A stretch of 64,000 nt of DNA from Candidatus Babeliales bacterium (GCA_050250855.1 JBFWNW010000001.1:376279-440278); one strand, 5' to 3'. Numbered from the stretch's first letter, positions 1-64,000 are shown. Notes: generated by a model from the sequence alone, not told the origin. Made by a program: numbers and translations.

Positions 1-348
1 CCAGGATTCAAGTTCAAGGATTTGTCCTGCCAAAAGCTGCGTTGTCATACCAAGTTGGACAAAAATAGAAAGAATAAAAATAGTTAACGTAATAAGTCCC
101 AGACCTCCAATTTGCATTAAAATAAGAACGATGAACTGTCCTAGCGGCGTAAAATTAGTAAGAGGCACCGTTTGTAATCCGGTTACGCAGGTAATTGAGG
201 TAGCCGTAAAAAGAAGATCAATTACGCTCATTGATGTGGTACGCATAGCTGGCAAGGAGAGTAAGAAAGTTCCTAAAGCAATTGCAGCAAGCATAGAAAA
301 AATTATGGTTCTTCCCGGAGAAAAATCGCTAAATTTTTTTTTTGGCAT
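1..348 (-). CDS. TrkH/KtrB-family potassium uptake membrane protein (5' part; runs off window start; not in ORF track)
   Basis: Manual translation from ATG at 348: MPKKKFSDFSPGRTIIFSMLAAIALGTFLLSLP...LFTATSITCVTGL...LILMQIGGLGLIT, typical TrkH/KtrB pore-loop motifs. Confidence 0.88.
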   Translation of the reverse strand, partial: MPKKKFSDFSPGRTIIFSMLAAIALGTFLLSLPAMRTTSMSVIDLLFTATSITCVTGLQTVPLTNFTPLGQFIVLILMQIGGLGLITLTIFILSIFVQLGMTTQLLAGQILELESW

Positions 349-366
349 AGTGCCATATTCCTTTAT

Positions 367-963
367 TTAGGGATTACCGGAGCTCATTTTTATAAGCCAA
401 ACACCACCAAAAACTAAACACATAAATAAGATTACAAGGAGGTTGAAGTAGCGGTCAATATATTCCTTAATTTGATTTCCCCATACGCTTATTATTCCCG
501 CAAGTAAAAAGAATCGCGCGCCGCGTGCAATCAGCGAATAGAAGATAAAAGGAGCAAGAGGGAGTTTACAAAAACCGGCACCGATTGTTACTGCTTTATA
601 AGGAACGGGTGTAAAACCAGCAATAAGTACTGCGGCCGTTTCATAATGCGTAAACCATTGCACTGCTTTTGCAAACGTACTGGGTGAAATTATGTAGGTA
701 ACAATAAGATTGCCAATTGTTTGCCACAGGGCAAAACCGATCAAGTAGCCAAATACGCCACCAATTACTGAAGCGAGTGTTGCAATGGTAGCATAATAAA
801 AACTGCGCGAGCGATGCTCAAGGCAGTACAAAATAAGCAACGGATCTACGGGAATAAAAAATACCGTAGCTTCAATAAAAAACATGGCAACAAGCACCGC
901 AGATGCATACGTTGAGTGCACCTGCTTGCCCATCCAATCGTACCAACTTTTAACAGCATTCAT
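367..963 (-). CDS. YqaA/DedA (VTT domain) membrane protein
   Basis: FIEATVFFIPVDPLL, ASVIGGVFGY, AGFTPVPYKAVTIGAG, ARGARFF motifs. Confidence 0.85.
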   Translation of the reverse strand: MNAVKSWYDWMGKQVHSTYASAVLVAMFFIEATVFFIPVDPLLILYCLEHRSRSFYYATIATLASVIGGVFGYLIGFALWQTIGNLIVTYIISPSTFAKAVQWFTHYETAAVLIAGFTPVPYKAVTIGAGFCKLPLAPFIFYSLIARGARFFLLAGIISVWGNQIKEYIDRYFNLLVILFMCLVFGGVWLIKMSSGNP

Positions 964-975
964 TACTGTTCTCCT

Positions 976-2286
976 TTATTGTAAAAGATTTTCTATATAA
1001 GCTTCAACTTGATCGATCGCTATTCTTTTTTGCTCCATAGTATCGCGATCTCGTACGGTTACCATGTTATCTGTTTCACTCTCAAAATCATACGTAAAGC
1101 AGACAGGAGTACCAATTTCATCTTGTCTGCGGTAACGTTTACCAATTGAACCTGCATCATCAAAAATAACAGAATATCCCTTTTTTTTGAGCGCAGAAAA
1201 GAGCGCATACATAGGATCGTTCAGTTTTTTGACAAGCGGCAAGAACGCTGCTTTTATGGGTGCAATGCGCGGATTCAAATGCAGCACGGTGCGTAGCTCA
1301 CCATCAACCATCTGTTCTTCATATGCATCAAAAAGTATAGTTAAAAAAAGGCGATCAACACCAACCGATGATTCTATAACGGTAGGAATATACGATTCTT
1401 TTGTTTCTTCATCAAAGAAACTTAACTCTTTACCTGAGTGTTTGCTGTGTGCAGAAAGATCAAAATCTGTTCGGTTAGCAACACCCTCAAGCTCTTTCCA
1501 GCCAAACGGGAACTGATACTCTATATCATTTGTTGCTTGTGCGTAATGTGCTAATTCACTTTTATCATATGCTCGAATGCGCAAGTTTTCTGGTTTTATA
1601 CCAATGGATACGTGGTAAGCAAGTTGCTTTTCACTCCAAAATTCAAAAAACTTTTCAGCATCTTCTTTTTTGCAGAACCACTCAAGTTCCATTTGCTCAA
1701 ATTCGCGCATACGAAACAAGAACTGTTTTGGATTAATTTCATTGCGGAATGCTTTGCCAATCTGTGCAATACCAAAAGGCATTTTTACACGGTTGGTAGC
1801 AATAACATTTTTAAAGTTAACAAAGATTGACTGCGCTGTTTCTGGGCGTAAATACCCTTGTGCAGCATGAGCTTCAGAGGCACCTATTTGCGTTTTGAAC
1901 ATCATGTTGAAGGTGCGAATATCAGTCCACTCTTTTTTGCCACAATGAGGGCATGCTTTCTCCAGATTAATTTCATCGGCGCGATAGCGGTGCTTGCAGG
2001 CCATGCAATCAACCATAGGGTCATGAAAGCCATCGAGATGGCCAGATGCCTTCCAGACTGCTTCGTGTCCTAAGAGCGAACCTTCAAGCAAGAAAATGTT
2101 ATCGTTTGCCTTATAGACGGCATCAAGCCAGGTGGCACGAATATTTTGTTTAAGGAGCGTTCCTAAATGACCAAAATCGTAAATACCATTCAATCCACCA
2201 TAAATATCTGCTGCCTGGTAGACAAAGCCTTTTCTTTTACAAAGAGATATAATTTTTTCTAAAGTAACTGTTTGCGCACTATGCAT
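976..2286 (-). CDS. glyQS: Glycine--tRNA ligase, alpha2 (GRS1-type)
   Basis: YLRPETAQSIF, GIAQIGKAFRNEI, FRMREFEQME, GSIGKRYRRQDEIGTP; start placed at ATG 2286 with upstream AGAGGA (ORF track extends to 2349). Confidence 0.96.
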   Translation of the reverse strand: MHSAQTVTLEKIISLCKRKGFVYQAADIYGGLNGIYDFGHLGTLLKQNIRATWLDAVYKANDNIFLLEGSLLGHEAVWKASGHLDGFHDPMVDCMACKHRYRADEINLEKACPHCGKKEWTDIRTFNMMFKTQIGASEAHAAQGYLRPETAQSIFVNFKNVIATNRVKMPFGIAQIGKAFRNEINPKQFLFRMREFEQMELEWFCKKEDAEKFFEFWSEKQLAYHVSIGIKPENLRIRAYDKSELAHYAQATNDIEYQFPFGWKELEGVANRTDFDLSAHSKHSGKELSFFDEETKESYIPTVIESSVGVDRLFLTILFDAYEEQMVDGELRTVLHLNPRIAPIKAAFLPLVKKLNDPMYALFSALKKKGYSVIFDDAGSIGKRYRRQDEIGTPVCFTYDFESETDNMVTVRDRDTMEQKRIAIDQVEAYIENLLQ

Positions 2287-2445
2287 ACTAAATCCTCTGG
2301 TAAAAATGGTGCATAAATACAGCATAAATCTATGTTGTGTATTTTGCAAATTCAGAGAGTTTTTAGGCTGGCTTAATTTTTTTATTGTGCTACACTAAAA
2401 GGCCTAGTGTAAATAAAGGTTTATGTCATTTCAATAGTTAGGGTT

Positions 2446-4119
2446 TTGATGAAGATTTTCAAAGTAATTACCTTTTTATTGTGCTCATGTTTATTCGTGG
2501 CAGGAGGCTTTTTTACCTTCAGGCTTTTTCAGGAAGTGCAAGATCTCAAGGCACTTTTTACCGCGCAACTTAAAAGTGATTTAGAGGGAGGCCCACGTCA
2601 GGTTCAAAAAGAAATTATCATTGAGCGCATCCAGGGTGAAGGGCATGCGTGGAGTGATTTGCAAGCTAAAGTAAAAGATAACATTGTGCAGGTATTTTCC
2701 CAAGTTGCTGCTATTGATTTGTTGGAGCCGTATAAAACTCCTGCGCAAGGGCAACGAACTGGTAGTGGATTTTTTATCAGCAAAGATGGTGAAATTGTTA
2801 CCAATGCGCATGTTGTTGATCAAGCAAAATCGATATGGATTCAAATTCCTTCTTTAGGTAAACAGCAAATTGATGTTGATGTGGTGGGCGTGAGCCCTGA
2901 TCGCGACATAGCATTGCTTAAAGTGCGCAATGAGGGGATGGAGCTTATAAAAAGTGAATTAAAAGAAATTCAATGCCTTGCTTTAGGTGATTCTGATCAA
3001 GTGCATCGTGCTGATGAAATTATGACGCTTGGCTATCCACTCAGTCAACAAGGGTTAAAAAGTACCGTTGGTGTAGTAAGTGGCCGCGAATGCCATTTAA
3101 TTCAAGTTGATGCGCCTATAAATCCTGGTAATTCCGGTGGCCCGTCAGTTGACCGTTTAGGACGTGTCGTTGGTATTAATACTGCCTATATTCCTGATGC
3201 ACAAAACGTTGGCTACATTATTCCTGTCAATGAATTAAAAATTATTTTGGATGATTTACGTAAAGTTCATTTATTACGCAAACCATTTTTAGGTGTATTA
3301 TTTAATAACGCCAGCGATAGCTTAACAACCTATTTAGGTAATCCAACGCCGGGTGGGTTGTATGTTGTTGATGTATACAAAGATAGTCCATTGCATAAAT
3401 CTGGTGTGCAAAAAGGTGATATGATTTATTCTATTAACGGTCATCGTCTTGATTATTATGGTGAACTTGCATGGACAGAAGATAGAATCTCTATTATTGA
3501 TTATGTTTCGCAGTTGAAATTAGGTCAAACTATTAATTTAGTCGTCTATCGTGCTGGCAAGCGTAAAGAGTTTACGTTTACGTTTGATCAATCAGAGCTT
3601 TTACCAGTACGCAAAATTTATCCAGGTTATGAAAAAGTAGATTATGAAATTGTTGCAGGTATGGTTATTCAGCCGTTAACAATCAATCATTTGCCGTTTT
3701 TAATTAATTCATCACCAAGTTTGGCAAAATATATGGAAATGAAGTATCAGATGGAGCCTGCGTTAATTATTACCCATATTTTCCCTGATTCTCAAGCGCA
3801 ACGCTCTCGTTCATTATCGCCAGGAGCTATTTTAAAAGAGATAAATGGCCAACCAGTAAAAACATTAACTGATATGCGTGAAGCATTGTACAAAGGATTG
3901 ACATCAGAAAACTTGACGGTGCAAACAGCTGACGGCGTATTTGTGGTGTGTCCATTCAAAAAAGTGTTACTTGAAGATCAGCGTTTGGCAAAAGATTATT
4001 TCGTACCACTTTCTGATACGATGCGTGTTTTAATTGCTAAAGCCGGCTTGCAAGATACACAGCAACCAAACTTTTTGCTTGCACATAATCAGGCTCCTAA
4101 CCAAAATGCAGCTGCATAA
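2446..4119 (+). CDS. HtrA/DegP-like trypsin serine protease with PDZ domains and N-terminal membrane anchor
   Basis: GSGFFI, TNAHVV (His), DIALLK (Asp), INPGNSGGP (Ser); PDZ-like C-terminal segments. Confidence 0.92.
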   Translation: MMKIFKVITFLLCSCLFVAGGFFTFRLFQEVQDLKALFTAQLKSDLEGGPRQVQKEIIIERIQGEGHAWSDLQAKVKDNIVQVFSQVAAIDLLEPYKTPAQGQRTGSGFFISKDGEIVTNAHVVDQAKSIWIQIPSLGKQQIDVDVVGVSPDRDIALLKVRNEGMELIKSELKEIQCLALGDSDQVHRADEIMTLGYPLSQQGLKSTVGVVSGRECHLIQVDAPINPGNSGGPSVDRLGRVVGINTAYIPDAQNVGYIIPVNELKIILDDLRKVHLLRKPFLGVLFNNASDSLTTYLGNPTPGGLYVVDVYKDSPLHKSGVQKGDMIYSINGHRLDYYGELAWTEDRISIIDYVSQLKLGQTINLVVYRAGKRKEFTFTFDQSELLPVRKIYPGYEKVDYEIVAGMVIQPLTINHLPFLINSSPSLAKYMEMKYQMEPALIITHIFPDSQAQRSRSLSPGAILKEINGQPVKTLTDMREALYKGLTSENLTVQTADGVFVVCPFKKVLLEDQRLAKDYFVPLSDTMRVLIAKAGLQDTQQPNFLLAHNQAPNQNAAA

Positions 4120-4127
4120 ATAATTGT

Positions 4128-4859
4128 ATGGCAAAAAAAAGATTAGATGCATTATTGGCAGAACGTTATCCAGAGCTGAGCAAGACCTTCATTCAAAGCA
4201 TTATTATGCAAGGGAAAGTGTCTGTTGATGGCGTTAAAGTTACCAAGCCAGGAACGCAGATTGCTCCCGATGCGCGTATAGAAGCAGATTTGGAAGAACC
4301 AAAATATGTTTCACGTGCAGGATTTAAACTTGAAAAGGCATTAGAGCATTTTGGTATTGAAGTAAAAAATTACGTTGTGCTTGATGCAGGACTTTCTACC
4401 GGTGGTTTTACCGATTGTTTGTTGCAACATGGTGCTCAAAAAGTCTACGGCATTGATGTGGGTTATGGTCAAGTGCATGAAAAGATACGCCAAGATGAAC
4501 GCGTGGTGGTTATGGAGCGCACCAATTTGCGCCACCTTGAGGCATTGCCTGAACCAGTTGATTTAGTAACCTTGGATCTTTCTTTTATTTCTGTACTCAA
4601 AGTTATGGATACGGTGGTGCAGAATCTTAAGCCAGACGGTAAACTTATAGTACTAATAAAACCGCAGTTTGAAGCAGAAAAACATCAGGTCGGCAAAGGC
4701 GGCGTTATTAAAGATGCAGCGGTGCACCAAGAAGTTATTGATAAAGTGGTAGAGGGCATAAAAGCCTACGGTTTTGACCTGGTTGGCGTCCTCGATTCTC
4801 CTATAGAAGGCGCAACGGGTAATAAAGAGTTTCTTGCCTATTTTAATAAGAGCTCTTAG
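4128..4859 (+). CDS. tlyA: TlyA-family rRNA 2'-O-methyltransferase (S4 + FtsJ domains)
   Basis: KRLDALL, YVSRAGFKL, LDAGLSTGGFTDCLLQ, LIKPQFE, GNKEFL. Confidence 0.95.
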   Translation: MAKKRLDALLAERYPELSKTFIQSIIMQGKVSVDGVKVTKPGTQIAPDARIEADLEEPKYVSRAGFKLEKALEHFGIEVKNYVVLDAGLSTGGFTDCLLQHGAQKVYGIDVGYGQVHEKIRQDERVVVMERTNLRHLEALPEPVDLVTLDLSFISVLKVMDTVVQNLKPDGKLIVLIKPQFEAEKHQVGKGGVIKDAAVHQEVIDKVVEGIKAYGFDLVGVLDSPIEGATGNKEFLAYFNKSS

Positions 4860-4909
4860 AGCTTTTTTGTTGAAAAACAATTCTAGTAGATTCAAAAAAA
4901 CAATAAAAG

Positions 4910-4986
4910 GCGCCTGTAGCTCAATCGGATAGAGCGACGGACTTCGAATCCGTAGGTTGTAGGTTCGAATCCTACCGGGCGCACCA
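4910..4986 (+). tRNA. tRNA-Arg (anticodon TCG), CCA encoded
   Basis: GCGCCTG/CGGGCGC acceptor stem, D arm GCTC/GAGC, anticodon arm ACGGA-CTTCGAA-TCCGT, T loop TTCGAAT, ACCA end. Confidence 0.96.
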
Positions 4987-4988
4987 TA

Positions 4989-5039
4989 CTTCGTTTATCC
5001 GGGTCTTCCGGCTTTGGCAAACTTCGGCTGGCGCGGCCA
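4989..5039 (+). repeat. GC-rich palindromic REP-like element just after tRNA-Arg
   Basis: CTTCG...CCGG-GTCTT-CCGG...CTTCGGCTGG; resembles CCTTCG...CTTCGGCGGACAGG at 52908-52933. Confidence 0.45.
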
Positions 5040-5138
5040 TTCTTTATAGAGAACCTCAGTATCCATTGATTTTAGCCCCTAAGGTATCATAGAGTACAAA
5101 AGTAATTGGGCTATTCAAAGGATAAAAAAGGGGAATAA

Positions 5139-6404
5139 ATGAAGCCGTATTTATTGCTATTTTTGCTTGTATTGAATACTTTCACTATGCAGGCTACCGG
5201 TGATTTTCCGATCAAGATTGTTAATAAAACGAATAATGCTGCTATCAAAAATATCTACATTGTAACAAAAGGAATTAATCCTGAAACGGGTAATCAATGT
5301 TTTATTGAATTTAAAAACAATGATCACGTAGGCATTTGTGTTGATATTACAAAAGGTACAGACTCCAAAGCATTTGCGTATGATTATACCTTTTTTAAAA
5401 ACAACATTATGCATTTGCCTAACCTTACTTCTGGTAGAATCTATGTTTCAATAAATAATAAACTTACTATGCCGGTGGTTGTTGATGCAAATAATAGACT
5501 CGGCATTGCAGATCCAAGTCCTTATAACAAAACTGATCCGAATTATGATCTATTTTTTGATAAGATTGAATTTACCTATATTGGTAACAATACGTGGACC
5601 AATCCAACAGCCGTAGATTTTTTTGAGCTGCCACTGAGTATTGAACAAAATGGCCATACGTTTGGGTTGACCGAATCGCGTGAAAAAATAGTTTCTACCG
5701 TTGCTCAAGCGTTTGATGCGGCACCAAGCAAAGCGTGGCAAAAACTGATAGTAAAAAATGAACAAGGAACAGTTTTAAGAATTCTTGCTCCAGGAAGGGA
5801 TGATAATTTTTTTGATCCCAACTATCTTACCGGAGCGCCGTATAACTATGTAAATGATGTATGGGATTACTATACTAAAAATTCAATTATCATAGATTGC
5901 AGTGAGTTGCACGGCAATCAGGCGGCTCCTCAATTAAAAGATTATCAATTTGAAGGCAGGGTAAAAAATGGAATTTTTGAATTCACCAACAGAAGCAAAG
6001 ATTACACCGTTTCACTTGAAAAACCATCCTCGAACTCTTTTTTCCTTGGTGCACAAGGAGTTTTTGATGCACCGAATAATACACCAAAGGCAATTATCGT
6101 CAGAAATTTAAGTGCTGCATGGTGTGTTGGTTTATTGCCAGCAGAACATGGTGCAACATTAAATAGAACCTATTTTGATACTCATAAAAGTCAGTTTTAT
6201 ACGGATAATCCGCGCTTGTCTGCGCAAGCAAAAAATAAGGGCCCATTTTATAACTTGTATGGAAAAGCTATCCATCAGTTAAGTAAAACGGTGTATACGT
6301 GGGCTTATGATGATGTATTTGGTTATGATGGCACGAATGCTTCCACGGCAACAAAAGCGGCAACGTTGACCATAGGGGATATGGCGCACACAAAAATACC
6401 TTGA
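5139..6404 (+). CDS. Secreted glycoside hydrolase family 64 (beta-1,3-glucanase-like)
   Basis: Signal peptide; SGRIYVS, DKIEFT (catalytic Glu), NPTAVDFF (catalytic Asp), LRILAPG, NLYGKAIH..YTWAYDD. Confidence 0.8.
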   Translation: MKPYLLLFLLVLNTFTMQATGDFPIKIVNKTNNAAIKNIYIVTKGINPETGNQCFIEFKNNDHVGICVDITKGTDSKAFAYDYTFFKNNIMHLPNLTSGRIYVSINNKLTMPVVVDANNRLGIADPSPYNKTDPNYDLFFDKIEFTYIGNNTWTNPTAVDFFELPLSIEQNGHTFGLTESREKIVSTVAQAFDAAPSKAWQKLIVKNEQGTVLRILAPGRDDNFFDPNYLTGAPYNYVNDVWDYYTKNSIIIDCSELHGNQAAPQLKDYQFEGRVKNGIFEFTNRSKDYTVSLEKPSSNSFFLGAQGVFDAPNNTPKAIIVRNLSAAWCVGLLPAEHGATLNRTYFDTHKSQFYTDNPRLSAQAKNKGPFYNLYGKAIHQLSKTVYTWAYDDVFGYDGTNASTATKAATLTIGDMAHTKIP

Positions 6405-6472
6405 TTAACGTAAATTCGATCTAAGGATTTTTAATAAACATGAGCCGATCGACTTATTAAGAATTTTTTAAA

Positions 6473-6686
6473 TTCCGTTCGTGGTGAGGAGCAAACTTAT
6501 TTAGTTTGCGTCTCGAACCATACGGAATCCTAAAAAAATATATAATTTTTTAATTTTGAGTTCGAATGGTTCGAGACGTTTTTCTTCGAAAAACCCCCTT
6601 CGACAGGGCTCAGGACAGGCTCACCAGTTGCCCCGATCACCCCGAGTGCCGAGCGTTGCTCGGTGTATCGAGGGGCACGAACGGGA
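6473..6686. repeat. REPIN-like doublet with two nested inserts (6596-6619 and 6627-6677)
   Basis: Matches the reverse complement of 55373-55520 apart from two inserted palindromic segments and a diverged AT-rich spacer. Confidence 0.85.
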
Positions 6687-6735
6687 TATATAAATTTAGA
6701 TATATTTTTCTTAGGCCAAATTTACGTTTGATTAA

Positions 6736-7431
6736 TTACTTTTTCCACCAGTTAAAATTTCTTACCGAATCAAAGCATGAAGAGGTGAACTCTTTTACCG
6801 TATCAACAATTGCGTAAGGATTGTAATACCAGGTTGCAAGGCTTGCTGCAAAGCCGCAGAGAGCATAAAAATTATATTTGCTTGAAATATGTTTTATAGT
6901 TCCCCAAGGCGCTTTCCATAAGACCCCTTGTTCTAATAAGAAATCTTTATCATCAGAGAAATATTCTGGTTTTTTATCAAAGTTGTTTTTAGCATTTTTT
7001 AATGCTTCATGAAAGACTAATCCATTTGAATGGTGCGTGCTATTTATTTGATCTGCAATAAGTTCATAGTTAATACCCTCTATGGTGATCTTGAGGGTAT
7101 CGCCTTCTTTAAGATCTTTTAAATAGCTATAAGGAAGATAAGTTGGAAAAAATACTTCTTTATTTTTAAGAATGTTGTTAGGATTGCTTGAAAAGCGACT
7201 GTTTTCTTCATTCCATGCCCATACTTCTTGAATCATGTGATGTGGTTGAATGGTTTTATCATTTAAAAAGGTTCTAAGGTCTTTTTCGCTCAGAAGATCA
7301 GTTTTGCACTTGCCAGCGTAAAGAGAGTGTTGCGAGGCAACACATATTTTTCCTTTGACCGTGTTATTTTGCATTGCGTGCATTGAATAGGCGCCTAAAA
7401 GTATGAACGTAATAGTTAATAGTTTTTTCAT
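6736..7431 (-). CDS. Exported paralog-family protein with C-terminal TM + WYYNPY...WWKK tail
   Basis: MKKLL leader; LPYSYLKDLKEGD domain; conserved tail. Confidence 0.8.
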   Translation of the reverse strand: MKKLLTITFILLGAYSMHAMQNNTVKGKICVASQHSLYAGKCKTDLLSEKDLRTFLNDKTIQPHHMIQEVWAWNEENSRFSSNPNNILKNKEVFFPTYLPYSYLKDLKEGDTLKITIEGINYELIADQINSTHHSNGLVFHEALKNAKNNFDKKPEYFSDDKDFLLEQGVLWKAPWGTIKHISSKYNFYALCGFAASLATWYYNPYAIVDTVKEFTSSCFDSVRNFNWWKK

Positions 7432-7461
7432 GTTTTTCCTTTATAAGTTAGTTTTATTTAT

Positions 7462-8181
7462 TTACTTTTTCCACCAGTTAAAATTTCTGAACGAATCAAA
7501 GCAAGAGTAGGTGAACTCTTTTACCGTATCAACAATTGCGTAAGGATTGTAATACCACGTTGCAAGGCCAAGCCCTGAAAGAGCAAATAATCCAAATGCT
7601 GCATACAAAGAGCTTTGTTTTAGGATTGGTTTACGAACGCCGTTTGGCCCATGTCCGTGGAATTGTATGTTATTTATTTTTTCTGTAGGTACAATAATCT
7701 TTTTTTCTAATAAAAGCTTTCGATCATGAGAGAAAAAGTTAGGAGCTTCGTAAAACTTTATCATACTAGCATTATGAGCTTCTTGGAATAAATTATGCGG
7801 TTTATTTCTGGGAAATTCTTTTTGATTAGCGGTAAGTTGGTACGGGGTGCCTGCAATAGTCAAAGAGATTTTTTCACCTTCTTTAAGTCCTTTTAAATAG
7901 TTATAAGGAAGGAAGTCTGGAAAAATTAAATCACTCCATCCAAAGCGAGGATTATCTTCTGACCATGCCCATATTGGTAGCAAGATATCCTCTGGTTTAA
8001 TAGTGTTGTCTTGCAACATTTCTTGGATAGTTTGGCCTGATATTCTTATTTGACCACTACCAGCATAATATGGTGTTGCTGATGTAATGGCAATGTTTCC
8101 TACTATTACAGGGTTTTCTTTTTTCATTGCATGTACAAAGCATGTGCTGAAAGCGAATATTGTAAATAATAGTTTTTTCAT
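7462..8181 (-). CDS. Exported paralog-family protein with WYYNPY...WWKK tail
   Basis: MKKLL leader (ATG 8181, GGAGG upstream); LPYNYLKGLKEGE; conserved tail. Confidence 0.8.
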   Translation of the reverse strand: MKKLLFTIFAFSTCFVHAMKKENPVIVGNIAITSATPYYAGSGQIRISGQTIQEMLQDNTIKPEDILLPIWAWSEDNPRFGWSDLIFPDFLPYNYLKGLKEGEKISLTIAGTPYQLTANQKEFPRNKPHNLFQEAHNASMIKFYEAPNFFSHDRKLLLEKKIIVPTEKINNIQFHGHGPNGVRKPILKQSSLYAAFGLFALSGLGLATWYYNPYAIVDTVKEFTYSCFDSFRNFNWWKK

Positions 8182-8204
8182 AATATCCTCCAAAGATTAC
8201 TTAT

Positions 8205-8963
8205 TTATTTCTTCCACCAGCTAAAATTTCTGAACGAATCAAGCCATGAATAGGTGAACTCTTTTGCCGTATCAACGATTGCGTAAGGATTGTAATACCA
8301 GGTTGCAAGGCCGCTAAGAGCAAGAAAACCAACAGTTGTATAAAGATTTACAAATCTAAAGAGACTTTTATTAATTTTTTGGTTCTGGCTAACGTGTAAT
8401 CTCTTTAAAGTTTCATTGCTAAGAGAAGAAGAGTGTTTTGTTTTTAATGGTGGATTCTCAATAGTTGCATAAGTAAGAATTCCATTATTACCAATTTTTT
8501 CTAGGATTTCAGCTGGGATAGGGTTTCTTTGTTTTGCTTGATTATGTTTAAGCGCTTCTTTATAAGTATAAATATTGTCTTCAGTAGCTATGTTGCAGAT
8601 ATTATACCCTTGTTGCCTTTCTTGCAAAGTATAGCGATGAACCTCATTTTCAAGCTCAATTTGAATAGATATTTTGCCACCATTTTTTAGTTGCTGTAGT
8701 TGTGAAGTATGTAAAAAAGCTGGCAAGTTGTTTGGATTATTATCAAAATTTATGGGGCTTTTAATATTATCTTGCCAGATATATATTTTTTCAAGGCTAT
8801 CATAACCAGAAGCTTCATCGACTAATGCAAAATTAAAAGTCCCCTTATTAATTACTCGTTTTGTATTATGTGTATCTTTAAAGTTTGTATTTGAACGCCT
8901 TTTATCCATAGCAAAAGAGTTGCCTAAGCTTACCAGGGTAAGTATTAAAAATAGTTTTTTCAT
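8205..8963 (-). CDS. Exported paralog-family protein with WYYNPY...WWKK tail
   Basis: MKKLF leader; divergent LPAFL..QLKNGG domain; conserved tail. Confidence 0.8.
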   Translation of the reverse strand: MKKLFLILTLVSLGNSFAMDKRRSNTNFKDTHNTKRVINKGTFNFALVDEASGYDSLEKIYIWQDNIKSPINFDNNPNNLPAFLHTSQLQQLKNGGKISIQIELENEVHRYTLQERQQGYNICNIATEDNIYTYKEALKHNQAKQRNPIPAEILEKIGNNGILTYATIENPPLKTKHSSSLSNETLKRLHVSQNQKINKSLFRFVNLYTTVGFLALSGLATWYYNPYAIVDTAKEFTYSWLDSFRNFSWWKK

Positions 8964-8988
8964 GTTTTTCCTTTATTCTGTTAATCAG

Positions 8989-9432
8989 TTATTTATACTG
9001 CATTTTGTTTATATTAGTTTTCTCTTTTTGCGTAAAACTATTTTTTATAGCATCGCGGTATTTGATCTCTTGAAGTGCTTGTTCAAAACTTCTTTCTTTT
9101 TCTGTATGCGCTGTATCGAAAGCATATTGCTGAGCTTTTAGGCTATACGCTGTATTATCAACGGTTACTGCTAAGCTGTTGCCTTCTTTCATCTCTTCAA
9201 GCTGTTCAAAGGGAAGATAGCGAAAAGTATTATTATACAGAGAAAACATTTGTTTTACATTATTTCCTTGCCATATATGCATAAAAGCAAACTTTTTATT
9301 ATGTTCATTTTCTATAAGGTTGGTTCCATTAAGAGCAATATTAAGCTCTATTGGATGATTCATTGTTTTTTTTTCTTCCATGCCGTGCAGTACGCTTGCG
9401 CTGAGAGCTATGAGTAGTAATAGTTTTTTCAT
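8989..9432 (-). CDS. Exported paralog-family protein lacking the C-terminal tail (possibly truncated)
   Basis: MKKLL leader; YLPFEQLEEMKEGN domain; stops before any TM or tail. Confidence 0.65.
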   Translation of the reverse strand: MKKLLLLIALSASVLHGMEEKKTMNHPIELNIALNGTNLIENEHNKKFAFMHIWQGNNVKQMFSLYNNTFRYLPFEQLEEMKEGNSLAVTVDNTAYSLKAQQYAFDTAHTEKERSFEQALQEIKYRDAIKNSFTQKEKTNINKMQYK

Positions 9433-9444
9433 GATTTTCTCCAT

Positions 9445-11343
9445 TTATTTTCGCCACCAATTAAAACTAGAATTTTTAAACGTATCAACCCATGAGTTGG
9501 TGAACTCTTTTAGAGTGTCAACGATTGAGTAAGGATTATAATACCAGAGTAAGCCTATGCCAAAAAGAGTGGCAGCAGAGCCAACGCCAGCTTTTGTATA
9601 AAAACCCATAGGTAATTTATTTTTATTTTGTTTAGAATTTTCTTGGTTATTTGGTTGCGTAGGCGCCGGGATGATTTTTTTAGGAGCTTTTGGTTTAGGG
9701 TATTTTTTTAAAATAGCATCAAGAGGAGCAATATTCATGCCTTTCAAATCCATAAAGAAAACGCCACCATCTTTTTTTAACAAAGCGAGTTTGCCATTCG
9801 TGTGAAATTCAATACCTTTGATGTCCAAAGTGTTTTCTAATTCTAGGGGCGTTGTAATGTACGTTTCTCTTTCTACTTTTTCTACGAGTGCGCCTTGTTT
9901 TTTTGCTTTTTCTAAAAAAGGATCTTTATGCCTTGTTTGAATCATTAACCATTTTTTGTTGCTCGAGTCTGAGCCAATAGCAAAAAATATTTTATTATCT
10001 TGTGCTACCGTAAAGCAATCTACGGTTTTAAGTTCATACGGAAGGTTTAATCTTTTTATGTAATTATTGACATTATCATAGATATCATAAATATATTTAT
10101 CAGTAAAAAAACCCGGTTGTTCAACTAAAAAGGTTTGATAATTGTTAGTTTTGAGAAAATCTTTGATTTTTGTATAATCAACAAATCTTTTTTTACCGGA
10201 AGTGCGTTGATATTTATTTTCAATAGTTTCATTTTCTAGCTGCCTATTTTTAAGTTCAACTTTTTCATTAAAATCATTTGCAAAGATATACTCTTTAAGT
10301 GTTTGATTAACACCTTGTGGAAAATGGTTTTTATATTCTTCAGACCTTAAGAATAAATTTGTACGCTCTTTAACCTTTTCAGGCGAATTGTTTTGAGTAA
10401 TTATTCTTTTTAAATCCATAAAGAAAACGCCATCATCTTTTTTTAATAAAGCGAGTTTGCCATTCGTGTGAAATTCAATACCTTTGATGTCCCAATCGCT
10501 TTCCAATTCTAGAGGCGTTGTTATGTAGTAGTCGCTCTCATCTTCTTTTTGTGCGAGATTATCTTGTTTGTCGTTTTCTTGGTAAGGATCTTTATATCTT
10601 GTTTGAATCATTAACCATTTTTTGTTGCTCGAGTCTGAGCCAATAGTAAAAAATATTGTGTTATCTTGCGATGCCGTAAAACAGTCTACGGTCCAAAGAT
10701 CTTCAGGAACCTTTAGCCTTGTTACATGATTATTAGCATTGTCATAGATATCATAACATTCAAAATTATCTATCGTGTGAAGAAAAGATATAGAATTGTC
10801 ATTATTTATTTGTATAGGTTGAAATGCGTTAACTAAAAAAATTTGATAATTATTTGTTTTTTTAAAATCTAGAAGTCGAGTGATATGACTATTATTTAAT
10901 ATAAAACATTTTTTATAAAAAGGATCATCTTTTGAAGAGAGTTTAGGACAAAGTTTGCTATAATTTTCATATATAGTGTCATTTTCTAACTGTGTATTTT
11001 TAAGTTCAACTTTTTCCTTAAAATCATTTACAAACATATACTCTTTAAGTGTTTGATTAACACCTTGTGGAAAATGTTTTTTATATTCTTCAGACCTTAA
11101 GAATAAATTTGTACACTCTTTAACCTTTTCAGGCGAATTGTTTTGAGCACTGTTGTTATTTTTTTGTAGAGAGTTTTGTGGGATACTTTTTTTAATAATA
11201 TCCCAATTTTTTTTAGAATTCTTTTTTAAAAGTCCGCTTTGATACCATGCTGGAAAGGTAAAAGGCTTTTGCCTTTCGGTCAACTGCATGCCATGCGCAA
11301 AGCAGGTATTCAGAGCTATGAGTAGTAGTAATAGTTTTTTCAT
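9445..11343 (-). CDS. Exported protein with internal ~250-aa duplication and WYYNPY...WWRK tail
   Basis: MKKLL leader; QNNSPEKVKE...GVFFMDLK unit occurs twice; tail LWYYNPYSIVDTLKEFT. Confidence 0.8.
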   Translation of the reverse strand: MKKLLLLLIALNTCFAHGMQLTERQKPFTFPAWYQSGLLKKNSKKNWDIIKKSIPQNSLQKNNNSAQNNSPEKVKECTNLFLRSEEYKKHFPQGVNQTLKEYMFVNDFKEKVELKNTQLENDTIYENYSKLCPKLSSKDDPFYKKCFILNNSHITRLLDFKKTNNYQIFLVNAFQPIQINNDNSISFLHTIDNFECYDIYDNANNHVTRLKVPEDLWTVDCFTASQDNTIFFTIGSDSSNKKWLMIQTRYKDPYQENDKQDNLAQKEDESDYYITTPLELESDWDIKGIEFHTNGKLALLKKDDGVFFMDLKRIITQNNSPEKVKERTNLFLRSEEYKNHFPQGVNQTLKEYIFANDFNEKVELKNRQLENETIENKYQRTSGKKRFVDYTKIKDFLKTNNYQTFLVEQPGFFTDKYIYDIYDNVNNYIKRLNLPYELKTVDCFTVAQDNKIFFAIGSDSSNKKWLMIQTRHKDPFLEKAKKQGALVEKVERETYITTPLELENTLDIKGIEFHTNGKLALLKKDGGVFFMDLKGMNIAPLDAILKKYPKPKAPKKIIPAPTQPNNQENSKQNKNKLPMGFYTKAGVGSAATLFGIGLLWYYNPYSIVDTLKEFTNSWVDTFKNSSFNWWRK

Positions 11344-11371
11344 GATGTCCTTCATTTAGTTTTTGCTTTTT

Positions 11372-12463
11372 TTAGTTGTAAAGATTTTCATTTCTGTAAT
11401 CAGCTTTATAATTCTTAAATAAACCGGCAACATAGCCTCCAAGGTAGCCAAACCAAGGCTTTGCAGCTTCTTTTGTTTGCTGTGCATATCCCATTAATAT
11501 ATTCATTGGGGTTGTTACTTCTGGCACAGATACTGGTTGTGCTACGAATTTTTCTATGTGCTCTAGAGCGGGTTGCACAGAAAATTCTGGCTGTTCTACA
11601 GCTACCGGTATTTCTAGCTCTGGCGTAGGCAGCGCAGTTTCAGTTTTATTCCACCAGCCAACCTTATTAAAGAAATTTCCTATTGAGCTTGTTACGGTGT
11701 TCAACGTATCAGTCATGGCCTCTGGGTAATAGTAATACGCAGCAGCAGTAGCGCCAATAGTACAAAGACCTACGGTAGCATAGAGCCACAAGCGTGATGT
11801 TGGTTTTATAACTTCACCGAATGTAATATTATTTGTTAGATGCGTGGTGCGATACTCTTTTTCTTTGTTGGCAACGGTTAACTTTTCTTGTAATGATGGT
11901 GCAAACCAGCATAGTTTGGCAGCCTTCATTATATACGGTTGATTTTCAATAGTTACTTCTATTGAATCGCCTTCGCGCATATCTTGTAGTTTTTCAAGAG
12001 GCAAGAATTGCGGCCATTGATGTAGTTGAGGAATGTCACCTTGAGGAGCTAATTTTTTATTCTGTGCATTGTTCATATCAATCCACGTTTTGATAGGAAG
12101 ATATATATTTTCATCATTTTCACCTGTGCCAAAAGCAACTGTTTTAACCTTTGGATCTAGGGTGAAATTAAGGTAAACAGACTGTTTAAGCTCTTTTATT
12201 GGCTCAACTGCCTTTTGGACAGGCTTTTCTGAATTTGTAGAAATACTGTATTCTTGGTTTCCAGAACGTTTTTTAAGTAAGTTCAGAGATGCGGCTGTAA
12301 AAGTAGGCTTATTTAATGTTTGCCCTATCTTAAATTTAGAAGGTATTTTTGAGGCATTTTGGCCGCTACTTGTCAATAGTAGTCGATTAAATTGTGGTTT
12401 TTTCTCCATACCCTGGGTCAAACCGGTGCCAAGGGCTAGAAGGATTAATAATAGTTTTTTCAT
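11372..12463 (-). CDS. Exported paralog-family protein with a degenerate internal tail and a C-terminal extension
   Basis: MKKLL leader; FLPLEKLQDMREGD domain; AYYYYPEAMTDTLNTVTSSIGNFFNKVGWWNK resembles the family tail. Confidence 0.75.
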   Translation of the reverse strand: MKKLLLILLALGTGLTQGMEKKPQFNRLLLTSSGQNASKIPSKFKIGQTLNKPTFTAASLNLLKKRSGNQEYSISTNSEKPVQKAVEPIKELKQSVYLNFTLDPKVKTVAFGTGENDENIYLPIKTWIDMNNAQNKKLAPQGDIPQLHQWPQFLPLEKLQDMREGDSIEVTIENQPYIMKAAKLCWFAPSLQEKLTVANKEKEYRTTHLTNNITFGEVIKPTSRLWLYATVGLCTIGATAAAYYYYPEAMTDTLNTVTSSIGNFFNKVGWWNKTETALPTPELEIPVAVEQPEFSVQPALEHIEKFVAQPVSVPEVTTPMNILMGYAQQTKEAAKPWFGYLGGYVAGLFKNYKADYRNENLYN

Positions 12464-12612
12464 AATAAACTCCATTTTATAGAAATAATATTTAGCATTT
12501 GTCAATTACTATTCTACCCTAAATAGCATAAAAATCAAGACCCTGGCTATAAATATTTTATATTAGAAATAGTATAAGGTTTGGCCAGGTTGGCCGTATT
12601 GAGGGGGGAAAG

Positions 12613-12958
12613 TTATTTTAGGTTTTGTGTAATGCGGTAGCACCTGAGGGCGCCATCGAGGAAGATTATGGTATTGAAGGCCATCAGGAGCAGATGTAGC
12701 TGGTGCGGGAAGAGCATCATGAGGCTGAATACTATAAAGGCTTCTGCGCGCTCTACCAGGCTATGGTCGTGGTGCATGCTTTTTGAACCAGTATTTTCAA
12801 AAAGAGCTCCTGCTGCAAGAAAGGTTGAAAAATGGAAAAGCAGGGCAATCATAAAAAGTAGGTGCGGTCAGAGTAGAAGGGGTTAGGTAATGTGCAGCTA
12901 GCAAGCCAAGCTGGTTAAACCAAGGTTGTATTTTTATACGAATTTGGGACTCTAACAT
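12613..12958 (-). pseudogene. CDP-alcohol phosphatidyltransferase-like (YnjF-like) remnant with internal deletion and frameshift
   Basis: AAGGAG + ATG 12958 gives MLESQIRIKIQPWFNQLG..LTPSTLT; another frame gives STFLAAGALFENTGSKSMHHDHSLVERAEAFIVF; the central DGxxAR region is absent. Confidence 0.6.
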
Positions 12959-13019
12959 TATACTCCTTATGTTTATAAACTTAGAGCTTACCGATAAATT
13001 CAAGAAAATCATATTTTGT

Positions 13020-13227
13020 GTTCGCACCCTTCGACGAGCTCAGGGCGAACGGAGTAGAAAAGTGTTTATATTAAAACCGTTCGTGCTGATCCTTCGATCG
13101 AACTCAGGAGTAAACGCTGCGCTCAACACTCACTCCGTTCGTGCTGACCCTTCGATCCAACTCAGGAGTAAACGCTGCGCTCAACACTCACTCCGTTCGT
13201 GCTGAGCTTGTCGAAGCATTCGAATGG
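13020..13227. repeat. REPIN-like doublet whose right arm contains a 58-bp tandem duplication
   Basis: CCCTTCGACGAGCTCAGGGCGAACGG left arm; CCGTTCGTGCTGA at 13077, 13135 and 13193; homologous to the reverse complement of 50902-51070. Confidence 0.85.
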
Positions 13228-13306
13228 TAATTAATAATTTTTTGCAAAGATAGTTTTGCATCTTTCTTTTTAGGAGTAAAATAGCTACACTGTAGAATAA
13301 CTAAAA

Positions 13307-13380
13307 GTGCCCGTAGCTCAGTAGGATAGAGCGACAGATTCCTAATCTGTAGGCCGCCGGTTCAAATCCGGTCGGGCACT
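13307..13380 (+). tRNA. tRNA-Arg (anticodon CCT), CCA not encoded
   Basis: GTGCCCG/CGGGCAC acceptor stem, ACAGA-TTCCTAA-TCTGT anticodon arm, GGTTCAAATCC T arm. Confidence 0.95.
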
Positions 13381-13383
13381 TTC

Positions 13384-15051
13384 TTAATTTGATATTTGTT
13401 TTAATAATTGTTCAAGATAATATTTTATAGTAGTAAGCGTGCTGTTTAATGCTTGATAATCCAATTCAAGTTCTTCAGCTTCTTGTGTTGATATGCGCAG
13501 CTTTGCAAGTTCTTCTTTGCCACCCAAGTAAGCATCGTACGCTTTTTTACTTGCTTGATTGCGCAAGGTGAATTTGATTTGACGTATTTTTTTATACTCG
13601 TCGGAATCCGGTTCAAGTTTAAAGCTATCGCAGATAGTTGCTATTTGCAGAGGCGTATATTCATAACGTTTTGCCGATTCTAAGCCAATTTTTTCATAAA
13701 TAGTGTTGATATCAAGCCCCTTTTGCTTTAAATGATTTAATGATTTTTGATAATCTTGGTAAAATTCTTCATCATTTTTATCAGAAATTAAGATAAGGAT
13801 ATTAGGTAGGCTATCAATAGTATCTTTTATATATTCTATTGTTTTTTCAAGAATAGTTCTAAGAGCAGAGCGTAGCTCTGGTTGTTGAATTTCTTGGAGC
13901 TCTTTTTGAGCATTTTTAAAAAGCGTTTCTAATTCTTTATTTAATGCTTCTTCAGATAAAAGGGGTTGCTGTGTTTGCTCACGAAGGATTTTTTTGTTTA
14001 TTGCTTCAAGTTGATCTTTTACAACAGTGAATAATGTTTTTAATGTAGGTATGGCAAACGTAGTGGGAAGCTCTTCTTTACGAATAATGATTTCATTGCC
14101 AATACGTATATCAAGATTGTTGTTATACTTTTTTTCTAATAGTTCTTTTAACGCTAGCGCGGGATTGCTGATTTGTTGCACTTCATAAGGAATATTTTCA
14201 ACCTGTTGCCACATATAAGAAAGGCCCAAGCCCCTAGCTTTGTTTAGTTTTTCTGTATCGATAGTAAATTTACTAAAGAGCTCAAGAGCTTTTTCAGGAA
14301 CATATTCTTCGCGATTATGCAAAGGCGTTTCACCATTTAAAGGAAATCCTTGCATATGAATAAAAAAGAGATTTTTAGTGCGGTCAACGTTGCCAAATAT
14401 AAGAGCGTTGTTAGTGTCAAAATCAATTTTGTAATGCGTGTATTCAGGTTTTTTAGTATAACCAAAGAAGCGGCCCGGTGTAACAAATCCTTTTGCTGCA
14501 TAATATTCATTAAAACGGCCAGATGCAAAAGGATATGCTGATCCCTTAACAAACCAAAGTTCTGTATTCATATCCCCATCATAGACACTGCGAACATAAT
14601 CTTTTAAAAAATTATAAATAGGTTGATCAGCAGATTCCTCTATAATGAGTGTTCCCTGTTTGAATTCTTGGCCTTTTTCTATATAAAGTGTCTTCATGAG
14701 GTCTATGATAGTTTGTACATAATCTTTTTGAGAAATGGTTGGCGCTACCAGATAGTTATGAGCCATGAGCTCTTTGGCACGGTTAATAGTTTCTGTGAAT
14801 TTATGAGGAATTATTTTTATACTTTTTAGGAACGTAGATTGTAATTCTTGTACTTTTTTTTCGTAAGCTTCTTTAAGGGCGATTTGGTCTTTTATTTCAG
14901 TATAATTTTTTTTGAGCGCTTCGTAGCGCGTTGTAGCTTCCTGCGGATTTAATGACGCATTAATTTTTTGTATATCATCCTGCAGAGAGGCAGAAAGATG
15001 TGCCACGAAGAGAATTTGGATGATAAGCGTAATAATAAATTTACTTTTCAT
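13384..15051 (-). CDS. Exported hypothetical protein, helical, with possible degenerate J-domain-like C-terminus
   Basis: Signal peptide; 555-aa ORF; IYEKIGL...LRNQASKKAYDAYL, no HPD. Confidence 0.7.
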   Translation of the reverse strand: MKSKFIITLIIQILFVAHLSASLQDDIQKINASLNPQEATTRYEALKKNYTEIKDQIALKEAYEKKVQELQSTFLKSIKIIPHKFTETINRAKELMAHNYLVAPTISQKDYVQTIIDLMKTLYIEKGQEFKQGTLIIEESADQPIYNFLKDYVRSVYDGDMNTELWFVKGSAYPFASGRFNEYYAAKGFVTPGRFFGYTKKPEYTHYKIDFDTNNALIFGNVDRTKNLFFIHMQGFPLNGETPLHNREEYVPEKALELFSKFTIDTEKLNKARGLGLSYMWQQVENIPYEVQQISNPALALKELLEKKYNNNLDIRIGNEIIIRKEELPTTFAIPTLKTLFTVVKDQLEAINKKILREQTQQPLLSEEALNKELETLFKNAQKELQEIQQPELRSALRTILEKTIEYIKDTIDSLPNILILISDKNDEEFYQDYQKSLNHLKQKGLDINTIYEKIGLESAKRYEYTPLQIATICDSFKLEPDSDEYKKIRQIKFTLRNQASKKAYDAYLGGKEELAKLRISTQEAEELELDYQALNSTLTTIKYYLEQLLKQISN

Positions 15052-15066
15052 CGGAACATCCTCTTT

Positions 15067-15090
15067 AAGAGGCGCACAGAGCGCCCCTTT
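15067..15090 (-). terminator. Probable intrinsic terminator
   Basis: AAGAGGCGC-ACAGA-GCGCCCCTT hairpin directly after the stop of 15090..15377. Confidence 0.55.
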
Positions 15091-15377
15091 TAATTCTTAA
15101 ATTCCCAGAAATTTGGATATTTATTTTCAAGCTCTTTTTCTTTTTGCTTATACAGTCTATCTAAAGCCCTGCGTTGTACAGAACCCTTAGGGAATTGATT
15201 TGCTACATTATCTTTAAACCAATCTTCAAGCTCCTCAAAGTTGGTTACATCTAAATTCGTAAGTTCCTCTTTAATTTGAGAAAAAGTTTGCTGTTGAGCA
15301 GCTCTTCTTTGTTCTGCAGCATTAATGCCCTGAGTAAGCATTAAACCACCGAGTACTAGTATTAGTATTTTCTTCAT
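15090..15377 (-). CDS. Small exported helical protein (cassette family)
   Basis: MKKILILVLGGLMLTQGINA leader shared with 16493 and 17178 ORFs. Confidence 0.8.
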   Translation of the reverse strand: MKKILILVLGGLMLTQGINAAEQRRAAQQQTFSQIKEELTNLDVTNFEELEDWFKDNVANQFPKGSVQRRALDRLYKQKEKELENKYPNFWEFKN

Positions 15378-15556
15378 GAGATTCCTTTTTTTAAAAAACT
15401 ATTATTATCTCTAACTATACGCTATTTTGAGCATAAAAATCAATAAAATAGCCACTTGGGAGGCATTTTCAGGTTTGGGATTGTTTAAAAATGCCTTTGA
15501 GTTGGGCTGGGCAAAAAGAAAGAGGCGCGGAGTTTTATCCCTGCGCCTCTTCTTTC
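15378..15556 (-). repeat. Repeated intergenic unit copy 1 (terminator + inverted repeats + sigma70-like promoter + RBS)
   Basis: On minus strand: GAGGCG hairpin, TTGATT-18bp-TATAGT (15443..15414), AAGGAATCTC-ATG. Confidence 0.8.
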
Positions 15557-15577
15557 TTAGATTTTTGAACATGAGTA

Positions 15578-16309
15578 TTATTCTAACGGTTTATACCCGA
15601 GTTCTTTTACAATATCAATATCAATTTCAGGTTTTTCTATATAAGGGTTGAAGAAAGACTCTGATTCTAATATTTTTTGAGCTTCTGCTTTAAAATATTT
15701 TTCAGCGTTTTTAAAATGAGGGTCTGCTGCTAATTCTAATGCTATATTTAATTTTTCTAAGGGCGTGTAATCTGGCGTTGTAAAGAGGTATGAGGCAATA
15801 TTGCTGATTACATCATAGGGCATATTTGCTCCAGGTAGCTTCTGTTTAAAAGCAATGATGGCACCCCATACTTTACCAGTGTTGCCGCCAAGGATTTTTC
15901 CATGAGAAGCATTCAATTTGTGGGCAGTATTATTTAAAATTTTTTTTGCTTTTTCTTTAAAAGCAACTTCAGCTATTTCTGGTAAAAAATCATGTTGTTT
16001 TCTAAGTTCAAAAAGCCCTTCTAGATTTTCAGGTGATTTTTTTACATCAGTAATAATTTCTTCTGTTGTTTCTTTTTCAAGCTCTAGACTTTTTTTAGTA
16101 TAAGCTTTTGCTACAGCAAGGTAACCCGGGTCATTTTCTGTCGGGTATTCAATAAGTGCATTTTGATAAGCTACAGCGAGTTCATCAAAATTTTGTGCGG
16201 CATTGATTGCCTGAAGATGGTGCTCTAATTTTTCAGGTCTATCACTTGCATTAAGAAAAAGCGTTGCAAAAGCAAGCATGATGGTCAGAGTGAAAATTTT
16301 ATTCTTCAT
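15578..16309 (-). CDS. Exported protein (cassette family) with F-box-like motif
   Basis: ATG 16309 after the same RBS as its neighbours; leader MKNKIFTL..LNA; MPYDVISNIASYL. Confidence 0.75.
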   Translation of the reverse strand: MKNKIFTLTIMLAFATLFLNASDRPEKLEHHLQAINAAQNFDELAVAYQNALIEYPTENDPGYLAVAKAYTKKSLELEKETTEEIITDVKKSPENLEGLFELRKQHDFLPEIAEVAFKEKAKKILNNTAHKLNASHGKILGGNTGKVWGAIIAFKQKLPGANMPYDVISNIASYLFTTPDYTPLEKLNIALELAADPHFKNAEKYFKAEAQKILESESFFNPYIEKPEIDIDIVKELGYKPLE

Positions 16310-16480
16310 GAGATTCCTTTTTTTTAAAAAACTATTATTATCGCTCACTATACGCTATTTTGAGTATAAAAATCAATAAAATGGCCATTTGGATGGCATT
16401 TTCAGGTTCGTGCGTTTTTAAAAATGCTTTTGATTGCTAGGGTAAAAGAAAGAGAGGCGGGGATAACTCCGCGCCTCTCT
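16310..16480 (-). repeat. Repeated intergenic unit copy 2
   Basis: Same layout as copy 1; AGAGAGGCG..CGCCTCTCT hairpin at 16451-16480. Confidence 0.8.
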
Positions 16481-16492
16481 TGTTGTATTGTT

Positions 16493-16969
16493 TTACTTTG
16501 AGATAAGTATATAGAACAGGATATCTTTATGATTATCCAATATGTGCTTTTGCTGAGAAGTAAGATTCTTGGTTTTCAATACTTCTTTAACCTTTTTATT
16601 AAGTGCATTCTCTATTGATGGGAAACGAAAAACTTCTAGAGCTTCAGAATCGTTTTCGATAAAGTTTACAAGCTCTTCTGCAGTTTCAAAGTTTTGTATC
16701 TTTTGAGTGATTTCGTCTATACCTTCTTTGAAGGTTGGCTCAATTTTCTTAAGTTGACGTTCAAATTCATCTTTAAGTACAGCAGGAATATTTGGAGCAA
16801 GAGGAGCTATGACTTCCACAGTCCACCATTGGTGAAGATCATTCAAGTTTGCTGCTTTAAGATTTCTAAGTTCATTCAAAAGTTTTCCAACGTTTTTTTG
16901 CTGTTGTGCAGCATTAATGCCTTGAGTAAGCATTAAACCACTGAGTACGAGTATTAGTATTTTTTTCAT
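16493..16969 (-). CDS. Small exported helical protein (cassette family)
   Basis: MKKILILVLSGLMLTQGINAAQQQK leader. Confidence 0.8.
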   Translation of the reverse strand: MKKILILVLSGLMLTQGINAAQQQKNVGKLLNELRNLKAANLNDLHQWWTVEVIAPLAPNIPAVLKDEFERQLKKIEPTFKEGIDEITQKIQNFETAEELVNFIENDSEALEVFRFPSIENALNKKVKEVLKTKNLTSQQKHILDNHKDILFYILISK

Positions 16970-17143
16970 GAGATTCCTTTCTTTTTTAAATACTACTATT
17001 ATTCCTCACTATACGCTATTTTGGTTATAAAAATCAACAAAATGGGCATTTGGATGGCATTTTCAGGTTTGGTGGCTTTTAAAAAGGCCTTTGGTTGCTA
17101 GGGGGGCAAAAAGAAAGAGAGGCGGGGATAACTCCGCGCCTCT
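16970..17143 (-). repeat. Repeated intergenic unit copy 3
   Basis: Same layout; hairpin nearly identical to copy 2. Confidence 0.8.
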
Positions 17144-17177
17144 TTAAAATATCTAAAATATTATTGATTTAATATTT

Positions 17178-17684
17178 TTACTCATTCAAACGTTCTTCCA
17201 ACAAGCCTTTGTAGGCAAGCTTGAAAGCATTTATTTTTAAAAATATTTCTGGTTCAGTTATAGCTTCTTTCTGCAATTTTTTTAATTGCTCAACGAAAGC
17301 TTCTTCTAGTTCCATTGATTGTAGAATGGCTAGAGCATCTTTGTCTTTAAGTATAAAATTCTGAACATCGCTTACGTTTTTAAGATTTTGAATTTTGCTT
17401 TTAACTTCTGTTACCATAGCGTTGAAGCTTGAATCAATTTCTTTACGTTTATCTTGATAAGCTCTTGCAAGAGTTGAAAAGTCTTTACTCTCAACTTCAC
17501 CTTCGTTAGGAGCAAACCTAAAGTAAACGTTATTTACAAACCAATCACGAAGTTGTTCAAAGTTTTCTGCCTTTGAATTTTTAAGTTCAGACAAAAGTTG
17601 ATTAACGCTTTTTTGCTGTTGCGCAGCATTAATGCCTTGAGTAAGCATTAAACCACTGAGCATTAGTATTAGTATTTTTTTCAT
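17178..17684 (-). CDS. Small exported helical protein (cassette family)
   Basis: MKKILILMLSGLMLTQGINAAQQQK leader. Confidence 0.8.
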   Translation of the reverse strand: MKKILILMLSGLMLTQGINAAQQQKSVNQLLSELKNSKAENFEQLRDWFVNNVYFRFAPNEGEVESKDFSTLARAYQDKRKEIDSSFNAMVTEVKSKIQNLKNVSDVQNFILKDKDALAILQSMELEEAFVEQLKKLQKEAITEPEIFLKINAFKLAYKGLLEERLNE

Positions 17685-17833
17685 GAGATTCCCTTCTTTT
17701 TTAAATACTACTATTATCCCTAACTATACGCTATTTTGAGTATAAAAATCAATAAAATGGTCATTTGGACGGCATTTTAAGGGTTGGTGGCTTTTAAAAA
17801 GGCCTTTGGTTGCTAGGGGCTAAAAAAGAGGCG
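17685..17833 (-). repeat. Repeated intergenic unit copy 4 (truncated in the hairpin; overlaps oxidase 3' end)
   Basis: Same promoter and RBS; ends at AAAAAAGAGGCG inside the last codons of 17813..18871. Confidence 0.75.
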
Positions 17834-18871
17834 ACTTCGTTCAAGGATGCGGTCAAATTCATGCGGATTTGCAGTAGGTTCTGCTTGGTTGCGAATAAAC
17901 GTAATACCCAGAAAACCCTCTTGTTTGGGGGTGTAATAAATGAGCTCATCCCGTTGAGAACCATCTTTATTGGTTTGCGTTACTTTGACATTGATCAAAT
18001 ACTGGCGCTGCTCTTTTGGTGCTTGGTTTTTGAGCATGAGCAAATGTCCTTGCACGGGAATAATGCGTTTGTCGTGTGTGAGTTGTTTTGTGCCAAGTCC
18101 TGAACAGTTAAAGATAGTTGCGGCAGAACATTCATCAAAGTCGGTGATTTCTTTTTTATATAAAGGAATACCCAGCTGCTGCACGGTATTTTGTAATTCA
18201 TGCATAAGGGCAGTGGCATCAATAAAAAGTGTTTGATATTGCATGAGGTTGTATGTTTTGCTTTCACCAAATGAAACGGTAACCGGTTGTGGTGCTGCCA
18301 ATAATCCTTTTTCTATAAAAGGTTGCAAGCCAGGATCCATGCTGTGGTCAAAGTAACCGGGTAAAAACTGTGCACCTTGGTATATGAAGGGATGTTTGTG
18401 TTCGATGATCTGTTTGTAGGTTAAAAATGAACGTAAACTGTAGGCTGCAAAAATTTCTTTTTCATGAGGCAATGATGTTCTGCGTGGGCGTGGGAAAAAA
18501 AAGCCCGCTGCTTTGTGTGAGGGTAAATTTTCTGTTTGCTTGGCAACAATGTGGACATTGTATCCCTTGCGCTCAAGAGTGATTGCGGTCAACAATCCAT
18601 AACATCCGGCACCAATAACCGCAATTTCGTGTAGTTTTGAAATACCTTTTGTAGCGCAATATTCTTCAAATTGACGAATGGATTCTTCAACGCACCCAAA
18701 TAAAAAGGTAAGGCCAGCGCCCCCTTGGCCATAATTGTGACAAATCAGCTTGCCATTACGTTTTTCAAGGGAAACATAAAAAATTCGTTCACGATGCGCA
18801 CGAATGCAGCTAATTTTTTCATGAATATGCTCATCAGAAAGAGCAGGAGGTGTTAAGGTAATTATGCTCAC
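17813..18871 (-). CDS. FAD-dependent D-amino-acid-oxidase-like protein, circularly permuted motif order
   Basis: HNYGQGGAG precedes IAVIGAGCYG; IFNCSGLG, IPVQGHL. Confidence 0.85.
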   Translation of the reverse strand: MSIITLTPPALSDEHIHEKISCIRAHRERIFYVSLEKRNGKLICHNYGQGGAGLTFLFGCVEESIRQFEEYCATKGISKLHEIAVIGAGCYGLLTAITLERKGYNVHIVAKQTENLPSHKAAGFFFPRPRRTSLPHEKEIFAAYSLRSFLTYKQIIEHKHPFIYQGAQFLPGYFDHSMDPGLQPFIEKGLLAAPQPVTVSFGESKTYNLMQYQTLFIDATALMHELQNTVQQLGIPLYKKEITDFDECSAATIFNCSGLGTKQLTHDKRIIPVQGHLLMLKNQAPKEQRQYLINVKVTQTNKDGSQRDELIYYTPKQEGFLGITFIRNQAEPTANPHEFDRILERSRLFFSP

Positions 18872-18941
18872 AATGGGTACTTTTATTATAACGGTTTTTT
18901 AGTAGTATAGCGTACCCATCGTGTTTTTGATAGTAATTTTT

Positions 18942-19115
18942 GCGCTTTTATCCTTCGATACAATGTGCTGCGCACATCACTCAGGATGAGCGCTTTACAT
19001 AGAATTATAGTTTAATTTTTCTTAGAGCTTACATTAGTTATTTAAAACCTCGAATATCGAAGCGCTCATCCTGAGTGTTTTTCCGTTAGGAAAAATGTAT
19101 CGAAGGATAAGAGCG
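18942..19115. repeat. REPIN-like doublet
   Basis: TCCTTCGATACA..CACTCAGGATGAGCGCT and the inverted AGCGCTCATCCTGAGTG..TGTATCGAAGGA. Confidence 0.85.
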
Positions 19116-19129
19116 GGAGTATTGATTTT

Positions 19130-19615
19130 CTAATACAAAAGCATAATGAGCGCCATCAGCGCCATTAATAAATCTTCTGCCAAGGTGACATAGGTCATAG
19201 GTACGGTAAAAAGAGCACCAAGGCATGCGCAGACAAATTCTCTTTGTGCTGCTAGTTCTATTGCAACGCCGGCAGCACTAAAAAGCATCACAATGAGGGT
19301 TATAAGATTGGTAGCAAAGGGTGCAAAGCGTGTAAGATAAGCGATTCCTAATGCCAATTCAATAAAGGGATAACTATAAGCATACATAATGCTTTGTTTT
19401 GCAAGGATATCATACATAGCATACGCTTTTACAAAACCATGAATGTTGATAATTTTTAAACTGCCAAAAATAACAAAAAAGAAACCCATAAAATCACTCA
19501 TGGCACTCATCCAGTGCCAACCGCGGCATCCTTGGCTCATCCATGTTAAAAAAAGTATAATTGTAAACATGGCAATAAGCGGTAAAAAATCACGAACCGT
19601 ATAGTGTGCTTGCAT
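19130..19615 (-). CDS. MauE/DoxX-family membrane protein
   Basis: FMGFFFVIFGSLK, YDILAK, YPFIELALG, CACLG, EDLLM. Confidence 0.8.
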   Translation of the reverse strand: MQAHYTVRDFLPLIAMFTIILFLTWMSQGCRGWHWMSAMSDFMGFFFVIFGSLKIINIHGFVKAYAMYDILAKQSIMYAYSYPFIELALGIAYLTRFAPFATNLITLIVMLFSAAGVAIELAAQREFVCACLGALFTVPMTYVTLAEDLLMALMALIMLLY

Positions 19616-19689
19616 AGCATTTTCCTTTCTTTTTGTGATTTGTTATACTTTAAACGTTTATTCAACTCTGTTTTTTGCAGGAGACCTTT

Positions 19690-20466
19690 ATGAAAAAATT
19701 TTTTCTATCATTTCTTCTTATTTCTTGTGTTACCGCACAAGGTAGTTTTGAGTCAATAGTTCATGAAGTAAAAGAACGCGTGCAAGATGCACGTTGTTAT
19801 AGTCGCTACTATGGGCCCTATGTAGTTGGTGCTCCTATAGCGCTCAGCGGTTTTACGGTTAACAAAGAAGTGGGGTTGAGTATTTTTACGTTAGCAGGTC
19901 TTTATTCAGTATATGCTGCCGTACAAGGATATCGTGAAATTCGTGACATTGCCCATAAATATGCGGTAACACCAAAAGCGGTTGATTATTGGAATAACTT
20001 TTATAGCGATGAACCATTTTTATTGTGTCGCTGGCGTCAGCAAGATGATCGTTATAATGACGGTTATTATTGGCCAACAGCATGGTTGTGTCATGAAGAA
20101 CAGCATATGGTGCGCAAAAAATTAATTGAAGATGTTCATGCACAGCGTATTGCGGTTACGCTTAATGGCAAAAAAATAACACAGCCAAAACCATCTCAGC
20201 TTATGCAAGCGCTCACACAAGAAATACAAAGTTTAGAGCAGGATAAATGTCGTTTGCAAGCGTATACACCTATTTATCGCTCGGTAGAACAACCAGAAGA
20301 TTTTCATCCAGCATTAGGTATTTCTAGAATTTTGTGGCCAAATTACAATAGGGCTTCACAACTGTATATTGATATTGTGCAGATGATGAAACGTCTTGAA
20401 GTACTACGTTCTATTGTAGGTAAGTTGCGCTCTGAATTGGTTGATGATCGTTGGCCAAAGGCGTAA
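19690..20466 (+). CDS. Exported/membrane hypothetical protein
   Basis: MKKFFLSFLLISCVTAQG leader with GGAG RBS; long ORF. Confidence 0.7.
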   Translation: MKKFFLSFLLISCVTAQGSFESIVHEVKERVQDARCYSRYYGPYVVGAPIALSGFTVNKEVGLSIFTLAGLYSVYAAVQGYREIRDIAHKYAVTPKAVDYWNNFYSDEPFLLCRWRQQDDRYNDGYYWPTAWLCHEEQHMVRKKLIEDVHAQRIAVTLNGKKITQPKPSQLMQALTQEIQSLEQDKCRLQAYTPIYRSVEQPEDFHPALGISRILWPNYNRASQLYIDIVQMMKRLEVLRSIVGKLRSELVDDRWPKA

Positions 20467-20468
20467 AT

Positions 20469-21686
20469 TTAACTGATAAATTCAAGCAACTTATAATCTT
20501 TAATAGTTTGAATAACGGTTTTAGATTTATCAAGTCGTAGGAGCGGTTCTTTTTTAAGATATGCTTGTTTGAGCTCTTCAACCGTTTTTATATCTTTAAA
20601 AATATGATCAATAGGTATTTCATGTACTTTGCCGTAGCCATGACTGTAATGACGAGCTTCTATAATCGTATTTTTTTCAATAGATCCTATGACCATAACA
20701 TGGCCTGGAATCCACATGAGATCTCCATTCTGAGCTTTTGTTTCTTGCGTATATGTTTTTAAATTTTTTGAGAGCGTTGTAGTGTTTTTGTAATAATAGG
20801 GTAATCCTGCTGTTTGTGCTGCGCGTGCAATAAGGCCAGCGCAATCAAAGCCAGAAAGTGGATTGCGCACGTCATGACGTTTGAAAATTTCAACTGGTTT
20901 TTGATAATGATCTTTAGTTTGTAGTACGGCAAATGAATCCTCTTTGCACATGTGAGTGAGGCTACAACCGCCCCATACATAAGGAACAAAGCCATGGGTT
21001 GCTTGAGCCCATTGACGACACAACAAGACAAACAGTTTTCTTTTTTGTGCGCCAGATAGTTCGTCGGTGCATAATGCCGCATTGCTTGGTACGTGAGCAA
21101 TGTGCATACGCATTGTTTTAGGATCAAGGATATAGATAGGTGTTTTGGCAGCTTCTTGAGCGCCTGCTTGTACAAAACGGGTGCCTACTGAAAAGGTGTA
21201 GCCGGAAATAGTATCTCTAAATGGCTTTAAAAGTGTTACTACTTTGTGCGGATGTTTCTTGTGTGGTGTTGTGTAGGAAATGGTCGGTGGTATATGTTCT
21301 AAAGAAATTGTATGTTTTTTGAGATGCTCAAGAGGAACAATATTCTTTTTGAGTGTCCAGAAGGTATCGTATTTTAGAGAATCTTTATCTTTTTCGTAAA
21401 AAAAGTTATATATTTTAACAAAAACCTCATCATGTTTTTCTTCAAGCACTGTTACCTGTTCTCCAAATAAAGCTTGATGAACACGTGGGCAGGCGAACTC
21501 TCCTTTTTTTCCGCAGATAGCCAGCTTTTTATACCATGGCTCGGCAGGAATTTTAGGAGATTCTTGAAGGGATTGTCCAGCTAGATCGGCAACCGGAACG
21601 GCAATCAATGCATCATACGGTTTTGTTAAGCCATAAAAATAGGTAGGTAGAAAGAGTATTAGTCCTAAAATAATGTGTATGGTCAT
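20469..21686 (-). CDS. NlpC/P60 cysteine peptidase (YkfC-like, with SH3b-type N-terminal region)
   Basis: PYVWGG, GFDCAGL, GDLMWIPGHV; HQALFGEQV. Confidence 0.85.
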   Translation of the reverse strand: MTIHIILGLILFLPTYFYGLTKPYDALIAVPVADLAGQSLQESPKIPAEPWYKKLAICGKKGEFACPRVHQALFGEQVTVLEEKHDEVFVKIYNFFYEKDKDSLKYDTFWTLKKNIVPLEHLKKHTISLEHIPPTISYTTPHKKHPHKVVTLLKPFRDTISGYTFSVGTRFVQAGAQEAAKTPIYILDPKTMRMHIAHVPSNAALCTDELSGAQKRKLFVLLCRQWAQATHGFVPYVWGGCSLTHMCKEDSFAVLQTKDHYQKPVEIFKRHDVRNPLSGFDCAGLIARAAQTAGLPYYYKNTTTLSKNLKTYTQETKAQNGDLMWIPGHVMVIGSIEKNTIIEARHYSHGYGKVHEIPIDHIFKDIKTVEELKQAYLKKEPLLRLDKSKTVIQTIKDYKLLEFIS

Positions 21687-21853
21687 GATCTCACCTGCTT
21701 GTTAAATTAATTTTTTGAAAACTTTAATAAATCACTACTTATTATTATTTTCTATTTGAATAAAAAATATCAAGAGATAAGGAGAGAGGCTGAGAATATA
21801 TTGATTTATGAGGTATGACTTAGCTATGCTCAATCATAAGGTGAAGGATTTTC

Positions 21854-22885
21854 GTGAAATATAGTCTGCTGAATGCTTTTTTTCTTGTATCTTTCATGGG
21901 CGCTGATGTACCTACGCCTCCTGCATGGACATGGTTATATAAAAAAACGTTTACTGCTGCAGAAAAAGCATGCCATGCTTATCGTTCATCACTCTTTTTT
22001 TCAAAAGAGGATACGCCGCAATTTAATCAGCTTATTTTTTCTTGGAATGCGTTTAGGCCAGAAAAAGGATTTTATCGTTTTAAAGCACGTGTTCGTAATG
22101 CCAAAACTAAAAAATGGTATAGTTGGCATACTATGGCAGAATGGGGTAATGACGTGCAGCGCTCATTCCTAGAAAAAAGTTTATGGGGAACACAATTTTT
22201 TCATGTGCGCCTAGAGCTTCCCGTACATCATTATGCGGATGCTCTTGCTATAAAAGTAGAAGCAGTTGATGGTGCAACATGTGCTGATTTACATGGTTTA
22301 TATGTTAGTGTTTCTAATTTACAGCTATTTTCGCATGAATCGGTACAGCAGTTAGAACCATTACATTCATTGCATATACGTACTGTTCCTGCGCTTTCTC
22401 AAATGCTTCTAGATCACCCGAAAAAAGAGGTTTTGTGCTCGCCAACATCGTGCAGTATGTTGATCAGTTATCTGACAAAGAATAAGGTTAATCCTGTTGA
22501 ATTTGCTACGCGTGCACATGATAAAGGATTAGATGCCTATGGTAGTTGGCCATTTAATAGTGCCCATGCATTTGAACTGTGTAAAGGGAACTATGGTTTT
22601 TATGTACAGCGTTTGCCGTCTTTTGCTGCATTGTATAAATACATTCAACGAAAAATTCCTGTAGTGGTCAGCGTGCGCGGGGCACTTAAGGGAGCACCCA
22701 AAGATTATAATGACGGCCATTTGTTGGTGGTTGTCGGTTGGGACGCTTATACAAAAAAAGTAATTTGTCATGATCCTGCTTTTGATTCTCTTGATAAAAC
22801 ATGCATAGCATATGATGCCGAAGCATTTTTAAAAGCATGGGAATGTTCCCGTCGCTTGTCATATATTGCACAACCTTTGAGTTAA
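21854..22885 (+). CDS. Peptidase C39-like family protein
   Basis: SQM...LCSPTSCSM, GSWPFN, GHLLVVVGWD, CHDPA. Confidence 0.85.
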   Translation: MKYSLLNAFFLVSFMGADVPTPPAWTWLYKKTFTAAEKACHAYRSSLFFSKEDTPQFNQLIFSWNAFRPEKGFYRFKARVRNAKTKKWYSWHTMAEWGNDVQRSFLEKSLWGTQFFHVRLELPVHHYADALAIKVEAVDGATCADLHGLYVSVSNLQLFSHESVQQLEPLHSLHIRTVPALSQMLLDHPKKEVLCSPTSCSMLISYLTKNKVNPVEFATRAHDKGLDAYGSWPFNSAHAFELCKGNYGFYVQRLPSFAALYKYIQRKIPVVVSVRGALKGAPKDYNDGHLLVVVGWDAYTKKVICHDPAFDSLDKTCIAYDAEAFLKAWECSRRLSYIAQPLS

Positions 22886-22961
22886 CTATTTAATTTATTG
22901 ACAATCTGAAATATAAAGTGTTACCTTCTTAGTAACAGATGATGTTTGAGAGGGGGACCTT

Positions 22962-24074
22962 ATGAAACAATTTTTTAGTATTGTATACATTCTGAATGTT
23001 GTGTCGGTATGCGCCGCTAGTAATCAACTTATGAATCTTTTTCACCATAAAGGAATTTTGGGTGATAAGATTGTATGTTATTTTAATGAAGAACCGAATT
23101 GTCAGGTAACGGTATTACAAGAAACAGACAAAGAAAAGCAGGTTGAATATTTTATCCCGCATGGCACGGTGAATAATGCTGTACGTAAAATGGTTGATGC
23201 ACTTAATGGTGCTCAAGGTGCTCATTATATCGTTAAGGTAAGTCAAGAAAAAAAGCCACGTGAGGGTATAAAATTTATTATAAGTTATAACCCTGCAATG
23301 ATTGTATGTGATTATGGCACGTGTGATTCTATTAGTATGTATAAAAGCTTAGTTTTTAATCTGCATAATAAATCTAAGTTGCGCTCTATTGAAGCGTATA
23401 ATGGCTCCGTGCTGCGCCAAGCCTCTTGCAATAAAAAGCCTCATATTATGCTTGATTTTGGTCATGGCGGGCATGATCTTGGTAAAGTCGGCTGTTCTAT
23501 GATTAAAGAAAAAGATATTAACATGCAGGTTGGCAAAAAGTTGGCATCATTGCTTGAACATAAAGGCTACGAGGTTTCTTTAGTCCGTGAAAATGATACG
23601 TATGTTTCTCTTGATGCACGTACAACGCTTGCTAATAAAAAAAAAGTAGATCTTTTTGTTTCCTTACATTCTAATGCTGGCAACCCAGCAGCTTCAGGTG
23701 TTGAAACCTATTGGAGTCCACGAGCCAGCATTAAAAGAACTGTTCTTGCAGGAAATAAAGAGCAGGATTGTGAAACGGCTATAAAAAATTCTTTTAAGCT
23801 CCTTGATACTGCAAGTAAAACGCTGGCAACAGAAATTCAGAATAATGTTATAGCTTTAGTGTCTCAAAAGCATCCTGTTGTTAATAGAAAAGTAAAACAA
23901 TCAATTGCACAGGTTCTGCTTGGGGCAGATATGCCTTCAGCGCTCATAGAAATGGGTTTTTTGTCTAATCCGCTCGAAACCCAACTTCTTGCAAAAGCAG
24001 ATTATCAATATTTACTTGCACAAGGTATTTGCAATGGGATTGATTCTTATTGTAAGACTGTTAGAATTGTATAA
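22962..24074 (+). CDS. N-acetylmuramoyl-L-alanine amidase (Amidase_3)
   Basis: LDFGHGGHD, EKDIN, FVSLHSN, PSALIEMGFLSN. Confidence 0.92.
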   Translation: MKQFFSIVYILNVVSVCAASNQLMNLFHHKGILGDKIVCYFNEEPNCQVTVLQETDKEKQVEYFIPHGTVNNAVRKMVDALNGAQGAHYIVKVSQEKKPREGIKFIISYNPAMIVCDYGTCDSISMYKSLVFNLHNKSKLRSIEAYNGSVLRQASCNKKPHIMLDFGHGGHDLGKVGCSMIKEKDINMQVGKKLASLLEHKGYEVSLVRENDTYVSLDARTTLANKKKVDLFVSLHSNAGNPAASGVETYWSPRASIKRTVLAGNKEQDCETAIKNSFKLLDTASKTLATEIQNNVIALVSQKHPVVNRKVKQSIAQVLLGADMPSALIEMGFLSNPLETQLLAKADYQYLLAQGICNGIDSYCKTVRIV

Positions 24075-24173
24075 ACAAAAAAAGATTGCAACAAAAAAGA
24101 TAACAATGATACAATGCAATTGTTAGGGTTGTTTTTCTTATCAAAAAATTATAACTATTAGTGGAATATTACG

Positions 24174-25544
24174 GTGCTAGCAAAAATTTGGGAACAGTTT
24201 TTAGCTATTGTGCGTGAAGAAGCAGGGAGTCGTGTTGTAGAAACATGGCTCAAAGCGGTTTCTTTATACCAATGGGATGCTTTAGAAAAAAAGGTATTCC
24301 TTTTGGCGCCCAATTCTTTTGTTAAAGAATGGATTAAGAGCAACTATATGGCGTTGTTTGGCACTCATTTGAGCCGACTTTTGCACGTTGATGAGTTAAA
24401 GATAGTGTTTGTTGATGCGGAAGCTTCTGATGCTCAAGAAGAGCACAGAACAACTATTATTCCAGCACATAGGGTTTCTGAAGGTCCTTCAACGGCTCTT
24501 TCTTTAAAAAATAACCAAAAAAATCGTTACCATGTCAATAAGAATTATCGTTTTGATACGTTCATTAAAGGGCCTAATAACCAGATGGCCTATGCTGCTG
24601 CGCTGGCTATTACCAAGAAGCTCGGTAAATTGTATAATCCACTTTTTATTTATGGTGGTTCTGGGCTTGGTAAAACGCACTTGCTTCATGCTATTGCCAA
24701 TGAAGTTAAACGCCAATCAGAAGATATTCAAGTTTTATACCAACCGGCTGAACGCTTTGTGAATGAATTTATTAACGCTATACGCTTTGATAAGGTGCAT
24801 GCGTTTCAAGCAAAATATAAAAATATAGATGTTTTTTTAGTTGATGATATTCAATCAATTTCTAATAAAGAGCAAACACAAGAAGCATTTTTCCATATAT
24901 TTAATGCTATGCATGACGCGCATAAACAAATTGTGTTTTCAAGTGATGCGTATCCGGCCGATATTGATGGTCTTGCAGAACGCTTGCGTTCGCGTCTTGA
25001 ATGGGGCTTAGTTGCTGATATTCAAGTTCCTACGCTTGAAACAAAAATTGCTATCTTAAAACGCAAGGCGGAACTTAATAATTATGAATTACCCGACGAT
25101 GTTGCGCTTTTTGTAGCGTCACGTGTTGTATCAAATGTGCGTGAGCTTGAAGGAGCTTTGATTCGTATTGTAGCATTTGCTTCATTGACCAAGCAGCATC
25201 TTACGCTTGAGCTTGCCAAAAAAGTTTTAACACGCACGGAAAGTTCTAAAGAAATTGTCATTGATTTTGATCGTATCGTTAACCTTATTCAATCGCATTA
25301 TACCTATACTCTTTCTGATTTGCGTTCACGTAATAGAAGCAAACAGTTGTCTTTGGCGCGCCAAATTGCTATGTATTGTATGAAGAAGTATACATCAAAA
25401 TCGTTACATGAAATTGCCTATTACCTTAATCGGCAAGATCATTCTACGGTTATTCATGCGTACCGCCATATTGAAAAAAAGATTAAGGAAGATGAGTTGT
25501 TTTGTCAGAAACTTCATAAGCTTGAGCAGGAGGTCAGGTCATAA
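24174..25544 (+). CDS. dnaA: Chromosomal replication initiator DnaA
   Basis: YNPLFIYGGSGLGKTHL, VDDIQ, QEAFFHIFN, RLRSRLEWGL, RELEGAL, DHSTVIHA. Confidence 0.98.
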   Translation: MLAKIWEQFLAIVREEAGSRVVETWLKAVSLYQWDALEKKVFLLAPNSFVKEWIKSNYMALFGTHLSRLLHVDELKIVFVDAEASDAQEEHRTTIIPAHRVSEGPSTALSLKNNQKNRYHVNKNYRFDTFIKGPNNQMAYAAALAITKKLGKLYNPLFIYGGSGLGKTHLLHAIANEVKRQSEDIQVLYQPAERFVNEFINAIRFDKVHAFQAKYKNIDVFLVDDIQSISNKEQTQEAFFHIFNAMHDAHKQIVFSSDAYPADIDGLAERLRSRLEWGLVADIQVPTLETKIAILKRKAELNNYELPDDVALFVASRVVSNVRELEGALIRIVAFASLTKQHLTLELAKKVLTRTESSKEIVIDFDRIVNLIQSHYTYTLSDLRSRNRSKQLSLARQIAMYCMKKYTSKSLHEIAYYLNRQDHSTVIHAYRHIEKKIKEDELFCQKLHKLEQEVRS

Positions 25545-25570
25545 AACCCAAAAAACGAGGGAGAGGGGAT

Positions 25571-26062
25571 ATGAACTATACAAAAGGTCTTTTCATAGCA
25601 CTAGTATTTGGTACTTTTTTTGTAATGGAGGCATCACTTTCAAAAGTGATATGTTCTTTGGAAGAATTTATACAGCATGAAATTCCGAGCGCAGACCAAC
25701 GTGAATTTCGTCTTTTTTACAATGATTTAATGCATGATCAACAAAAGAAGAAGTTAAGCTTAAGTCAGTCAGACCTTAAGCAGGTTCAAGAAGAGATTAC
25801 TGCTATGCAACGTGCTGGTAAAACATCTCTGGAAGTTAGAAATCCTTCTTTAGCTCAAAAAGTAGCGCTGAATGAAAAAAATGTATCGGTACAAAAAAAT
25901 ATTAAAGAACTTCTCTATCGCTATGGTGCTTACGAGAAATTCTGCAATAATCGAGCTGGAAAATTAAAAAATATCATCAGTAAAACACGTGCGTATATGA
26001 AAGACACCAGCAATAAAATGATGGCATTTTTTAAACGTAATCGCTCAGAAAAACCTGCTTAG
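25571..26062 (+). CDS. Exported hypothetical protein
   Basis: Signal-like N-terminus; GAGGGG RBS. Confidence 0.65.
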   Translation: MNYTKGLFIALVFGTFFVMEASLSKVICSLEEFIQHEIPSADQREFRLFYNDLMHDQQKKKLSLSQSDLKQVQEEITAMQRAGKTSLEVRNPSLAQKVALNEKNVSVQKNIKELLYRYGAYEKFCNNRAGKLKNIISKTRAYMKDTSNKMMAFFKRNRSEKPA

Positions 26063-27106
26063 TTAAAACTCTTTCATGGGCCAATGGCGCCGCCTTTGAT
26101 TGTGGCGGCGCATTTCTTTTGTCCTACCCAGGGCATTATCCAAAAGTTTGAATCCCAAGTTGGTGTACCATTGTAAATAACTTTTGCAAAGCGGCGGATT
26201 ATCATAGCCAACCATAGTGGGAAAATGCTCCGTATCTATAGGAATAATTTTTTGTGTTCCTTTTTCAACAGCATAATTATTAATGTGAGGATCTATATCT
26301 TGCTGTAGATAGTTACTTAAACTCATAGCCGTCATGCGATCGTGATCACTTTTTAAGCTAAACATACGTTTAACATCAATATAATCACAAATAAGGGCGT
26401 ATACTGCGGGAATATCCGTAGTACGTGTTTCTTCCGGGCCCATGTTTTTTCCTGTTATGGTGAGCCAACGAGGATTGCGTGGCAACCAGAACCATTTTCT
26501 TGGAAATGCAATTTTATCTTTCCAGTAACTATTTTGTTGAACTTTTTCACGTAGTCGTTCTAGATTTTTAATACGAGTAAAGCCGCTTAAATGTCGCGTT
26601 ATGCCGTTGCCAAGAATAAAAAGAGCGCTTGTTTCAAAGCCTTTTGAGAGTGGGCTTACAAAACTTTCTGGTGTTTCTACAAAAAGTTTGACTACAAAGG
26701 GGTAGTTTTTAAAGCGCGCAATGATGAGCCCTGTTTGATCACGTGTATTAAAATCTCTTTGTTTTAAAACAGTAAAATGGGTGAACTCTTTTTTCTTTTC
26801 ATGTACCTCTTTGAGTAAGTGTTGAACTAACTCTGATAAAACAGCGCCATTTACGGTTTGTCTGCTATGTCGATATGTAATGGGGCCGTAGGGCAAAAGG
26901 TGATCATAAAAATGCTTTTTATCAAAAAGATTAAAATAAGGACCTTCTTGTAGGTGAGAATGTACTAAGCTGTACTGCGTTTTTTCTCCTTGCCATTGTG
27001 CACAAATAGTTGGCGCATGAGGATCAATGGGACGAAATGGACTGCGTGCATGCAGTAAAAAAGATGTAGTAATAAAGGTAATAAATATACTGTATAAAAT
27101 TCTCAT
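26063..27106 (-). CDS. Exported protein with atypical-kinase-like motifs
   Basis: Signal peptide; FVVKLF, DPHINN, IIPIDTE. Confidence 0.6.
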   Translation of the reverse strand: MRILYSIFITFITTSFLLHARSPFRPIDPHAPTICAQWQGEKTQYSLVHSHLQEGPYFNLFDKKHFYDHLLPYGPITYRHSRQTVNGAVLSELVQHLLKEVHEKKKEFTHFTVLKQRDFNTRDQTGLIIARFKNYPFVVKLFVETPESFVSPLSKGFETSALFILGNGITRHLSGFTRIKNLERLREKVQQNSYWKDKIAFPRKWFWLPRNPRWLTITGKNMGPEETRTTDIPAVYALICDYIDVKRMFSLKSDHDRMTAMSLSNYLQQDIDPHINNYAVEKGTQKIIPIDTEHFPTMVGYDNPPLCKSYLQWYTNLGFKLLDNALGRTKEMRRHNQRRRHWPMKEF

Positions 27107-27313
27107 AATATTCCATATTTTTTATATATCTACTTTAGCCAAATTTTTAAGGCAATAAAAGATTTGTTCTATAATAATATGAAAAAGATGAAAGTAATCT
27201 ACTATTTTTGGCAAAAAAGAATACCATTTGCATCATGAATAGTCCTCGTAGTATTATAGAAAAAAAGAGGAATGTTTTTGATAATGTTTCAGAAACAAAA
27301 AAAAGGGTGAAGT

Positions 27314-27838
27314 ATGAAGTATTCAGATAAGCACGTTATGCTGCTTAAATTTCTTAATGAATTACCACGAAAGATGTTGTTGCTTGCTGATCATGATCAT
27401 GCACCAGCGTTTGTGCTCCATGATTTTTGCAGCGAATCATATTTTAATTTAAGTAAAGCAGCATATTTTGTGGATAATCCAGATTTTGACTGTACAAAAG
27501 GGATTGCAGGTGTTTGCAAACATGAAGAAAGCTTTTGTACTATTCCTGATATTTGGCAAGAGCGTGAGCGCTATTGTTCCATTCTTGATTGTTCTCCATT
27601 CTATAAGAAGGTTCGAGATTTTAATCGACCAAGTGTAAGCAAAAATTGCAATGAAAAAGAGTGCGTTGATATTATAGCACATGAGTTTGATTTTACTGAA
27701 CCGCGCTATATAACATGGCCTATGAAACATAATAATCATGGTATTTTTGTGTTTCAGGCTCACGATGGTGATCAGGAGTTGATTGATGAGCATTTAGAAC
27801 ATGGTGTTTATTATCTTAACTTTTGTCCGCTTGGGTAA
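27314..27838 (+). CDS. Hypothetical protein
   Basis: 174-aa ORF with purine-rich leader; no family recognised. Confidence 0.65.
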   Translation: MKYSDKHVMLLKFLNELPRKMLLLADHDHAPAFVLHDFCSESYFNLSKAAYFVDNPDFDCTKGIAGVCKHEESFCTIPDIWQERERYCSILDCSPFYKKVRDFNRPSVSKNCNEKECVDIIAHEFDFTEPRYITWPMKHNNHGIFVFQAHDGDQELIDEHLEHGVYYLNFCPLG

Positions 27839-27849
27839 CCGCTACCTAT

Positions 27850-29013
27850 TTACATATACGCAAGGCCTGGTAACTTTTGGCCGCTTAAATAGGCAAGTGT
27901 TGCGCCGCCCCCGGTGGAAAGAAAATCTATTTTTTCCGCAACATTTGCATTAAACGCAGCAGCTACTGAATCGCCGCCACCTACAACAGTATACGCTTTG
28001 CTTGTAGCAAGAGCTTCAAGGAGTTGTTGTGTTGCTTGCATGGTAGCAGGATTTGTGGGGAATCCCATAGCAGCATTAAAAAAAACAGTTTTTGCTTTTT
28101 GTATATGGGTGCAAAAATTTTCAGTTGTTTTTGGGCCAATTGCGGTACCAATGCCGTTTTCAGGAATTGCTTGTCCTTCTGTAGTAATAAGAGCGCTATT
28201 AATATTTTCCAGTGCTACTTGAAAATCTGAAGGCAGTACTATTTTTTGTGCGTCGGCTGTTGTTAAAAATGTTTTGATAGCATCAAGGGCTTCTTCATCA
28301 ACAAGAGATTTGCCGGTAGGAATTCCTAATGCATGGAGTATGGTAAAAACTAAAGCAGGGCATAAAAGAATATGGTCTACTTTTTTTACTATGCTTTCAA
28401 TGAAAGGCAATTTTGTTTTAATTTTGCCACCACCTAAAATGGTAATGAATGGTTTTTTAGGATCATTGATGAGTTTATTAAGATGAGTGATCTCTTTTTC
28501 TATAAGAAAGCCGATAGTTTTTTTATCCTGTTCATACAAAGCTGGCAATAGAGTCAGTGATGTTTCATTTCTGTGTAATGTGCCAAAGGCATCATTAACA
28601 AAAATATCGCCACATGATTTAAGTTGAAGGGCAAATGCTTCATCCTGTTTTTTTTCGCCAGGAAAAAAGCGAAGATTTTCAAGTAATATAAGATGAGATT
28701 TTTTTTCTTTGCTTTTTTGTGCTGCTACGGTTGGATTTTCTGCAAATTCGATAGCGTAGCCGTGATCCAAAAACCAAGGAATAAGTTGCTTGGTTGAATA
28801 ATGTAAGTCTGGCCCTTGAGGCCTTCCTAAATGCGTAGCAAGAACTATGTATGCTTGTTTTTCTAACAGGTAATCAATGGTTGGCCTTACGGCCTGTAAA
28901 CGAAAATCACTCATAATCATACCATCTTTAAGGGGTACATTAAAATCTGTACGCATGAAAACTCTTTCTTGTTCAAGAGACATAGATGGTAAGTGTGATA
29001 TAAGGTGCTTCAT
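27850..29013 (-). CDS. pgk: Phosphoglycerate kinase
   Basis: RTDFNVP, THLGRP, LENLRF, VNDAFGTLHR, GGGDS, LSTGGGA. Confidence 0.97.
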   Translation of the reverse strand: MKHLISHLPSMSLEQERVFMRTDFNVPLKDGMIMSDFRLQAVRPTIDYLLEKQAYIVLATHLGRPQGPDLHYSTKQLIPWFLDHGYAIEFAENPTVAAQKSKEKKSHLILLENLRFFPGEKKQDEAFALQLKSCGDIFVNDAFGTLHRNETSLTLLPALYEQDKKTIGFLIEKEITHLNKLINDPKKPFITILGGGKIKTKLPFIESIVKKVDHILLCPALVFTILHALGIPTGKSLVDEEALDAIKTFLTTADAQKIVLPSDFQVALENINSALITTEGQAIPENGIGTAIGPKTTENFCTHIQKAKTVFFNAAMGFPTNPATMQATQQLLEALATSKAYTVVGGGDSVAAAFNANVAEKIDFLSTGGGATLAYLSGQKLPGLAYM

Positions 29014-29039
29014 AAAATACTCTCCTTTTTAATGCTTTA

Positions 29040-30752
29040 TTAAAAATCGTGTATATAAACAACTTCAATATTATTTTTTTCAAATTCTTTTAATGAGCTT
29101 TGCAGCGTATGCACCTTAATAGTAATTGCTGCATAGGTTGTTGCTTTATCGGTAGGCAACTCCCATTCGTACTCTTTAAAGCAACCGTTGATGGTATCAA
29201 AAGCAGGAGTAAGATTTTTGCCATAACGTACTTTGCATTGTATTTCTTTATGTCCTGCAATTTCTACAATAGTACATGAATCAGGAAATTTTTTTATAGT
29301 ATCTAAAAATAATTTGTAACGAGGAATCTCTAAAAGTTTGTAGGTATCATATTTTTTTTCTTTAAGGATAATATGCGCAGGCAGATTACTATCAAGAGTT
29401 TTCTCTGGATCATCTACCAATAACTGAATAGTTGCTGGTTCTTGCCCAGAATAGAGTGCTCTGATTGGTAAAGAAAGGAGACTTTTTGCCGTATATTCCA
29501 CCGACATGGTGCATCCAATAAAAAGATTCATGAGCGTGTAGGGTGAAGTAATCACAGAAAGAGTACCATTCTTTTTTTGTGCGGTTTTGAATGATTTTGC
29601 AAAAAGATCCCAATAGGAAGTTATGCTTTGCATATAAGGAAATTCATAAAAAGGTATTTTTTCAATAAATTTTCCATATTCTTGAGAAATATCAACATTG
29701 TACCATTCTGGTGTTGTAAGGTATGTTGATATATTTTCGCGCACATAATCAGGATTTTCTTTAAGCTCATGGCTAATGAGAGCAAGTTTATCAGAAGGTG
29801 ATGATGCTTGTTTGGTAAATCTCATCATAGTATTAAGACTAGGATCGCCTTTTTGTAAAAATTTCTGCGCATCAACTTCAAAGCCATGTTTTTTGAGAAG
29901 CTCTATCCAATACTCTAATGGTTGGAAGTTGCGATATTCTTTGCATTCAGCTTCTAAGCTTTCATTACCAATAGTGGCATTGAAAACAGTATGTGCCGCA
30001 TGGACCATTGAGAGTGTTAGATCATCTTTTGCGTCATGATCACGCAATAAGAATATTCCACCTGGCTTCATACAGCGAGCTACTGATGCAACAAACGCAT
30101 CAAGCTTTTCTACGGGAATATGATGAAGACCAATAAAGCAGATTACCAGATCAAGGCTGTTGCTAGGAATATCGCTGCTTTGTATTGGTTCATAATTGTT
30201 AAGTGGCACAAACGTATCATAAGGGAAGAGCGCATTAAAACTCAGGGACATTGTTTGAAAAAAATCACTGAATTTTTTCTGTTCATTTAAAACATAAATA
30301 GGACCAGTTATAGCTAGTTTGTTGCGTAGCACAGAAGTATAGGTAGCAGGTGTTCCAATTTCAAGGCACCCTTGCAGAGATTTTTTATTTTCGAGTAAAT
30401 TAAGAGCCTGCTTTGAAAGAACTTTTTTCTGAGTTGCTAATGATTGTAACTTTTTTAAAGCAGGAACCATAGGTTCTATGCGATGCATTTTTTTTACAAG
30501 ATGAGCATAAAATTCAGCATCATGCTGAGGATGTTTTTTTCTTTGTACGTTCTGTGCGAGATTATAAAATTGTTGTGTATCTACGTAGCGTAAAACATTT
30601 TCTAGAAATCCAGCAAACTCATTTTTTAGTGCAGACGAAGAAAATATATACTCTAAATGATGCGTAGAATTTCTCGGCTCATTAGCTGCTTGTAAGATAT
30701 AAGGAGTCATACTGCTTGTTAAGATAAAAAGTAAGATTTTTTTTGTATTCAT
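29040..30752 (-). CDS. Exported class I SAM-methyltransferase-like domain protein
   Basis: LEIGT, LDLVICFIGLHH, MKPGGIFLLRDHD; C-terminal TYLTTPEWYNV domain. Confidence 0.75.
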   Translation of the reverse strand: MNTKKILLFILTSSMTPYILQAANEPRNSTHHLEYIFSSSALKNEFAGFLENVLRYVDTQQFYNLAQNVQRKKHPQHDAEFYAHLVKKMHRIEPMVPALKKLQSLATQKKVLSKQALNLLENKKSLQGCLEIGTPATYTSVLRNKLAITGPIYVLNEQKKFSDFFQTMSLSFNALFPYDTFVPLNNYEPIQSSDIPSNSLDLVICFIGLHHIPVEKLDAFVASVARCMKPGGIFLLRDHDAKDDLTLSMVHAAHTVFNATIGNESLEAECKEYRNFQPLEYWIELLKKHGFEVDAQKFLQKGDPSLNTMMRFTKQASSPSDKLALISHELKENPDYVRENISTYLTTPEWYNVDISQEYGKFIEKIPFYEFPYMQSITSYWDLFAKSFKTAQKKNGTLSVITSPYTLMNLFIGCTMSVEYTAKSLLSLPIRALYSGQEPATIQLLVDDPEKTLDSNLPAHIILKEKKYDTYKLLEIPRYKLFLDTIKKFPDSCTIVEIAGHKEIQCKVRYGKNLTPAFDTINGCFKEYEWELPTDKATTYAAITIKVHTLQSSLKEFEKNNIEVVYIHDF

Positions 30753-30769
30753 GAAGTTATCCTTTTGGA

Positions 30770-32200
30770 TTACAAGGTATCTTTATAATGCATGTAAAAA
30801 TGATTGACAAAACGCTCTTCAGGATCAACATTTTTCTTTAATGATAAAAATTCTTTAAAGCGTGGATAAATAGTATTGAGCTGTTCTTTTGTTGCGTACA
30901 ATTGATAGGGTAAATAATAAGTTCCTCCTATGCTGTTTATTTCATTGATAAGCTCACGCGTCATTTTTCGCATATTCTCAAGTGCAGTAGAGGTCCTTTT
31001 GTGATTAATAAAAAGCACAAAAGCAAATGAATCTTGCGGTGCATAGGTAAGCATAGATTCGGTGTTTTTGGGAACATAACGAATAGTAATATTAAGTACA
31101 TTCGCACGATAATCAGGTAATACTTTTTTGAAAATTTTTATACATTCTTGATAACGATCAAGGGGAATGAAATATTCTTGCAAAACATTTACATCTGAAG
31201 AATTATATTCTGAAATTCCTGCAATGGTTGAGCCCATAGCATTGTTTCGTGTTATTATTTCATTTTGCTCAATGATATTTTCTTCCAAGAAGGGGCGTAA
31301 GATATTTGCTGTATAGGTTTTCTTTAAAAGAAAGAAGGCAATTTTATCACGTGTTGCATTGCCTTGTTTTTTTAATGCAACATCAATTGCTTCTTGCGTA
31401 GCATCAAAATAGGTTATTGATAAAACATCTTCTAAATAAGAAAGAGGACTCATGGAAAGACGTGCTGAATGCAGCTGAACATTATTTTTTCCATGAATGT
31501 TTTTTTCAAAGTATGCAGGATATTCAGAGGTTTTTAATCGTTTAGTCTTTTTTTCCAGAACGCTATTTTCAGTAAGTTCTAATACTACTTCAACCATAAT
31601 CCCAATAAGGCCATAGCCGCCTAGTGCAGCACTAAAAAGGTTTGCATTTTCTTCTCTGCTGCAGGTTTTTAGTGATCCGTCAGGCATGACCATAACTATT
31701 TTTTTTACACATGAAATGACCATTGGTTTTTTAATGTCCTGACCGTGTGCATTTACACTGAGGGATCCGCCAACAGAAAAATCATGATAGGATTGCATCG
31801 CTTTAAGAGCAAGGCCTAAACCATCGATGCCGCGTTGAATTTCTTCCCACGTTGCGCCAGTTTGGACCGTTAACTCTTTATTGACGACATCTATAGCAGT
31901 AATTTTATTAAGTTTACGCAGATCTATAACGATACCATTTGGGTATGATATATGACCGCCCTGAGAATAACGCGTGCCGCATACAGAGACTTTTAACCCT
32001 TGTTGGGCTGCATTAATAACAATAGCTTGAACATCTTGAACGGTTTTAGGATAATCGACCCTATGAACATAGGCGGGAGTAAGGCGCGTAACATCATTAA
32101 CGAGGGTAGCGGAGTAAACGTTCTTTGATGTCCCTAGATAGAATATTGTACAAATAAGAAAGAACATTAAGCTGCATAGAGAACGTATATAATAATTCAT
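30770..32200 (-). CDS. FAD-linked oxidase (FAD_binding_4, PCMH-type)
   Basis: GTRYSQGG, VQTGATW, SVGGSLSVNAHG, LGGYGLIG, GGTYYLPYQ, VDPEERFVN. Confidence 0.9.
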   Translation of the reverse strand: MNYYIRSLCSLMFFLICTIFYLGTSKNVYSATLVNDVTRLTPAYVHRVDYPKTVQDVQAIVINAAQQGLKVSVCGTRYSQGGHISYPNGIVIDLRKLNKITAIDVVNKELTVQTGATWEEIQRGIDGLGLALKAMQSYHDFSVGGSLSVNAHGQDIKKPMVISCVKKIVMVMPDGSLKTCSREENANLFSAALGGYGLIGIMVEVVLELTENSVLEKKTKRLKTSEYPAYFEKNIHGKNNVQLHSARLSMSPLSYLEDVLSITYFDATQEAIDVALKKQGNATRDKIAFFLLKKTYTANILRPFLEENIIEQNEIITRNNAMGSTIAGISEYNSSDVNVLQEYFIPLDRYQECIKIFKKVLPDYRANVLNITIRYVPKNTESMLTYAPQDSFAFVLFINHKRTSTALENMRKMTRELINEINSIGGTYYLPYQLYATKEQLNTIYPRFKEFLSLKKNVDPEERFVNHFYMHYKDTL

Positions 32201-32360
32201 GGTTATAGATTCCTTAGTAAGATTGAGCATATACTATTCTATAAGTATCACCTAATGATAATAATGATGAATTGTCCTTTAGTCAAAGGGTTATTTTGAT
32301 TGCAAAATGGCAATTAAGGATTTAGGTGAAGGCTTAACTTGGAAAGCAGTTTACAAGAAG

Positions 32361-33575
32361 TTAAAAAACATTCCTCAAGAGTTGCGATAAAGAAATTTTC
32401 TGTGTTCGTATAAGGGGCAAAAGTGTTGCTCCCAAGCTTAAGGCAAGAATAATAATTAGTACCACTAGAACTGTTTTTGCATGAATAATAACGGGCACGT
32501 AAGAAATATAGTACGCATCAGGAAGCTTAAAAAGCTTATATTTGTTGGCAACGATTCCTATACCCAAAGCGGTAAGCAATCCTATAAAAGCAGCGCCAAT
32601 ACTCACCACCATTCCCACGATAATAAAAATCAAGCGACAGTGCCGTGGATGCAAGCCGATTGTTTGCAAAAGGGCAATGTCTCCCTGCTTTGAGGTTATA
32701 ATCATATATAATAATGAAACAATACTCATGCTTGCAATAAAGAGCATAAGGATCAGAATTAATGCCATAGCATATTTTTCTAATGCAAGTGCAGCGACAA
32801 GAGATGGATACATATCTTTCCACGTATACACTGCTAAGTTAAATCGCTTTTTTAACTGTGCAATCAGTTTTGCTTCATCATTACTTGTATGGTGGCAAGA
32901 AACAAGAGAGCAACCAGAATCTGGTATGAGCGTTGCAAGAAATGAAAGAGAGCAAATAAGTAATGTTGTATCAAATTCTTCTATACCTGTTTTGAACGTG
33001 TCCCCAACGAGAGCAGTATATTTTTTAAGCGAAATAGTAGCGCCTTCTGGTGCTTGATCATCCGGTACCATAATATCAAGAGAATCACCATCCGTGACAC
33101 GTAATTGGCGTGCTAACTTGCAGCCAAGAATTACTTTATTACCAGTAAGTTGTTGCGATAATGCGTGCTGCTGCTGTACGGTCAGACTAGCAAGAGAACT
33201 TGCTGAATGCTCAAGCTGAGGATCAATTCCTTTTATAAGAACAACAAGTGGTTTTTTTTGGAAAGATTGTACAAGGCCTTGATGCATATCACTCGGGCTG
33301 CAGCCAGTAATTTCAGGAAATTCATCGTGTATAACTTTTTGTAGAGCTGGAAAATGTATGTGATGATTTTTGCGTGCTTGTATAATAATATCTGCATGCA
33401 TCCCTTTAAGCGCAGTATGCGTTGCTTGCTCAAATCCTTCCATAATAAACATGACAAGAGCAAGAGCTGTTGTTGCTACAAAAATGCCAAAAAAGCATAC
33501 GTAAAGCATAGTGCGAATAGTTGAATGATGCGCTCCGGTTATATAGCGCCATGCAAGAAGCCAGGGTACAAACAT
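32361..33575 (-). CDS. LolC/LolE-like ABC transporter permease
   Basis: LAWRYI, MEGFE, KGIDP, ALALEK, DIALLQTIG, LPDAYYISYVP. Confidence 0.88.
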   Translation of the reverse strand: MFVPWLLAWRYITGAHHSTIRTMLYVCFFGIFVATTALALVMFIMEGFEQATHTALKGMHADIIIQARKNHHIHFPALQKVIHDEFPEITGCSPSDMHQGLVQSFQKKPLVVLIKGIDPQLEHSASSLASLTVQQQHALSQQLTGNKVILGCKLARQLRVTDGDSLDIMVPDDQAPEGATISLKKYTALVGDTFKTGIEEFDTTLLICSLSFLATLIPDSGCSLVSCHHTSNDEAKLIAQLKKRFNLAVYTWKDMYPSLVAALALEKYAMALILILMLFIASMSIVSLLYMIITSKQGDIALLQTIGLHPRHCRLIFIIVGMVVSIGAAFIGLLTALGIGIVANKYKLFKLPDAYYISYVPVIIHAKTVLVVLIIILALSLGATLLPLIRTQKISLSQLLRNVF

Positions 33576-33589
33576 AAATTCCTTGATTG

Positions 33590-33666
33590 CCCTTCGACTT
33601 ACTTTGTTCGCTCAGGGTGACTGCAGTAACGGTCATACTGAGCGAGGGCTAGCCCGAGTCGAAGTA
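33590..33666 (-). repeat. Compact REP doublet upstream of the lolE-like gene
   Basis: Reverse complement is homologous to 38196-38274. Confidence 0.85.
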
Positions 33667-33729
33667 AAGTACACAAGAGTTTAATATATGTTAAACTTAA
33701 AAAAATAATGATTTCTTATAATAACGTAA

Positions 33730-34413
33730 ATGCTGAATTCTATGAAGCTATATTTTTTGGTAACCATTCTTTTTTTATTACCAAGCTGTACGCCGTATGC
33801 ACCGTGGTTTAAAGATGTTTTTTATCAAGGTGAACATACTGAATATCATAAAGATACCGTGCGGCAGTATATTCGTTCAGAGCATGTGTATGATGCTTTC
33901 TCAACGCTAGCGCATTTTGATGCCGTATGGCTTTCTTGCGAACTGCTCGATGCGTATGCTCAAGCGCATGCGCAGAAGTACTGTTTGGATGAATGTGCTT
34001 ATAATTCTTTTTTGCGTGAGCAACATGCTGCTGTGCTCAACAAAACTTCTTTTTACGTGCTGAGCGCAATTCCTGATTGTTATGCAACAGCGCTTGATGA
34101 TAAAAATCCTGTATGGTCAGCATACTTGGTTGTTGATAATGTATGCTGCCAGCCGACTATAATCAAAGAATGTAATATGCCTGTTGAATATCGTTCTTTT
34201 TTTGCGCGTGCATATAATCGTTTTAAAAAATCGTATGAAATAGTTTTTGAGCAGGTAGATGTTCAGCATGCAAAGATGATGCAGCTGATTTTTGCACGTA
34301 CTGATCGTAAAGTTGTTTTAACGTGGCAGCTTGATGGGTGCGGTAAAGTTATTTATCAAAAACTTGAGCGTCATCCAGATATTTTGGTGTACGATTTAGA
34401 ATGTTGTCCATAA
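33730..34413 (+). CDS. Putative lipoprotein
   Basis: Hydrophobic leader ending LPSC (lipobox-like). Confidence 0.65.
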   Translation: MLNSMKLYFLVTILFLLPSCTPYAPWFKDVFYQGEHTEYHKDTVRQYIRSEHVYDAFSTLAHFDAVWLSCELLDAYAQAHAQKYCLDECAYNSFLREQHAAVLNKTSFYVLSAIPDCYATALDDKNPVWSAYLVVDNVCCQPTIIKECNMPVEYRSFFARAYNRFKKSYEIVFEQVDVQHAKMMQLIFARTDRKVVLTWQLDGCGKVIYQKLERHPDILVYDLECCP

Positions 34414-34422
34414 AAAAAGGAA

Positions 34423-34872
34423 ATGAAGAATATGATAACGATTGCATTAGGTGCTGATCATCGCGGTTTTGCATTAAAAGAATTTTTAAAGCAGCAAAAA
34501 ATTACCCAAGAAATTGTTACATGGCTTGATTGTGGTGCACAAAATGATGAGCGTTCAGATTATCCATTATTTGCTCTAGAAGTAGCCAAAGCAATACAAG
34601 CAAAAAAAGCTTCGTGCGGTATTTTATTATGCGGCACTGGTGTTGGTATGGCCATAGCAGCAAATAGATTTTCTGGTATTTATGCTGGTGTTGCATGGAA
34701 TCAAGAAATTGCGCGTAAAGGTAAAGAAGATGATAACATTAATGTTTTAGTTATTCCTGCAGATTTCATACAACAACACGATGTGCTTGCAATTGTACAA
34801 GCGTGGCTTGGTGCTTCCTTTAAAGAAGGGCGTTATGCGCAACGCTTGGCAATGATTGATGCAATAAAATAA
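34423..34872 (+). CDS. rpiB: Ribose-5-phosphate isomerase B
   Basis: GADHRGF, DYP, GILLCGTGVGMAIAAN, FKEGRY. Confidence 0.93.
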   Translation: MKNMITIALGADHRGFALKEFLKQQKITQEIVTWLDCGAQNDERSDYPLFALEVAKAIQAKKASCGILLCGTGVGMAIAANRFSGIYAGVAWNQEIARKGKEDDNINVLVIPADFIQQHDVLAIVQAWLGASFKEGRYAQRLAMIDAIK

Positions 34873-34899
34873 GAAACATAAATTTAGTCTAAGAAATTA

Positions 34900-35076
34900 A
34901 ATGTCCCGTCCTGAGCTCGACGAAGGGTCGAACCATAGGGACATTCTAAAAAACGTAATTTAATATGCGAATCCTGAAAGCTTGTCGAAGGCGGCATTCG
35001 GGATGAGCGAGATAATTAAAGAGCGCTCATGGTGAGTGTTTTTCCGTTAGGAAAAATATATCGAACCATAAAGCGC
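34900..35076. repeat. Cluster of REP-like elements (some degenerate or nested)
   Basis: AATGTCCC..GGGACATT enclosing CCTGAGCTCGACGAAGGG; 35021-35076 is homologous to 19061-19115. Confidence 0.8.
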
Positions 35077-35084
35077 TTACATAA

Positions 35085-37487
35085 TTATTTATTTTCCTCA
35101 ACCGGCTCATCATTGATTTTTAGAATTTCCATCAAATCAACAGATGTTAACGTAAGTTTTTCTTCCAATGCGTCAGCAATTGCTTTCAGCTGTTGCTTGT
35201 GCGTTTCAAGAAGATGAGTAACCTGTTTTTCGCATGCCTCTAGAAGTTCATATGCTTTTTTATTAAGAATATTGCGTGTTTCTTTTGGCAATTGATCTTC
35301 GTACATTCCTTCATACACAACGTAGCGTGCTATATTTAATGCAATTGCTCGTTCATTGCCGTGGTAGCAATAACCAGAAGAGCCGAGTAATATTTTTTCA
35401 GCAATATGACCAGCAAGAACATTTTTTAATTCATTAATAACTTCTTCATGCGTTTTAATGGTATCATTATGCTGTGGCTTTGAACTAAATATTTTACCAT
35501 ACTCAATATATTGTTTTGGTAACGTTTTTTCTTTGCCGCCACTATTATATTTAGAAAAAATACTTTCTTCTTTGATTTCTGTATTAATTGCTTTGATCGT
35601 TACTTTAGTAAGGTGTGGTTCTTTATCAAGTAACAAGCGTGCAAGAACGTGACCTGCTTGGTGCGTTGCTAATATTTTCTTTTGATCATCAGGCAAATTA
35701 ATAGCATCACTAATAATGTGGCGAATTGTTTCATCAAATGCTTCTTCCAGATGATCTTGCTCAAGCGATTGGCTGCGATTTTTTGCTTTTTGCATAGCGT
35801 TTGTTAAAATTGCTTTTAAATCCTCAAACGTGCAGCGATCTGTTTCATGTGCAAGTTTTTCAAGATAACTTTTTTTGATAGACATAATAGTTCTATTTTC
35901 TAATTCTCGCACCAAATAGTTCAAGCGATCATCATAGGTAGGATAATCAGAATACAAGTGCTCACCAAAACGTCCGCGACGCTTGAGGGCCTTATCAATA
36001 TTTTCAGGATTGTTGGTAGCACCAATAATGATAACTGTTTTTGAGCTATCAGAAGAAATATTCATGCAGCCACTTAATGCGGTAAGAGCATTTGCTAATC
36101 CAGCACCATCGCGTTCATTTTGCCATGAGCACAAATGAATTTCATCAATAAATACAATGCACGGTGCATTTAATTTTGCGTATTTAATAATAGTATCTAA
36201 ACCATGCAGTTGAACGTCAGCTGCGCTGAATACTAAGAATTCAAATTTTATACCTAATTTACGTGCACTGCCGGCAAGCGCTTCTACCACAAATGTTTTA
36301 CCCGATCCTGGCGGCCCATACAAAAGATAGCCGGGTGAAGGAGCAATGCCCGCACGGTCAAAACGTTCTGGGTTACGAATATAATCAATTAAAAGCTGGA
36401 ATGTTTCTTTGATATGATCTTTACCAATAATATCATCAAGGGTTGCTCGCGGCTCTTTTTTACCGAAATCAATTTTTCCGGTACCAGGACCACCGCGTAA
36501 ATAACTGCGCACACCTTCCCAACGCAAGGAGCACCAATTTTTAAACTCTTGCCATGTTTCTGGATAAAATGAAACAAGAAGTGGCCAGGTAACGATAGTA
36601 GGAACGGCGAGGTTTACAAAGCCGATTTTTTCAAGCACATAATGTATTTTTGCTACGATGGTGGCATCTTTGTTAGGTTCTAGTATTTTATTGCCATGCT
36701 TATTGTGAGTATCGCCAATCCAATCTTTGATTTTCGATAATGGTTTTCCTATAAATGTTTTTTTATCGAACCATTCTTTTTTGGAATTAGCAATTACTTG
36801 ATAACCAAAAAGACAACCAAGACCTGTTAAGAAAGCCTTTTTGCCAAGATTGTAACGCGTATAAAAATTTTCTAGCGTTCTATATGAACGATTCATAAAA
36901 GAGAGACCGACCATTTGTGTTTCTTGCACAAGAAGAGCCATGTTTTGTTGGCACTGGCTAATCTGTTCATCAATTTTTTCAAAATCAATATCATCATGAG
37001 CCATGCTGCGTTTAATGACCATCTGAAGATTAGGTTCTTCGAGTGTCTTAAGATTGTAATAAACAAGATTACGCATATGGTCTATATATGCTTGGGCGAT
37101 ATCCAAAAGCACTTTAATGCTATAAGGATCAACAACAACATACGATCCTTTTTTGATTTCTTGGATGGTGTTACGTATTTTTGAAATATGTTTGATAACC
37201 ATTTTTTTATCAATATTACGCAACTGATTATTGTTTACCACCTGGGCAAGGTGTTCACAGTTTGCATCAAGGCCCTCAAAAAGTCTGAGTGTTGGCTGAA
37301 TTTTCTCCTCAAGAAAGTCATTCTTCATTTTTTTTAATTCAGCTTGAACTTCAGGCGGTAGCTGCTTGGGATCAATCTTTCCATGCTCTTGTGCCGCTGC
37401 GTCTGCTGCATGCAACAGGGTAGAAGGTGCTAAAAAGCTCGAAACTACTAGGGCAAAGAAATAAATTCTAATATAATTTTTTATCAC
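35085..37487 (-). CDS. FtsH-like AAA+ ATPase with degenerate M41 protease site
   Basis: GPPGSGKT, IVFIDE, IGATN..DKALKRRGRF; HQAGH in place of HExGH. Confidence 0.85.
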   Translation of the reverse strand: MIKNYIRIYFFALVVSSFLAPSTLLHAADAAAQEHGKIDPKQLPPEVQAELKKMKNDFLEEKIQPTLRLFEGLDANCEHLAQVVNNNQLRNIDKKMVIKHISKIRNTIQEIKKGSYVVVDPYSIKVLLDIAQAYIDHMRNLVYYNLKTLEEPNLQMVIKRSMAHDDIDFEKIDEQISQCQQNMALLVQETQMVGLSFMNRSYRTLENFYTRYNLGKKAFLTGLGCLFGYQVIANSKKEWFDKKTFIGKPLSKIKDWIGDTHNKHGNKILEPNKDATIVAKIHYVLEKIGFVNLAVPTIVTWPLLVSFYPETWQEFKNWCSLRWEGVRSYLRGGPGTGKIDFGKKEPRATLDDIIGKDHIKETFQLLIDYIRNPERFDRAGIAPSPGYLLYGPPGSGKTFVVEALAGSARKLGIKFEFLVFSAADVQLHGLDTIIKYAKLNAPCIVFIDEIHLCSWQNERDGAGLANALTALSGCMNISSDSSKTVIIIGATNNPENIDKALKRRGRFGEHLYSDYPTYDDRLNYLVRELENRTIMSIKKSYLEKLAHETDRCTFEDLKAILTNAMQKAKNRSQSLEQDHLEEAFDETIRHIISDAINLPDDQKKILATHQAGHVLARLLLDKEPHLTKVTIKAINTEIKEESIFSKYNSGGKEKTLPKQYIEYGKIFSSKPQHNDTIKTHEEVINELKNVLAGHIAEKILLGSSGYCYHGNERAIALNIARYVVYEGMYEDQLPKETRNILNKKAYELLEACEKQVTHLLETHKQQLKAIADALEEKLTLTSVDLMEILKINDEPVEENK

Positions 37488-37603
37488 AGGTATTCCTCAA
37501 AAAGTACTTTGATGCTTCTTTAAAATCTATACAAAGATGGTACTAAAGAGGGAGTTTTTGTCAATTGCCTAAGGGGTTTTGAGGGGGTTTGCAGGCTAAA
37601 AGA

Positions 37604-37628
37604 AAGGGCTTTGGAAGCCAAAGCCCTT
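37604..37628 (-). terminator. Intrinsic terminator
   Basis: AAGGGCTTTGG-AAG-CCAAAGCCCTT stem with T-tract on the minus strand. Confidence 0.7.
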
Positions 37629-37636
37629 GAATTGGT

Positions 37637-38017
37637 TTATTGTAGACCTAGTGCGTTTTCTACTGAGTTAAAGAGTGAATTGAGTGGTCCTTGAACATAG
37701 TCTTTATAAACAGATTTTACCGATTCAAAGATAATAACGCCTGCCAGAAGATCAAGGGCTTTTTCCGCTGTTTTTCTTCTTACAGCATTTTCTTGTGAGT
37801 CGGTTGTATTTGCATATTGATCAGGAAGGTGCAATGTGTATTTATAGAATAAGTAAAGACCAGCTAAAGGTAATACGGTTGATTTACCTAATTGATAAAT
37901 ACTTGCAATAGGAGAGCCAGAGCGTGGCATCATTGGTTTCATTGGCATATCTTTGTCGCATGTTTTAGCATTGATGCTTCCGGCCACCAAAAGTGATGCT
38001 AGGAGTAATTTTTTCAT
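37637..38017 (-). CDS. Small exported/membrane hypothetical protein
   Basis: MKKLLLASLLVAGSINA leader at ATG 38017. Confidence 0.7.
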   Translation of the reverse strand: MKKLLLASLLVAGSINAKTCDKDMPMKPMMPRSGSPIASIYQLGKSTVLPLAGLYLFYKYTLHLPDQYANTTDSQENAVRRKTAEKALDLLAGVIIFESVKSVYKDYVQGPLNSLFNSVENALGLQ

Positions 38018-38195
38018 AAGAACCCTTTTTTTGTTAAAAATGTTAAAAGAAATGTCTCTTGGCAAGCAAGCCTATGTCAATTGACAGTTTTGTCAATAGT
38101 AAGAAAATCAGATAAAAATTCTTGTGTCTTTTTGAATGAGTGTGTACGCTTTTTGGTGAATTGCTTATCGCAAATTAAAAACGTTTACATGTTTA

Positions 38196-38274
38196 TACTT
38201 CGACTCGAGTTGAAACTCTCGCTCAGTATGACTGGTTTCTCGGTCTCCCTGAGCGAACAGAGTGAGTCGAAGGG
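38196..38274 (+). repeat. Compact REP doublet upstream of trxB
   Basis: TACTTCGACTCG..CTCGCTCAGTATGAC..CCCTGAGCGAACA..GTCGAAGGG. Confidence 0.85.
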
Positions 38275-38302
38275 TAAATATAATTTTAAAAGGAGTTTTT
38301 TT

Positions 38303-39748
38303 ATGACTATGTCTAACCGTGTTCTTATATTTTGTGCATTAGCCGCGGCGCTGTCATTGGGTATTGTAGGTATAGTCAAAACTAAAAAAACAAAAGCTGA
38401 AAAATATGCTTTAAAGGCCGTTAAGAGTTTGAAAAATGTAGTACCACTTCTTATTAGTGGTTCTGGGGCTGCAGGAGGGTCGGCTGCTTTGTATGGATCG
38501 CGCTCTGACTTAAAAACTATTGTCATTGGGGGTGAAAAGCCAGGCGGTGCGCTGACAGAAACAAGTTATATTGAAAATTGGCCGGGAAGAGTAAAAGTAC
38601 TCGGTTCAAAATTAATGGATGATCTGCATGAACAAGCAAAATCGTTTGGTGCAGAATTTTTAAATGATACCGTTTTATCTATAGATTGTTCTGAGTGGCC
38701 ATATACGGTAAAAACTGAAGGTGGTTTGACGTTGCGTGTACTTGCGCTTATTTATGCAACCGGTTCTACGCCGCGCACACTTGGTATTCCGGGAGAAAAA
38801 GAGTTTTGGGGCAGAGGTGTTACAACCTGCGCTATTTGCGATGCTCCTTTTTGCAAAGGATATGATGTTGCCGTTGTTGGTGGTGGCGATACCGCAGCTG
38901 AAGAAGCGATGCAACTTGCTCCGTATGCAAAACATATTACTATTTTAGTAAGAGGTTCTGCTATGCGCGCTAGCGCTGCAATGCAGGAACGCTTGAAAGA
39001 GTATCCTAATATTGCTATTGCATATCATAAAGAAGTTAAAAAAATTAATGGCACTGATGGTCATGTTAGTTCAATTGACGTTTTGGATAACCAAAGTAAT
39101 ACAATGCAAACAATGCCAATACGAGGATTCTTTTTGGCAATAGGTCATGATCCCAATGTTGCTTTAGTAAAAGATTGTGTAGCGCTTGATAAAGAAGGAT
39201 ATGTTGCATTGGATAGCAGATCACAACGCACGTCAGTTCCTTTCATATATGCAGCAGGAGATGTCGCCGATAAACATTACAAGCAAGCGGGCGTTGCAGC
39301 AGGAGATGCTATAAAAGCGGCTCTGGATGCATTGGCAGATTTGCAAGAGCTTGGTTATTCAACTAAATTTGCCAAAAGTATTGAAAAGAATTTCTTTAGC
39401 CCGTCACAGGCAGAAGCAAAAGAGGTAGCATTAGTTTCTTCCGTCAGTGAATTTGAAAAGATAATGATGAGCTCAGATGCGCCAGTGATACTGGACTTTT
39501 TTGCTGAATATTGTCCAAGCTGCATGCGCATGATTCCGGTTGTAGAATCGGTTGCTTTTGAACTTGGCAACGATGCTTCTTTTTATAAAGCTGATATGGA
39601 ACAGGCGCAAGAGCTTGCTCGTACATATAATGTTGAAAGCATTCCAACTCTTTTAGTGTTCAAAAAAGGAAAATTAGTCGGCCGCTATACGGAGGCTATG
39701 AATAAAAGTCAGCTTCATGAAACGGCAAAAAAACATATTGAAAATTAA
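38303..39748 (+). CDS. trxB: Thioredoxin reductase-thioredoxin fusion with N-terminal signal/anchor
   Basis: IENWPG, ATGS, CAICD, VVGGGDTAAEEA, AAGDV; C-terminal LDFFAEYCPSC...SIPTL; AGGAG RBS before ATG 38303. Confidence 0.92.
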   Translation: MTMSNRVLIFCALAAALSLGIVGIVKTKKTKAEKYALKAVKSLKNVVPLLISGSGAAGGSAALYGSRSDLKTIVIGGEKPGGALTETSYIENWPGRVKVLGSKLMDDLHEQAKSFGAEFLNDTVLSIDCSEWPYTVKTEGGLTLRVLALIYATGSTPRTLGIPGEKEFWGRGVTTCAICDAPFCKGYDVAVVGGGDTAAEEAMQLAPYAKHITILVRGSAMRASAAMQERLKEYPNIAIAYHKEVKKINGTDGHVSSIDVLDNQSNTMQTMPIRGFFLAIGHDPNVALVKDCVALDKEGYVALDSRSQRTSVPFIYAAGDVADKHYKQAGVAAGDAIKAALDALADLQELGYSTKFAKSIEKNFFSPSQAEAKEVALVSSVSEFEKIMMSSDAPVILDFFAEYCPSCMRMIPVVESVAFELGNDASFYKADMEQAQELARTYNVESIPTLLVFKKGKLVGRYTEAMNKSQLHETAKKHIEN

Positions 39749-39769
39749 CTATTCAACGAGATATTTTGC

Positions 39770-40846
39770 ATGAAGCAACTTGGTTTACTTCTTATTATTT
39801 TAGCGTTGCATACGGTGGGCGTGAGCTTAAGCATGCAGCAGCCCAAGCCTTGGCGCAGCAAAAGCTATGGTAAAATTCTAAAAAAAGTCGGTATAGATGG
39901 GGTTAGAGAGTTCGTTAATCAAGGCTGGGATGTTAACGAAAGGGATATTGATGGCGATTCAGTTCTTACGCATGCGCTTGGTTATGCACGAACTTTTAAA
40001 TATTTGATTGAGAATGGTGCGAATATACATCAAAAGACTGATAAGCGTTATGGTCGTTATAATCATGAAGGAGAAACCTTTCTTCATCAAGCCGCTGAGT
40101 CTGCCTATTCTGATACGGTCCTCATACTTATTCAAGCAGGCGCTGATGTCAATGCGCTTACAAAGAAGGGAGAGACACCCCTTTTTTATGCTTGTAATGG
40201 CATGTATGAAGATGAAAATCATGATGAGGATAGAATTAAGACTGTGCAGCGATTGCTTGCGCATAGTGCAGACGTAAACAAAAGGCCTGATTGTGGCAGT
40301 TCTGTGCTCCATAAACTGACTGGTGAATGGGGTAGAGGGGTAAAGGTAACTGAGTTACTTCTTGCTTATGGTGCGGATGTAGGTCTGGTAGATAATAAAG
40401 GCAAAACATGTCTATCTTATGCTGTGGGTCGGGTGTATGGATTATACATGAAATATAGTTTGGCTCATAGTAATGTTGATTTAAAAAAAATGGAAGAGGA
40501 TATTGGCCGGGGCTTTTTGATCACGCTTGAAGGCGGCATGCAATCTCTTATGAATAATACAGCTTCTAAAATGCGCGCATCGTATTTTTTACGCGATACT
40601 CTTACAGAGCTTTGTTTAATACGTGAACATGGCGGCGATTCTGTTTTTGGAAAAGATTTTTTGCCGCTTGATATGTTCAAACTTATTTTGAAAGAGACAA
40701 AAGATCAAAGTCAATCAACAAAAGTTTCTTTGCGCCCATCAGCAAGGCGCATACAAGAGATTATTACTTTTTTTAAAGATGAAGGTTTTGATCAAAGAGA
40801 TCCCGGTTTTATGCAGCAGTTAGAAGAATATAAAAATAAACAATAA
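39770..40846 (+). CDS. Exported ankyrin-repeat protein with C-terminal F-box-like motif
   Basis: GETFLH, GETPLF, GADVN repeats; LPLDMFKLIL. Confidence 0.9.
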   Translation: MKQLGLLLIILALHTVGVSLSMQQPKPWRSKSYGKILKKVGIDGVREFVNQGWDVNERDIDGDSVLTHALGYARTFKYLIENGANIHQKTDKRYGRYNHEGETFLHQAAESAYSDTVLILIQAGADVNALTKKGETPLFYACNGMYEDENHDEDRIKTVQRLLAHSADVNKRPDCGSSVLHKLTGEWGRGVKVTELLLAYGADVGLVDNKGKTCLSYAVGRVYGLYMKYSLAHSNVDLKKMEEDIGRGFLITLEGGMQSLMNNTASKMRASYFLRDTLTELCLIREHGGDSVFGKDFLPLDMFKLILKETKDQSQSTKVSLRPSARRIQEIITFFKDEGFDQRDPGFMQQLEEYKNKQ

Positions 40847-40856
40847 GAGAAAGAGC

Positions 40857-41987
40857 ATGATGTATATAAAACAGCGTGGTTTACTTTTTATTTTGGCGTT
40901 GCATACGGTGGGCGTGAGCTTAAGCATGCAGCAGCAACCTTGGCCTTGCAAAAATTATTATAAAGCTCTCAAAGATGCCAGCGTAAAAACGATTGCCGAC
41001 TGGCTTAAACAGGGCTGGGACATGAAGCAAAAGGATGAAACGGGCTATTCAGTTCTTTGGCGTGTACTAAATCGCCCTGATATGATTACCTTTTTGATTG
41101 AGCAGGGTGCTGATATACACGAACGTGATCATATGGGAAAAACCTTTCTTCATGAAGCTGCTTGGCAGGGTTGTCCGGAGGTTGTTGAGCTTCTTATTGC
41201 AAACGGTATTGAGGTAAACGTACTTACTAGTAATGGAACTACGCCACTTCTTGATGCTTGTGAGCGAACGCATGCAAAGGAGGAGGGTGATACGAGATTT
41301 AAGATTGCCCAACAATTGCTTGCTCATGGTGCAGATGTAAACAAAAGGCCTAATTATGGCTATTCAGCGCTCCATAAATTGGCTTACAGTGGTTTGACAA
41401 AGGTAGCTGGGTTACTTCTTGCTCATGGTGCAGATGTGAGTTATGTACATACCAGTCAAGATTCCAGATGGCCCAGTGCAGGATCCATGCTGCGTCGTGC
41501 TCTGCAGGAAGGAAACAATGACATTGCTCATTTATATATACAGTATAGTTTTGCTCATAATAATGTTGATTTAAAAGAAATGAGAGAGGATGTTTCTTGC
41601 GGGTTTATGGATCGAAATAGAAAATTTTTTTCTGGGAATGATGTTTCTGCTTGCTCTCTGCACATGCTCAAAGAGGGCATGAAATCTCTTATGAATGGTA
41701 CAGATTGTAAATTGCATGCAACATGTTTTTTAGGCGACATGCTTACAAAGTTTTGTTTAATGCGTGAGCATTGTGAAGATTCTGTTTTTGATAAAGATTA
41801 TTTGCCGCTTGATATGTTCAAACTTATTTTGCAAGAGGTAAAAGATCAAAGTTCACTAACAGAAGTTCTTTTGCGTCCATCACGAAAGCGCATACAAGAG
41901 ATTATTACTTTTTTTAAAGATGAAGGCTTTGATCAAAGTGATCCTGATTTTATGCAGCAGTTAGAAGAATATAAAAACAAACAATAA
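40857..41987 (+). CDS. Exported ankyrin-repeat protein with C-terminal F-box-like motif
   Basis: Ankyrin motifs; LPLDMFKLIL; DPDFMQQLEEYK tail. Confidence 0.9.
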   Translation: MMYIKQRGLLFILALHTVGVSLSMQQQPWPCKNYYKALKDASVKTIADWLKQGWDMKQKDETGYSVLWRVLNRPDMITFLIEQGADIHERDHMGKTFLHEAAWQGCPEVVELLIANGIEVNVLTSNGTTPLLDACERTHAKEEGDTRFKIAQQLLAHGADVNKRPNYGYSALHKLAYSGLTKVAGLLLAHGADVSYVHTSQDSRWPSAGSMLRRALQEGNNDIAHLYIQYSFAHNNVDLKEMREDVSCGFMDRNRKFFSGNDVSACSLHMLKEGMKSLMNGTDCKLHATCFLGDMLTKFCLMREHCEDSVFDKDYLPLDMFKLILQEVKDQSSLTEVLLRPSRKRIQEIITFFKDEGFDQSDPDFMQQLEEYKNKQ

Positions 41988-41998
41988 GAGAGAGCATA

Positions 41999-43105
41999 AT
42001 GTACAGAAAACAGCGTTGGTTATTTTTTATTTTAGCGGTGCATACAGTGGCTGTGAGCTTAAGTATGCAGCATCCTTGGGATTGCAATAGCTATTATGAT
42101 GCTCTCAAAGATGCAAATGAAAAAACGATTACCGAATGGCTGGAGAATGGATGGGACATTAACCAAAAGGATAAAAGAGGCTATTCTGTTCTTCGGTCTG
42201 TAATTCGGCGTCCTGATATGCTTACATTTTTGATTGAGAAGGGTGCTGATATACATGAACGGGATGATAAGGGAGAAACCCTTCTACACAAAGCTGCTTG
42301 GCATGGCTGTCCGGAGGTTGTAGAGATTGTTATTGCAAACGGTATTGAAGTAAATGCACTTTCTCATGATGGAACTACGCCACTTCTTTGTGCTTGTGAG
42401 CGAACGCACGTAGAAAAGCAGAAGGAGGAGAGATTTAAGATTGTACAAAAATTGCTTGCGCATGGTGCAGATGTAAACAAAAGAAGTTGTTGTGGTAGAT
42501 CAGTGCTTCACGAGCTGGCTTCTAAAGATTTAGTAGATATAGCTAAATTGGTTCTTGCTTATGGTGCGGATGTAAGCCAGATAGATAATAAAGGTAAAAC
42601 CTGCCTATCTTGTGTTGCGAGGAATAACGTAAAAATGGCTCATTTATACATCAAGTATAGCTTGGCTCATAGTAACGTTGACTTAAAAAAATTGAGAGAG
42701 GATGGTTCTGGCTTTCTGCATAAATATATTGGATCGCAACCAGCGCTATCTCCCGAAAGTATTTTTTTCTGTTCTCTTCCAATGCTCAGAGAGCAAATGC
42801 AATCCGTTATGAATAATACAGATTCTAAAATGCGGGCATCGTATTTTTTATGCGATACACTTACAGAGCTTTGTTTAATACGTGAACATGGCGGCGATTC
42901 TTTTTTTGGAAAGGATTTTTTGCCGCTTGATATGTTCAAGCTTATTTTGCAAGAAGCTCGCACCATAAGTCAATCAACAGAAGTTCCATTGCGTCCATCG
43001 CTAAAGCGCATACAAGAGATTATTACTTTTTTTAAAGATGAAGGCTTTGATCAAAGTGATCCCGATTTTATGCAGCAGTTAGAAGAATATAAAAATAAAC
43101 AATAA
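41999..43105 (+). CDS. Exported ankyrin-repeat protein with C-terminal F-box-like motif
   Basis: Ankyrin motifs; LPLDMFKLIL; DPDFMQQLEEYK tail. Confidence 0.9.
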   Translation: MYRKQRWLFFILAVHTVAVSLSMQHPWDCNSYYDALKDANEKTITEWLENGWDINQKDKRGYSVLRSVIRRPDMLTFLIEKGADIHERDDKGETLLHKAAWHGCPEVVEIVIANGIEVNALSHDGTTPLLCACERTHVEKQKEERFKIVQKLLAHGADVNKRSCCGRSVLHELASKDLVDIAKLVLAYGADVSQIDNKGKTCLSCVARNNVKMAHLYIKYSLAHSNVDLKKLREDGSGFLHKYIGSQPALSPESIFFCSLPMLREQMQSVMNNTDSKMRASYFLCDTLTELCLIREHGGDSFFGKDFLPLDMFKLILQEARTISQSTEVPLRPSLKRIQEIITFFKDEGFDQSDPDFMQQLEEYKNKQ

Positions 43106-43115
43106 GAGAGAAGGC

Positions 43116-44222
43116 GTGATGTACAGAAAACGGCGTGGTTTAGTTTTTATTTTAGCGTTGCATGCGGTGAGCGCGAGCTTGGGGATGCAGCCTCCAAAAA
43201 GCTATTATGATGCTCTAAAAGATGCCAGTATAGAAACGATTGATAAGTGGCTTGAACAAGGCTGGGATATTAAGCAAAAGGATCAAAGAGGTTTTTCAGT
43301 TTTTTCGTCTGTACTAAATCGCCATGATATGGTTACCTTTTTGATTGAGAAGGGTGCTGATATACATGAACGTGATCATAGGGGAGAAACCCTTCTTCAT
43401 AGAACTGCCTGGGAGGGCTGTTCGGAGGTTGTTGAGATTCTTATTGCAAGAGGTATTCAGGTAAATGCACTTTCTCATGATGGAACTACGCCACTTCTTT
43501 GTGCTTGTGAGCGAACGCATGCTAAAGAGCAGAATGAAGAAAGATTTAAGATTGTACAAAAATTGCTTGCGCATGGTGCAGACGTAAACAAAAGGCCTAA
43601 TTATGGCAGTTCAGTGCTCTATAAACTGGCATATAGTGGTTTGATAAAGGTAGCTGAGCTACTTCTTGCTCATGGTGCAGATGTGAGTCATGTACATTCC
43701 TGTGAAGGATCCATGCTGCGTCGTGCTCTGCAGGAAGGGAACAATGACATTGCTCATTTATACATACAGTATAGTTTTGCTCATAGTAACGCTGATTTAA
43801 AAAAAATGAGAGAGGATCTTTTTTGCGAGTTTATACGTAAATATGCAAAATTTTTTTCTGAGGAGGGCGCTTCTTCTTGTGCTCTGCAAATGCTCAAAGA
43901 TGACATGAAATCTCTTATGAATAATACAGCTTCTAAAATGCGCGCATCGTATTTTTTACGCGATACGATTATAGAGCTTTGTTTAATGCGTGAGCATTGT
44001 GAAGATTCTGTTTTGAGAAAAGATTATTTGCCCCTTGATATGTTTGAGCTGATTTTGCAAGAAGCTCGCACCATAAGTCAAACAACAGAAGTTCCTTTGC
44101 GTCCATCGCCAAAGCGCATGCAAGAGATTATTCGCTTTTTTGATTCTGATGCTGAAGAGTGTCGTCAAAATAGTTCTAGTTTTATGCAGAAACTAGAAGG
44201 ATATAAAAGTAAGGAACAGTAA
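43116..44222 (+). CDS. Exported ankyrin-repeat protein with C-terminal F-box-like motif
   Basis: Ankyrin motifs; LPLDMFELIL. Confidence 0.9.
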   Translation: MMYRKRRGLVFILALHAVSASLGMQPPKSYYDALKDASIETIDKWLEQGWDIKQKDQRGFSVFSSVLNRHDMVTFLIEKGADIHERDHRGETLLHRTAWEGCSEVVEILIARGIQVNALSHDGTTPLLCACERTHAKEQNEERFKIVQKLLAHGADVNKRPNYGSSVLYKLAYSGLIKVAELLLAHGADVSHVHSCEGSMLRRALQEGNNDIAHLYIQYSFAHSNADLKKMREDLFCEFIRKYAKFFSEEGASSCALQMLKDDMKSLMNNTASKMRASYFLRDTIIELCLMREHCEDSVLRKDYLPLDMFELILQEARTISQTTEVPLRPSPKRMQEIIRFFDSDAEECRQNSSSFMQKLEGYKSKEQ

Positions 44223-45220
44223 TGCATAAGTACTATATTTTTTATTTAGCTGCAAGTCTGGTGAGCGTTAATTTTGGTATGGATGAAACGTCAGAAAAAC
44301 CAAAATCATTACTTGACGCGGCAGGGCAAGGAAGCTTGATGCACGTTCAAGAATTTTGTAACAATGGCGCTAATGTAAATCAACGAGGTAAATATGGCCA
44401 TACGCCCCTTGAAAAGGCTTTTTTGGGTAATCATCTAGATATCGCTCAATTTCTTATTGAAAATGGTGCTGATGTAAATCAAAGCGGTCAATATTTTACC
44501 CCGCTATTTCAGGCCATTCAAAAAGATAGCTTAGATGCTGTAAAATTTCTTATTGCACAGGGTGCCAATGTAAATCAACCATGTAATGACGATACAGGAC
44601 TTCGCTTGGCAGCTGGAAGAGGCTGTTTAGATATCGTTCAATTTCTTGTTGCCAAAGGAGCTGAGGTAAACCCATTACCTACTAAATATGGGAAGCAAAC
44701 GCCACTTCTTTCTGCCTTAGAAAATGGGCATCTAGAAGTTGCTGCCTATTTGCTTGCGCATGGTGCAGATATAAAGATCCCACTTGGAAAGGTAAAAGGG
44801 TTAATAGCTACTGAAAATTTAAAAAAGCTTCTACAGGAAGGTAAGTCAGCTATAGATCGTGAAAATTTTAAAAATGGGCTTAAAAATGAAGATTTGGATT
44901 ATCATAAGGATGCAATCAATTCCTTAACAAAAAATCTAAAAGAACTAGCTGAAGAGTTTATTAATAATAAATTCTTTATCCCACTTGAACAACAATCATT
45001 GCTCACCTTATGCTGTACGCGTGAGCTGTGTCAGAATTCTTTGTTTTATAAAGATTTCTTGCCGTCAGATATATTCAAGATCATTATTAAGCAGGCAGAG
45101 ATATTAGCATTATCAAATGTGCAAGCAACGGAGTTAGTGAGCTTTTTTAGGGAGATTGAGTATGAGCAAACTGATCCTGATTTTATGCAGAAGTTAGAAG
45201 AATATAAGAACAAGAGATAA
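44222..45220 (+). CDS. Exported ankyrin-repeat protein with C-terminal F-box-like motif
   Basis: GANVN/TPL repeats; LPSDIFKIII; DPDFMQKLEEYK. Confidence 0.9.
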   Translation: MHKYYIFYLAASLVSVNFGMDETSEKPKSLLDAAGQGSLMHVQEFCNNGANVNQRGKYGHTPLEKAFLGNHLDIAQFLIENGADVNQSGQYFTPLFQAIQKDSLDAVKFLIAQGANVNQPCNDDTGLRLAAGRGCLDIVQFLVAKGAEVNPLPTKYGKQTPLLSALENGHLEVAAYLLAHGADIKIPLGKVKGLIATENLKKLLQEGKSAIDRENFKNGLKNEDLDYHKDAINSLTKNLKELAEEFINNKFFIPLEQQSLLTLCCTRELCQNSLFYKDFLPSDIFKIIIKQAEILALSNVQATELVSFFREIEYEQTDPDFMQKLEEYKNKR

Positions 45221-45222
45221 CT

Positions 45223-45984
45223 ATGAAGCTCTATATTTTTTGTTTTGTCATAAGTTTGGTGAGCGTTAACTTTGGAATGGAAAGAAAACCAGGGCATTTT
45301 AGTTATGATGATTATCTTTTATTTGCAATTTCTGACGATTTAGTTAGAACTAGCAAGGTTATTCTTTTAGCGCAAAAAATTGAGCCATATGAATTAATTC
45401 AAAGTCAGTTCATAGAAAAACCATCTCATATTACTTCGATAGACAAGTTTGATATTATCAAATTATTTATTGAGAAAGGCTCTCAAGCAAGCGAAACAGG
45501 ACGCTTAGATCTCGTTAAATTTCTTATTGAAAAAGGCGCTCGAGTAAATCAATCACCTTCTAGACTTAGTCCTTTTATTATGGCTTTGGAAAAAGGTTAT
45601 TCAGATATTGCTGCATATTTACTTGTTCATGATGCAGATACAACAAGGCTTAAAGATTTAAAAGAAAATTATATAAATATTAAGCCATTGATAATAGAAA
45701 CTCTTCAAAAAGCAGTAATCAGTATTATTGTAGGTAGTTTCTTCAACAAATTAGAACAACAGTCATTGCTTGCCTTGTGCCTTATTCGTGAATATTGCGA
45801 TGATTCACCCTTTGGTAAAGATTATTTACCCCTTGATATGTTTAAAGAAATTAAAAAGCGGGCAGAGGCTTTATCGCTTTCCGTTTGGCAAACATTGGAA
45901 TTAATAAGTTTTTTTAGGGAAATTGGTTGTGAACACAGTGATCCTGATTTTATGCAGAAACTAGAGCAGTATAAAGGTTTATAA
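45223..45984 (+). CDS. Exported ankyrin-repeat protein (few repeats) with C-terminal F-box-like motif
   Basis: LVKFLIEKGARVN; LPLDMFKEI; DPDFMQKLEQYK. Confidence 0.85.
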   Translation: MKLYIFCFVISLVSVNFGMERKPGHFSYDDYLLFAISDDLVRTSKVILLAQKIEPYELIQSQFIEKPSHITSIDKFDIIKLFIEKGSQASETGRLDLVKFLIEKGARVNQSPSRLSPFIMALEKGYSDIAAYLLVHDADTTRLKDLKENYINIKPLIIETLQKAVISIIVGSFFNKLEQQSLLALCLIREYCDDSPFGKDYLPLDMFKEIKKRAEALSLSVWQTLELISFFREIGCEHSDPDFMQKLEQYKGL

Positions 45985-46111
45985 AACAAAACTACTTTAA
46001 AAAAGCTTGAAAGTTCTTTTTCTTTTTATGTACTAATATATTTTATTGCAATCTGAAATTACTATTTGGTATTGTAAGAAGTGAATACGATTAGTAAAAA
46101 GGAAAAAGGCT

Positions 46112-47215
46112 ATGCTCTTTATAAAAAAACCTTATACATACGCTCTTTTTTTGCTCTGCGCCCTATGGAGCGGAGGAGTTTTTTTATTAAGAGCAGAATC
46201 GCAGGATTCTTTTGCTCCTCATATGCCGGGGACTGAAATTCTTACCGGAACAACGCAAGATTATCTTGATAAACAAGGTAAATATTTATATGGCGCTAAG
46301 CTTGAATATGTCGTTTTTCCCTCTCAGCAGGCGCATGATTCTGATAAAATCCTTCATCGTCATGGTATTTTGTATCTGAAGCCTGATGCGCGTGGCACTA
46401 TACTCGTGTGCCACGGTTTTAGCTGTGATAAGTTTGATATAGCCTTTATTCGCCGCGTTTTATTTGCGCAATACAATGTAATGTTATTTGATTTTCGTGC
46501 CCATGGCGTTAACGTAGCGCATGATGATTGCTGTACGTTTGGTAAAGATGAAGCGCTTGATGTAATGGGTGCCGTTTCGTATATAAAGCAGCGAGCAGAT
46601 ATACAAAATCTACCCCTTATAGGGTACGGTTTTTCTATGGGAGCCGTTGCTGCTATTCAGGCACAAGCAACAGATTCTAGTTTATTTGATGCGCTTGTTC
46701 TTGATTGTCCTTATGACAAAAGTGAAAATGTTATTAAGCGAAGCTTAGAGCATCTTAACTTTACTGTTTTTGGCTATACTTTTGAAATGCCAGGAAAACA
46801 GCTTCTTGAAAAATTTGCCTTTAATACCTATGTACAATCAGTACTTAAATTTCTTCTTAAAATAGTAGCGCGTCTTGATGCCACCGCAACAAGAACGTTT
46901 ATGTATCCGCTTAGTCCTGTTGATTCTATTAAAAAAATAGATATTCCTTGTTTTTTCATTCATTGCAAACATGATGAAAAAGTTCCGGTGCAAGCAGCAA
47001 AAGCGCTTTATGCAAATGCAGGAGGCTATAAACGGCTGTGGTTAACGGATGGGCGTCGCCATTTTGATTCGATTTTTTATAATCCAGAAAAATATATTTA
47101 TAAAGTAAATAAGTTTATTGATCACGTTTTAAATCAAGAGTTAGCACAGCGAGTGCAAAGTAAAGTATATATCGATAATCGTAATAAGAGGAGAAGATAT
47201 GAAGCGTATCTTTAG
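46112..47215 (+). CDS. Alpha/beta hydrolase
   Basis: VCHGF, FDFRAHG, GFSMG nucleophile elbow, IHCKHDEKVP. Confidence 0.88.
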   Translation: MLFIKKPYTYALFLLCALWSGGVFLLRAESQDSFAPHMPGTEILTGTTQDYLDKQGKYLYGAKLEYVVFPSQQAHDSDKILHRHGILYLKPDARGTILVCHGFSCDKFDIAFIRRVLFAQYNVMLFDFRAHGVNVAHDDCCTFGKDEALDVMGAVSYIKQRADIQNLPLIGYGFSMGAVAAIQAQATDSSLFDALVLDCPYDKSENVIKRSLEHLNFTVFGYTFEMPGKQLLEKFAFNTYVQSVLKFLLKIVARLDATATRTFMYPLSPVDSIKKIDIPCFFIHCKHDEKVPVQAAKALYANAGGYKRLWLTDGRRHFDSIFYNPEKYIYKVNKFIDHVLNQELAQRVQSKVYIDNRNKRRRYEAYL

Positions 47216-47903
47216 TATGAGCATATTACTGCTCATTGGAACATCATCATTATTTGCAAAATTTTATGAACCTATGAGTGATGCACAATTTTATAAGCAA
47301 ATAGAGCGCCATCCATTTACCGTTGTTTTCTTTGTACCCTATGCAGAAAGTCCTGCTGATGAAAAAAAGCTTGATATGATGGATGATGCTTTTGAGCGTT
47401 TGAGCAGAAGAGAGCGTTACAAAAAAACCGATGTTGCTTTTATTGTTATAGATTTAGCAGAACTTTCTGGGCTTGTTGCTGATTTTATGCTCAATATAAA
47501 AGTGCCAACCATGATGCTTTTTAAAGGTGGTAAAGTTGTCAAAAAAGCAGATGGTTCTATTTTAAAGCAAGAAGGCTTTCTTGATAAAACTGAAATACAA
47601 GAACTTATTGAAGAATATTTTGGGCAAGCATTGAACGATAGAATACGCCGTATGATTGATATAGCAAAAACACGTGAACAAGAACGCCAGCGCTTAGCAC
47701 AGCAAGAAGCGCAGGCACAAGCTCAGCAGCAAGAACAAGCAACTACGCAAGTGGAATATGTAACACAGCCAGCAACAACCTATACAACGTATTCATATCC
47801 TCGCTATCGAAGATATTATGGACCACGATTTGGTGTAGGTTTAGGCTTTGGGCCATTCTGGGGCGGCGGCTGGCGAGGTAGAGGCTGGCGACGTCGTTGG
47901 TAA
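47199..47903 (+). CDS. Exported thioredoxin-fold-like protein without CxxC, with Gly/Arg/aromatic tail
   Basis: Signal peptide; VPTMMLFKGGK; tail GFGPFWGGGWRGRGWRRRW. Confidence 0.6.
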   Translation: MKRIFSMSILLLIGTSSLFAKFYEPMSDAQFYKQIERHPFTVVFFVPYAESPADEKKLDMMDDAFERLSRRERYKKTDVAFIVIDLAELSGLVADFMLNIKVPTMMLFKGGKVVKKADGSILKQEGFLDKTEIQELIEEYFGQALNDRIRRMIDIAKTREQERQRLAQQEAQAQAQQQEQATTQVEYVTQPATTYTTYSYPRYRRYYGPRFGVGLGFGPFWGGGWRGRGWRRRW

Positions 47904-47930
47904 TATAAAAATTAAAAAAGGGGCGTTGTT

Positions 47931-48314
47931 ATGAATAAAAAAATTTTTGTGCTTGGATTATTATTGGGTGTTTCATTACTCCATGCACGTTTATATATAA
48001 CAGAAGATGAATCAGAATTCTATCAACGCCTTACGTGTCCTTCATGTACTCGCGCACAATCAGTGCCCTATGAAGCATCGGTTAAAAATAATAATGGTTC
48101 AAGAACCTTAATTGCACGAATCACCGAAGATGGGCGTTGCTATAATGCATGTAGTTCTGAAGAATGTTGTTGCTGCATTGATTATCGTCACCCGCGTGGT
48201 ATGTATGGCTTTATGGGCTATCCATATGGTTATTGGCCAGCATTTGGTCAAGGCTTTGGTTTTGGTGGTTACCGAAGACCGGGGTCAGATTTCGGCTTTA
48301 ATTGGGGCTGGTAA
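47931..48314 (+). CDS. Small exported Cys-rich protein with Gly/aromatic tail
   Basis: Leader MNKKIFVLGLLLGVSLLHA; CPSC..CYNAC..CCCC. Confidence 0.65.
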   Translation: MNKKIFVLGLLLGVSLLHARLYITEDESEFYQRLTCPSCTRAQSVPYEASVKNNNGSRTLIARITEDGRCYNACSSEECCCCIDYRHPRGMYGFMGYPYGYWPAFGQGFGFGGYRRPGSDFGFNWGW

Positions 48315-48426
48315 GAATTTTTGTCCGATAATGCTTCGGCGTTGCTATGTAATAAAAAATTAGAGCAATTTTCTCCTTTGCGGTATACTTTCCTTATATG
48401 TTTTTTATTAATAAGGAAATATACGC

Positions 48427-49941
48427 ATGAATACCATTACCCTTTCTCATGAATCATTATTAGAAAGTAAAAAACAGGGTTGTGCATTGTTTGTAGAACA
48501 AGATGCCCTGAATACGCAAGAAATTAAAGATATAGCAAAAGCATATTTCCCCTCGTTAACAACCTATTTCAAAGCGCATGATTTTACTGGTCAAGCAGGA
48601 AAAATAGTTGCATTGCCGGTTGCTGATGGCAAAGCAGTAACTATGATTTTTTTTGTTGGGCTTGGTGCACCAAAACAAAAATCGATTGATATTGAAACAT
48701 TTCGTCGAGCATTAGGACTTTTAATAAAAACATTGCAACGACAAAAAATTGATAGTTGTTCATTGGTAACGCCAGAAGCATCATTATTTAGTGTTTCAAA
48801 AGAAACCTTAGCAAAAGAAGTTGCTATAATTTCTAATATGGCCGCGTATCATTTTGATGAATATATCACCAAAGAAGATAGAAAAGTAAATCAGAATCTT
48901 GATCTTACCTGGATTGTAAAAGCAGCTGATGCAAAAGAGTACAAAAAGGGTTTAGAGGTTGGTTCTATTATTGCAAAATCAATTAATAAAGTTCGTCATT
49001 GGATTGATTTACCACCAGTAGCATTAACACCTACCGAATTAGCAGGCAAAGCACAAAAGATTGCCAAAGAGCAGGGATTAAAAGTTACTGTTTTTAGTGA
49101 GCCTGAAATTAAAAAAATGGGAATGGGTGGTCTGGCAGGAGTTTCTGCTGGTTCTGAACAAGATTGCAAATTTGTTATTTTAGAATATAAAGCAAAAAAG
49201 AAAAATGCGCCGACTATTGCGTTAGTTGGTAAAGGAATTACGTTTGATTCTGGCGGCTTGAGTTTAAAACCAGCGCGCTACATGGAAACGATGAAAGAGG
49301 ATATGTCAGGCGCTGCGGCAGTAATTGGCACGATGGAAATTCTTGCACAGTTGCAACCTGATGTGAACGTTTTGGGGATTACACCACTTTCTGAAAATTT
49401 ACCCAGTGGTAAAGCGACAAAGCCTGGCGATATTCTCACCTTTTATAATGGTATGACGGCAGAAGTAAAAAATACGGATGCAGAAGGTCGTTTAATTTTA
49501 GCTGATGCGCTTTCATATGCGGTAAAACATTATAAACCTGATGTAATGATTGATATTGCAACATTAACGGGAGCTTGTGCGTATGCGCTTGGGCCATTCT
49601 TTACTGGCATAATGGGTAAACATCCAGAAGTTCTTCAAAAGATAAAAGATGCGGCCAAAAAATCTGGCGATTATGTTTGGGAACTTCCTTTTATTGATGA
49701 CTATAAAGTTGCTATAAAATCTCCTGTTGCCGATATGTGCAATAGTGGTAACGATAAATATATGGCCGGTGCAATTACCGCAGGATTCTTTTTGCAGAAT
49801 TTTGTAGGCGAAACGCCATGGGCGCATTTAGATATTGCTGGTACTGCATTTGATGTTCCTGATATTAGTTATTATGGCGGCAGTGGTGCAACTGGTGTAG
49901 GTGTTCGCTTATTTGTGGAATTAGTACTTAATTGGCGCTAG
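48427..49941 (+). CDS. pepA: Leucyl aminopeptidase (M17)
   Basis: VGKGITFDSGG, MKEDMSG, NTDAEGRL, ATLTGA, WAHLDIAG. Confidence 0.96.
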   Translation: MNTITLSHESLLESKKQGCALFVEQDALNTQEIKDIAKAYFPSLTTYFKAHDFTGQAGKIVALPVADGKAVTMIFFVGLGAPKQKSIDIETFRRALGLLIKTLQRQKIDSCSLVTPEASLFSVSKETLAKEVAIISNMAAYHFDEYITKEDRKVNQNLDLTWIVKAADAKEYKKGLEVGSIIAKSINKVRHWIDLPPVALTPTELAGKAQKIAKEQGLKVTVFSEPEIKKMGMGGLAGVSAGSEQDCKFVILEYKAKKKNAPTIALVGKGITFDSGGLSLKPARYMETMKEDMSGAAAVIGTMEILAQLQPDVNVLGITPLSENLPSGKATKPGDILTFYNGMTAEVKNTDAEGRLILADALSYAVKHYKPDVMIDIATLTGACAYALGPFFTGIMGKHPEVLQKIKDAAKKSGDYVWELPFIDDYKVAIKSPVADMCNSGNDKYMAGAITAGFFLQNFVGETPWAHLDIAGTAFDVPDISYYGGSGATGVGVRLFVELVLNWR

Positions 49942-50017
49942 TATTATTGACAAATATTGCAATGAATCTATAATAAGCCCACAGAGATAACCTTTTTATA
50001 GCTTAGGAGTATTTGCA

Positions 50018-50164
50018 ATGATGTTAAAGCAGCTAACATTTTTACTATTTCTTTTTTCTGCGACAACTTTTGTGTCAGCATACAATGGTGATCAAGGAGA
50101 GGTTATTGTAGTAATTGGTACTGGTAATGGTGGTGAGACTAAACAAACAAGTGTTGCGCCATAA
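50018..50164 (+). CDS. Small secreted peptide (48 aa), not in ORF track
   Basis: AGGAG at 50005-50009; MMLKQLTFLLFLFSATTFVSA|YNGDQGEVIVVIGTGNGGETKQTSVAP*. Confidence 0.6.
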   Translation: MMLKQLTFLLFLFSATTFVSAYNGDQGEVIVVIGTGNGGETKQTSVAP

Positions 50165-50215
50165 TACATAGAATTATTATCTATCGTTTTTATAAATACA
50201 TTGAGGAAAAACAAC

Positions 50216-50827
50216 ATGGTTTCATATTCTCCTAAAAAACTGTTCTTTTTTATGATTTTTTCTGCATCATGCATGCAGGGTTCAGATCAATCCTTTGATG
50301 CTTTGAAGGAAAAAACTAAGACTAAATGGCGACACATACAATCTCAAGTTTATGAGTTTGCAGATACTGTTAAAGAAAAAGCTCCTGAATTTTTCAATAC
50401 TATGAAAAACAAAGCTTTTGAGTTTAAAGATAAATATTTACCGCAGCAAGAAGCGCAACAATCTGAGTCTAGCGCTATCAAAGAATCTGTGCCAGGAGCT
50501 GCAGCGACCCCTGCTGATGTTTTACCAGCTCAAGAGACAGCAGCGGCAAAAGAAGTTGCTATGTCTGATAACGCGGTGCAAACCATTCAAGGTCTTGAGC
50601 AAAATAAAGATGTAAAAGTTGCTTGGTTTTCAAAGCGCACGGCATTGTTTTTTGGCGCAGGTGCAGTAGCCCTTATTTCAGTTGGTGCGATTGTTTATAT
50701 TCTTTATGAGGATGGTACGCTTACAAAACTCGCTGATGTAGTCAAAGAACATCCGGTCAAAACTGGTTTGGCGTGTTTAGCTACAGCACTTACTTTTTAT
50801 GCAGGATATAGTTACTGCACGAAGTAA
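50216..50827 (+). CDS. Exported/membrane hypothetical protein
   Basis: Leader plus two C-terminal hydrophobic segments; GAGG RBS. Confidence 0.7.
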   Translation: MVSYSPKKLFFFMIFSASCMQGSDQSFDALKEKTKTKWRHIQSQVYEFADTVKEKAPEFFNTMKNKAFEFKDKYLPQQEAQQSESSAIKESVPGAAATPADVLPAQETAAAKEVAMSDNAVQTIQGLEQNKDVKVAWFSKRTALFFGAGAVALISVGAIVYILYEDGTLTKLADVVKEHPVKTGLACLATALTFYAGYSYCTK

Positions 50828-50849
50828 GTAGTTTACTCGAGAATTTTTT

Positions 50850-50880
50850 AAAGAGCTCTGGTTTTTCCAGGGCTCTTTTT
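50850..50880 (+). terminator. Intrinsic terminator
   Basis: AAAGAGCTCTGG-TTTTT-CCAGGGCTCTTT followed by T-run. Confidence 0.7.
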
Positions 50881-50901
50881 TGTTTTATAGGATATTAATA
50901 A

Positions 50902-51070
50902 CCGTTCGAATGCTTCGACGAGCTCAGCACGAACGGAGTAAATATTTTACTACTGTATGACCTGCGCAGGTATTTGTGCAAAATTTGGGAATCTATCGAA
51001 GTATTAGTACGAACGGCTTTAATAGAAGTCTTTTTTCCCGTTCGCCCTGAGCCTGTCGAAGGGTGCGAAC
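50902..51070. repeat. REPIN-like doublet with internal insertion
   Basis: TGCTTCGACGAGCTCAGCACGAACGG and CCGTTCGCCCTGAGCCTGTCGAAGGGTGCGAAC arms. Confidence 0.85.
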
Positions 51071-51339
51071 GAAGTAAAGTAAATGCAAGAATCATATTAA
51101 TCACTGTCGACATGAATCTTGTCCGATAACGCTCAGCTGATAATTTAATATAAAACCAATTTTTGGCGACTCATTTTCGAGGATTGAGCAGGGCGTTGAA
51201 GTTTATTTCTAAGCTCAATCCTCTTACCTGAGTCTTAGATGAAACGAGAAGCTTTTTTAAGAAAAGTTTTTGGGGCTATAAAAAATATTGCAAACACAAA
51301 GCAGATAAGAGTAGGGTGATAGCATAAAAAAAGGAATAT

Positions 51340-51990
51340 ATGTCATATAAAATTATTATGTATCTTTTTTTAATAGTGAATATAGGAGAAGTAATGGCGG
51401 AAAAAAAGGATGTATTAAAAACATATAGAAAAAGAAGGGATTTAACAATCTCTCCAGAACCAAAGGGTACGGTTGCTAAAAAAAGATCAAAAAAACCTAT
51501 TTTTGTTATTCAAAAACATGCAGCATCACATTTGCATTACGATTTTCGTTTAGAAATTGATGGCATATTAGTTTCTTGGGCTGTGCCTAAAGGTCCATCA
51601 ATGAATCCAAAAGAAAAACGCTTGGCCATGCGTACTGATGATCATCCTATGGAATATGCAAAATTTGAAGGCATGATTCCGGAAGGCACCTACGGTGCCG
51701 GTACTGTTATGATCTGGGACTATGGAACCTATAAGAACATAAAAAAGAAAAACGATAAACTAGTTCCTATGACAACGTGTCTCAAAAACGGGCAAATCGA
51801 AATCTTTTTATATGGAAAGAAACTAAAAGGAGGCTATGCTCTCCATAGATTTAAGCCAAAAGAAGATGCGTGGCTTTTAATAAAAATGAATGATGAGTAT
51901 GCAAGTGCTCGACGCAATCCAACGAACACAGAAAATAAATCCGCACGTACCAATAGAACGATGAACGAAATTAAAAAGGAAGAATCATGA
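51340..51990 (+). CDS. Stand-alone LigD 3'-phosphoesterase domain
   Basis: YRKRRD..SPEP, FVIQKHAASHLHYDFRLE, SWAVPKGP, YGAGTVMIWD; alternative start ATG 51394 has its own AGGAG. Confidence 0.92.
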   Translation: MSYKIIMYLFLIVNIGEVMAEKKDVLKTYRKRRDLTISPEPKGTVAKKRSKKPIFVIQKHAASHLHYDFRLEIDGILVSWAVPKGPSMNPKEKRLAMRTDDHPMEYAKFEGMIPEGTYGAGTVMIWDYGTYKNIKKKNDKLVPMTTCLKNGQIEIFLYGKKLKGGYALHRFKPKEDAWLLIKMNDEYASARRNPTNTENKSARTNRTMNEIKKEES

Positions 51991-52937
51991 ACTCCTTAAA
52001 AGTAGGTCGTTATAAGGTAGCTATTACTCACCCTGAGCGTACACTTTTTCCAAAAAGTAAAATAACAAAAGAGGATTTAATTGAGTACTATAACGATATT
52101 GCTTCTTATATGGTACCGTACCTTAAAGATAGACCCTTGACTATGCACCGTTATCCCGAGGGAATTACTCAAGAAGGATTTTACCAAAAGGATATGCCGG
52201 ATTATTTCCCTGATTTTATTAAAGGAAAAACAATCCCTAAAAAAGAAGGTGGCAGCACCACCTACGTGGTCTGCAATAATGCAGCAACGCTTGTATACTT
52301 AGCAAACCAGGCGTGCATTACACCCCACGTATGGTTAAGTAAGATCGATAAACTAAAATACCCCGACATGCTTATTTTTGATATGGACCCACCATCAACA
52401 ACCAAGAAAAGTTTTAACCTTGTACGGCACGCGGCTCTTTCGCTCAAAAAAATTCTTGAAGATATTGGTTTGGTTCCTTTTGTAAAAACGACAGGATCTC
52501 GGGGCTTACATGTTGTTGTGCCCATAAAAAGAACGGCCACCTTTGATGCCGTACGTACCTGCGCACAAAAAATTGCGCAGATCTTAATTGATAATGACCC
52601 CAAACATTTTACGATGGAAATACGTAAAGAAAAAAGAGGCAATAAAGTATTTATTGATACGCTACGCAACGCGTACGCGCAAACGGCCGTTGCTCCTTAT
52701 GCGGTGCGCGCTAAAGAAAAGGCGCCCGTGGCAACCCCTATTTTTTGGGATGAAGTTGAAGATGCAACCCTTACTTCACAGCGCTATAACATAGATAATA
52801 TTTTTAACTATCTTAAAAAACATAAAGATCCTTGGAAGAATTTCTTTAAAAGTGCGCGGGATATAAAGAGTGCTTGTAAGAAATTAAAACGTTCGTATGG
52901 TTTCCAGCCTTCGTCAAGACTTCGGCGGACAGGCTAA
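51987..52937 (+). CDS. Stand-alone LigD polymerase (AEP primase-polymerase) domain
   Basis: THPERTLFP, RYPEGI..FYQK, FDMDP, KTTGSRGLHV, FIDTLRN, APYAVRA. Confidence 0.93.
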   Translation: MNSLKVGRYKVAITHPERTLFPKSKITKEDLIEYYNDIASYMVPYLKDRPLTMHRYPEGITQEGFYQKDMPDYFPDFIKGKTIPKKEGGSTTYVVCNNAATLVYLANQACITPHVWLSKIDKLKYPDMLIFDMDPPSTTKKSFNLVRHAALSLKKILEDIGLVPFVKTTGSRGLHVVVPIKRTATFDAVRTCAQKIAQILIDNDPKHFTMEIRKEKRGNKVFIDTLRNAYAQTAVAPYAVRAKEKAPVATPIFWDEVEDATLTSQRYNIDNIFNYLKKHKDPWKNFFKSARDIKSACKKLKRSYGFQPSSRLRRTG

Positions 52938-53020
52938 TCAGCTCAAATATCATTAAAATTTATAAATACCGTTATGGTTCGAGACGCAAACTAAACAAGT
53001 TTGCTCCTCACCATGAACGG
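52890..53020. repeat. REP-like elements; one supplies the last codons of the LigD-POL ORF
   Basis: CCTTCGTCAAGACTTCGGCGGACAGG; 52969-53020 is nearly identical to 55466-55518. Confidence 0.8.
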
Positions 53021-53048
53021 TATTTTAGTTGAATTTATAATGGATCCT

Positions 53049-54161
53049 TTAAAACCTCCTATTGTCAGCAACGCAGTTCATAACAAGCCCGACCATGCAA
53101 AGGCCACAAATAAGAGCAGAGTTACCATAGCTGACAAAAGGAAGCCCTATTCCTTTGGTAGGAGCAAGGCCGGTTGTTACCGCTAAATTAATAACAGCCT
53201 GCAAACTTGTTAAAATAACAAATCCCAATACAACCAATACAGAAAAAAGATCTTTAAGTTGCCAAGCAATGCGCATGCCAACATAAAGAAATACTACATA
53301 TAACGCAATAAGTAGTGTTGCGCCAATAAAACCTGTTTCTTCAGCAATAATAGAAAAAATAAAATCAGTATGCTGCATAGGTAAATAAAAGAATTTTTGT
53401 TTTGAATGAGAAACTCCGGTACCCCAAAAGCTGCCAGAACCAATAGCAATTAATGATTGTATAATTTGAAACCCGGCCCCTTGCGGATCATTCCAAGGAT
53501 TTAGAAAAATAGCAATACGTTTAAGACGATAAGGATATTTAAAAATTAATAATAGAATAACAGGAATTGCTATACCAAGTGTGCCAAAAAAAAGATACGA
53601 ACTAAAATGTATAACAAAAAAGAGCATAAATGAGGTAGAGGCGATAGTAACCGCCATGCCAAAGTCTGGCTGCGCAAGTAGTATTAAACATGGTGCTCCT
53701 ACTATTATTAAAAAAGGAAAAAAACCAGAAAAAAATGAACCAAGTTTTCCCTCTTTTTTACTCAAAAAATAGGCAAGGTATATAATAAGAAAAATTCTAA
53801 GCAGCTCGCTTGGCTGGAACGATAATCCCGGTAAAGAAAGCCAGCGGTTTGATCCATGAATGCGTAATGAAAGTCCTGGAACAAACGTAAGCATTGTTGC
53901 CACTAAGGAACTTAAAAAAAGATACGGGCTTGCATTTTTTATCAGCTCAAGAGGAACTATGCGAAAAAGTAAAAGGCCGATAAGTCCTAAGGACAAACCT
54001 ATAAGTTGCTTTTTTACAAAATAAAAGCTTGATCCTAACCTTTCAAAAGCAAAAACAGAGCTTGAGGAATAAATAAAAAGTAAGCCAATGACAATAAGAG
54101 CAGCAATGCTACTTAAAAATATATGAAGATCTGCCTGTAACTTTTTTTGACTTTGTATCAT
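53049..54161 (-). CDS. ftsW: Cell division SEDS protein FtsW
   Basis: IYSSS, RW..FQPSE, AQPDFG, GFQIIQSLIAIGSG, HTDFIFSIIAEE, PTKGIGLPFVSYG. Confidence 0.94.
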   Translation of the reverse strand: MIQSQKKLQADLHIFLSSIAALIVIGLLFIYSSSSVFAFERLGSSFYFVKKQLIGLSLGLIGLLLFRIVPLELIKNASPYLFLSSLVATMLTFVPGLSLRIHGSNRWLSLPGLSFQPSELLRIFLIIYLAYFLSKKEGKLGSFFSGFFPFLIIVGAPCLILLAQPDFGMAVTIASTSFMLFFVIHFSSYLFFGTLGIAIPVILLLIFKYPYRLKRIAIFLNPWNDPQGAGFQIIQSLIAIGSGSFWGTGVSHSKQKFFYLPMQHTDFIFSIIAEETGFIGATLLIALYVVFLYVGMRIAWQLKDLFSVLVVLGFVILTSLQAVINLAVTTGLAPTKGIGLPFVSYGNSALICGLCMVGLVMNCVADNRRF

Positions 54162-54214
54162 AAGCTCTCCCGTTTTTCTTACCTTACTCCAGGAGGCCGA
54201 GAGCTGTCAAAAGT

Positions 54215-55255
54215 TTATGGTTGGCATTGAGCAAGAATGGCATCACCCAACATGATCTTTTCCGGATTATACGGCAACCCGTACTTTTTATAAAACGCAT
54301 GAACTACTGATTCATAAAATAATGCATCGTATTCATTATCGTTCATATAGTGAGGATGACGTGAATGTTTGAGCTCTAGAATATATAGATGAGGATGGCC
54401 TGCTTTTTTAAGCTCATGATACAGATTCCAGGTGCATACGGCAGGAACTATTTTATCAATCTTTGAAGTAATAAGTAAAAGAGGTACATCATGAGGGAAC
54501 TGCTCAACAACTTTTATCGGTTGAATACCATCAAGGTTATGATTTGGATAGATACAAGAAAAAAGTTTTTGTGCCGCATACTGTGCGTATGAAGATGATG
54601 CATATGAACCCAATTTACTTTTTAGGATTGATACTGTTTGGTCAAAGCAACCTTCAAGAATAACCGCTTTAACCGTTTTTATTTCTTTTTTGAGGTATTC
54701 GGTTGCCATAAAATTAAAAATGGTTGCAGCACCACGTGAAGCACCGTAAAGAACCATGGCGTTATCATGTTTAGCTTGCGCGTCGTATGTTTGTGATAAA
54801 CAGTCAATATCAGCTTCTTGCGCTAATGAAAGCGCTTTGCGATTAATAGAAGGATTTTTTACGCATTCAGTTGAAGATGCTTTTTGAATAAAAGTGTTTT
54901 CATACGAATCTTCAAGCAGGCGGCGTATTTGTGCAATGCCCGTATAGAGCTGATTAAACATATAATGAGGACATGCAATATGCGCCCCAAAAGAGAAGCT
55001 ATTGGTTGAATCTAGATTAATTTCAGGGAAATTGATCGCCGTGGCATTACTGCCGATAACATTAATATGTTTGCCCACGTAGACACGTTGGCCCGTTGAG
55101 GCGTCATAGGAATTGCAATATTTTGCTATTTGCCGCTCAGTTGCATGAATGCCGGGAGCAAAAAGGTACGTGGTCTGTTTGCCATTCGGATGCACCCAGG
55201 TTTCTGAAAAGCAGTTAAAGCAGGAAAGAAGGAGCAATAAAAGTATATGGTACAT
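54215..55255 (-). CDS. Exported alpha/beta hydrolase
   Basis: Signal peptide; YGASRGA elbow; ITSKIDKIVP; SRH. Confidence 0.8.
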   Translation of the reverse strand: MYHILLLLLLSCFNCFSETWVHPNGKQTTYLFAPGIHATERQIAKYCNSYDASTGQRVYVGKHINVIGSNATAINFPEINLDSTNSFSFGAHIACPHYMFNQLYTGIAQIRRLLEDSYENTFIQKASSTECVKNPSINRKALSLAQEADIDCLSQTYDAQAKHDNAMVLYGASRGAATIFNFMATEYLKKEIKTVKAVILEGCFDQTVSILKSKLGSYASSSYAQYAAQKLFSCIYPNHNLDGIQPIKVVEQFPHDVPLLLITSKIDKIVPAVCTWNLYHELKKAGHPHLYILELKHSRHPHYMNDNEYDALFYESVVHAFYKKYGLPYNPEKIMLGDAILAQCQP

Positions 55256-55372
55256 AAAAACCTACTATTAATGTTATTATATACCTCTACTGTAACGCTA
55301 TTTGGCCTTATGAGCAAGAGGGTCAAGCTTTCTATATTCTGCTTAGTGTTTTTTAATATGTATTATTTAAAA

Positions 55373-55520
55373 TCCCGTTCGTGGTGAGGGTTTTTCGAAG
55401 AAAAACGTCTCGAACCATTCGAACTCAGAATTAAAATATAATTTTTTATCTTTTTTAATAGGCTCCCGTTATGGTTCGAGACGCAAACTAAAATAAGTTT
55501 GCTCCTCACCACGAACGGAA
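55373..55520. repeat. Intact REPIN-like doublet (uninterrupted relative of 6473-6686)
   Basis: TCCCGTTCGTGGTGAGG..CGTCTCGAACCAT and the inverted ATGGTTCGAGACG..CCTCACCACGAACGGAA. Confidence 0.88.
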
Positions 55521-55555
55521 TAGAGAGCTTTGAATACTTTCTTTTAGAGAGAATG

Positions 55556-57559
55556 TTACTTAACTTTACTACCTATCTCCTTACACAAATTATCAAAGGT
55601 AGTACTTGAAGGAGCCGGTACATTGAGGATATCTGCCAGGGTTGGCGTAATCTGTTGGACCCAGATTTTTTGGCATACTTCCTTCTTTTCATAGCTATCC
55701 GGTTGATACAGCATTAAGGGGACATGGGTATCATAATGATATGGCGATTTGTGGCTGGTGCCGCGCATATTTTTACCCACCAAGGTGTATGGATATACTT
55801 GAATAATCAGGTCGCCGCTGCGGCCTGGGAAATATTGATTTTGGAAATGGTTCTTGAACTGATTGTCATCGTAATAACGTTTTTGTAATTGCCGCGGCGT
55901 CCAGACTTGTTTTATGCCCGGTTGTTTTTTAAGCTCTCGTTTAAGCGTGTTAATAACTGCTTTTTGTTGTTTTGGTGGTAATGTATCAAAAACAGCATGA
56001 TTCAGATAAAAATCGGGCGTATCAATATACCGTATTATATTTTTAAGATTAAATTTTTTCTCAAGCGTGGCATTGATTTCCTTTTTTAAAATGTTTTTAT
56101 CAATGCGCTGTGCCGATGAATAACCTTTTTTTTGTACATTTTCAATTAAAGGCATACTCGCATGATCTGCTGTCAGAAGCCATACTATATTTTCAGGATC
56201 TGCTTTTGTATGCATAAATGCCATAAATTCTGCAATTTCTTTATCAAGGTGATATAAAATATCTATATATTCTATGCTTTGTGCTGTAAAATGGTGCCCA
56301 ATTTTATCGGGCGTACTGACGCTCAAAAACATAACAAAAAGATTGTCATCAGGGTTATACTCATTATCAATACACGTTTTGGCAAGTTCAAAAAGTAATG
56401 CTTGTGCGTGCGGCGTTTTTAAATAGTTTTTAGGAGCAACTACGGTTTGGTGTAAAGCTGGTTGTCTGCTGAATGCATATACGTCATGAGCTGCATCATA
56501 CGCTACATCTGATTTATCATAGGCAAGATGCCAGAAATTTTTTTCTGGCGCTTGATGATTTTTATTAAACTCTTTGAGCCAAGCAGGCAACGTGTCAAAA
56601 TAGGCTTTGCTTGAACTGAATTGCATTGCTTTTTCATCAAACCAAACAGCTTTTCCTGCTTTGCCAGCGCACAGTGCCGCTGCACGATCTTTATGCGAAA
56701 AACAAAATACTTTATTTTTCTTGTTTGCTGTTGCTTGCAGCATTATTTGATCTGCAAGCGTATCAACCATAAGATAGTGTGATGAAACACCAAATGTATA
56801 AACACCATCAGGAGAAAAAACGGCTGAGCATGGGTTATTATCTTGAGCTGCATTAATTTCATTGCCATTATAATCGATCCAACCATTATCAACAATGCCG
56901 TGATTGCGTGCATGTGTTCCTGTTGCAAGGCCGGCATGATTGGTTGCTGTTGCTGGCATTGACGAAGGCCAGTAAGCATTATTAAAGATAATGGCATTAT
57001 CAAAAAATGTTTTAAAGCCGCCCGTAAAGTATGGTTTTAAGTTGTGTAATGTTTGTTGCCCGAGTTGATCAATGACTAAAATAATGGCAACCTTGGGTGT
57101 AGTTTTTTTAGTATAATGATGAGTCCCATAAGTATCGGTAAGATTTGCATGCTCTAAATTAGCATATTCAAAATTTGTGTTTTTAAGATTTGCTCTTTCA
57201 AAAATAGCATATTTTAACGAGGCTCCCTTGAAATTCGCATGTTCCAGAGAAGCTAATAAGAAATTAGCTCCTTCTAAATTTGAACATTCAAAATTTGCAG
57301 AGGCTAGATTAGTATTGCCAAAGTTTGCATTTTTCAGATTGCTATAAGAAAAGTTTGTTCCCTCTAAATTTGAGCTTTCAAGAAGGATAGGGATATTTTT
57401 TTTCTGTAATTCGTTTACAACGCTTCTTAAATCACAAAAACTTAGATCGCCAGCAATGCATTCTCCGGTTTTTTTAAATATTTCTAAATGATCAGAATTA
57501 TAGGCTATTATTAAATTACAGGAGAAGAAAAAAAATAAAAAAAACTTTATTTTATTCAT
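55556..57559 (-). CDS. Exported pentapeptide-repeat / alkaline-phosphatase-superfamily (PafA-like) fusion
   Basis: A(N/S)(L/F)xx repeats at aa ~60-145; VIDQL, TATNH, KDRAA, DKIGH, TADH, SHKSPYHYDTHVPL. Confidence 0.85.
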   Translation of the reverse strand: MNKIKFFLFFFFSCNLIIAYNSDHLEIFKKTGECIAGDLSFCDLRSVVNELQKKNIPILLESSNLEGTNFSYSNLKNANFGNTNLASANFECSNLEGANFLLASLEHANFKGASLKYAIFERANLKNTNFEYANLEHANLTDTYGTHHYTKKTTPKVAIILVIDQLGQQTLHNLKPYFTGGFKTFFDNAIIFNNAYWPSSMPATATNHAGLATGTHARNHGIVDNGWIDYNGNEINAAQDNNPCSAVFSPDGVYTFGVSSHYLMVDTLADQIMLQATANKKNKVFCFSHKDRAAALCAGKAGKAVWFDEKAMQFSSSKAYFDTLPAWLKEFNKNHQAPEKNFWHLAYDKSDVAYDAAHDVYAFSRQPALHQTVVAPKNYLKTPHAQALLFELAKTCIDNEYNPDDNLFVMFLSVSTPDKIGHHFTAQSIEYIDILYHLDKEIAEFMAFMHTKADPENIVWLLTADHASMPLIENVQKKGYSSAQRIDKNILKKEINATLEKKFNLKNIIRYIDTPDFYLNHAVFDTLPPKQQKAVINTLKRELKKQPGIKQVWTPRQLQKRYYDDNQFKNHFQNQYFPGRSGDLIIQVYPYTLVGKNMRGTSHKSPYHYDTHVPLMLYQPDSYEKKEVCQKIWVQQITPTLADILNVPAPSSTTFDNLCKEIGSKVK

Positions 57560-57646
57560 ATGGATCCTTTTTAATGGTTTGTAATTTGTTATACTTTAGC
57601 AACAAGATACCTTGTAAATAAAGATAAAAGTGAAAGGAAGTTTCTT

Positions 57647-58285
57647 ATGATTAAAAAAATTATATTCAGCACGCTGGTGTTTACTACTATGAATGCGATG
57701 GATGAGAATTCTTTGTTTATGCAATCGTATAAAAAAACTCTTGCCGCTATAAATGCCTATCAGAAGGTAGAGCCTAATCAGATGAATTTTCTGTATGCTA
57801 TGAAGGAAGATACTAAAAAAATCGTACTTAAAGATTTTTTATCCTGTGCTGAGCTTAAAAACGCAAGGGCTCAAACATTTACTCTGGCTCAATATATACA
57901 TCTTAAAGAGGCGGCAAGAGGTAATGCTTTGTTTAACGCTCAGACTACAGTTATACTGGCCGGGCTTTATTCTTATTGGTCTATTTTCGATATCAATTGG
58001 GATTTGAATTATGATTGTTTTATGGACGAAAGATACCATTGGCATCGTAGGTGGAAGGTAAGTCAAAGATCCACAGATGAGAAAATAGAATTTTTCAGAG
58101 ATAAAGTATTATGGTGGGGAGGTATTTTAGCTTTAGCTGTAATTTTTCGAAAACATTGTCGTTCTGAGTATCTTCTAAATACAGAAAAAGTAAATAATGC
58201 TCTTTCTCATGTTATGAGCAAAAAAGAAGCTGCTAAATATAACGAAACGTTGATGCGTAATATGGTTGATCGAGAAAAGTTATAA
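57647..58285 (+). CDS. Exported/membrane paralog A
   Basis: Leader MIKKIIFSTLVFTTMNA; N- and C-termini shared with the next gene. Confidence 0.75.
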   Translation: MIKKIIFSTLVFTTMNAMDENSLFMQSYKKTLAAINAYQKVEPNQMNFLYAMKEDTKKIVLKDFLSCAELKNARAQTFTLAQYIHLKEAARGNALFNAQTTVILAGLYSYWSIFDINWDLNYDCFMDERYHWHRRWKVSQRSTDEKIEFFRDKVLWWGGILALAVIFRKHCRSEYLLNTEKVNNALSHVMSKKEAAKYNETLMRNMVDREKL

Positions 58286-58295
58286 GGAGGTTTCT

Positions 58296-58955
58296 ATGAT
58301 TAAAAAAACTATATTCAGTACGCTGGTGTTTATTACCATGAATGCTATGGATAATAATTCTTGTTTTATGCAATCGTATAACAAAACGCTTGCCGCTATT
58401 AATGCTTATCAAAAAGTAGAACCTAATCAGATTAACTTTTTGTATGCCATGAAGAATGAACCGTTAAGAAAAGGTGCGCAGCAAGATCTTTTATCATGTG
58501 CGGAGCTTAAGAATGCGAGAGCTCAAGGTTTTACTATTGACTCATATAGATCTAGAATTTTTACCAATCAATGTATTCCTTTTATTACAGGTCTTTTTAT
58601 AATCGGAAATGCTGGTATTGTTTCGAATAAAATCATACAAGACATACAAAAAAATAGAAAAGAGCTCACAGCTGCTTGGGATTCGGATACAGGTCGTAGG
58701 TATGAATATACATCACAATACACAGCTTTTATAGATTGGGAAAATGATCGATTAATAAAAATCACGTTTGATAAAGTACTTTTAGGAGGACTTTTAGTTT
58801 TCACCGCACTACTTACTAAAAAGTTTAGCATTAATCCTTTTTTGATGAATAAAAAAAAATGTACCGATGCACTTCTTCATGTCACTAGTAAAAAAGAAGC
58901 TGCTAAACATAACGAAACGTTGATGCGTAATATTGTTGATAGAGAAAAACTATAA
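58296..58955 (+). CDS. Exported/membrane paralog B
   Basis: AGGAGG before ATG 58296; same termini as paralog A. Confidence 0.75.
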   Translation: MIKKTIFSTLVFITMNAMDNNSCFMQSYNKTLAAINAYQKVEPNQINFLYAMKNEPLRKGAQQDLLSCAELKNARAQGFTIDSYRSRIFTNQCIPFITGLFIIGNAGIVSNKIIQDIQKNRKELTAAWDSDTGRRYEYTSQYTAFIDWENDRLIKITFDKVLLGGLLVFTALLTKKFSINPFLMNKKKCTDALLHVTSKKEAAKHNETLMRNIVDREKL

Positions 58956-58956
58956 G

Positions 58957-60258
58957 CTAAAAACTGTGCACCAGCTTTTTAAAATAAGCACCGCGTTCTT
59001 GATAGTTTTTAAATAAGTCAAAGCTTGCCCCGGCCGGTGAAAAAAGTACAGCATCGCCGCCTTGTGCATTATCCATACAAACAGAAAATGCTTGCTCAAG
59101 GGTAGAATATGCTTCTGCTGGAATTGTATATTCTGCGCAAGCGGTAAAAAGCTGTTCAGCTTCTTTGCCAAAACAGTACACTTTTTTGACCTTACCTTGT
59201 AACTCTTTGATCATGGGCTTGCGGTCAATACCTTTGCTAATACCACCCAAAAATAAAATAACTGAACTGTTACCAAGGGCATTCAGCGCAGTAAGCGTTG
59301 CTTGAGGAACGGTAGATTTTGAATCATTATAAAACGTAATATTATTTTTTGTAGCAACCTTTTCTAAGCGATGTTCAATAGTTTGTTCTTGTGCAAGAAA
59401 TGAAATATCAGGAGCAATACCCAAAAGATTGAGCGCTGCGGCAACAATAAGAATATTTTCTTGATACAGATGCGGTGGTAATGCAGCAATGTCGCATAAT
59501 TCTTTTTGCGTAACGCCATCTATAATTTTTTTATTATCCAGATAATAAAGATTATTTTCAAAACTATTTTGCTTTTTACAAGAAAAGAATCGTGTAGCCT
59601 TGGGCCACACAGTGTCATTTTTAAAAGTAAGCGGCACCAGTGATTTTTGATCTTCTTTTTGGTAAGCAAACATATTTTTTTTTGCAGCAAAATAATCCTG
59701 CAGCGTTGTATGCCGATCTAAATGATTCGGGAAAAAATTTGTCAGGATCGCTAAATCTGGGGCAAACAGTGTGCAATGCTCCAGCTGAAAGCTAGAAACT
59801 TCTAGAACAGCATAATCAAGTTCATCTTGCTTTTCTAATAGATCGCATAATCCCACACCAATATTGCCGCCGCAAACGACACGTTTGCCAGCATGCGCAA
59901 GCGCTTTGGTCAACAGCGTGGTAACCGTTGTTTTGCCTAAGGTGCCGGTAATGGCAATAATCGGTTTTTTAAAATAGAGCGCAAAAAGATCCAGCTCTGG
60001 CAATAATTTATGGTGTACCGATGCAAAGGGGCGCAGATCTATGCCGCCGCTCGGGATAATAATATCCTGCGTTTGTAAAAACTGCTCAAGGTTTTGCTCA
60101 TGAGCAACATTCAGCTTTTGTAATGTTGCTTCTTCATCTAAAGAAAGCGCTCGTTGATCAAAAATGGTTACGGCATGGCCAGCAGCCAAAAAGGCGGCTG
60201 TTGCTTTGCCCATAATGCCGTAGCCCCATATGCCAATTTTTTTATTATTGAGGTTCAT
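58957..60258 (-). CDS. murD: UDP-N-acetylmuramoyl-L-alanine--D-glutamate ligase
   Basis: AITGTLGKTT, GGNIG, LEVSSFQL, NHLDRH, EHRLE, YNDSKST, FSPAGASFD. Confidence 0.96.
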   Translation of the reverse strand: MNLNNKKIGIWGYGIMGKATAAFLAAGHAVTIFDQRALSLDEEATLQKLNVAHEQNLEQFLQTQDIIIPSGGIDLRPFASVHHKLLPELDLFALYFKKPIIAITGTLGKTTVTTLLTKALAHAGKRVVCGGNIGVGLCDLLEKQDELDYAVLEVSSFQLEHCTLFAPDLAILTNFFPNHLDRHTTLQDYFAAKKNMFAYQKEDQKSLVPLTFKNDTVWPKATRFFSCKKQNSFENNLYYLDNKKIIDGVTQKELCDIAALPPHLYQENILIVAAALNLLGIAPDISFLAQEQTIEHRLEKVATKNNITFYNDSKSTVPQATLTALNALGNSSVILFLGGISKGIDRKPMIKELQGKVKKVYCFGKEAEQLFTACAEYTIPAEAYSTLEQAFSVCMDNAQGGDAVLFSPAGASFDLFKNYQERGAYFKKLVHSF

Positions 60259-60261
60259 AGA

Positions 60262-60750
60262 TTATTGATAATATTCTTCAAAAGTAGTTTGTAAAAGTAA
60301 AATTTTGAAAAAATACTTTATACTTATATATAAACCATACCCAGGTAATTTTTCAATAAATGATATGACTGGGTATCTTTTTCTAACGATTTTTCCATCA
60401 CAGCTTCCATAATAAGAGGAAATGATTATATTTTCAGTTTCCTTATCAACCATTCCCTCATGCATAAGTCCAAGCTTTTCAAAAGTATTAATTGTTTCTT
60501 GTTTAAAGCGTTTATATTCTTCCTTTTTTTGATTTTCTGCCTCTTGGGGACTTAGATCTGGGTCGTTTGTGTAAAAACAATATTGAACTAAAAAGAAGTA
60601 GGGCCATTTATCAATTTCATGTAAAGCTTCCCATACCTTGTCTATTTTTTCTTGTGGAACATCGACACCATTGCGTAATACTGTTGCTTCAAGGACATTA
60701 TTATTTAAAAAATTAAGAACTAAAAACACAATAAATAGCTTTTTTTTCAT
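60262..60750 (-). CDS. Exported hypothetical protein sharing its leader with the two upstream genes
   Basis: MKKKLFIVFLVLNFLNNN leader; body unrelated to its neighbours. Confidence 0.7.
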   Translation of the reverse strand: MKKKLFIVFLVLNFLNNNVLEATVLRNGVDVPQEKIDKVWEALHEIDKWPYFFLVQYCFYTNDPDLSPQEAENQKKEEYKRFKQETINTFEKLGLMHEGMVDKETENIIISSYYGSCDGKIVRKRYPVISFIEKLPGYGLYISIKYFFKILLLQTTFEEYYQ

Positions 60751-60764
60751 AAGGACTACTTAGC

Positions 60765-61304
60765 TTAACTTTTTAAATGCCAAGATAAGCAGACACGGTC
60801 TTTGCATTCACCATTTTCATCCAAAGGCCAAAATTCTTGGTTTGGTTCTTGTTTAAAAAGTTCCTGATAGAGATTTATTAAATTTTCTTTTTGCTCGGGA
60901 GTCGCTGGCTCAGGTTTTTCAGCTGGCACATGATGCATGAATTTCCCCAATAATTTTTTGCAGAAATTTTTATATTCATGTGTAAATAATATAAATGTAT
61001 GCCAATAATCATCAAGCTCTTTATGAAACATAGGTAGTGGCATAGTTGATACAGAACCTGCTATTGCAAATTTTTTAAATTCTAGATCAAGAATCTTTAA
61101 ACGTTCATTAGATACTTCTTCATGTTCTTTTTTATAACGATTCATGACAAATGTTGTATCGTAAGCAAATATTTTTTCTCTAGATTCTATTGATATGGTA
61201 CTAGGCGCAGACTTTGGTACCCCACATGTCATAACAGAAAAATTATTGCCGTTATTATTTAAGAAATTAAGAAGTAAAAACACAATAGATAATTTTTTTT
61301 TCAT
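60765..61304 (-). CDS. Glycine-rich-domain-protein (GRDP/DUF1399)-like domain protein with leader
   Basis: LDDYWHTFILFTHEYKNFC..GKFMHHVP motif. Confidence 0.7.
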   Translation of the reverse strand: MKKKLSIVFLLLNFLNNNGNNFSVMTCGVPKSAPSTISIESREKIFAYDTTFVMNRYKKEHEEVSNERLKILDLEFKKFAIAGSVSTMPLPMFHKELDDYWHTFILFTHEYKNFCKKLLGKFMHHVPAEKPEPATPEQKENLINLYQELFKQEPNQEFWPLDENGECKDRVCLSWHLKS

Positions 61305-61447
61305 GATAAAGCCTTTGCTGTTTAATTAAATAGCAGCAACACCAATCGTTACTGCTATTATTACTTTTACTGTTAATAGTTTAATATTTAGTGAGCTAAA
61401 TATCCATTGAATAGAAGGCGCAATACCATTGTTTCAAGCTTGAAATA

Positions 61448-62050
61448 TTAAAAATCACAACTTTCACTTTCACAGTTGAAGTTACAAGCTCTACCACAAA
61501 TGGAACCACACCAGCTTGTACAGTCGCTAAATTTCTCATTTTTACTCAAGGGCCAAAATTCTTGGTTTGGTTCATGATTAAAAAGCTTCTGATATAAATT
61601 TATTAAATTTTCTTTTTGCTCAATGCTTACTGGTTCTGGATTTTCAGCAGGTACATGATGCATAAATTTCCCCAATAATTTTTTGCAGAAATTTTTATAT
61701 TCATGCGTAAATAATATAAATGTATGCCAATAATCATCAAGATCTTTGTTGCACATAGGTAATGGCATAGTTGATACAGAACCTGCTATTGCAAATTTCT
61801 TAAACTCTAGATCAAGGATTTGTAAGCGATCATCAGATACGTCTTTATGTTCTTTTCTATAGCGATTCATGACAAATGTTGTATCGTAAGCAAATATTTG
61901 TTCTCTAGATTCTATTGATAGGTTACTAGGTTCAGATTTTGGGACGCCACATGTCATAACCGGTGCATAGCAATCCATGCTTGAAGAATTATTACCGTTA
62001 TTATTTAAGAAATTAAGAAGTAAAAACACAATAGATAATTTTTTTTTCAT
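61448..62050 (-). CDS. GRDP/DUF1399-like domain protein with leader and Cys-rich tail
   Basis: Same motif; tail CTSWCGSICGRACNFNCESESC. Confidence 0.7.
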   Translation of the reverse strand: MKKKLSIVFLLLNFLNNNGNNSSSMDCYAPVMTCGVPKSEPSNLSIESREQIFAYDTTFVMNRYRKEHKDVSDDRLQILDLEFKKFAIAGSVSTMPLPMCNKDLDDYWHTFILFTHEYKNFCKKLLGKFMHHVPAENPEPVSIEQKENLINLYQKLFNHEPNQEFWPLSKNEKFSDCTSWCGSICGRACNFNCESESCDF

Positions 62051-62117
62051 AATGCTCCTTTTGTGGATTCGTTATATAAAAATCTTTATGCAATTTTGTA
62101 TGAAAGTGTTTTTTTTG

Positions 62118-63545
62118 TCAATATTTTTCTGAAAATAAGCTGAAATTACCATCCTTAACCTCATAAATCGTAGAAATTGATAATTCTTTTAAAAATTCTA
62201 GATCATGAGTTACTATAATCATTGCTCCTGAATAAGCATTAAGAACTTTTATAACATGCCTCCGTATTTCAAGATCAATATTATTAGTTATTTCATCAAG
62301 CAGTAAAAGAGAAGGATTACGTGCTGCAAGTTGCGCTAAGCATAACCGTGCTTTTTCACCACCTGATAGCGATGAAATTTTAGCTGCGATGCTTTCCTGA
62401 GCGCTGAAAAGAAAATCATTTAAATGTTTGCGCACTTGTTGACTTGACCACATAGGAGCAGCATCTTGTATGATTTCTTCAACTGTTAAGTTGCAGTTAA
62501 GTGTTGAATAGTGTTGATCTAAATAACCAATATCATTTTTTTCTGGTATTAGCCATTCTCCTTGCAATAGTATTGCTGAATCTTGTAAAATAGCTTTTAA
62601 TAGTGTTGATTTTCCAGTGCCATTATCACCTATAATTGCAATTCTAGTATCGCCTTGTAGTTGGAGATTTATATCTTTAAGCAAAGGATTTTTATAACCA
62701 CAACTTCCATGATTAATAGAGACAATTGATTTTTTTGAAGGTGTTTTGCATGCTTCAAGATTAAATTTAGGCTCTAGCTCTTTATGAATAAAGTTATTGG
62801 TAAATTGTTGTTGTATATTTTCTTGAGACCTAGATAATCGTTTTAAATTTTTTCCGATAGTTTGTGATCCACTTTCTTTCATAGCGCCCAATAAACTACG
62901 ATCATTTTCATTTTTATTACGGGATTTGCTTTGAGAGGCTCTTTTATTTTCTTGTTCTATCAATTTACGCAACTTGCGTTTTTCCTTGAGCAAATACTCT
63001 CGCTGGAGTTCAAGAGTATTTTTTTTGAGATCATGTTCTTTGAGATATTTTTTATAGTTTCCTCGAAAAATACTTATTAAGCTATGTTCAATATGCCAAA
63101 TTTCATCAAATTCTAAGTTTAATATATCGGGGTCATGTGAAACTATTATTAATGTCCCAGAATATCGCTGTAACATGTGAATTAGTGATCTCTTGTTATT
63201 TAGGTCTAAATGATTAGTTGGTTCATCAAGGCATAAAATATCAGGATTAAGGCTGAGGGCTTTTGAAAGTTCTTTATTAAATCGTTGCCCTCCACTTAAT
63301 TCAGTATACTCTTGAATTGTTTGAGGAACGTAACCAAATACTAAACTATCTGGAATAGTAACAGTCCCCTCGATGGGATTTACAAGTCCTTGAATTATTT
63401 TAAGCAGGGTAGATTTTCCAGCACCATTAATCCCCATAATAACTATACGCTTTTTGGGATAAATTTGTGCATTAAAGTTTTCAAAACAAATTTTGTTATG
63501 AATAGAAAAAGAAATATTATTAATGCTAATTGGTTTTTTATTCAT
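62118..63545 (-). CDS. ABC-F family ATPase (two NBDs, no TM)
   Basis: GINGAGKST, LSGGQ, LDEPTNHLD; GDNGTGKST, LSGGEKAR, LDEITNNID. Confidence 0.92.
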   Translation of the reverse strand: MNKKPISINNISFSIHNKICFENFNAQIYPKKRIVIMGINGAGKSTLLKIIQGLVNPIEGTVTIPDSLVFGYVPQTIQEYTELSGGQRFNKELSKALSLNPDILCLDEPTNHLDLNNKRSLIHMLQRYSGTLIIVSHDPDILNLEFDEIWHIEHSLISIFRGNYKKYLKEHDLKKNTLELQREYLLKEKRKLRKLIEQENKRASQSKSRNKNENDRSLLGAMKESGSQTIGKNLKRLSRSQENIQQQFTNNFIHKELEPKFNLEACKTPSKKSIVSINHGSCGYKNPLLKDINLQLQGDTRIAIIGDNGTGKSTLLKAILQDSAILLQGEWLIPEKNDIGYLDQHYSTLNCNLTVEEIIQDAAPMWSSQQVRKHLNDFLFSAQESIAAKISSLSGGEKARLCLAQLAARNPSLLLLDEITNNIDLEIRRHVIKVLNAYSGAMIIVTHDLEFLKELSISTIYEVKDGNFSLFSEKY

Positions 63546-63602
63546 AAAAATAACTCCTACTTATAGCATTAAGTTTAAATTATTTTTTAAAACGAGTATA
63601 TC

Positions 63603-63626
63603 AAACAAGAGTCCGGACTCTTGTTT
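63603..63626. promoter_or_regulatory. Perfect 24-bp palindrome (operator or terminator)
   Basis: AAACAAGAGTCC|GGACTCTTGTTT between the PadR-like gene and the ABC-F gene. Confidence 0.5.
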
Positions 63627-63636
63627 AGTGCTTCTA

Positions 63637-64000
63637 CTATGGTAACTGATCCTTTTTTACTTTTTCAAGAGCAGATTCAATCCATGCTATTTCTGCATTC
63701 ATATGCGCAATTTGCAGTTGAAAATTCTCAGAAATGTGGCGAGGTGCTTTTGTCTCTTTCATGCGCAAGGGGGTTAAGTGTTGCATAGAGTCAACAATTG
63801 ACTTTAAAATGCGCACTCTATTTTCTAAAGCAAGAACAATCTCTTCTTTTGGCAGCATATTCATAAATGTCAATGCAACTTGAAAAGGATCGATGATTGG
63901 CTTTATTTCCCACCATTGATTACGCAGAAGGCGCTTAAACTCCTCCTTACCACTTTCTGTTATTTCGTAGATTGTTTTGCCTGATGCTTCTTGTACCGTT
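63637..64000 (-). CDS. PadR-family transcriptional regulator (3' part; runs off window end)
   Basis: Frame open to the window edge: ..GKTIYEITESGKEEFKRLL.., then a helical C-terminus ending AEIAWIE. Confidence 0.8.
   Translation of the reverse strand, partial: TVQEASGKTIYEITESGKEEFKRLLRNQWWEIKPIIDPFQVALTFMNMLPKEEIVLALENRVRILKSIVDSMQHLTPLRMKETKAPRHISENFQLQIAHMNAEIAWIESALEKVKKDQLP

Follow-up and report, generated by a model that had tools for sequence, protein, structure and literature searches.

Proteins with an export leader in a Babeliales bacterium often carry methionine as the first residue (+1) behind the leader, an observation confirmed across the 1.22 Mb genome (G000) of this amoeba-parasite-type organism. 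The genome was scanned with a crude signal-peptide screen, for which ORF starts were picked by our own heuristic that maximises signal-peptide likeness. Met is the commonest +1 residue: of the 286 exported proteins that passed strict scoring, 51 (~18%) have it there, over a Met background of 1.9%, and each of the positions +2 to +12 holds 2-13 Met in the same set. A literature search found no published account of this pattern. The reading we prefer, which has about an even chance of being right, is that intact ORFs acquired a Sec leader ahead of their old start, which was kept as +1 Met, partly by selection.

In the window, i.e. the whole stretch of 64,000 nucleotides that was analysed, a sequence-only reading had listed 14 N-termini with Met right after the apparent signal-peptidase site. 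All 14 were re-read and match as listed. The +1 Met codon is ATG in each of them, and all start with MKK, MK, MIKK or MYRK (n-region) followed by a hydrophobic run (h-region). Six belong to array 1 on the minus strand (↓, predicted cut). Member 1 (6736..7431, 231 aa, leader 7375-7431, +1 Met codon 7372-7374, HA↓MQ) has a C-terminal hydrophobic helix and a WYYNPYAIVDT tail. Member 2 (7462..8181, 239 aa from its MKKLL start, leader 8128-8181, +1 Met codon 8125-8127, HA↓MK) has GGAGG upstream of the leader ATG and a structure model with a pLDDT of 85.7. The other four are member 3 (8205..8963, 252 aa, leader 8910-8963, +1 Met codon 8907-8909, FA↓MD), member 4 without the C-terminal tail (8989..9432, 147 aa, leader 9382-9432, +1 Met codon 9379-9381, HG↓ME), member 5 with an internal duplication visible in the translation (9445..11343, 632 aa, leader 11290-11343, +1 Met codon 11287-11289, HG↓MQ) and member 6 (11372..12463, 363 aa, leader 12410-12463, +1 Met codon 12407-12409, QG↓ME).

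Six ankyrin-repeat paralogues follow on the plus strand: paralogue 1 (39770..40846, leader 39770-39832, +1 Met codon 39833-39835), paralogue 2 (40860..41987, leader 40860-40925, +1 Met codon 40926-40928) and paralogue 3 (41999..43105, leader 41999-42064, +1 Met codon 42065-42067), all LS↓MQ, as well as paralogue 4 (43119..44222, leader 43119-43184, +1 Met codon 43185-43187, LG↓MQ), paralogue 5 (44222..45220, leader 44222-44278, +1 Met codon 44279-44281, FG↓MD) and paralogue 6 (45223..45984, leader 45223-45276, +1 Met codon 45277-45279, FG↓ME). The conserved C-terminal 110 residues of this array gave no F-box match, neither in Pfam (E up to 10) nor in a PDB profile search, whose best match (E 0.23) is an unrelated regulator. 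The last two N-termini, both NA↓MD, come from a plus-strand orphan pair, 57647..58285 (212 aa, leader 57647-57697, +1 Met codon 57698-57700) and 58296..58955 (MIKKTIF start, leader 58296-58346, +1 Met codon 58347-58349). Two further Met-type exported orphans had been missed. One (50216..50827, plus strand, +1 Met codon 50273-50275, SASC↓MQ) has a Cys at -1 that also allows a lipoprotein reading; the other (61448..62050, minus strand, +1 Met codon 61976-61978, NSSS↓MD) adjoins a paralogue without +1 Met (60765-61304).

All cleavage sites are heuristic predictions. The top site of our own crude -3/-1 site picker lies directly before the reported Met in five of the 14 proteins and 2-8 residues upstream in seven; it favours S↓MHAMQ, three residues upstream of HA↓MQ, in array-1 member 1 and VS↓LSMQ in ankyrin-repeat paralogue 3. 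Twelve of the 14 passed the signal-peptide heuristic, and both proteins of the orphan pair failed owing to a Ser- and Thr-rich h-region. A picker-independent motif test was applied to M[DEQ] at residues 15-28, which was found 101 times among 542 signal-peptide-like proteins. A, S or G precedes the motif at -1 in 81% of the 101, compared to 16-47% for ten other X[DEQ] dipeptides. At -1, A (35), S (24), G (23) and C (7) were counted, at -3 L (23), S (20), A (13), V (12), I (9) and T (8). This test favours the predicted cleavage just before the Met that had been proposed by eye.

Signal peptidase II and pilin-type leaders were considered and rejected, since +1 is Met instead of a lipobox Cys, and the hydrophobic segment precedes the Met with polar sequence after it, which does not fit a type IV pilin-like leader. 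The seven of 101 proteins with Cys before Met could be lipoproteins with a mature Cys-Met start. Three exported proteins of the window had been named as counter-examples without +1 Met. The amidase (VCA↓AS) and the Trx-like protein (LFA↓KF; Pfam thioredoxin E 0.0015, short of the cut-off) can stand as such. The GH64 beta-1,3-glucanase (PF16483, E 1.8e-50; 5139..6404, plus strand) is ambiguous: with a Met codon at 5187-5189 in ...NTFTMQATGD, its cleavage register may be T↓MQ or QA↓TG.

Across the genome, M[DEQ] in signal-peptide-like proteins reaches a per-residue frequency of 0.022 within residues 16-20 and of 0.015 within residues 21-25, falling to ~0.003 further in; in other proteins it is 0.004. 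When the strictly scored exported proteins were grouped by BLAST, 37 of 211 families had a Met-type member, and 25 of 184 singleton families had +1 Met (binomial versus 2%: 7.5e-14). The enrichment hence survives paralogy, and the original description, correct for its three families, understated a pattern that is genome-wide. The singletons, the n-h-c leader layout and the small residues at -1 contradict the notion that the leaders are untranslated AT-rich ORF extensions with the true start at the Met, or that chance and paralogy created the pattern. Such an artefact would be helped by our start-choosing heuristic, by false signal peptides in the screened set (MurA, MurD, PGI, PadR) and by at least one Met-type protein with a probably false leader, C2:91551, given that its homologues begin at the Met. 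The same pipeline, however, returned +1 Met in 1/30 and 1/32 proteins of two other Babeliales genomes and in 3/55 conserved G000 proteins. Together with the translation signals described below, this largely refutes the artefact, which we rate as very improbable.

Of the 101 M[DEQ] cases, 63 have a Shine-Dalgarno-like 4-mer ahead of the leader ATG and 5 have one ahead of the internal ATG, as often as any other internal ATG (4.5%). These counts show that translation begins at the leader ATG. The internal ATG is followed by GAA, GAT, GAG, CAA or CAG, whereas real starts are mostly followed by K/N codons, and alternative start codons are not enriched at +1, neither GTG (1/7 and 0/14 of Val codons) nor TTG/CTG (8/23 and 4/16 of Leu codons; backgrounds 0.13-0.27). 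All this also speaks against a second translation start at the internal ATG, which would yield two products of identical mature sequence, one exported and one leaderless and cytoplasmic. Moreover, a start codon would need no small residue at -1. In favour of a second start, the Met sits exactly at the junction, so that both forms would be identical, stand-alone leaderless homologue genes exist, and ~38% of the Met-type leader starts also lack a Shine-Dalgarno-like motif, so that initiation without one does occur. In addition, at least one public gene call, P0006, uses the internal ATG. On balance, we consider a second start improbable.

The preferred reading, leader addition, draws on the alignment with leaderless homologues. 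Leaderless homologues could be tested for 19 Met-type proteins; for 11 of these, a homologue starts within three residues of the +1 Met, and ten of the 11 are ankyrin proteins. In the non-Met control, leaderless starts were aligned in 4 of 16 cases. In leader-bearing ankyrin proteins, the +1 Met lines up with the Met at which leaderless paralogues encoded by G000 itself initiate. None of the 13 leaderless ankyrin genes examined is preceded by a hydrophobic leader in frame; in most of them the frame is closed by a stop a few codons before the start, and in several an AGGA- or AAGG-type motif lies upstream. For array 1, remote homologues without leader start as MENETISG, MENNVING and MNAKTING, and leader-bearing relatives read A↓MESKIVIKG and A↓MEAETSNIIEG at the aligned site. 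In two leaderless DOT1-like homologues, the start lies 13 residues ahead of a conserved Tyr, which is the position of the query's +1 Met; among leader-bearing homologues of this family, +1 Met is rare. The leaderless starts of array-1 and DOT1-like homologues are database gene calls. Since the public call P0006 places the start of the DOT1-like protein of G000 itself at the internal Met, some of the apparently leaderless homologues could be wrong calls. Leader loss with reuse of the internal Met as start would yield identical alignments; we infer leader gain. Of the earlier proposal that leader modules had been fused before the native ATG of captured genes, the alignment of Met with leaderless starts is borne out in the ankyrin, array-1 and DOT1-like families. 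A shared module did not turn up: no leader DNA common to unrelated families was found, so each leader arose independently or is old. Capture from a host is not supported for the two orphan families; a word-indexed search gave no homologues of them beyond their own genome.

The residue behind the Met is not random either. In G000, E, D or Q stands at +2 in 45 of 51 proteins after Met versus 90 of 235 (38%) after other +1 residues (p 2.6e-11). In G001, a same-family genome of which 1 Mb was read, the counts are 25/29 versus 52/190 (p 1.6e-9). As native second residue, E/D/Q accounts for 9-12% in non-exported proteins with a Shine-Dalgarno-like-backed ATG. Due to this excess, plain carry-over of old N-termini is insufficient, and an extra filter or selection is needed. 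Met-(Glu/Asp/Gln) might thus be a selected N-terminal code, either for onward export by type II secretion or vesicles or for a stable, host-like N-terminus of the NatB type. Such a code is conceivable, and we regard it as doubtful. It can coexist with leader addition; the origin of the Met would then be secondary. Eukaryotic NatB substrates begin with Met followed by D, E, N or Q. The coupling of +1 Met to +2 E/D/Q, far above the native level, agrees with a code, but Asn is nearly absent after Met (0/51 in G000, 1/29 in G001). Further points against it are the varied residue after Met (F, Y, L, H, G, S) in samples from the genomes G005 and G040, with a P2' preference for acidic residues or Gln seen only in G000 and G001, and the fact that neither a conserved motif past +2 nor a partner enzyme or receptor was found.

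Met is also kept in diverged relatives, which together with the Met-E/D/Q coupling argues for some selection. In an alignment of 35 array-1 relatives with a mean column identity of 14%, 24 sequences have Met in the Met column, which ranks 15th of 199 columns. Leader-bearing members keep Met in 20 of 28 cases, including 15 of 22 from other sources (junctions by eye), in line with a selected code. Among paralogue pairs with homologous leader and <30% identity of the mature N-terminus, +1 Met was kept in 22 of 43 ordered pairs and other +1 residues in 11 of 46. A crude count over all diverged pairs gave 26% for Met and 13-21% for neighbouring positions. Within a family, M, S, A and V replace one another at +1.

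Met-type proteins are biased to the lineage-specific, effector-like fraction. In G001, reciprocal best hits were obtained for 3 of 51 Met-type proteins, compared to 52 of 235 among the other exported and 392 of 629 among the non-exported proteins. Accordingly, +1 Met occurs in 43 of 194 exported G000 proteins without G001 match versus 3 of 55 with reciprocal best hit, and in 24 of 136 lineage-specific versus 4 of 66 conserved exported proteins of G001. With these low counts in conserved proteins and 51/286 overall, a lineage-wide +1 rule such as the Bacteroidetes Q-rule was rejected. The Met-type set comprises WD40, ankyrin, DOT1, PLD and NADAR proteins, and 25 of 36 have no Pfam family. Among the classic envelope housekeeping proteins BamA, PBP, SpoIID, amidase, FKBP and Trx, none has +1 Met. 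This confinement to effector-like and orphan proteins, and the recurrence of +1 Met in four Babeliales families (it is missing from others), are compatible with a selected code. Yet many effector-like exported proteins (WD40, beta-helix, ankyrin, methyltransferases) lack +1 Met, and only about one fifth of the lineage-specific exported proteins have it. N-end-rule stabilising +1 residues make up 56% in lineage-specific versus 29% in conserved exported proteins of G000, again as a code would predict. In G001, this contrast is absent (44% versus 44%). Avoidance of N-degrons, as a prediction, thus held in G000 and failed in G001. That a 'Met rule' (P1' Met, P2' acidic or Gln) is a selected mark on Sec-exported effectors in several Babeliales families is a tentative idea, slightly less probable than a selected code as such. 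If true, it would either set the onward fate of these proteins (type II or vesicles) or let them persist in the host cytosol with host-like, NatB-type N-termini. As a bacterial analogue of both the Bacteroidetes Q-rule and PEXEL-type N-termini, it would make Dependentiae effectors readable from sequence.

The genome, at an estimated completeness of 95%, has two secretin matches and one signal peptidase I match (C4:187009-187695). Among type III/IV markers, neither VirB4 nor FHIPEP was matched. The Babela paper reports type II as the only secretion system detected (PMC4378268). The papers on the Dependentiae Babela massiliensis (PMC4378268) and Chromulinavorax destructans (PMC6561590) report a signal peptide for 79/126 ankyrin proteins and for 44% of all CDS and 78% of ankyrin proteins; the protein class and the inferred Sec-then-type II route are the same as here. 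A term search for 'methionine' had no hit in either paper, nor in a comparative study of TM6 (PMC4776705). Since secretin genes are the only sign of a dedicated system, we propose that exit from the cytoplasm needs a Sec leader. New effector-like secreted proteins would then arise when a leader of 17-24 residues, consisting of MKK, a hydrophobic run and a small residue at -1, is set directly before an intact ORF. The Met would be the +1 (P1') residue of an ordinary Sec/signal peptidase I leader and, at the same time, the preserved start codon from which the ORF was formerly translated, so that the old initiator Met would become the first residue of the mature protein. The bias at +2 may come about in two ways: either only ORFs with E/D/Q are exported and cleaved well, or K/N codons were tuned to E/Q/D by single-base changes. 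The Met-acid pair would then be kept above drift, perhaps as a good P1'-P2' pair for the peptidase or as a host-like N-terminus.

Eukaryotic organelle proteins have gained targeting signals by N-terminal extension, and dual targeting can result from two in-frame start codons. As in that case, a targeting peptide would here precede a complete ORF with an in-frame Met left at the junction. The differences are that a bacterium with Sec leaders and dozens of unrelated families is concerned and that there is no sign of internal ATG use. In Plasmodium, PEXEL processing leaves a mature x-E/Q/D N-terminus. The Babeliales N-termini likewise read x-E/Q/D, or Met-Asp/Glu/Gln as in NatB substrates. In contrast to PEXEL, there is no RxL motif and cleavage is predicted to be by bacterial signal peptidase; in contrast to NatB substrates, Asn is almost missing at +2. 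In Bacteroidetes, the Q-rule places Gln at +1 of signal peptidase I substrates, where it is cyclised to pyroglutamate (PMC5837995, PMC10653852). Common to both is a genome-wide, lineage-specific +1 preference of Sec/SPI substrates. However, the Babeliales residue is Met and is coupled to +2 E/D/Q, it covers ~18% of the exported proteins instead of most, avoids conserved housekeeping envelope proteins, is patchy across the families of the order and probably goes back to an old start codon. A modifying enzyme is not known for it. As a mere lead for an N-terminus-modifying enzyme, four of eight GNAT matches lie in genes with leader-like N-termini.

A Met directly behind the Sec leader, followed by Asp, Glu, Gln or Lys, had been read in 14 proteins of the window. 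All 14 N-termini match this sequence-only reading exactly, and the junction codon is ATG in 14/14. The three groups to which they belong are mutually unrelated, as had been claimed: six paralogues without a Pfam family (array 1, 6.7-12.5 kb), six ankyrin-repeat paralogues (39.8-46.0 kb) and an orphan pair (57.6-59.0 kb). The proposed cleavage directly before the Met, which would make it residue +1 of the mature protein, was borne out in part. Our -3/-1 site picker placed the best site there in 5/14 proteins, whereas 7/14 favour a site 2-8 residues upstream, and both proteins of the orphan pair were not scored as signal peptides. Since the picker agrees in 5/14 only, the predicted cleavage register rests on statistics and not on a validated predictor, and all cleavage sites, genome-wide, are predictions.

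In the source genome G000 (1.22 Mb, 36% GC, 11 contigs; the window is C1:376279-440278), 1171 ORFs were called, 542 of which were signal-peptide-like or membrane-anchor-like in a lenient screen and 286 passed a stricter filter. Among these 286 strictly scored exported proteins, Met is the top predicted +1 residue (51/286; Met background 1.9%), and each of the positions +2 to +12 has 2-13 Met. A second, smaller peak at +4 (13 Met) is consistent with a picker choosing the site three residues too early. Without any site picker, the M[DEQ] rate per residue in signal-peptide-like proteins amounts to 0.022 at positions 16-20 and 0.015 at positions 21-25, but to ~0.003 deeper in these proteins and 0.004 in other proteins. 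M[DEQ] occurs at residues 15-28 in 101/542 signal-peptide-like proteins, and its Met is preceded by A/S/G in 81% compared to 16-47% for ten control dipeptides. The excess survives paralogy: The 51 proteins form 37 BLAST families, and 25/184 singleton families are Met-type, i.e. have Met at +1 (binomial vs 2%: 7.5e-14). Given these genome-wide statistics, the two observations that had been named as speaking against the pattern, predicted cleavage away from the Met and loss of the excess after accounting for paralogy, were not borne out.

Relatives were run through the same pipeline on genome samples, 200 kb unless stated otherwise. Met is the top +1 residue in G001 (GTDB family code f1, 1 Mb; 29/219) and G005 (f2; 10/42), and it is found in G040 (f5; 8/57) and G048 (f8, 188 kb; 4/30). 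The residue following it is more varied in G005, G040 and G048 than in G000 and G001. G041 (f10) and G047 (f4) yielded 1/30 and 1/32, respectively, and these low counts mean that the pipeline itself is not the source of the +1 Met. The samples of G010 (0/5) and G045 (1/6) were too small to interpret. From these samples, the trait predates the genus of G000 but is patchy. Hence, it is confirmed that the pattern extends beyond the three groups to the whole genome and several Babeliales families. An E. coli control was uninformative, since only one signal peptide in 50 kb passed the strict filter; its place was taken by the class of conserved proteins and by the Babeliales genomes with few +1 Met.

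A Met at this place might reflect a second translation start or an untranslated leader. A Shine-Dalgarno-like 4-mer is found before the leader ATG of 63/101 Met-type genes and of 9/14 of the window proteins, compared to 5/101 and 0/14 for the internal ATG and 4.5% for other internal ATGs. The 16S 3' end of G000 bears an anti-Shine-Dalgarno sequence, and GTG/TTG is not enriched at +1. Taken together, these data argue against a second start and against untranslated leaders.

Two explanations had been offered for the pattern, a host-targeting or stability code and leaders fused in front of a native ATG. The second is supported in outline, as the +1 Met aligns with the starts of leaderless homologues. 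Of 19 Met-type proteins for which a leaderless homologue could be tested, 11 have one that starts ≤3 residues from the +1 Met (control: 4/16 non-Met proteins); 10 of the 11 are ankyrin proteins. The ankyrin superfamily of G000 comprises 28 leader-bearing and 20 leaderless members. The latter start with M-x(4-8)-LFxA..., while the former read ...G|MEPESLIEAV... or ...G|MQPPKSYYDAL... Most of 13 leaderless ankyrin genes examined have in-frame stops few codons upstream, several have Shine-Dalgarno-like motifs, and a hydrophobic leader in frame upstream was seen in none of the 13. About 17 leaderless ankyrin-repeat genes are clustered at ~55-80 kb of contig C3, near ankyrin arrays that do have leaders (C3 39-43 kb); this cluster would be useful for dating when leaders were gained or lost.

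With array 1 and the orphan pair, a word-indexed search found only G000's own copies. An exhaustive profile search of 1.84 billion representatives yielded 40 array-1 relatives, whose junctions were read by eye: seven G000 copies, 15 proteins from other sources with leader and Met, seven with leader and another residue, six leaderless ones, one fragment and four giant repeat proteins. In the 15 relatives from other sources, the Met is followed by E (10), K (2), Q (2) or D (1). In the alignment, A|MESKIVIKG and A|MEAETSNIIEG of relatives with a leader are the counterparts of the leaderless starts MENETISG, MENNVING and MNAKTING, which are database gene calls. A further case is a 222-residue protein of the DOT1 type (histone H3K79 methyltransferase family) with leader and +1 Met encoded at C1:468633-469301. 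Its homologues at E below 1e-5 number 112; many of them carry leaders, and some bear the name Candidatus Babeliales. Two leaderless homologues, again as called in the database, begin 13 residues before a conserved Tyr, the same distance as the +1 Met of the G000 protein. The public call of this G000 protein, P0006, begins at the internal (+1) Met so that the leader is missed. As gene callers can choose an internal Met in this way, seen for one protein, secretome estimates for the phylum would be too low.

Grafting of a shared leader module is unsupported. When leader DNA with 150 bases of upstream sequence was compared by BLASTN, 152 matches joined different families. None of the first 40, which were inspected, crossed a leader to the Met, and a shared mobile leader cassette was rejected. 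These 40 matches are repeats dispersed over upstream regions, divergent neighbours that overlap, or short stretches of ~25-60 bases at the SD-ATG-AAA-AAA start; hence, no leader DNA common to unrelated families was found among them. Dispersed repeats of ~40-130 bases recur upstream of unrelated genes, e.g. at C1:319891, C1:305092 and C1:59545, and are probably hairpin repeats.

Leader accretion is the simplest account of the +1 Met data. Addition of a leader ahead of an ORF's own ATG would make its product a secreted one, and the old initiator Met would then be residue +1. The secretion setting is consistent with such a route. Dependentiae are widespread protist parasites with hundreds of exported proteins, and to our knowledge, no dedicated effector injection system is known for them. 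G000 (95% estimated completeness) encodes one signal peptidase I and two secretins, and VirB4 and FHIPEP had zero matches. The only visible exit of this organism would thus be Sec-dependent. In the accessible part of the Babela genome paper, type II is the sole secretion system detected (PMC4378268), and ankyrin proteins with signal peptides are numerous in Dependentiae genomes according to the accessible parts of the Babela, Chromulinavorax and TM6 papers (PMC4378268, PMC6561590, PMC4776705).

Accretion in this form does not cover the residue at +2. In G000, E/D/Q follows in 45/51 cases after a +1 Met versus 90/235 after other +1 residues (p 2.6e-11). The same holds true for G001, a member of the same family, with 25/29 versus 52/190 (p 1.6e-9). 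In non-exported proteins with a Shine-Dalgarno-like motif in front of their ATG, E/D/Q is the native second residue in only 9-12%. Because neither native N-termini nor a general +2 preference explains the E/D/Q preference, an added filter or selection is needed. Changes from K to E or Q and from N to D at +2 would require single-base substitutions.

The data on retention of the Met are divided. In an alignment of 35 array-1 sequences, whose columns average 14% identity, Met occupies the junction in 24/35; this column is 15th among 199, on a par with that of the initiator. The junction Met is also one of 11 invariant columns among five array-1 paralogues of the window. In ordered diverged paralogue pairs (homologous leaders, <30% identity of the mature N-terminus), the +1 Met is kept in 22/43 compared to 11/46 for other +1 residues; these pairs represent 8 and 10 families, respectively, and are not independent. 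On the other hand, +1 changes among M, S, A and V occur inside families, a crude all-pairs count keeps Met in only 26% versus 13-21% at neighbouring positions, and +1 Met is rare in leader-bearing DOT1-like homologues. If the Met-acid pair has a function of its own, candidates are sorting, the kinetics of the peptidase and a host-like N-terminus.

Among known systems, the Bacteroidetes Q-rule comes closest, as described in the accessible parts of two papers (PMC5837995, PMC10653852). Full-text searches of main texts returned no report on a +1 Met, and in the accessible text of PMC4378268, PMC6561590 and PMC4776705 the term 'methionine' did not occur. Should the Met-acid pair turn out to be under selection, only one other lineage-specific +1 rule for substrates of signal peptidase I would be known.

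The proteins that carry the Met are largely lineage-specific. Reciprocal best hits in G001 exist for 3/51 Met-type, 52/235 other exported and 392/629 non-exported proteins. Correspondingly, +1 Met is found in 43/194 exported G000 proteins without a G001 match versus 3/55 conserved ones, and in G001 in 24/136 versus 4/66. The orthologue test against G001 comprised 12 Met-type proteins with a reciprocal best hit, mostly with doubtful leaders. Pfam was run on 36/51 Met-type proteins (all referenceable ones) and on 100 of the 169 referenceable among the 235 non-Met proteins. No family was assigned to 25 of the 36; the matches were WD40 plus beta-helix (2), ankyrin (4), PLD-like, DOT1, NADAR and one weak tRNA-synthetase-like. 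The 100 non-Met proteins include all classic envelope proteins (BamA, PBP, SpoIID, Amidase_3, FKBP, thioredoxin, MscS, VKOR), a few false leaders (MurA, MurD, PGI, PadR) and many effector-like proteins. This means, Met marks a subset of the lineage-specific exported proteins and not every effector-like one. Extra transmembrane segments are unlinked to +1 Met (G000: 9/51 vs 27/235; G001: 1/29 vs 40/190). Stabilising +1 residues amount to 56% in lineage-specific versus 29% in conserved exported proteins of G000, but to 44% in both classes of G001; a simple N-degron prediction held in the former and failed in the latter. The Met behind the leader picks out, by sequence alone, a large set of lineage-specific secreted proteins, here ~50-100 or 4-9% of the ORFs called, and suggests a simple recipe for effector birth: a Sec leader before an intact ORF.

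Several further observations concern exported proteins of G000. Three small exported paralogues at window positions 15090-17684 (-) have near-identical leaders (MKKILIL..LMLTQG) and mature starts INAAQQQ or INAAEQR, neither a Pfam family nor a +1 Met. Of eight matches to GNAT acetyltransferases, four are in genes with leader-like N-termini (C2:255809-256384, C4:10496-11071, C2:263140-263808, C1:322549-322995); exported GNAT enzymes would be candidate modifiers of new N-termini or host targets.

The array-1 proteins (window 6736-12505, -) share the core domain G-x-I-x-I-V-P-N ... FPxYLPxxLLKDLKEGD ... Q..YRY..G.FE, which is also present in ~30 diverged database proteins (relatives P0119-P0153), some of them leaderless mini-versions of 121-145 residues. 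The AlphaFold model of member 2 had a pLDDT of 47 at first and of 85.7 when built on 35 sequences. Neither Foldseek (best E 0.77) nor VIA-align found a match of the core in PDB, which is not proof of a new fold; VIA-align matched the C-terminal helical hairpin only (Z 5.2). The 636-residue member at 9445-11355 (-) contains an internal duplication of ~250 residues, with NNSPEKVKE.TNLFLRSEEYK...GIEFHTNGKLALLKKD present twice in its translation. An F-box considered for the ankyrin array's conserved tail, LPLDMFKLIL, was dropped after Pfam and PDB profile searches without match. Directly upstream of this array, the translation of a 555-residue ORF (38081-39748, +) resembles a thioredoxin reductase with a membrane anchor and, fused at its C-terminus, a thioredoxin domain with a CPSC motif. 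The stretch is present in only three DNA runs, all from one landfill-metagenome study, with no RNA runs listed.
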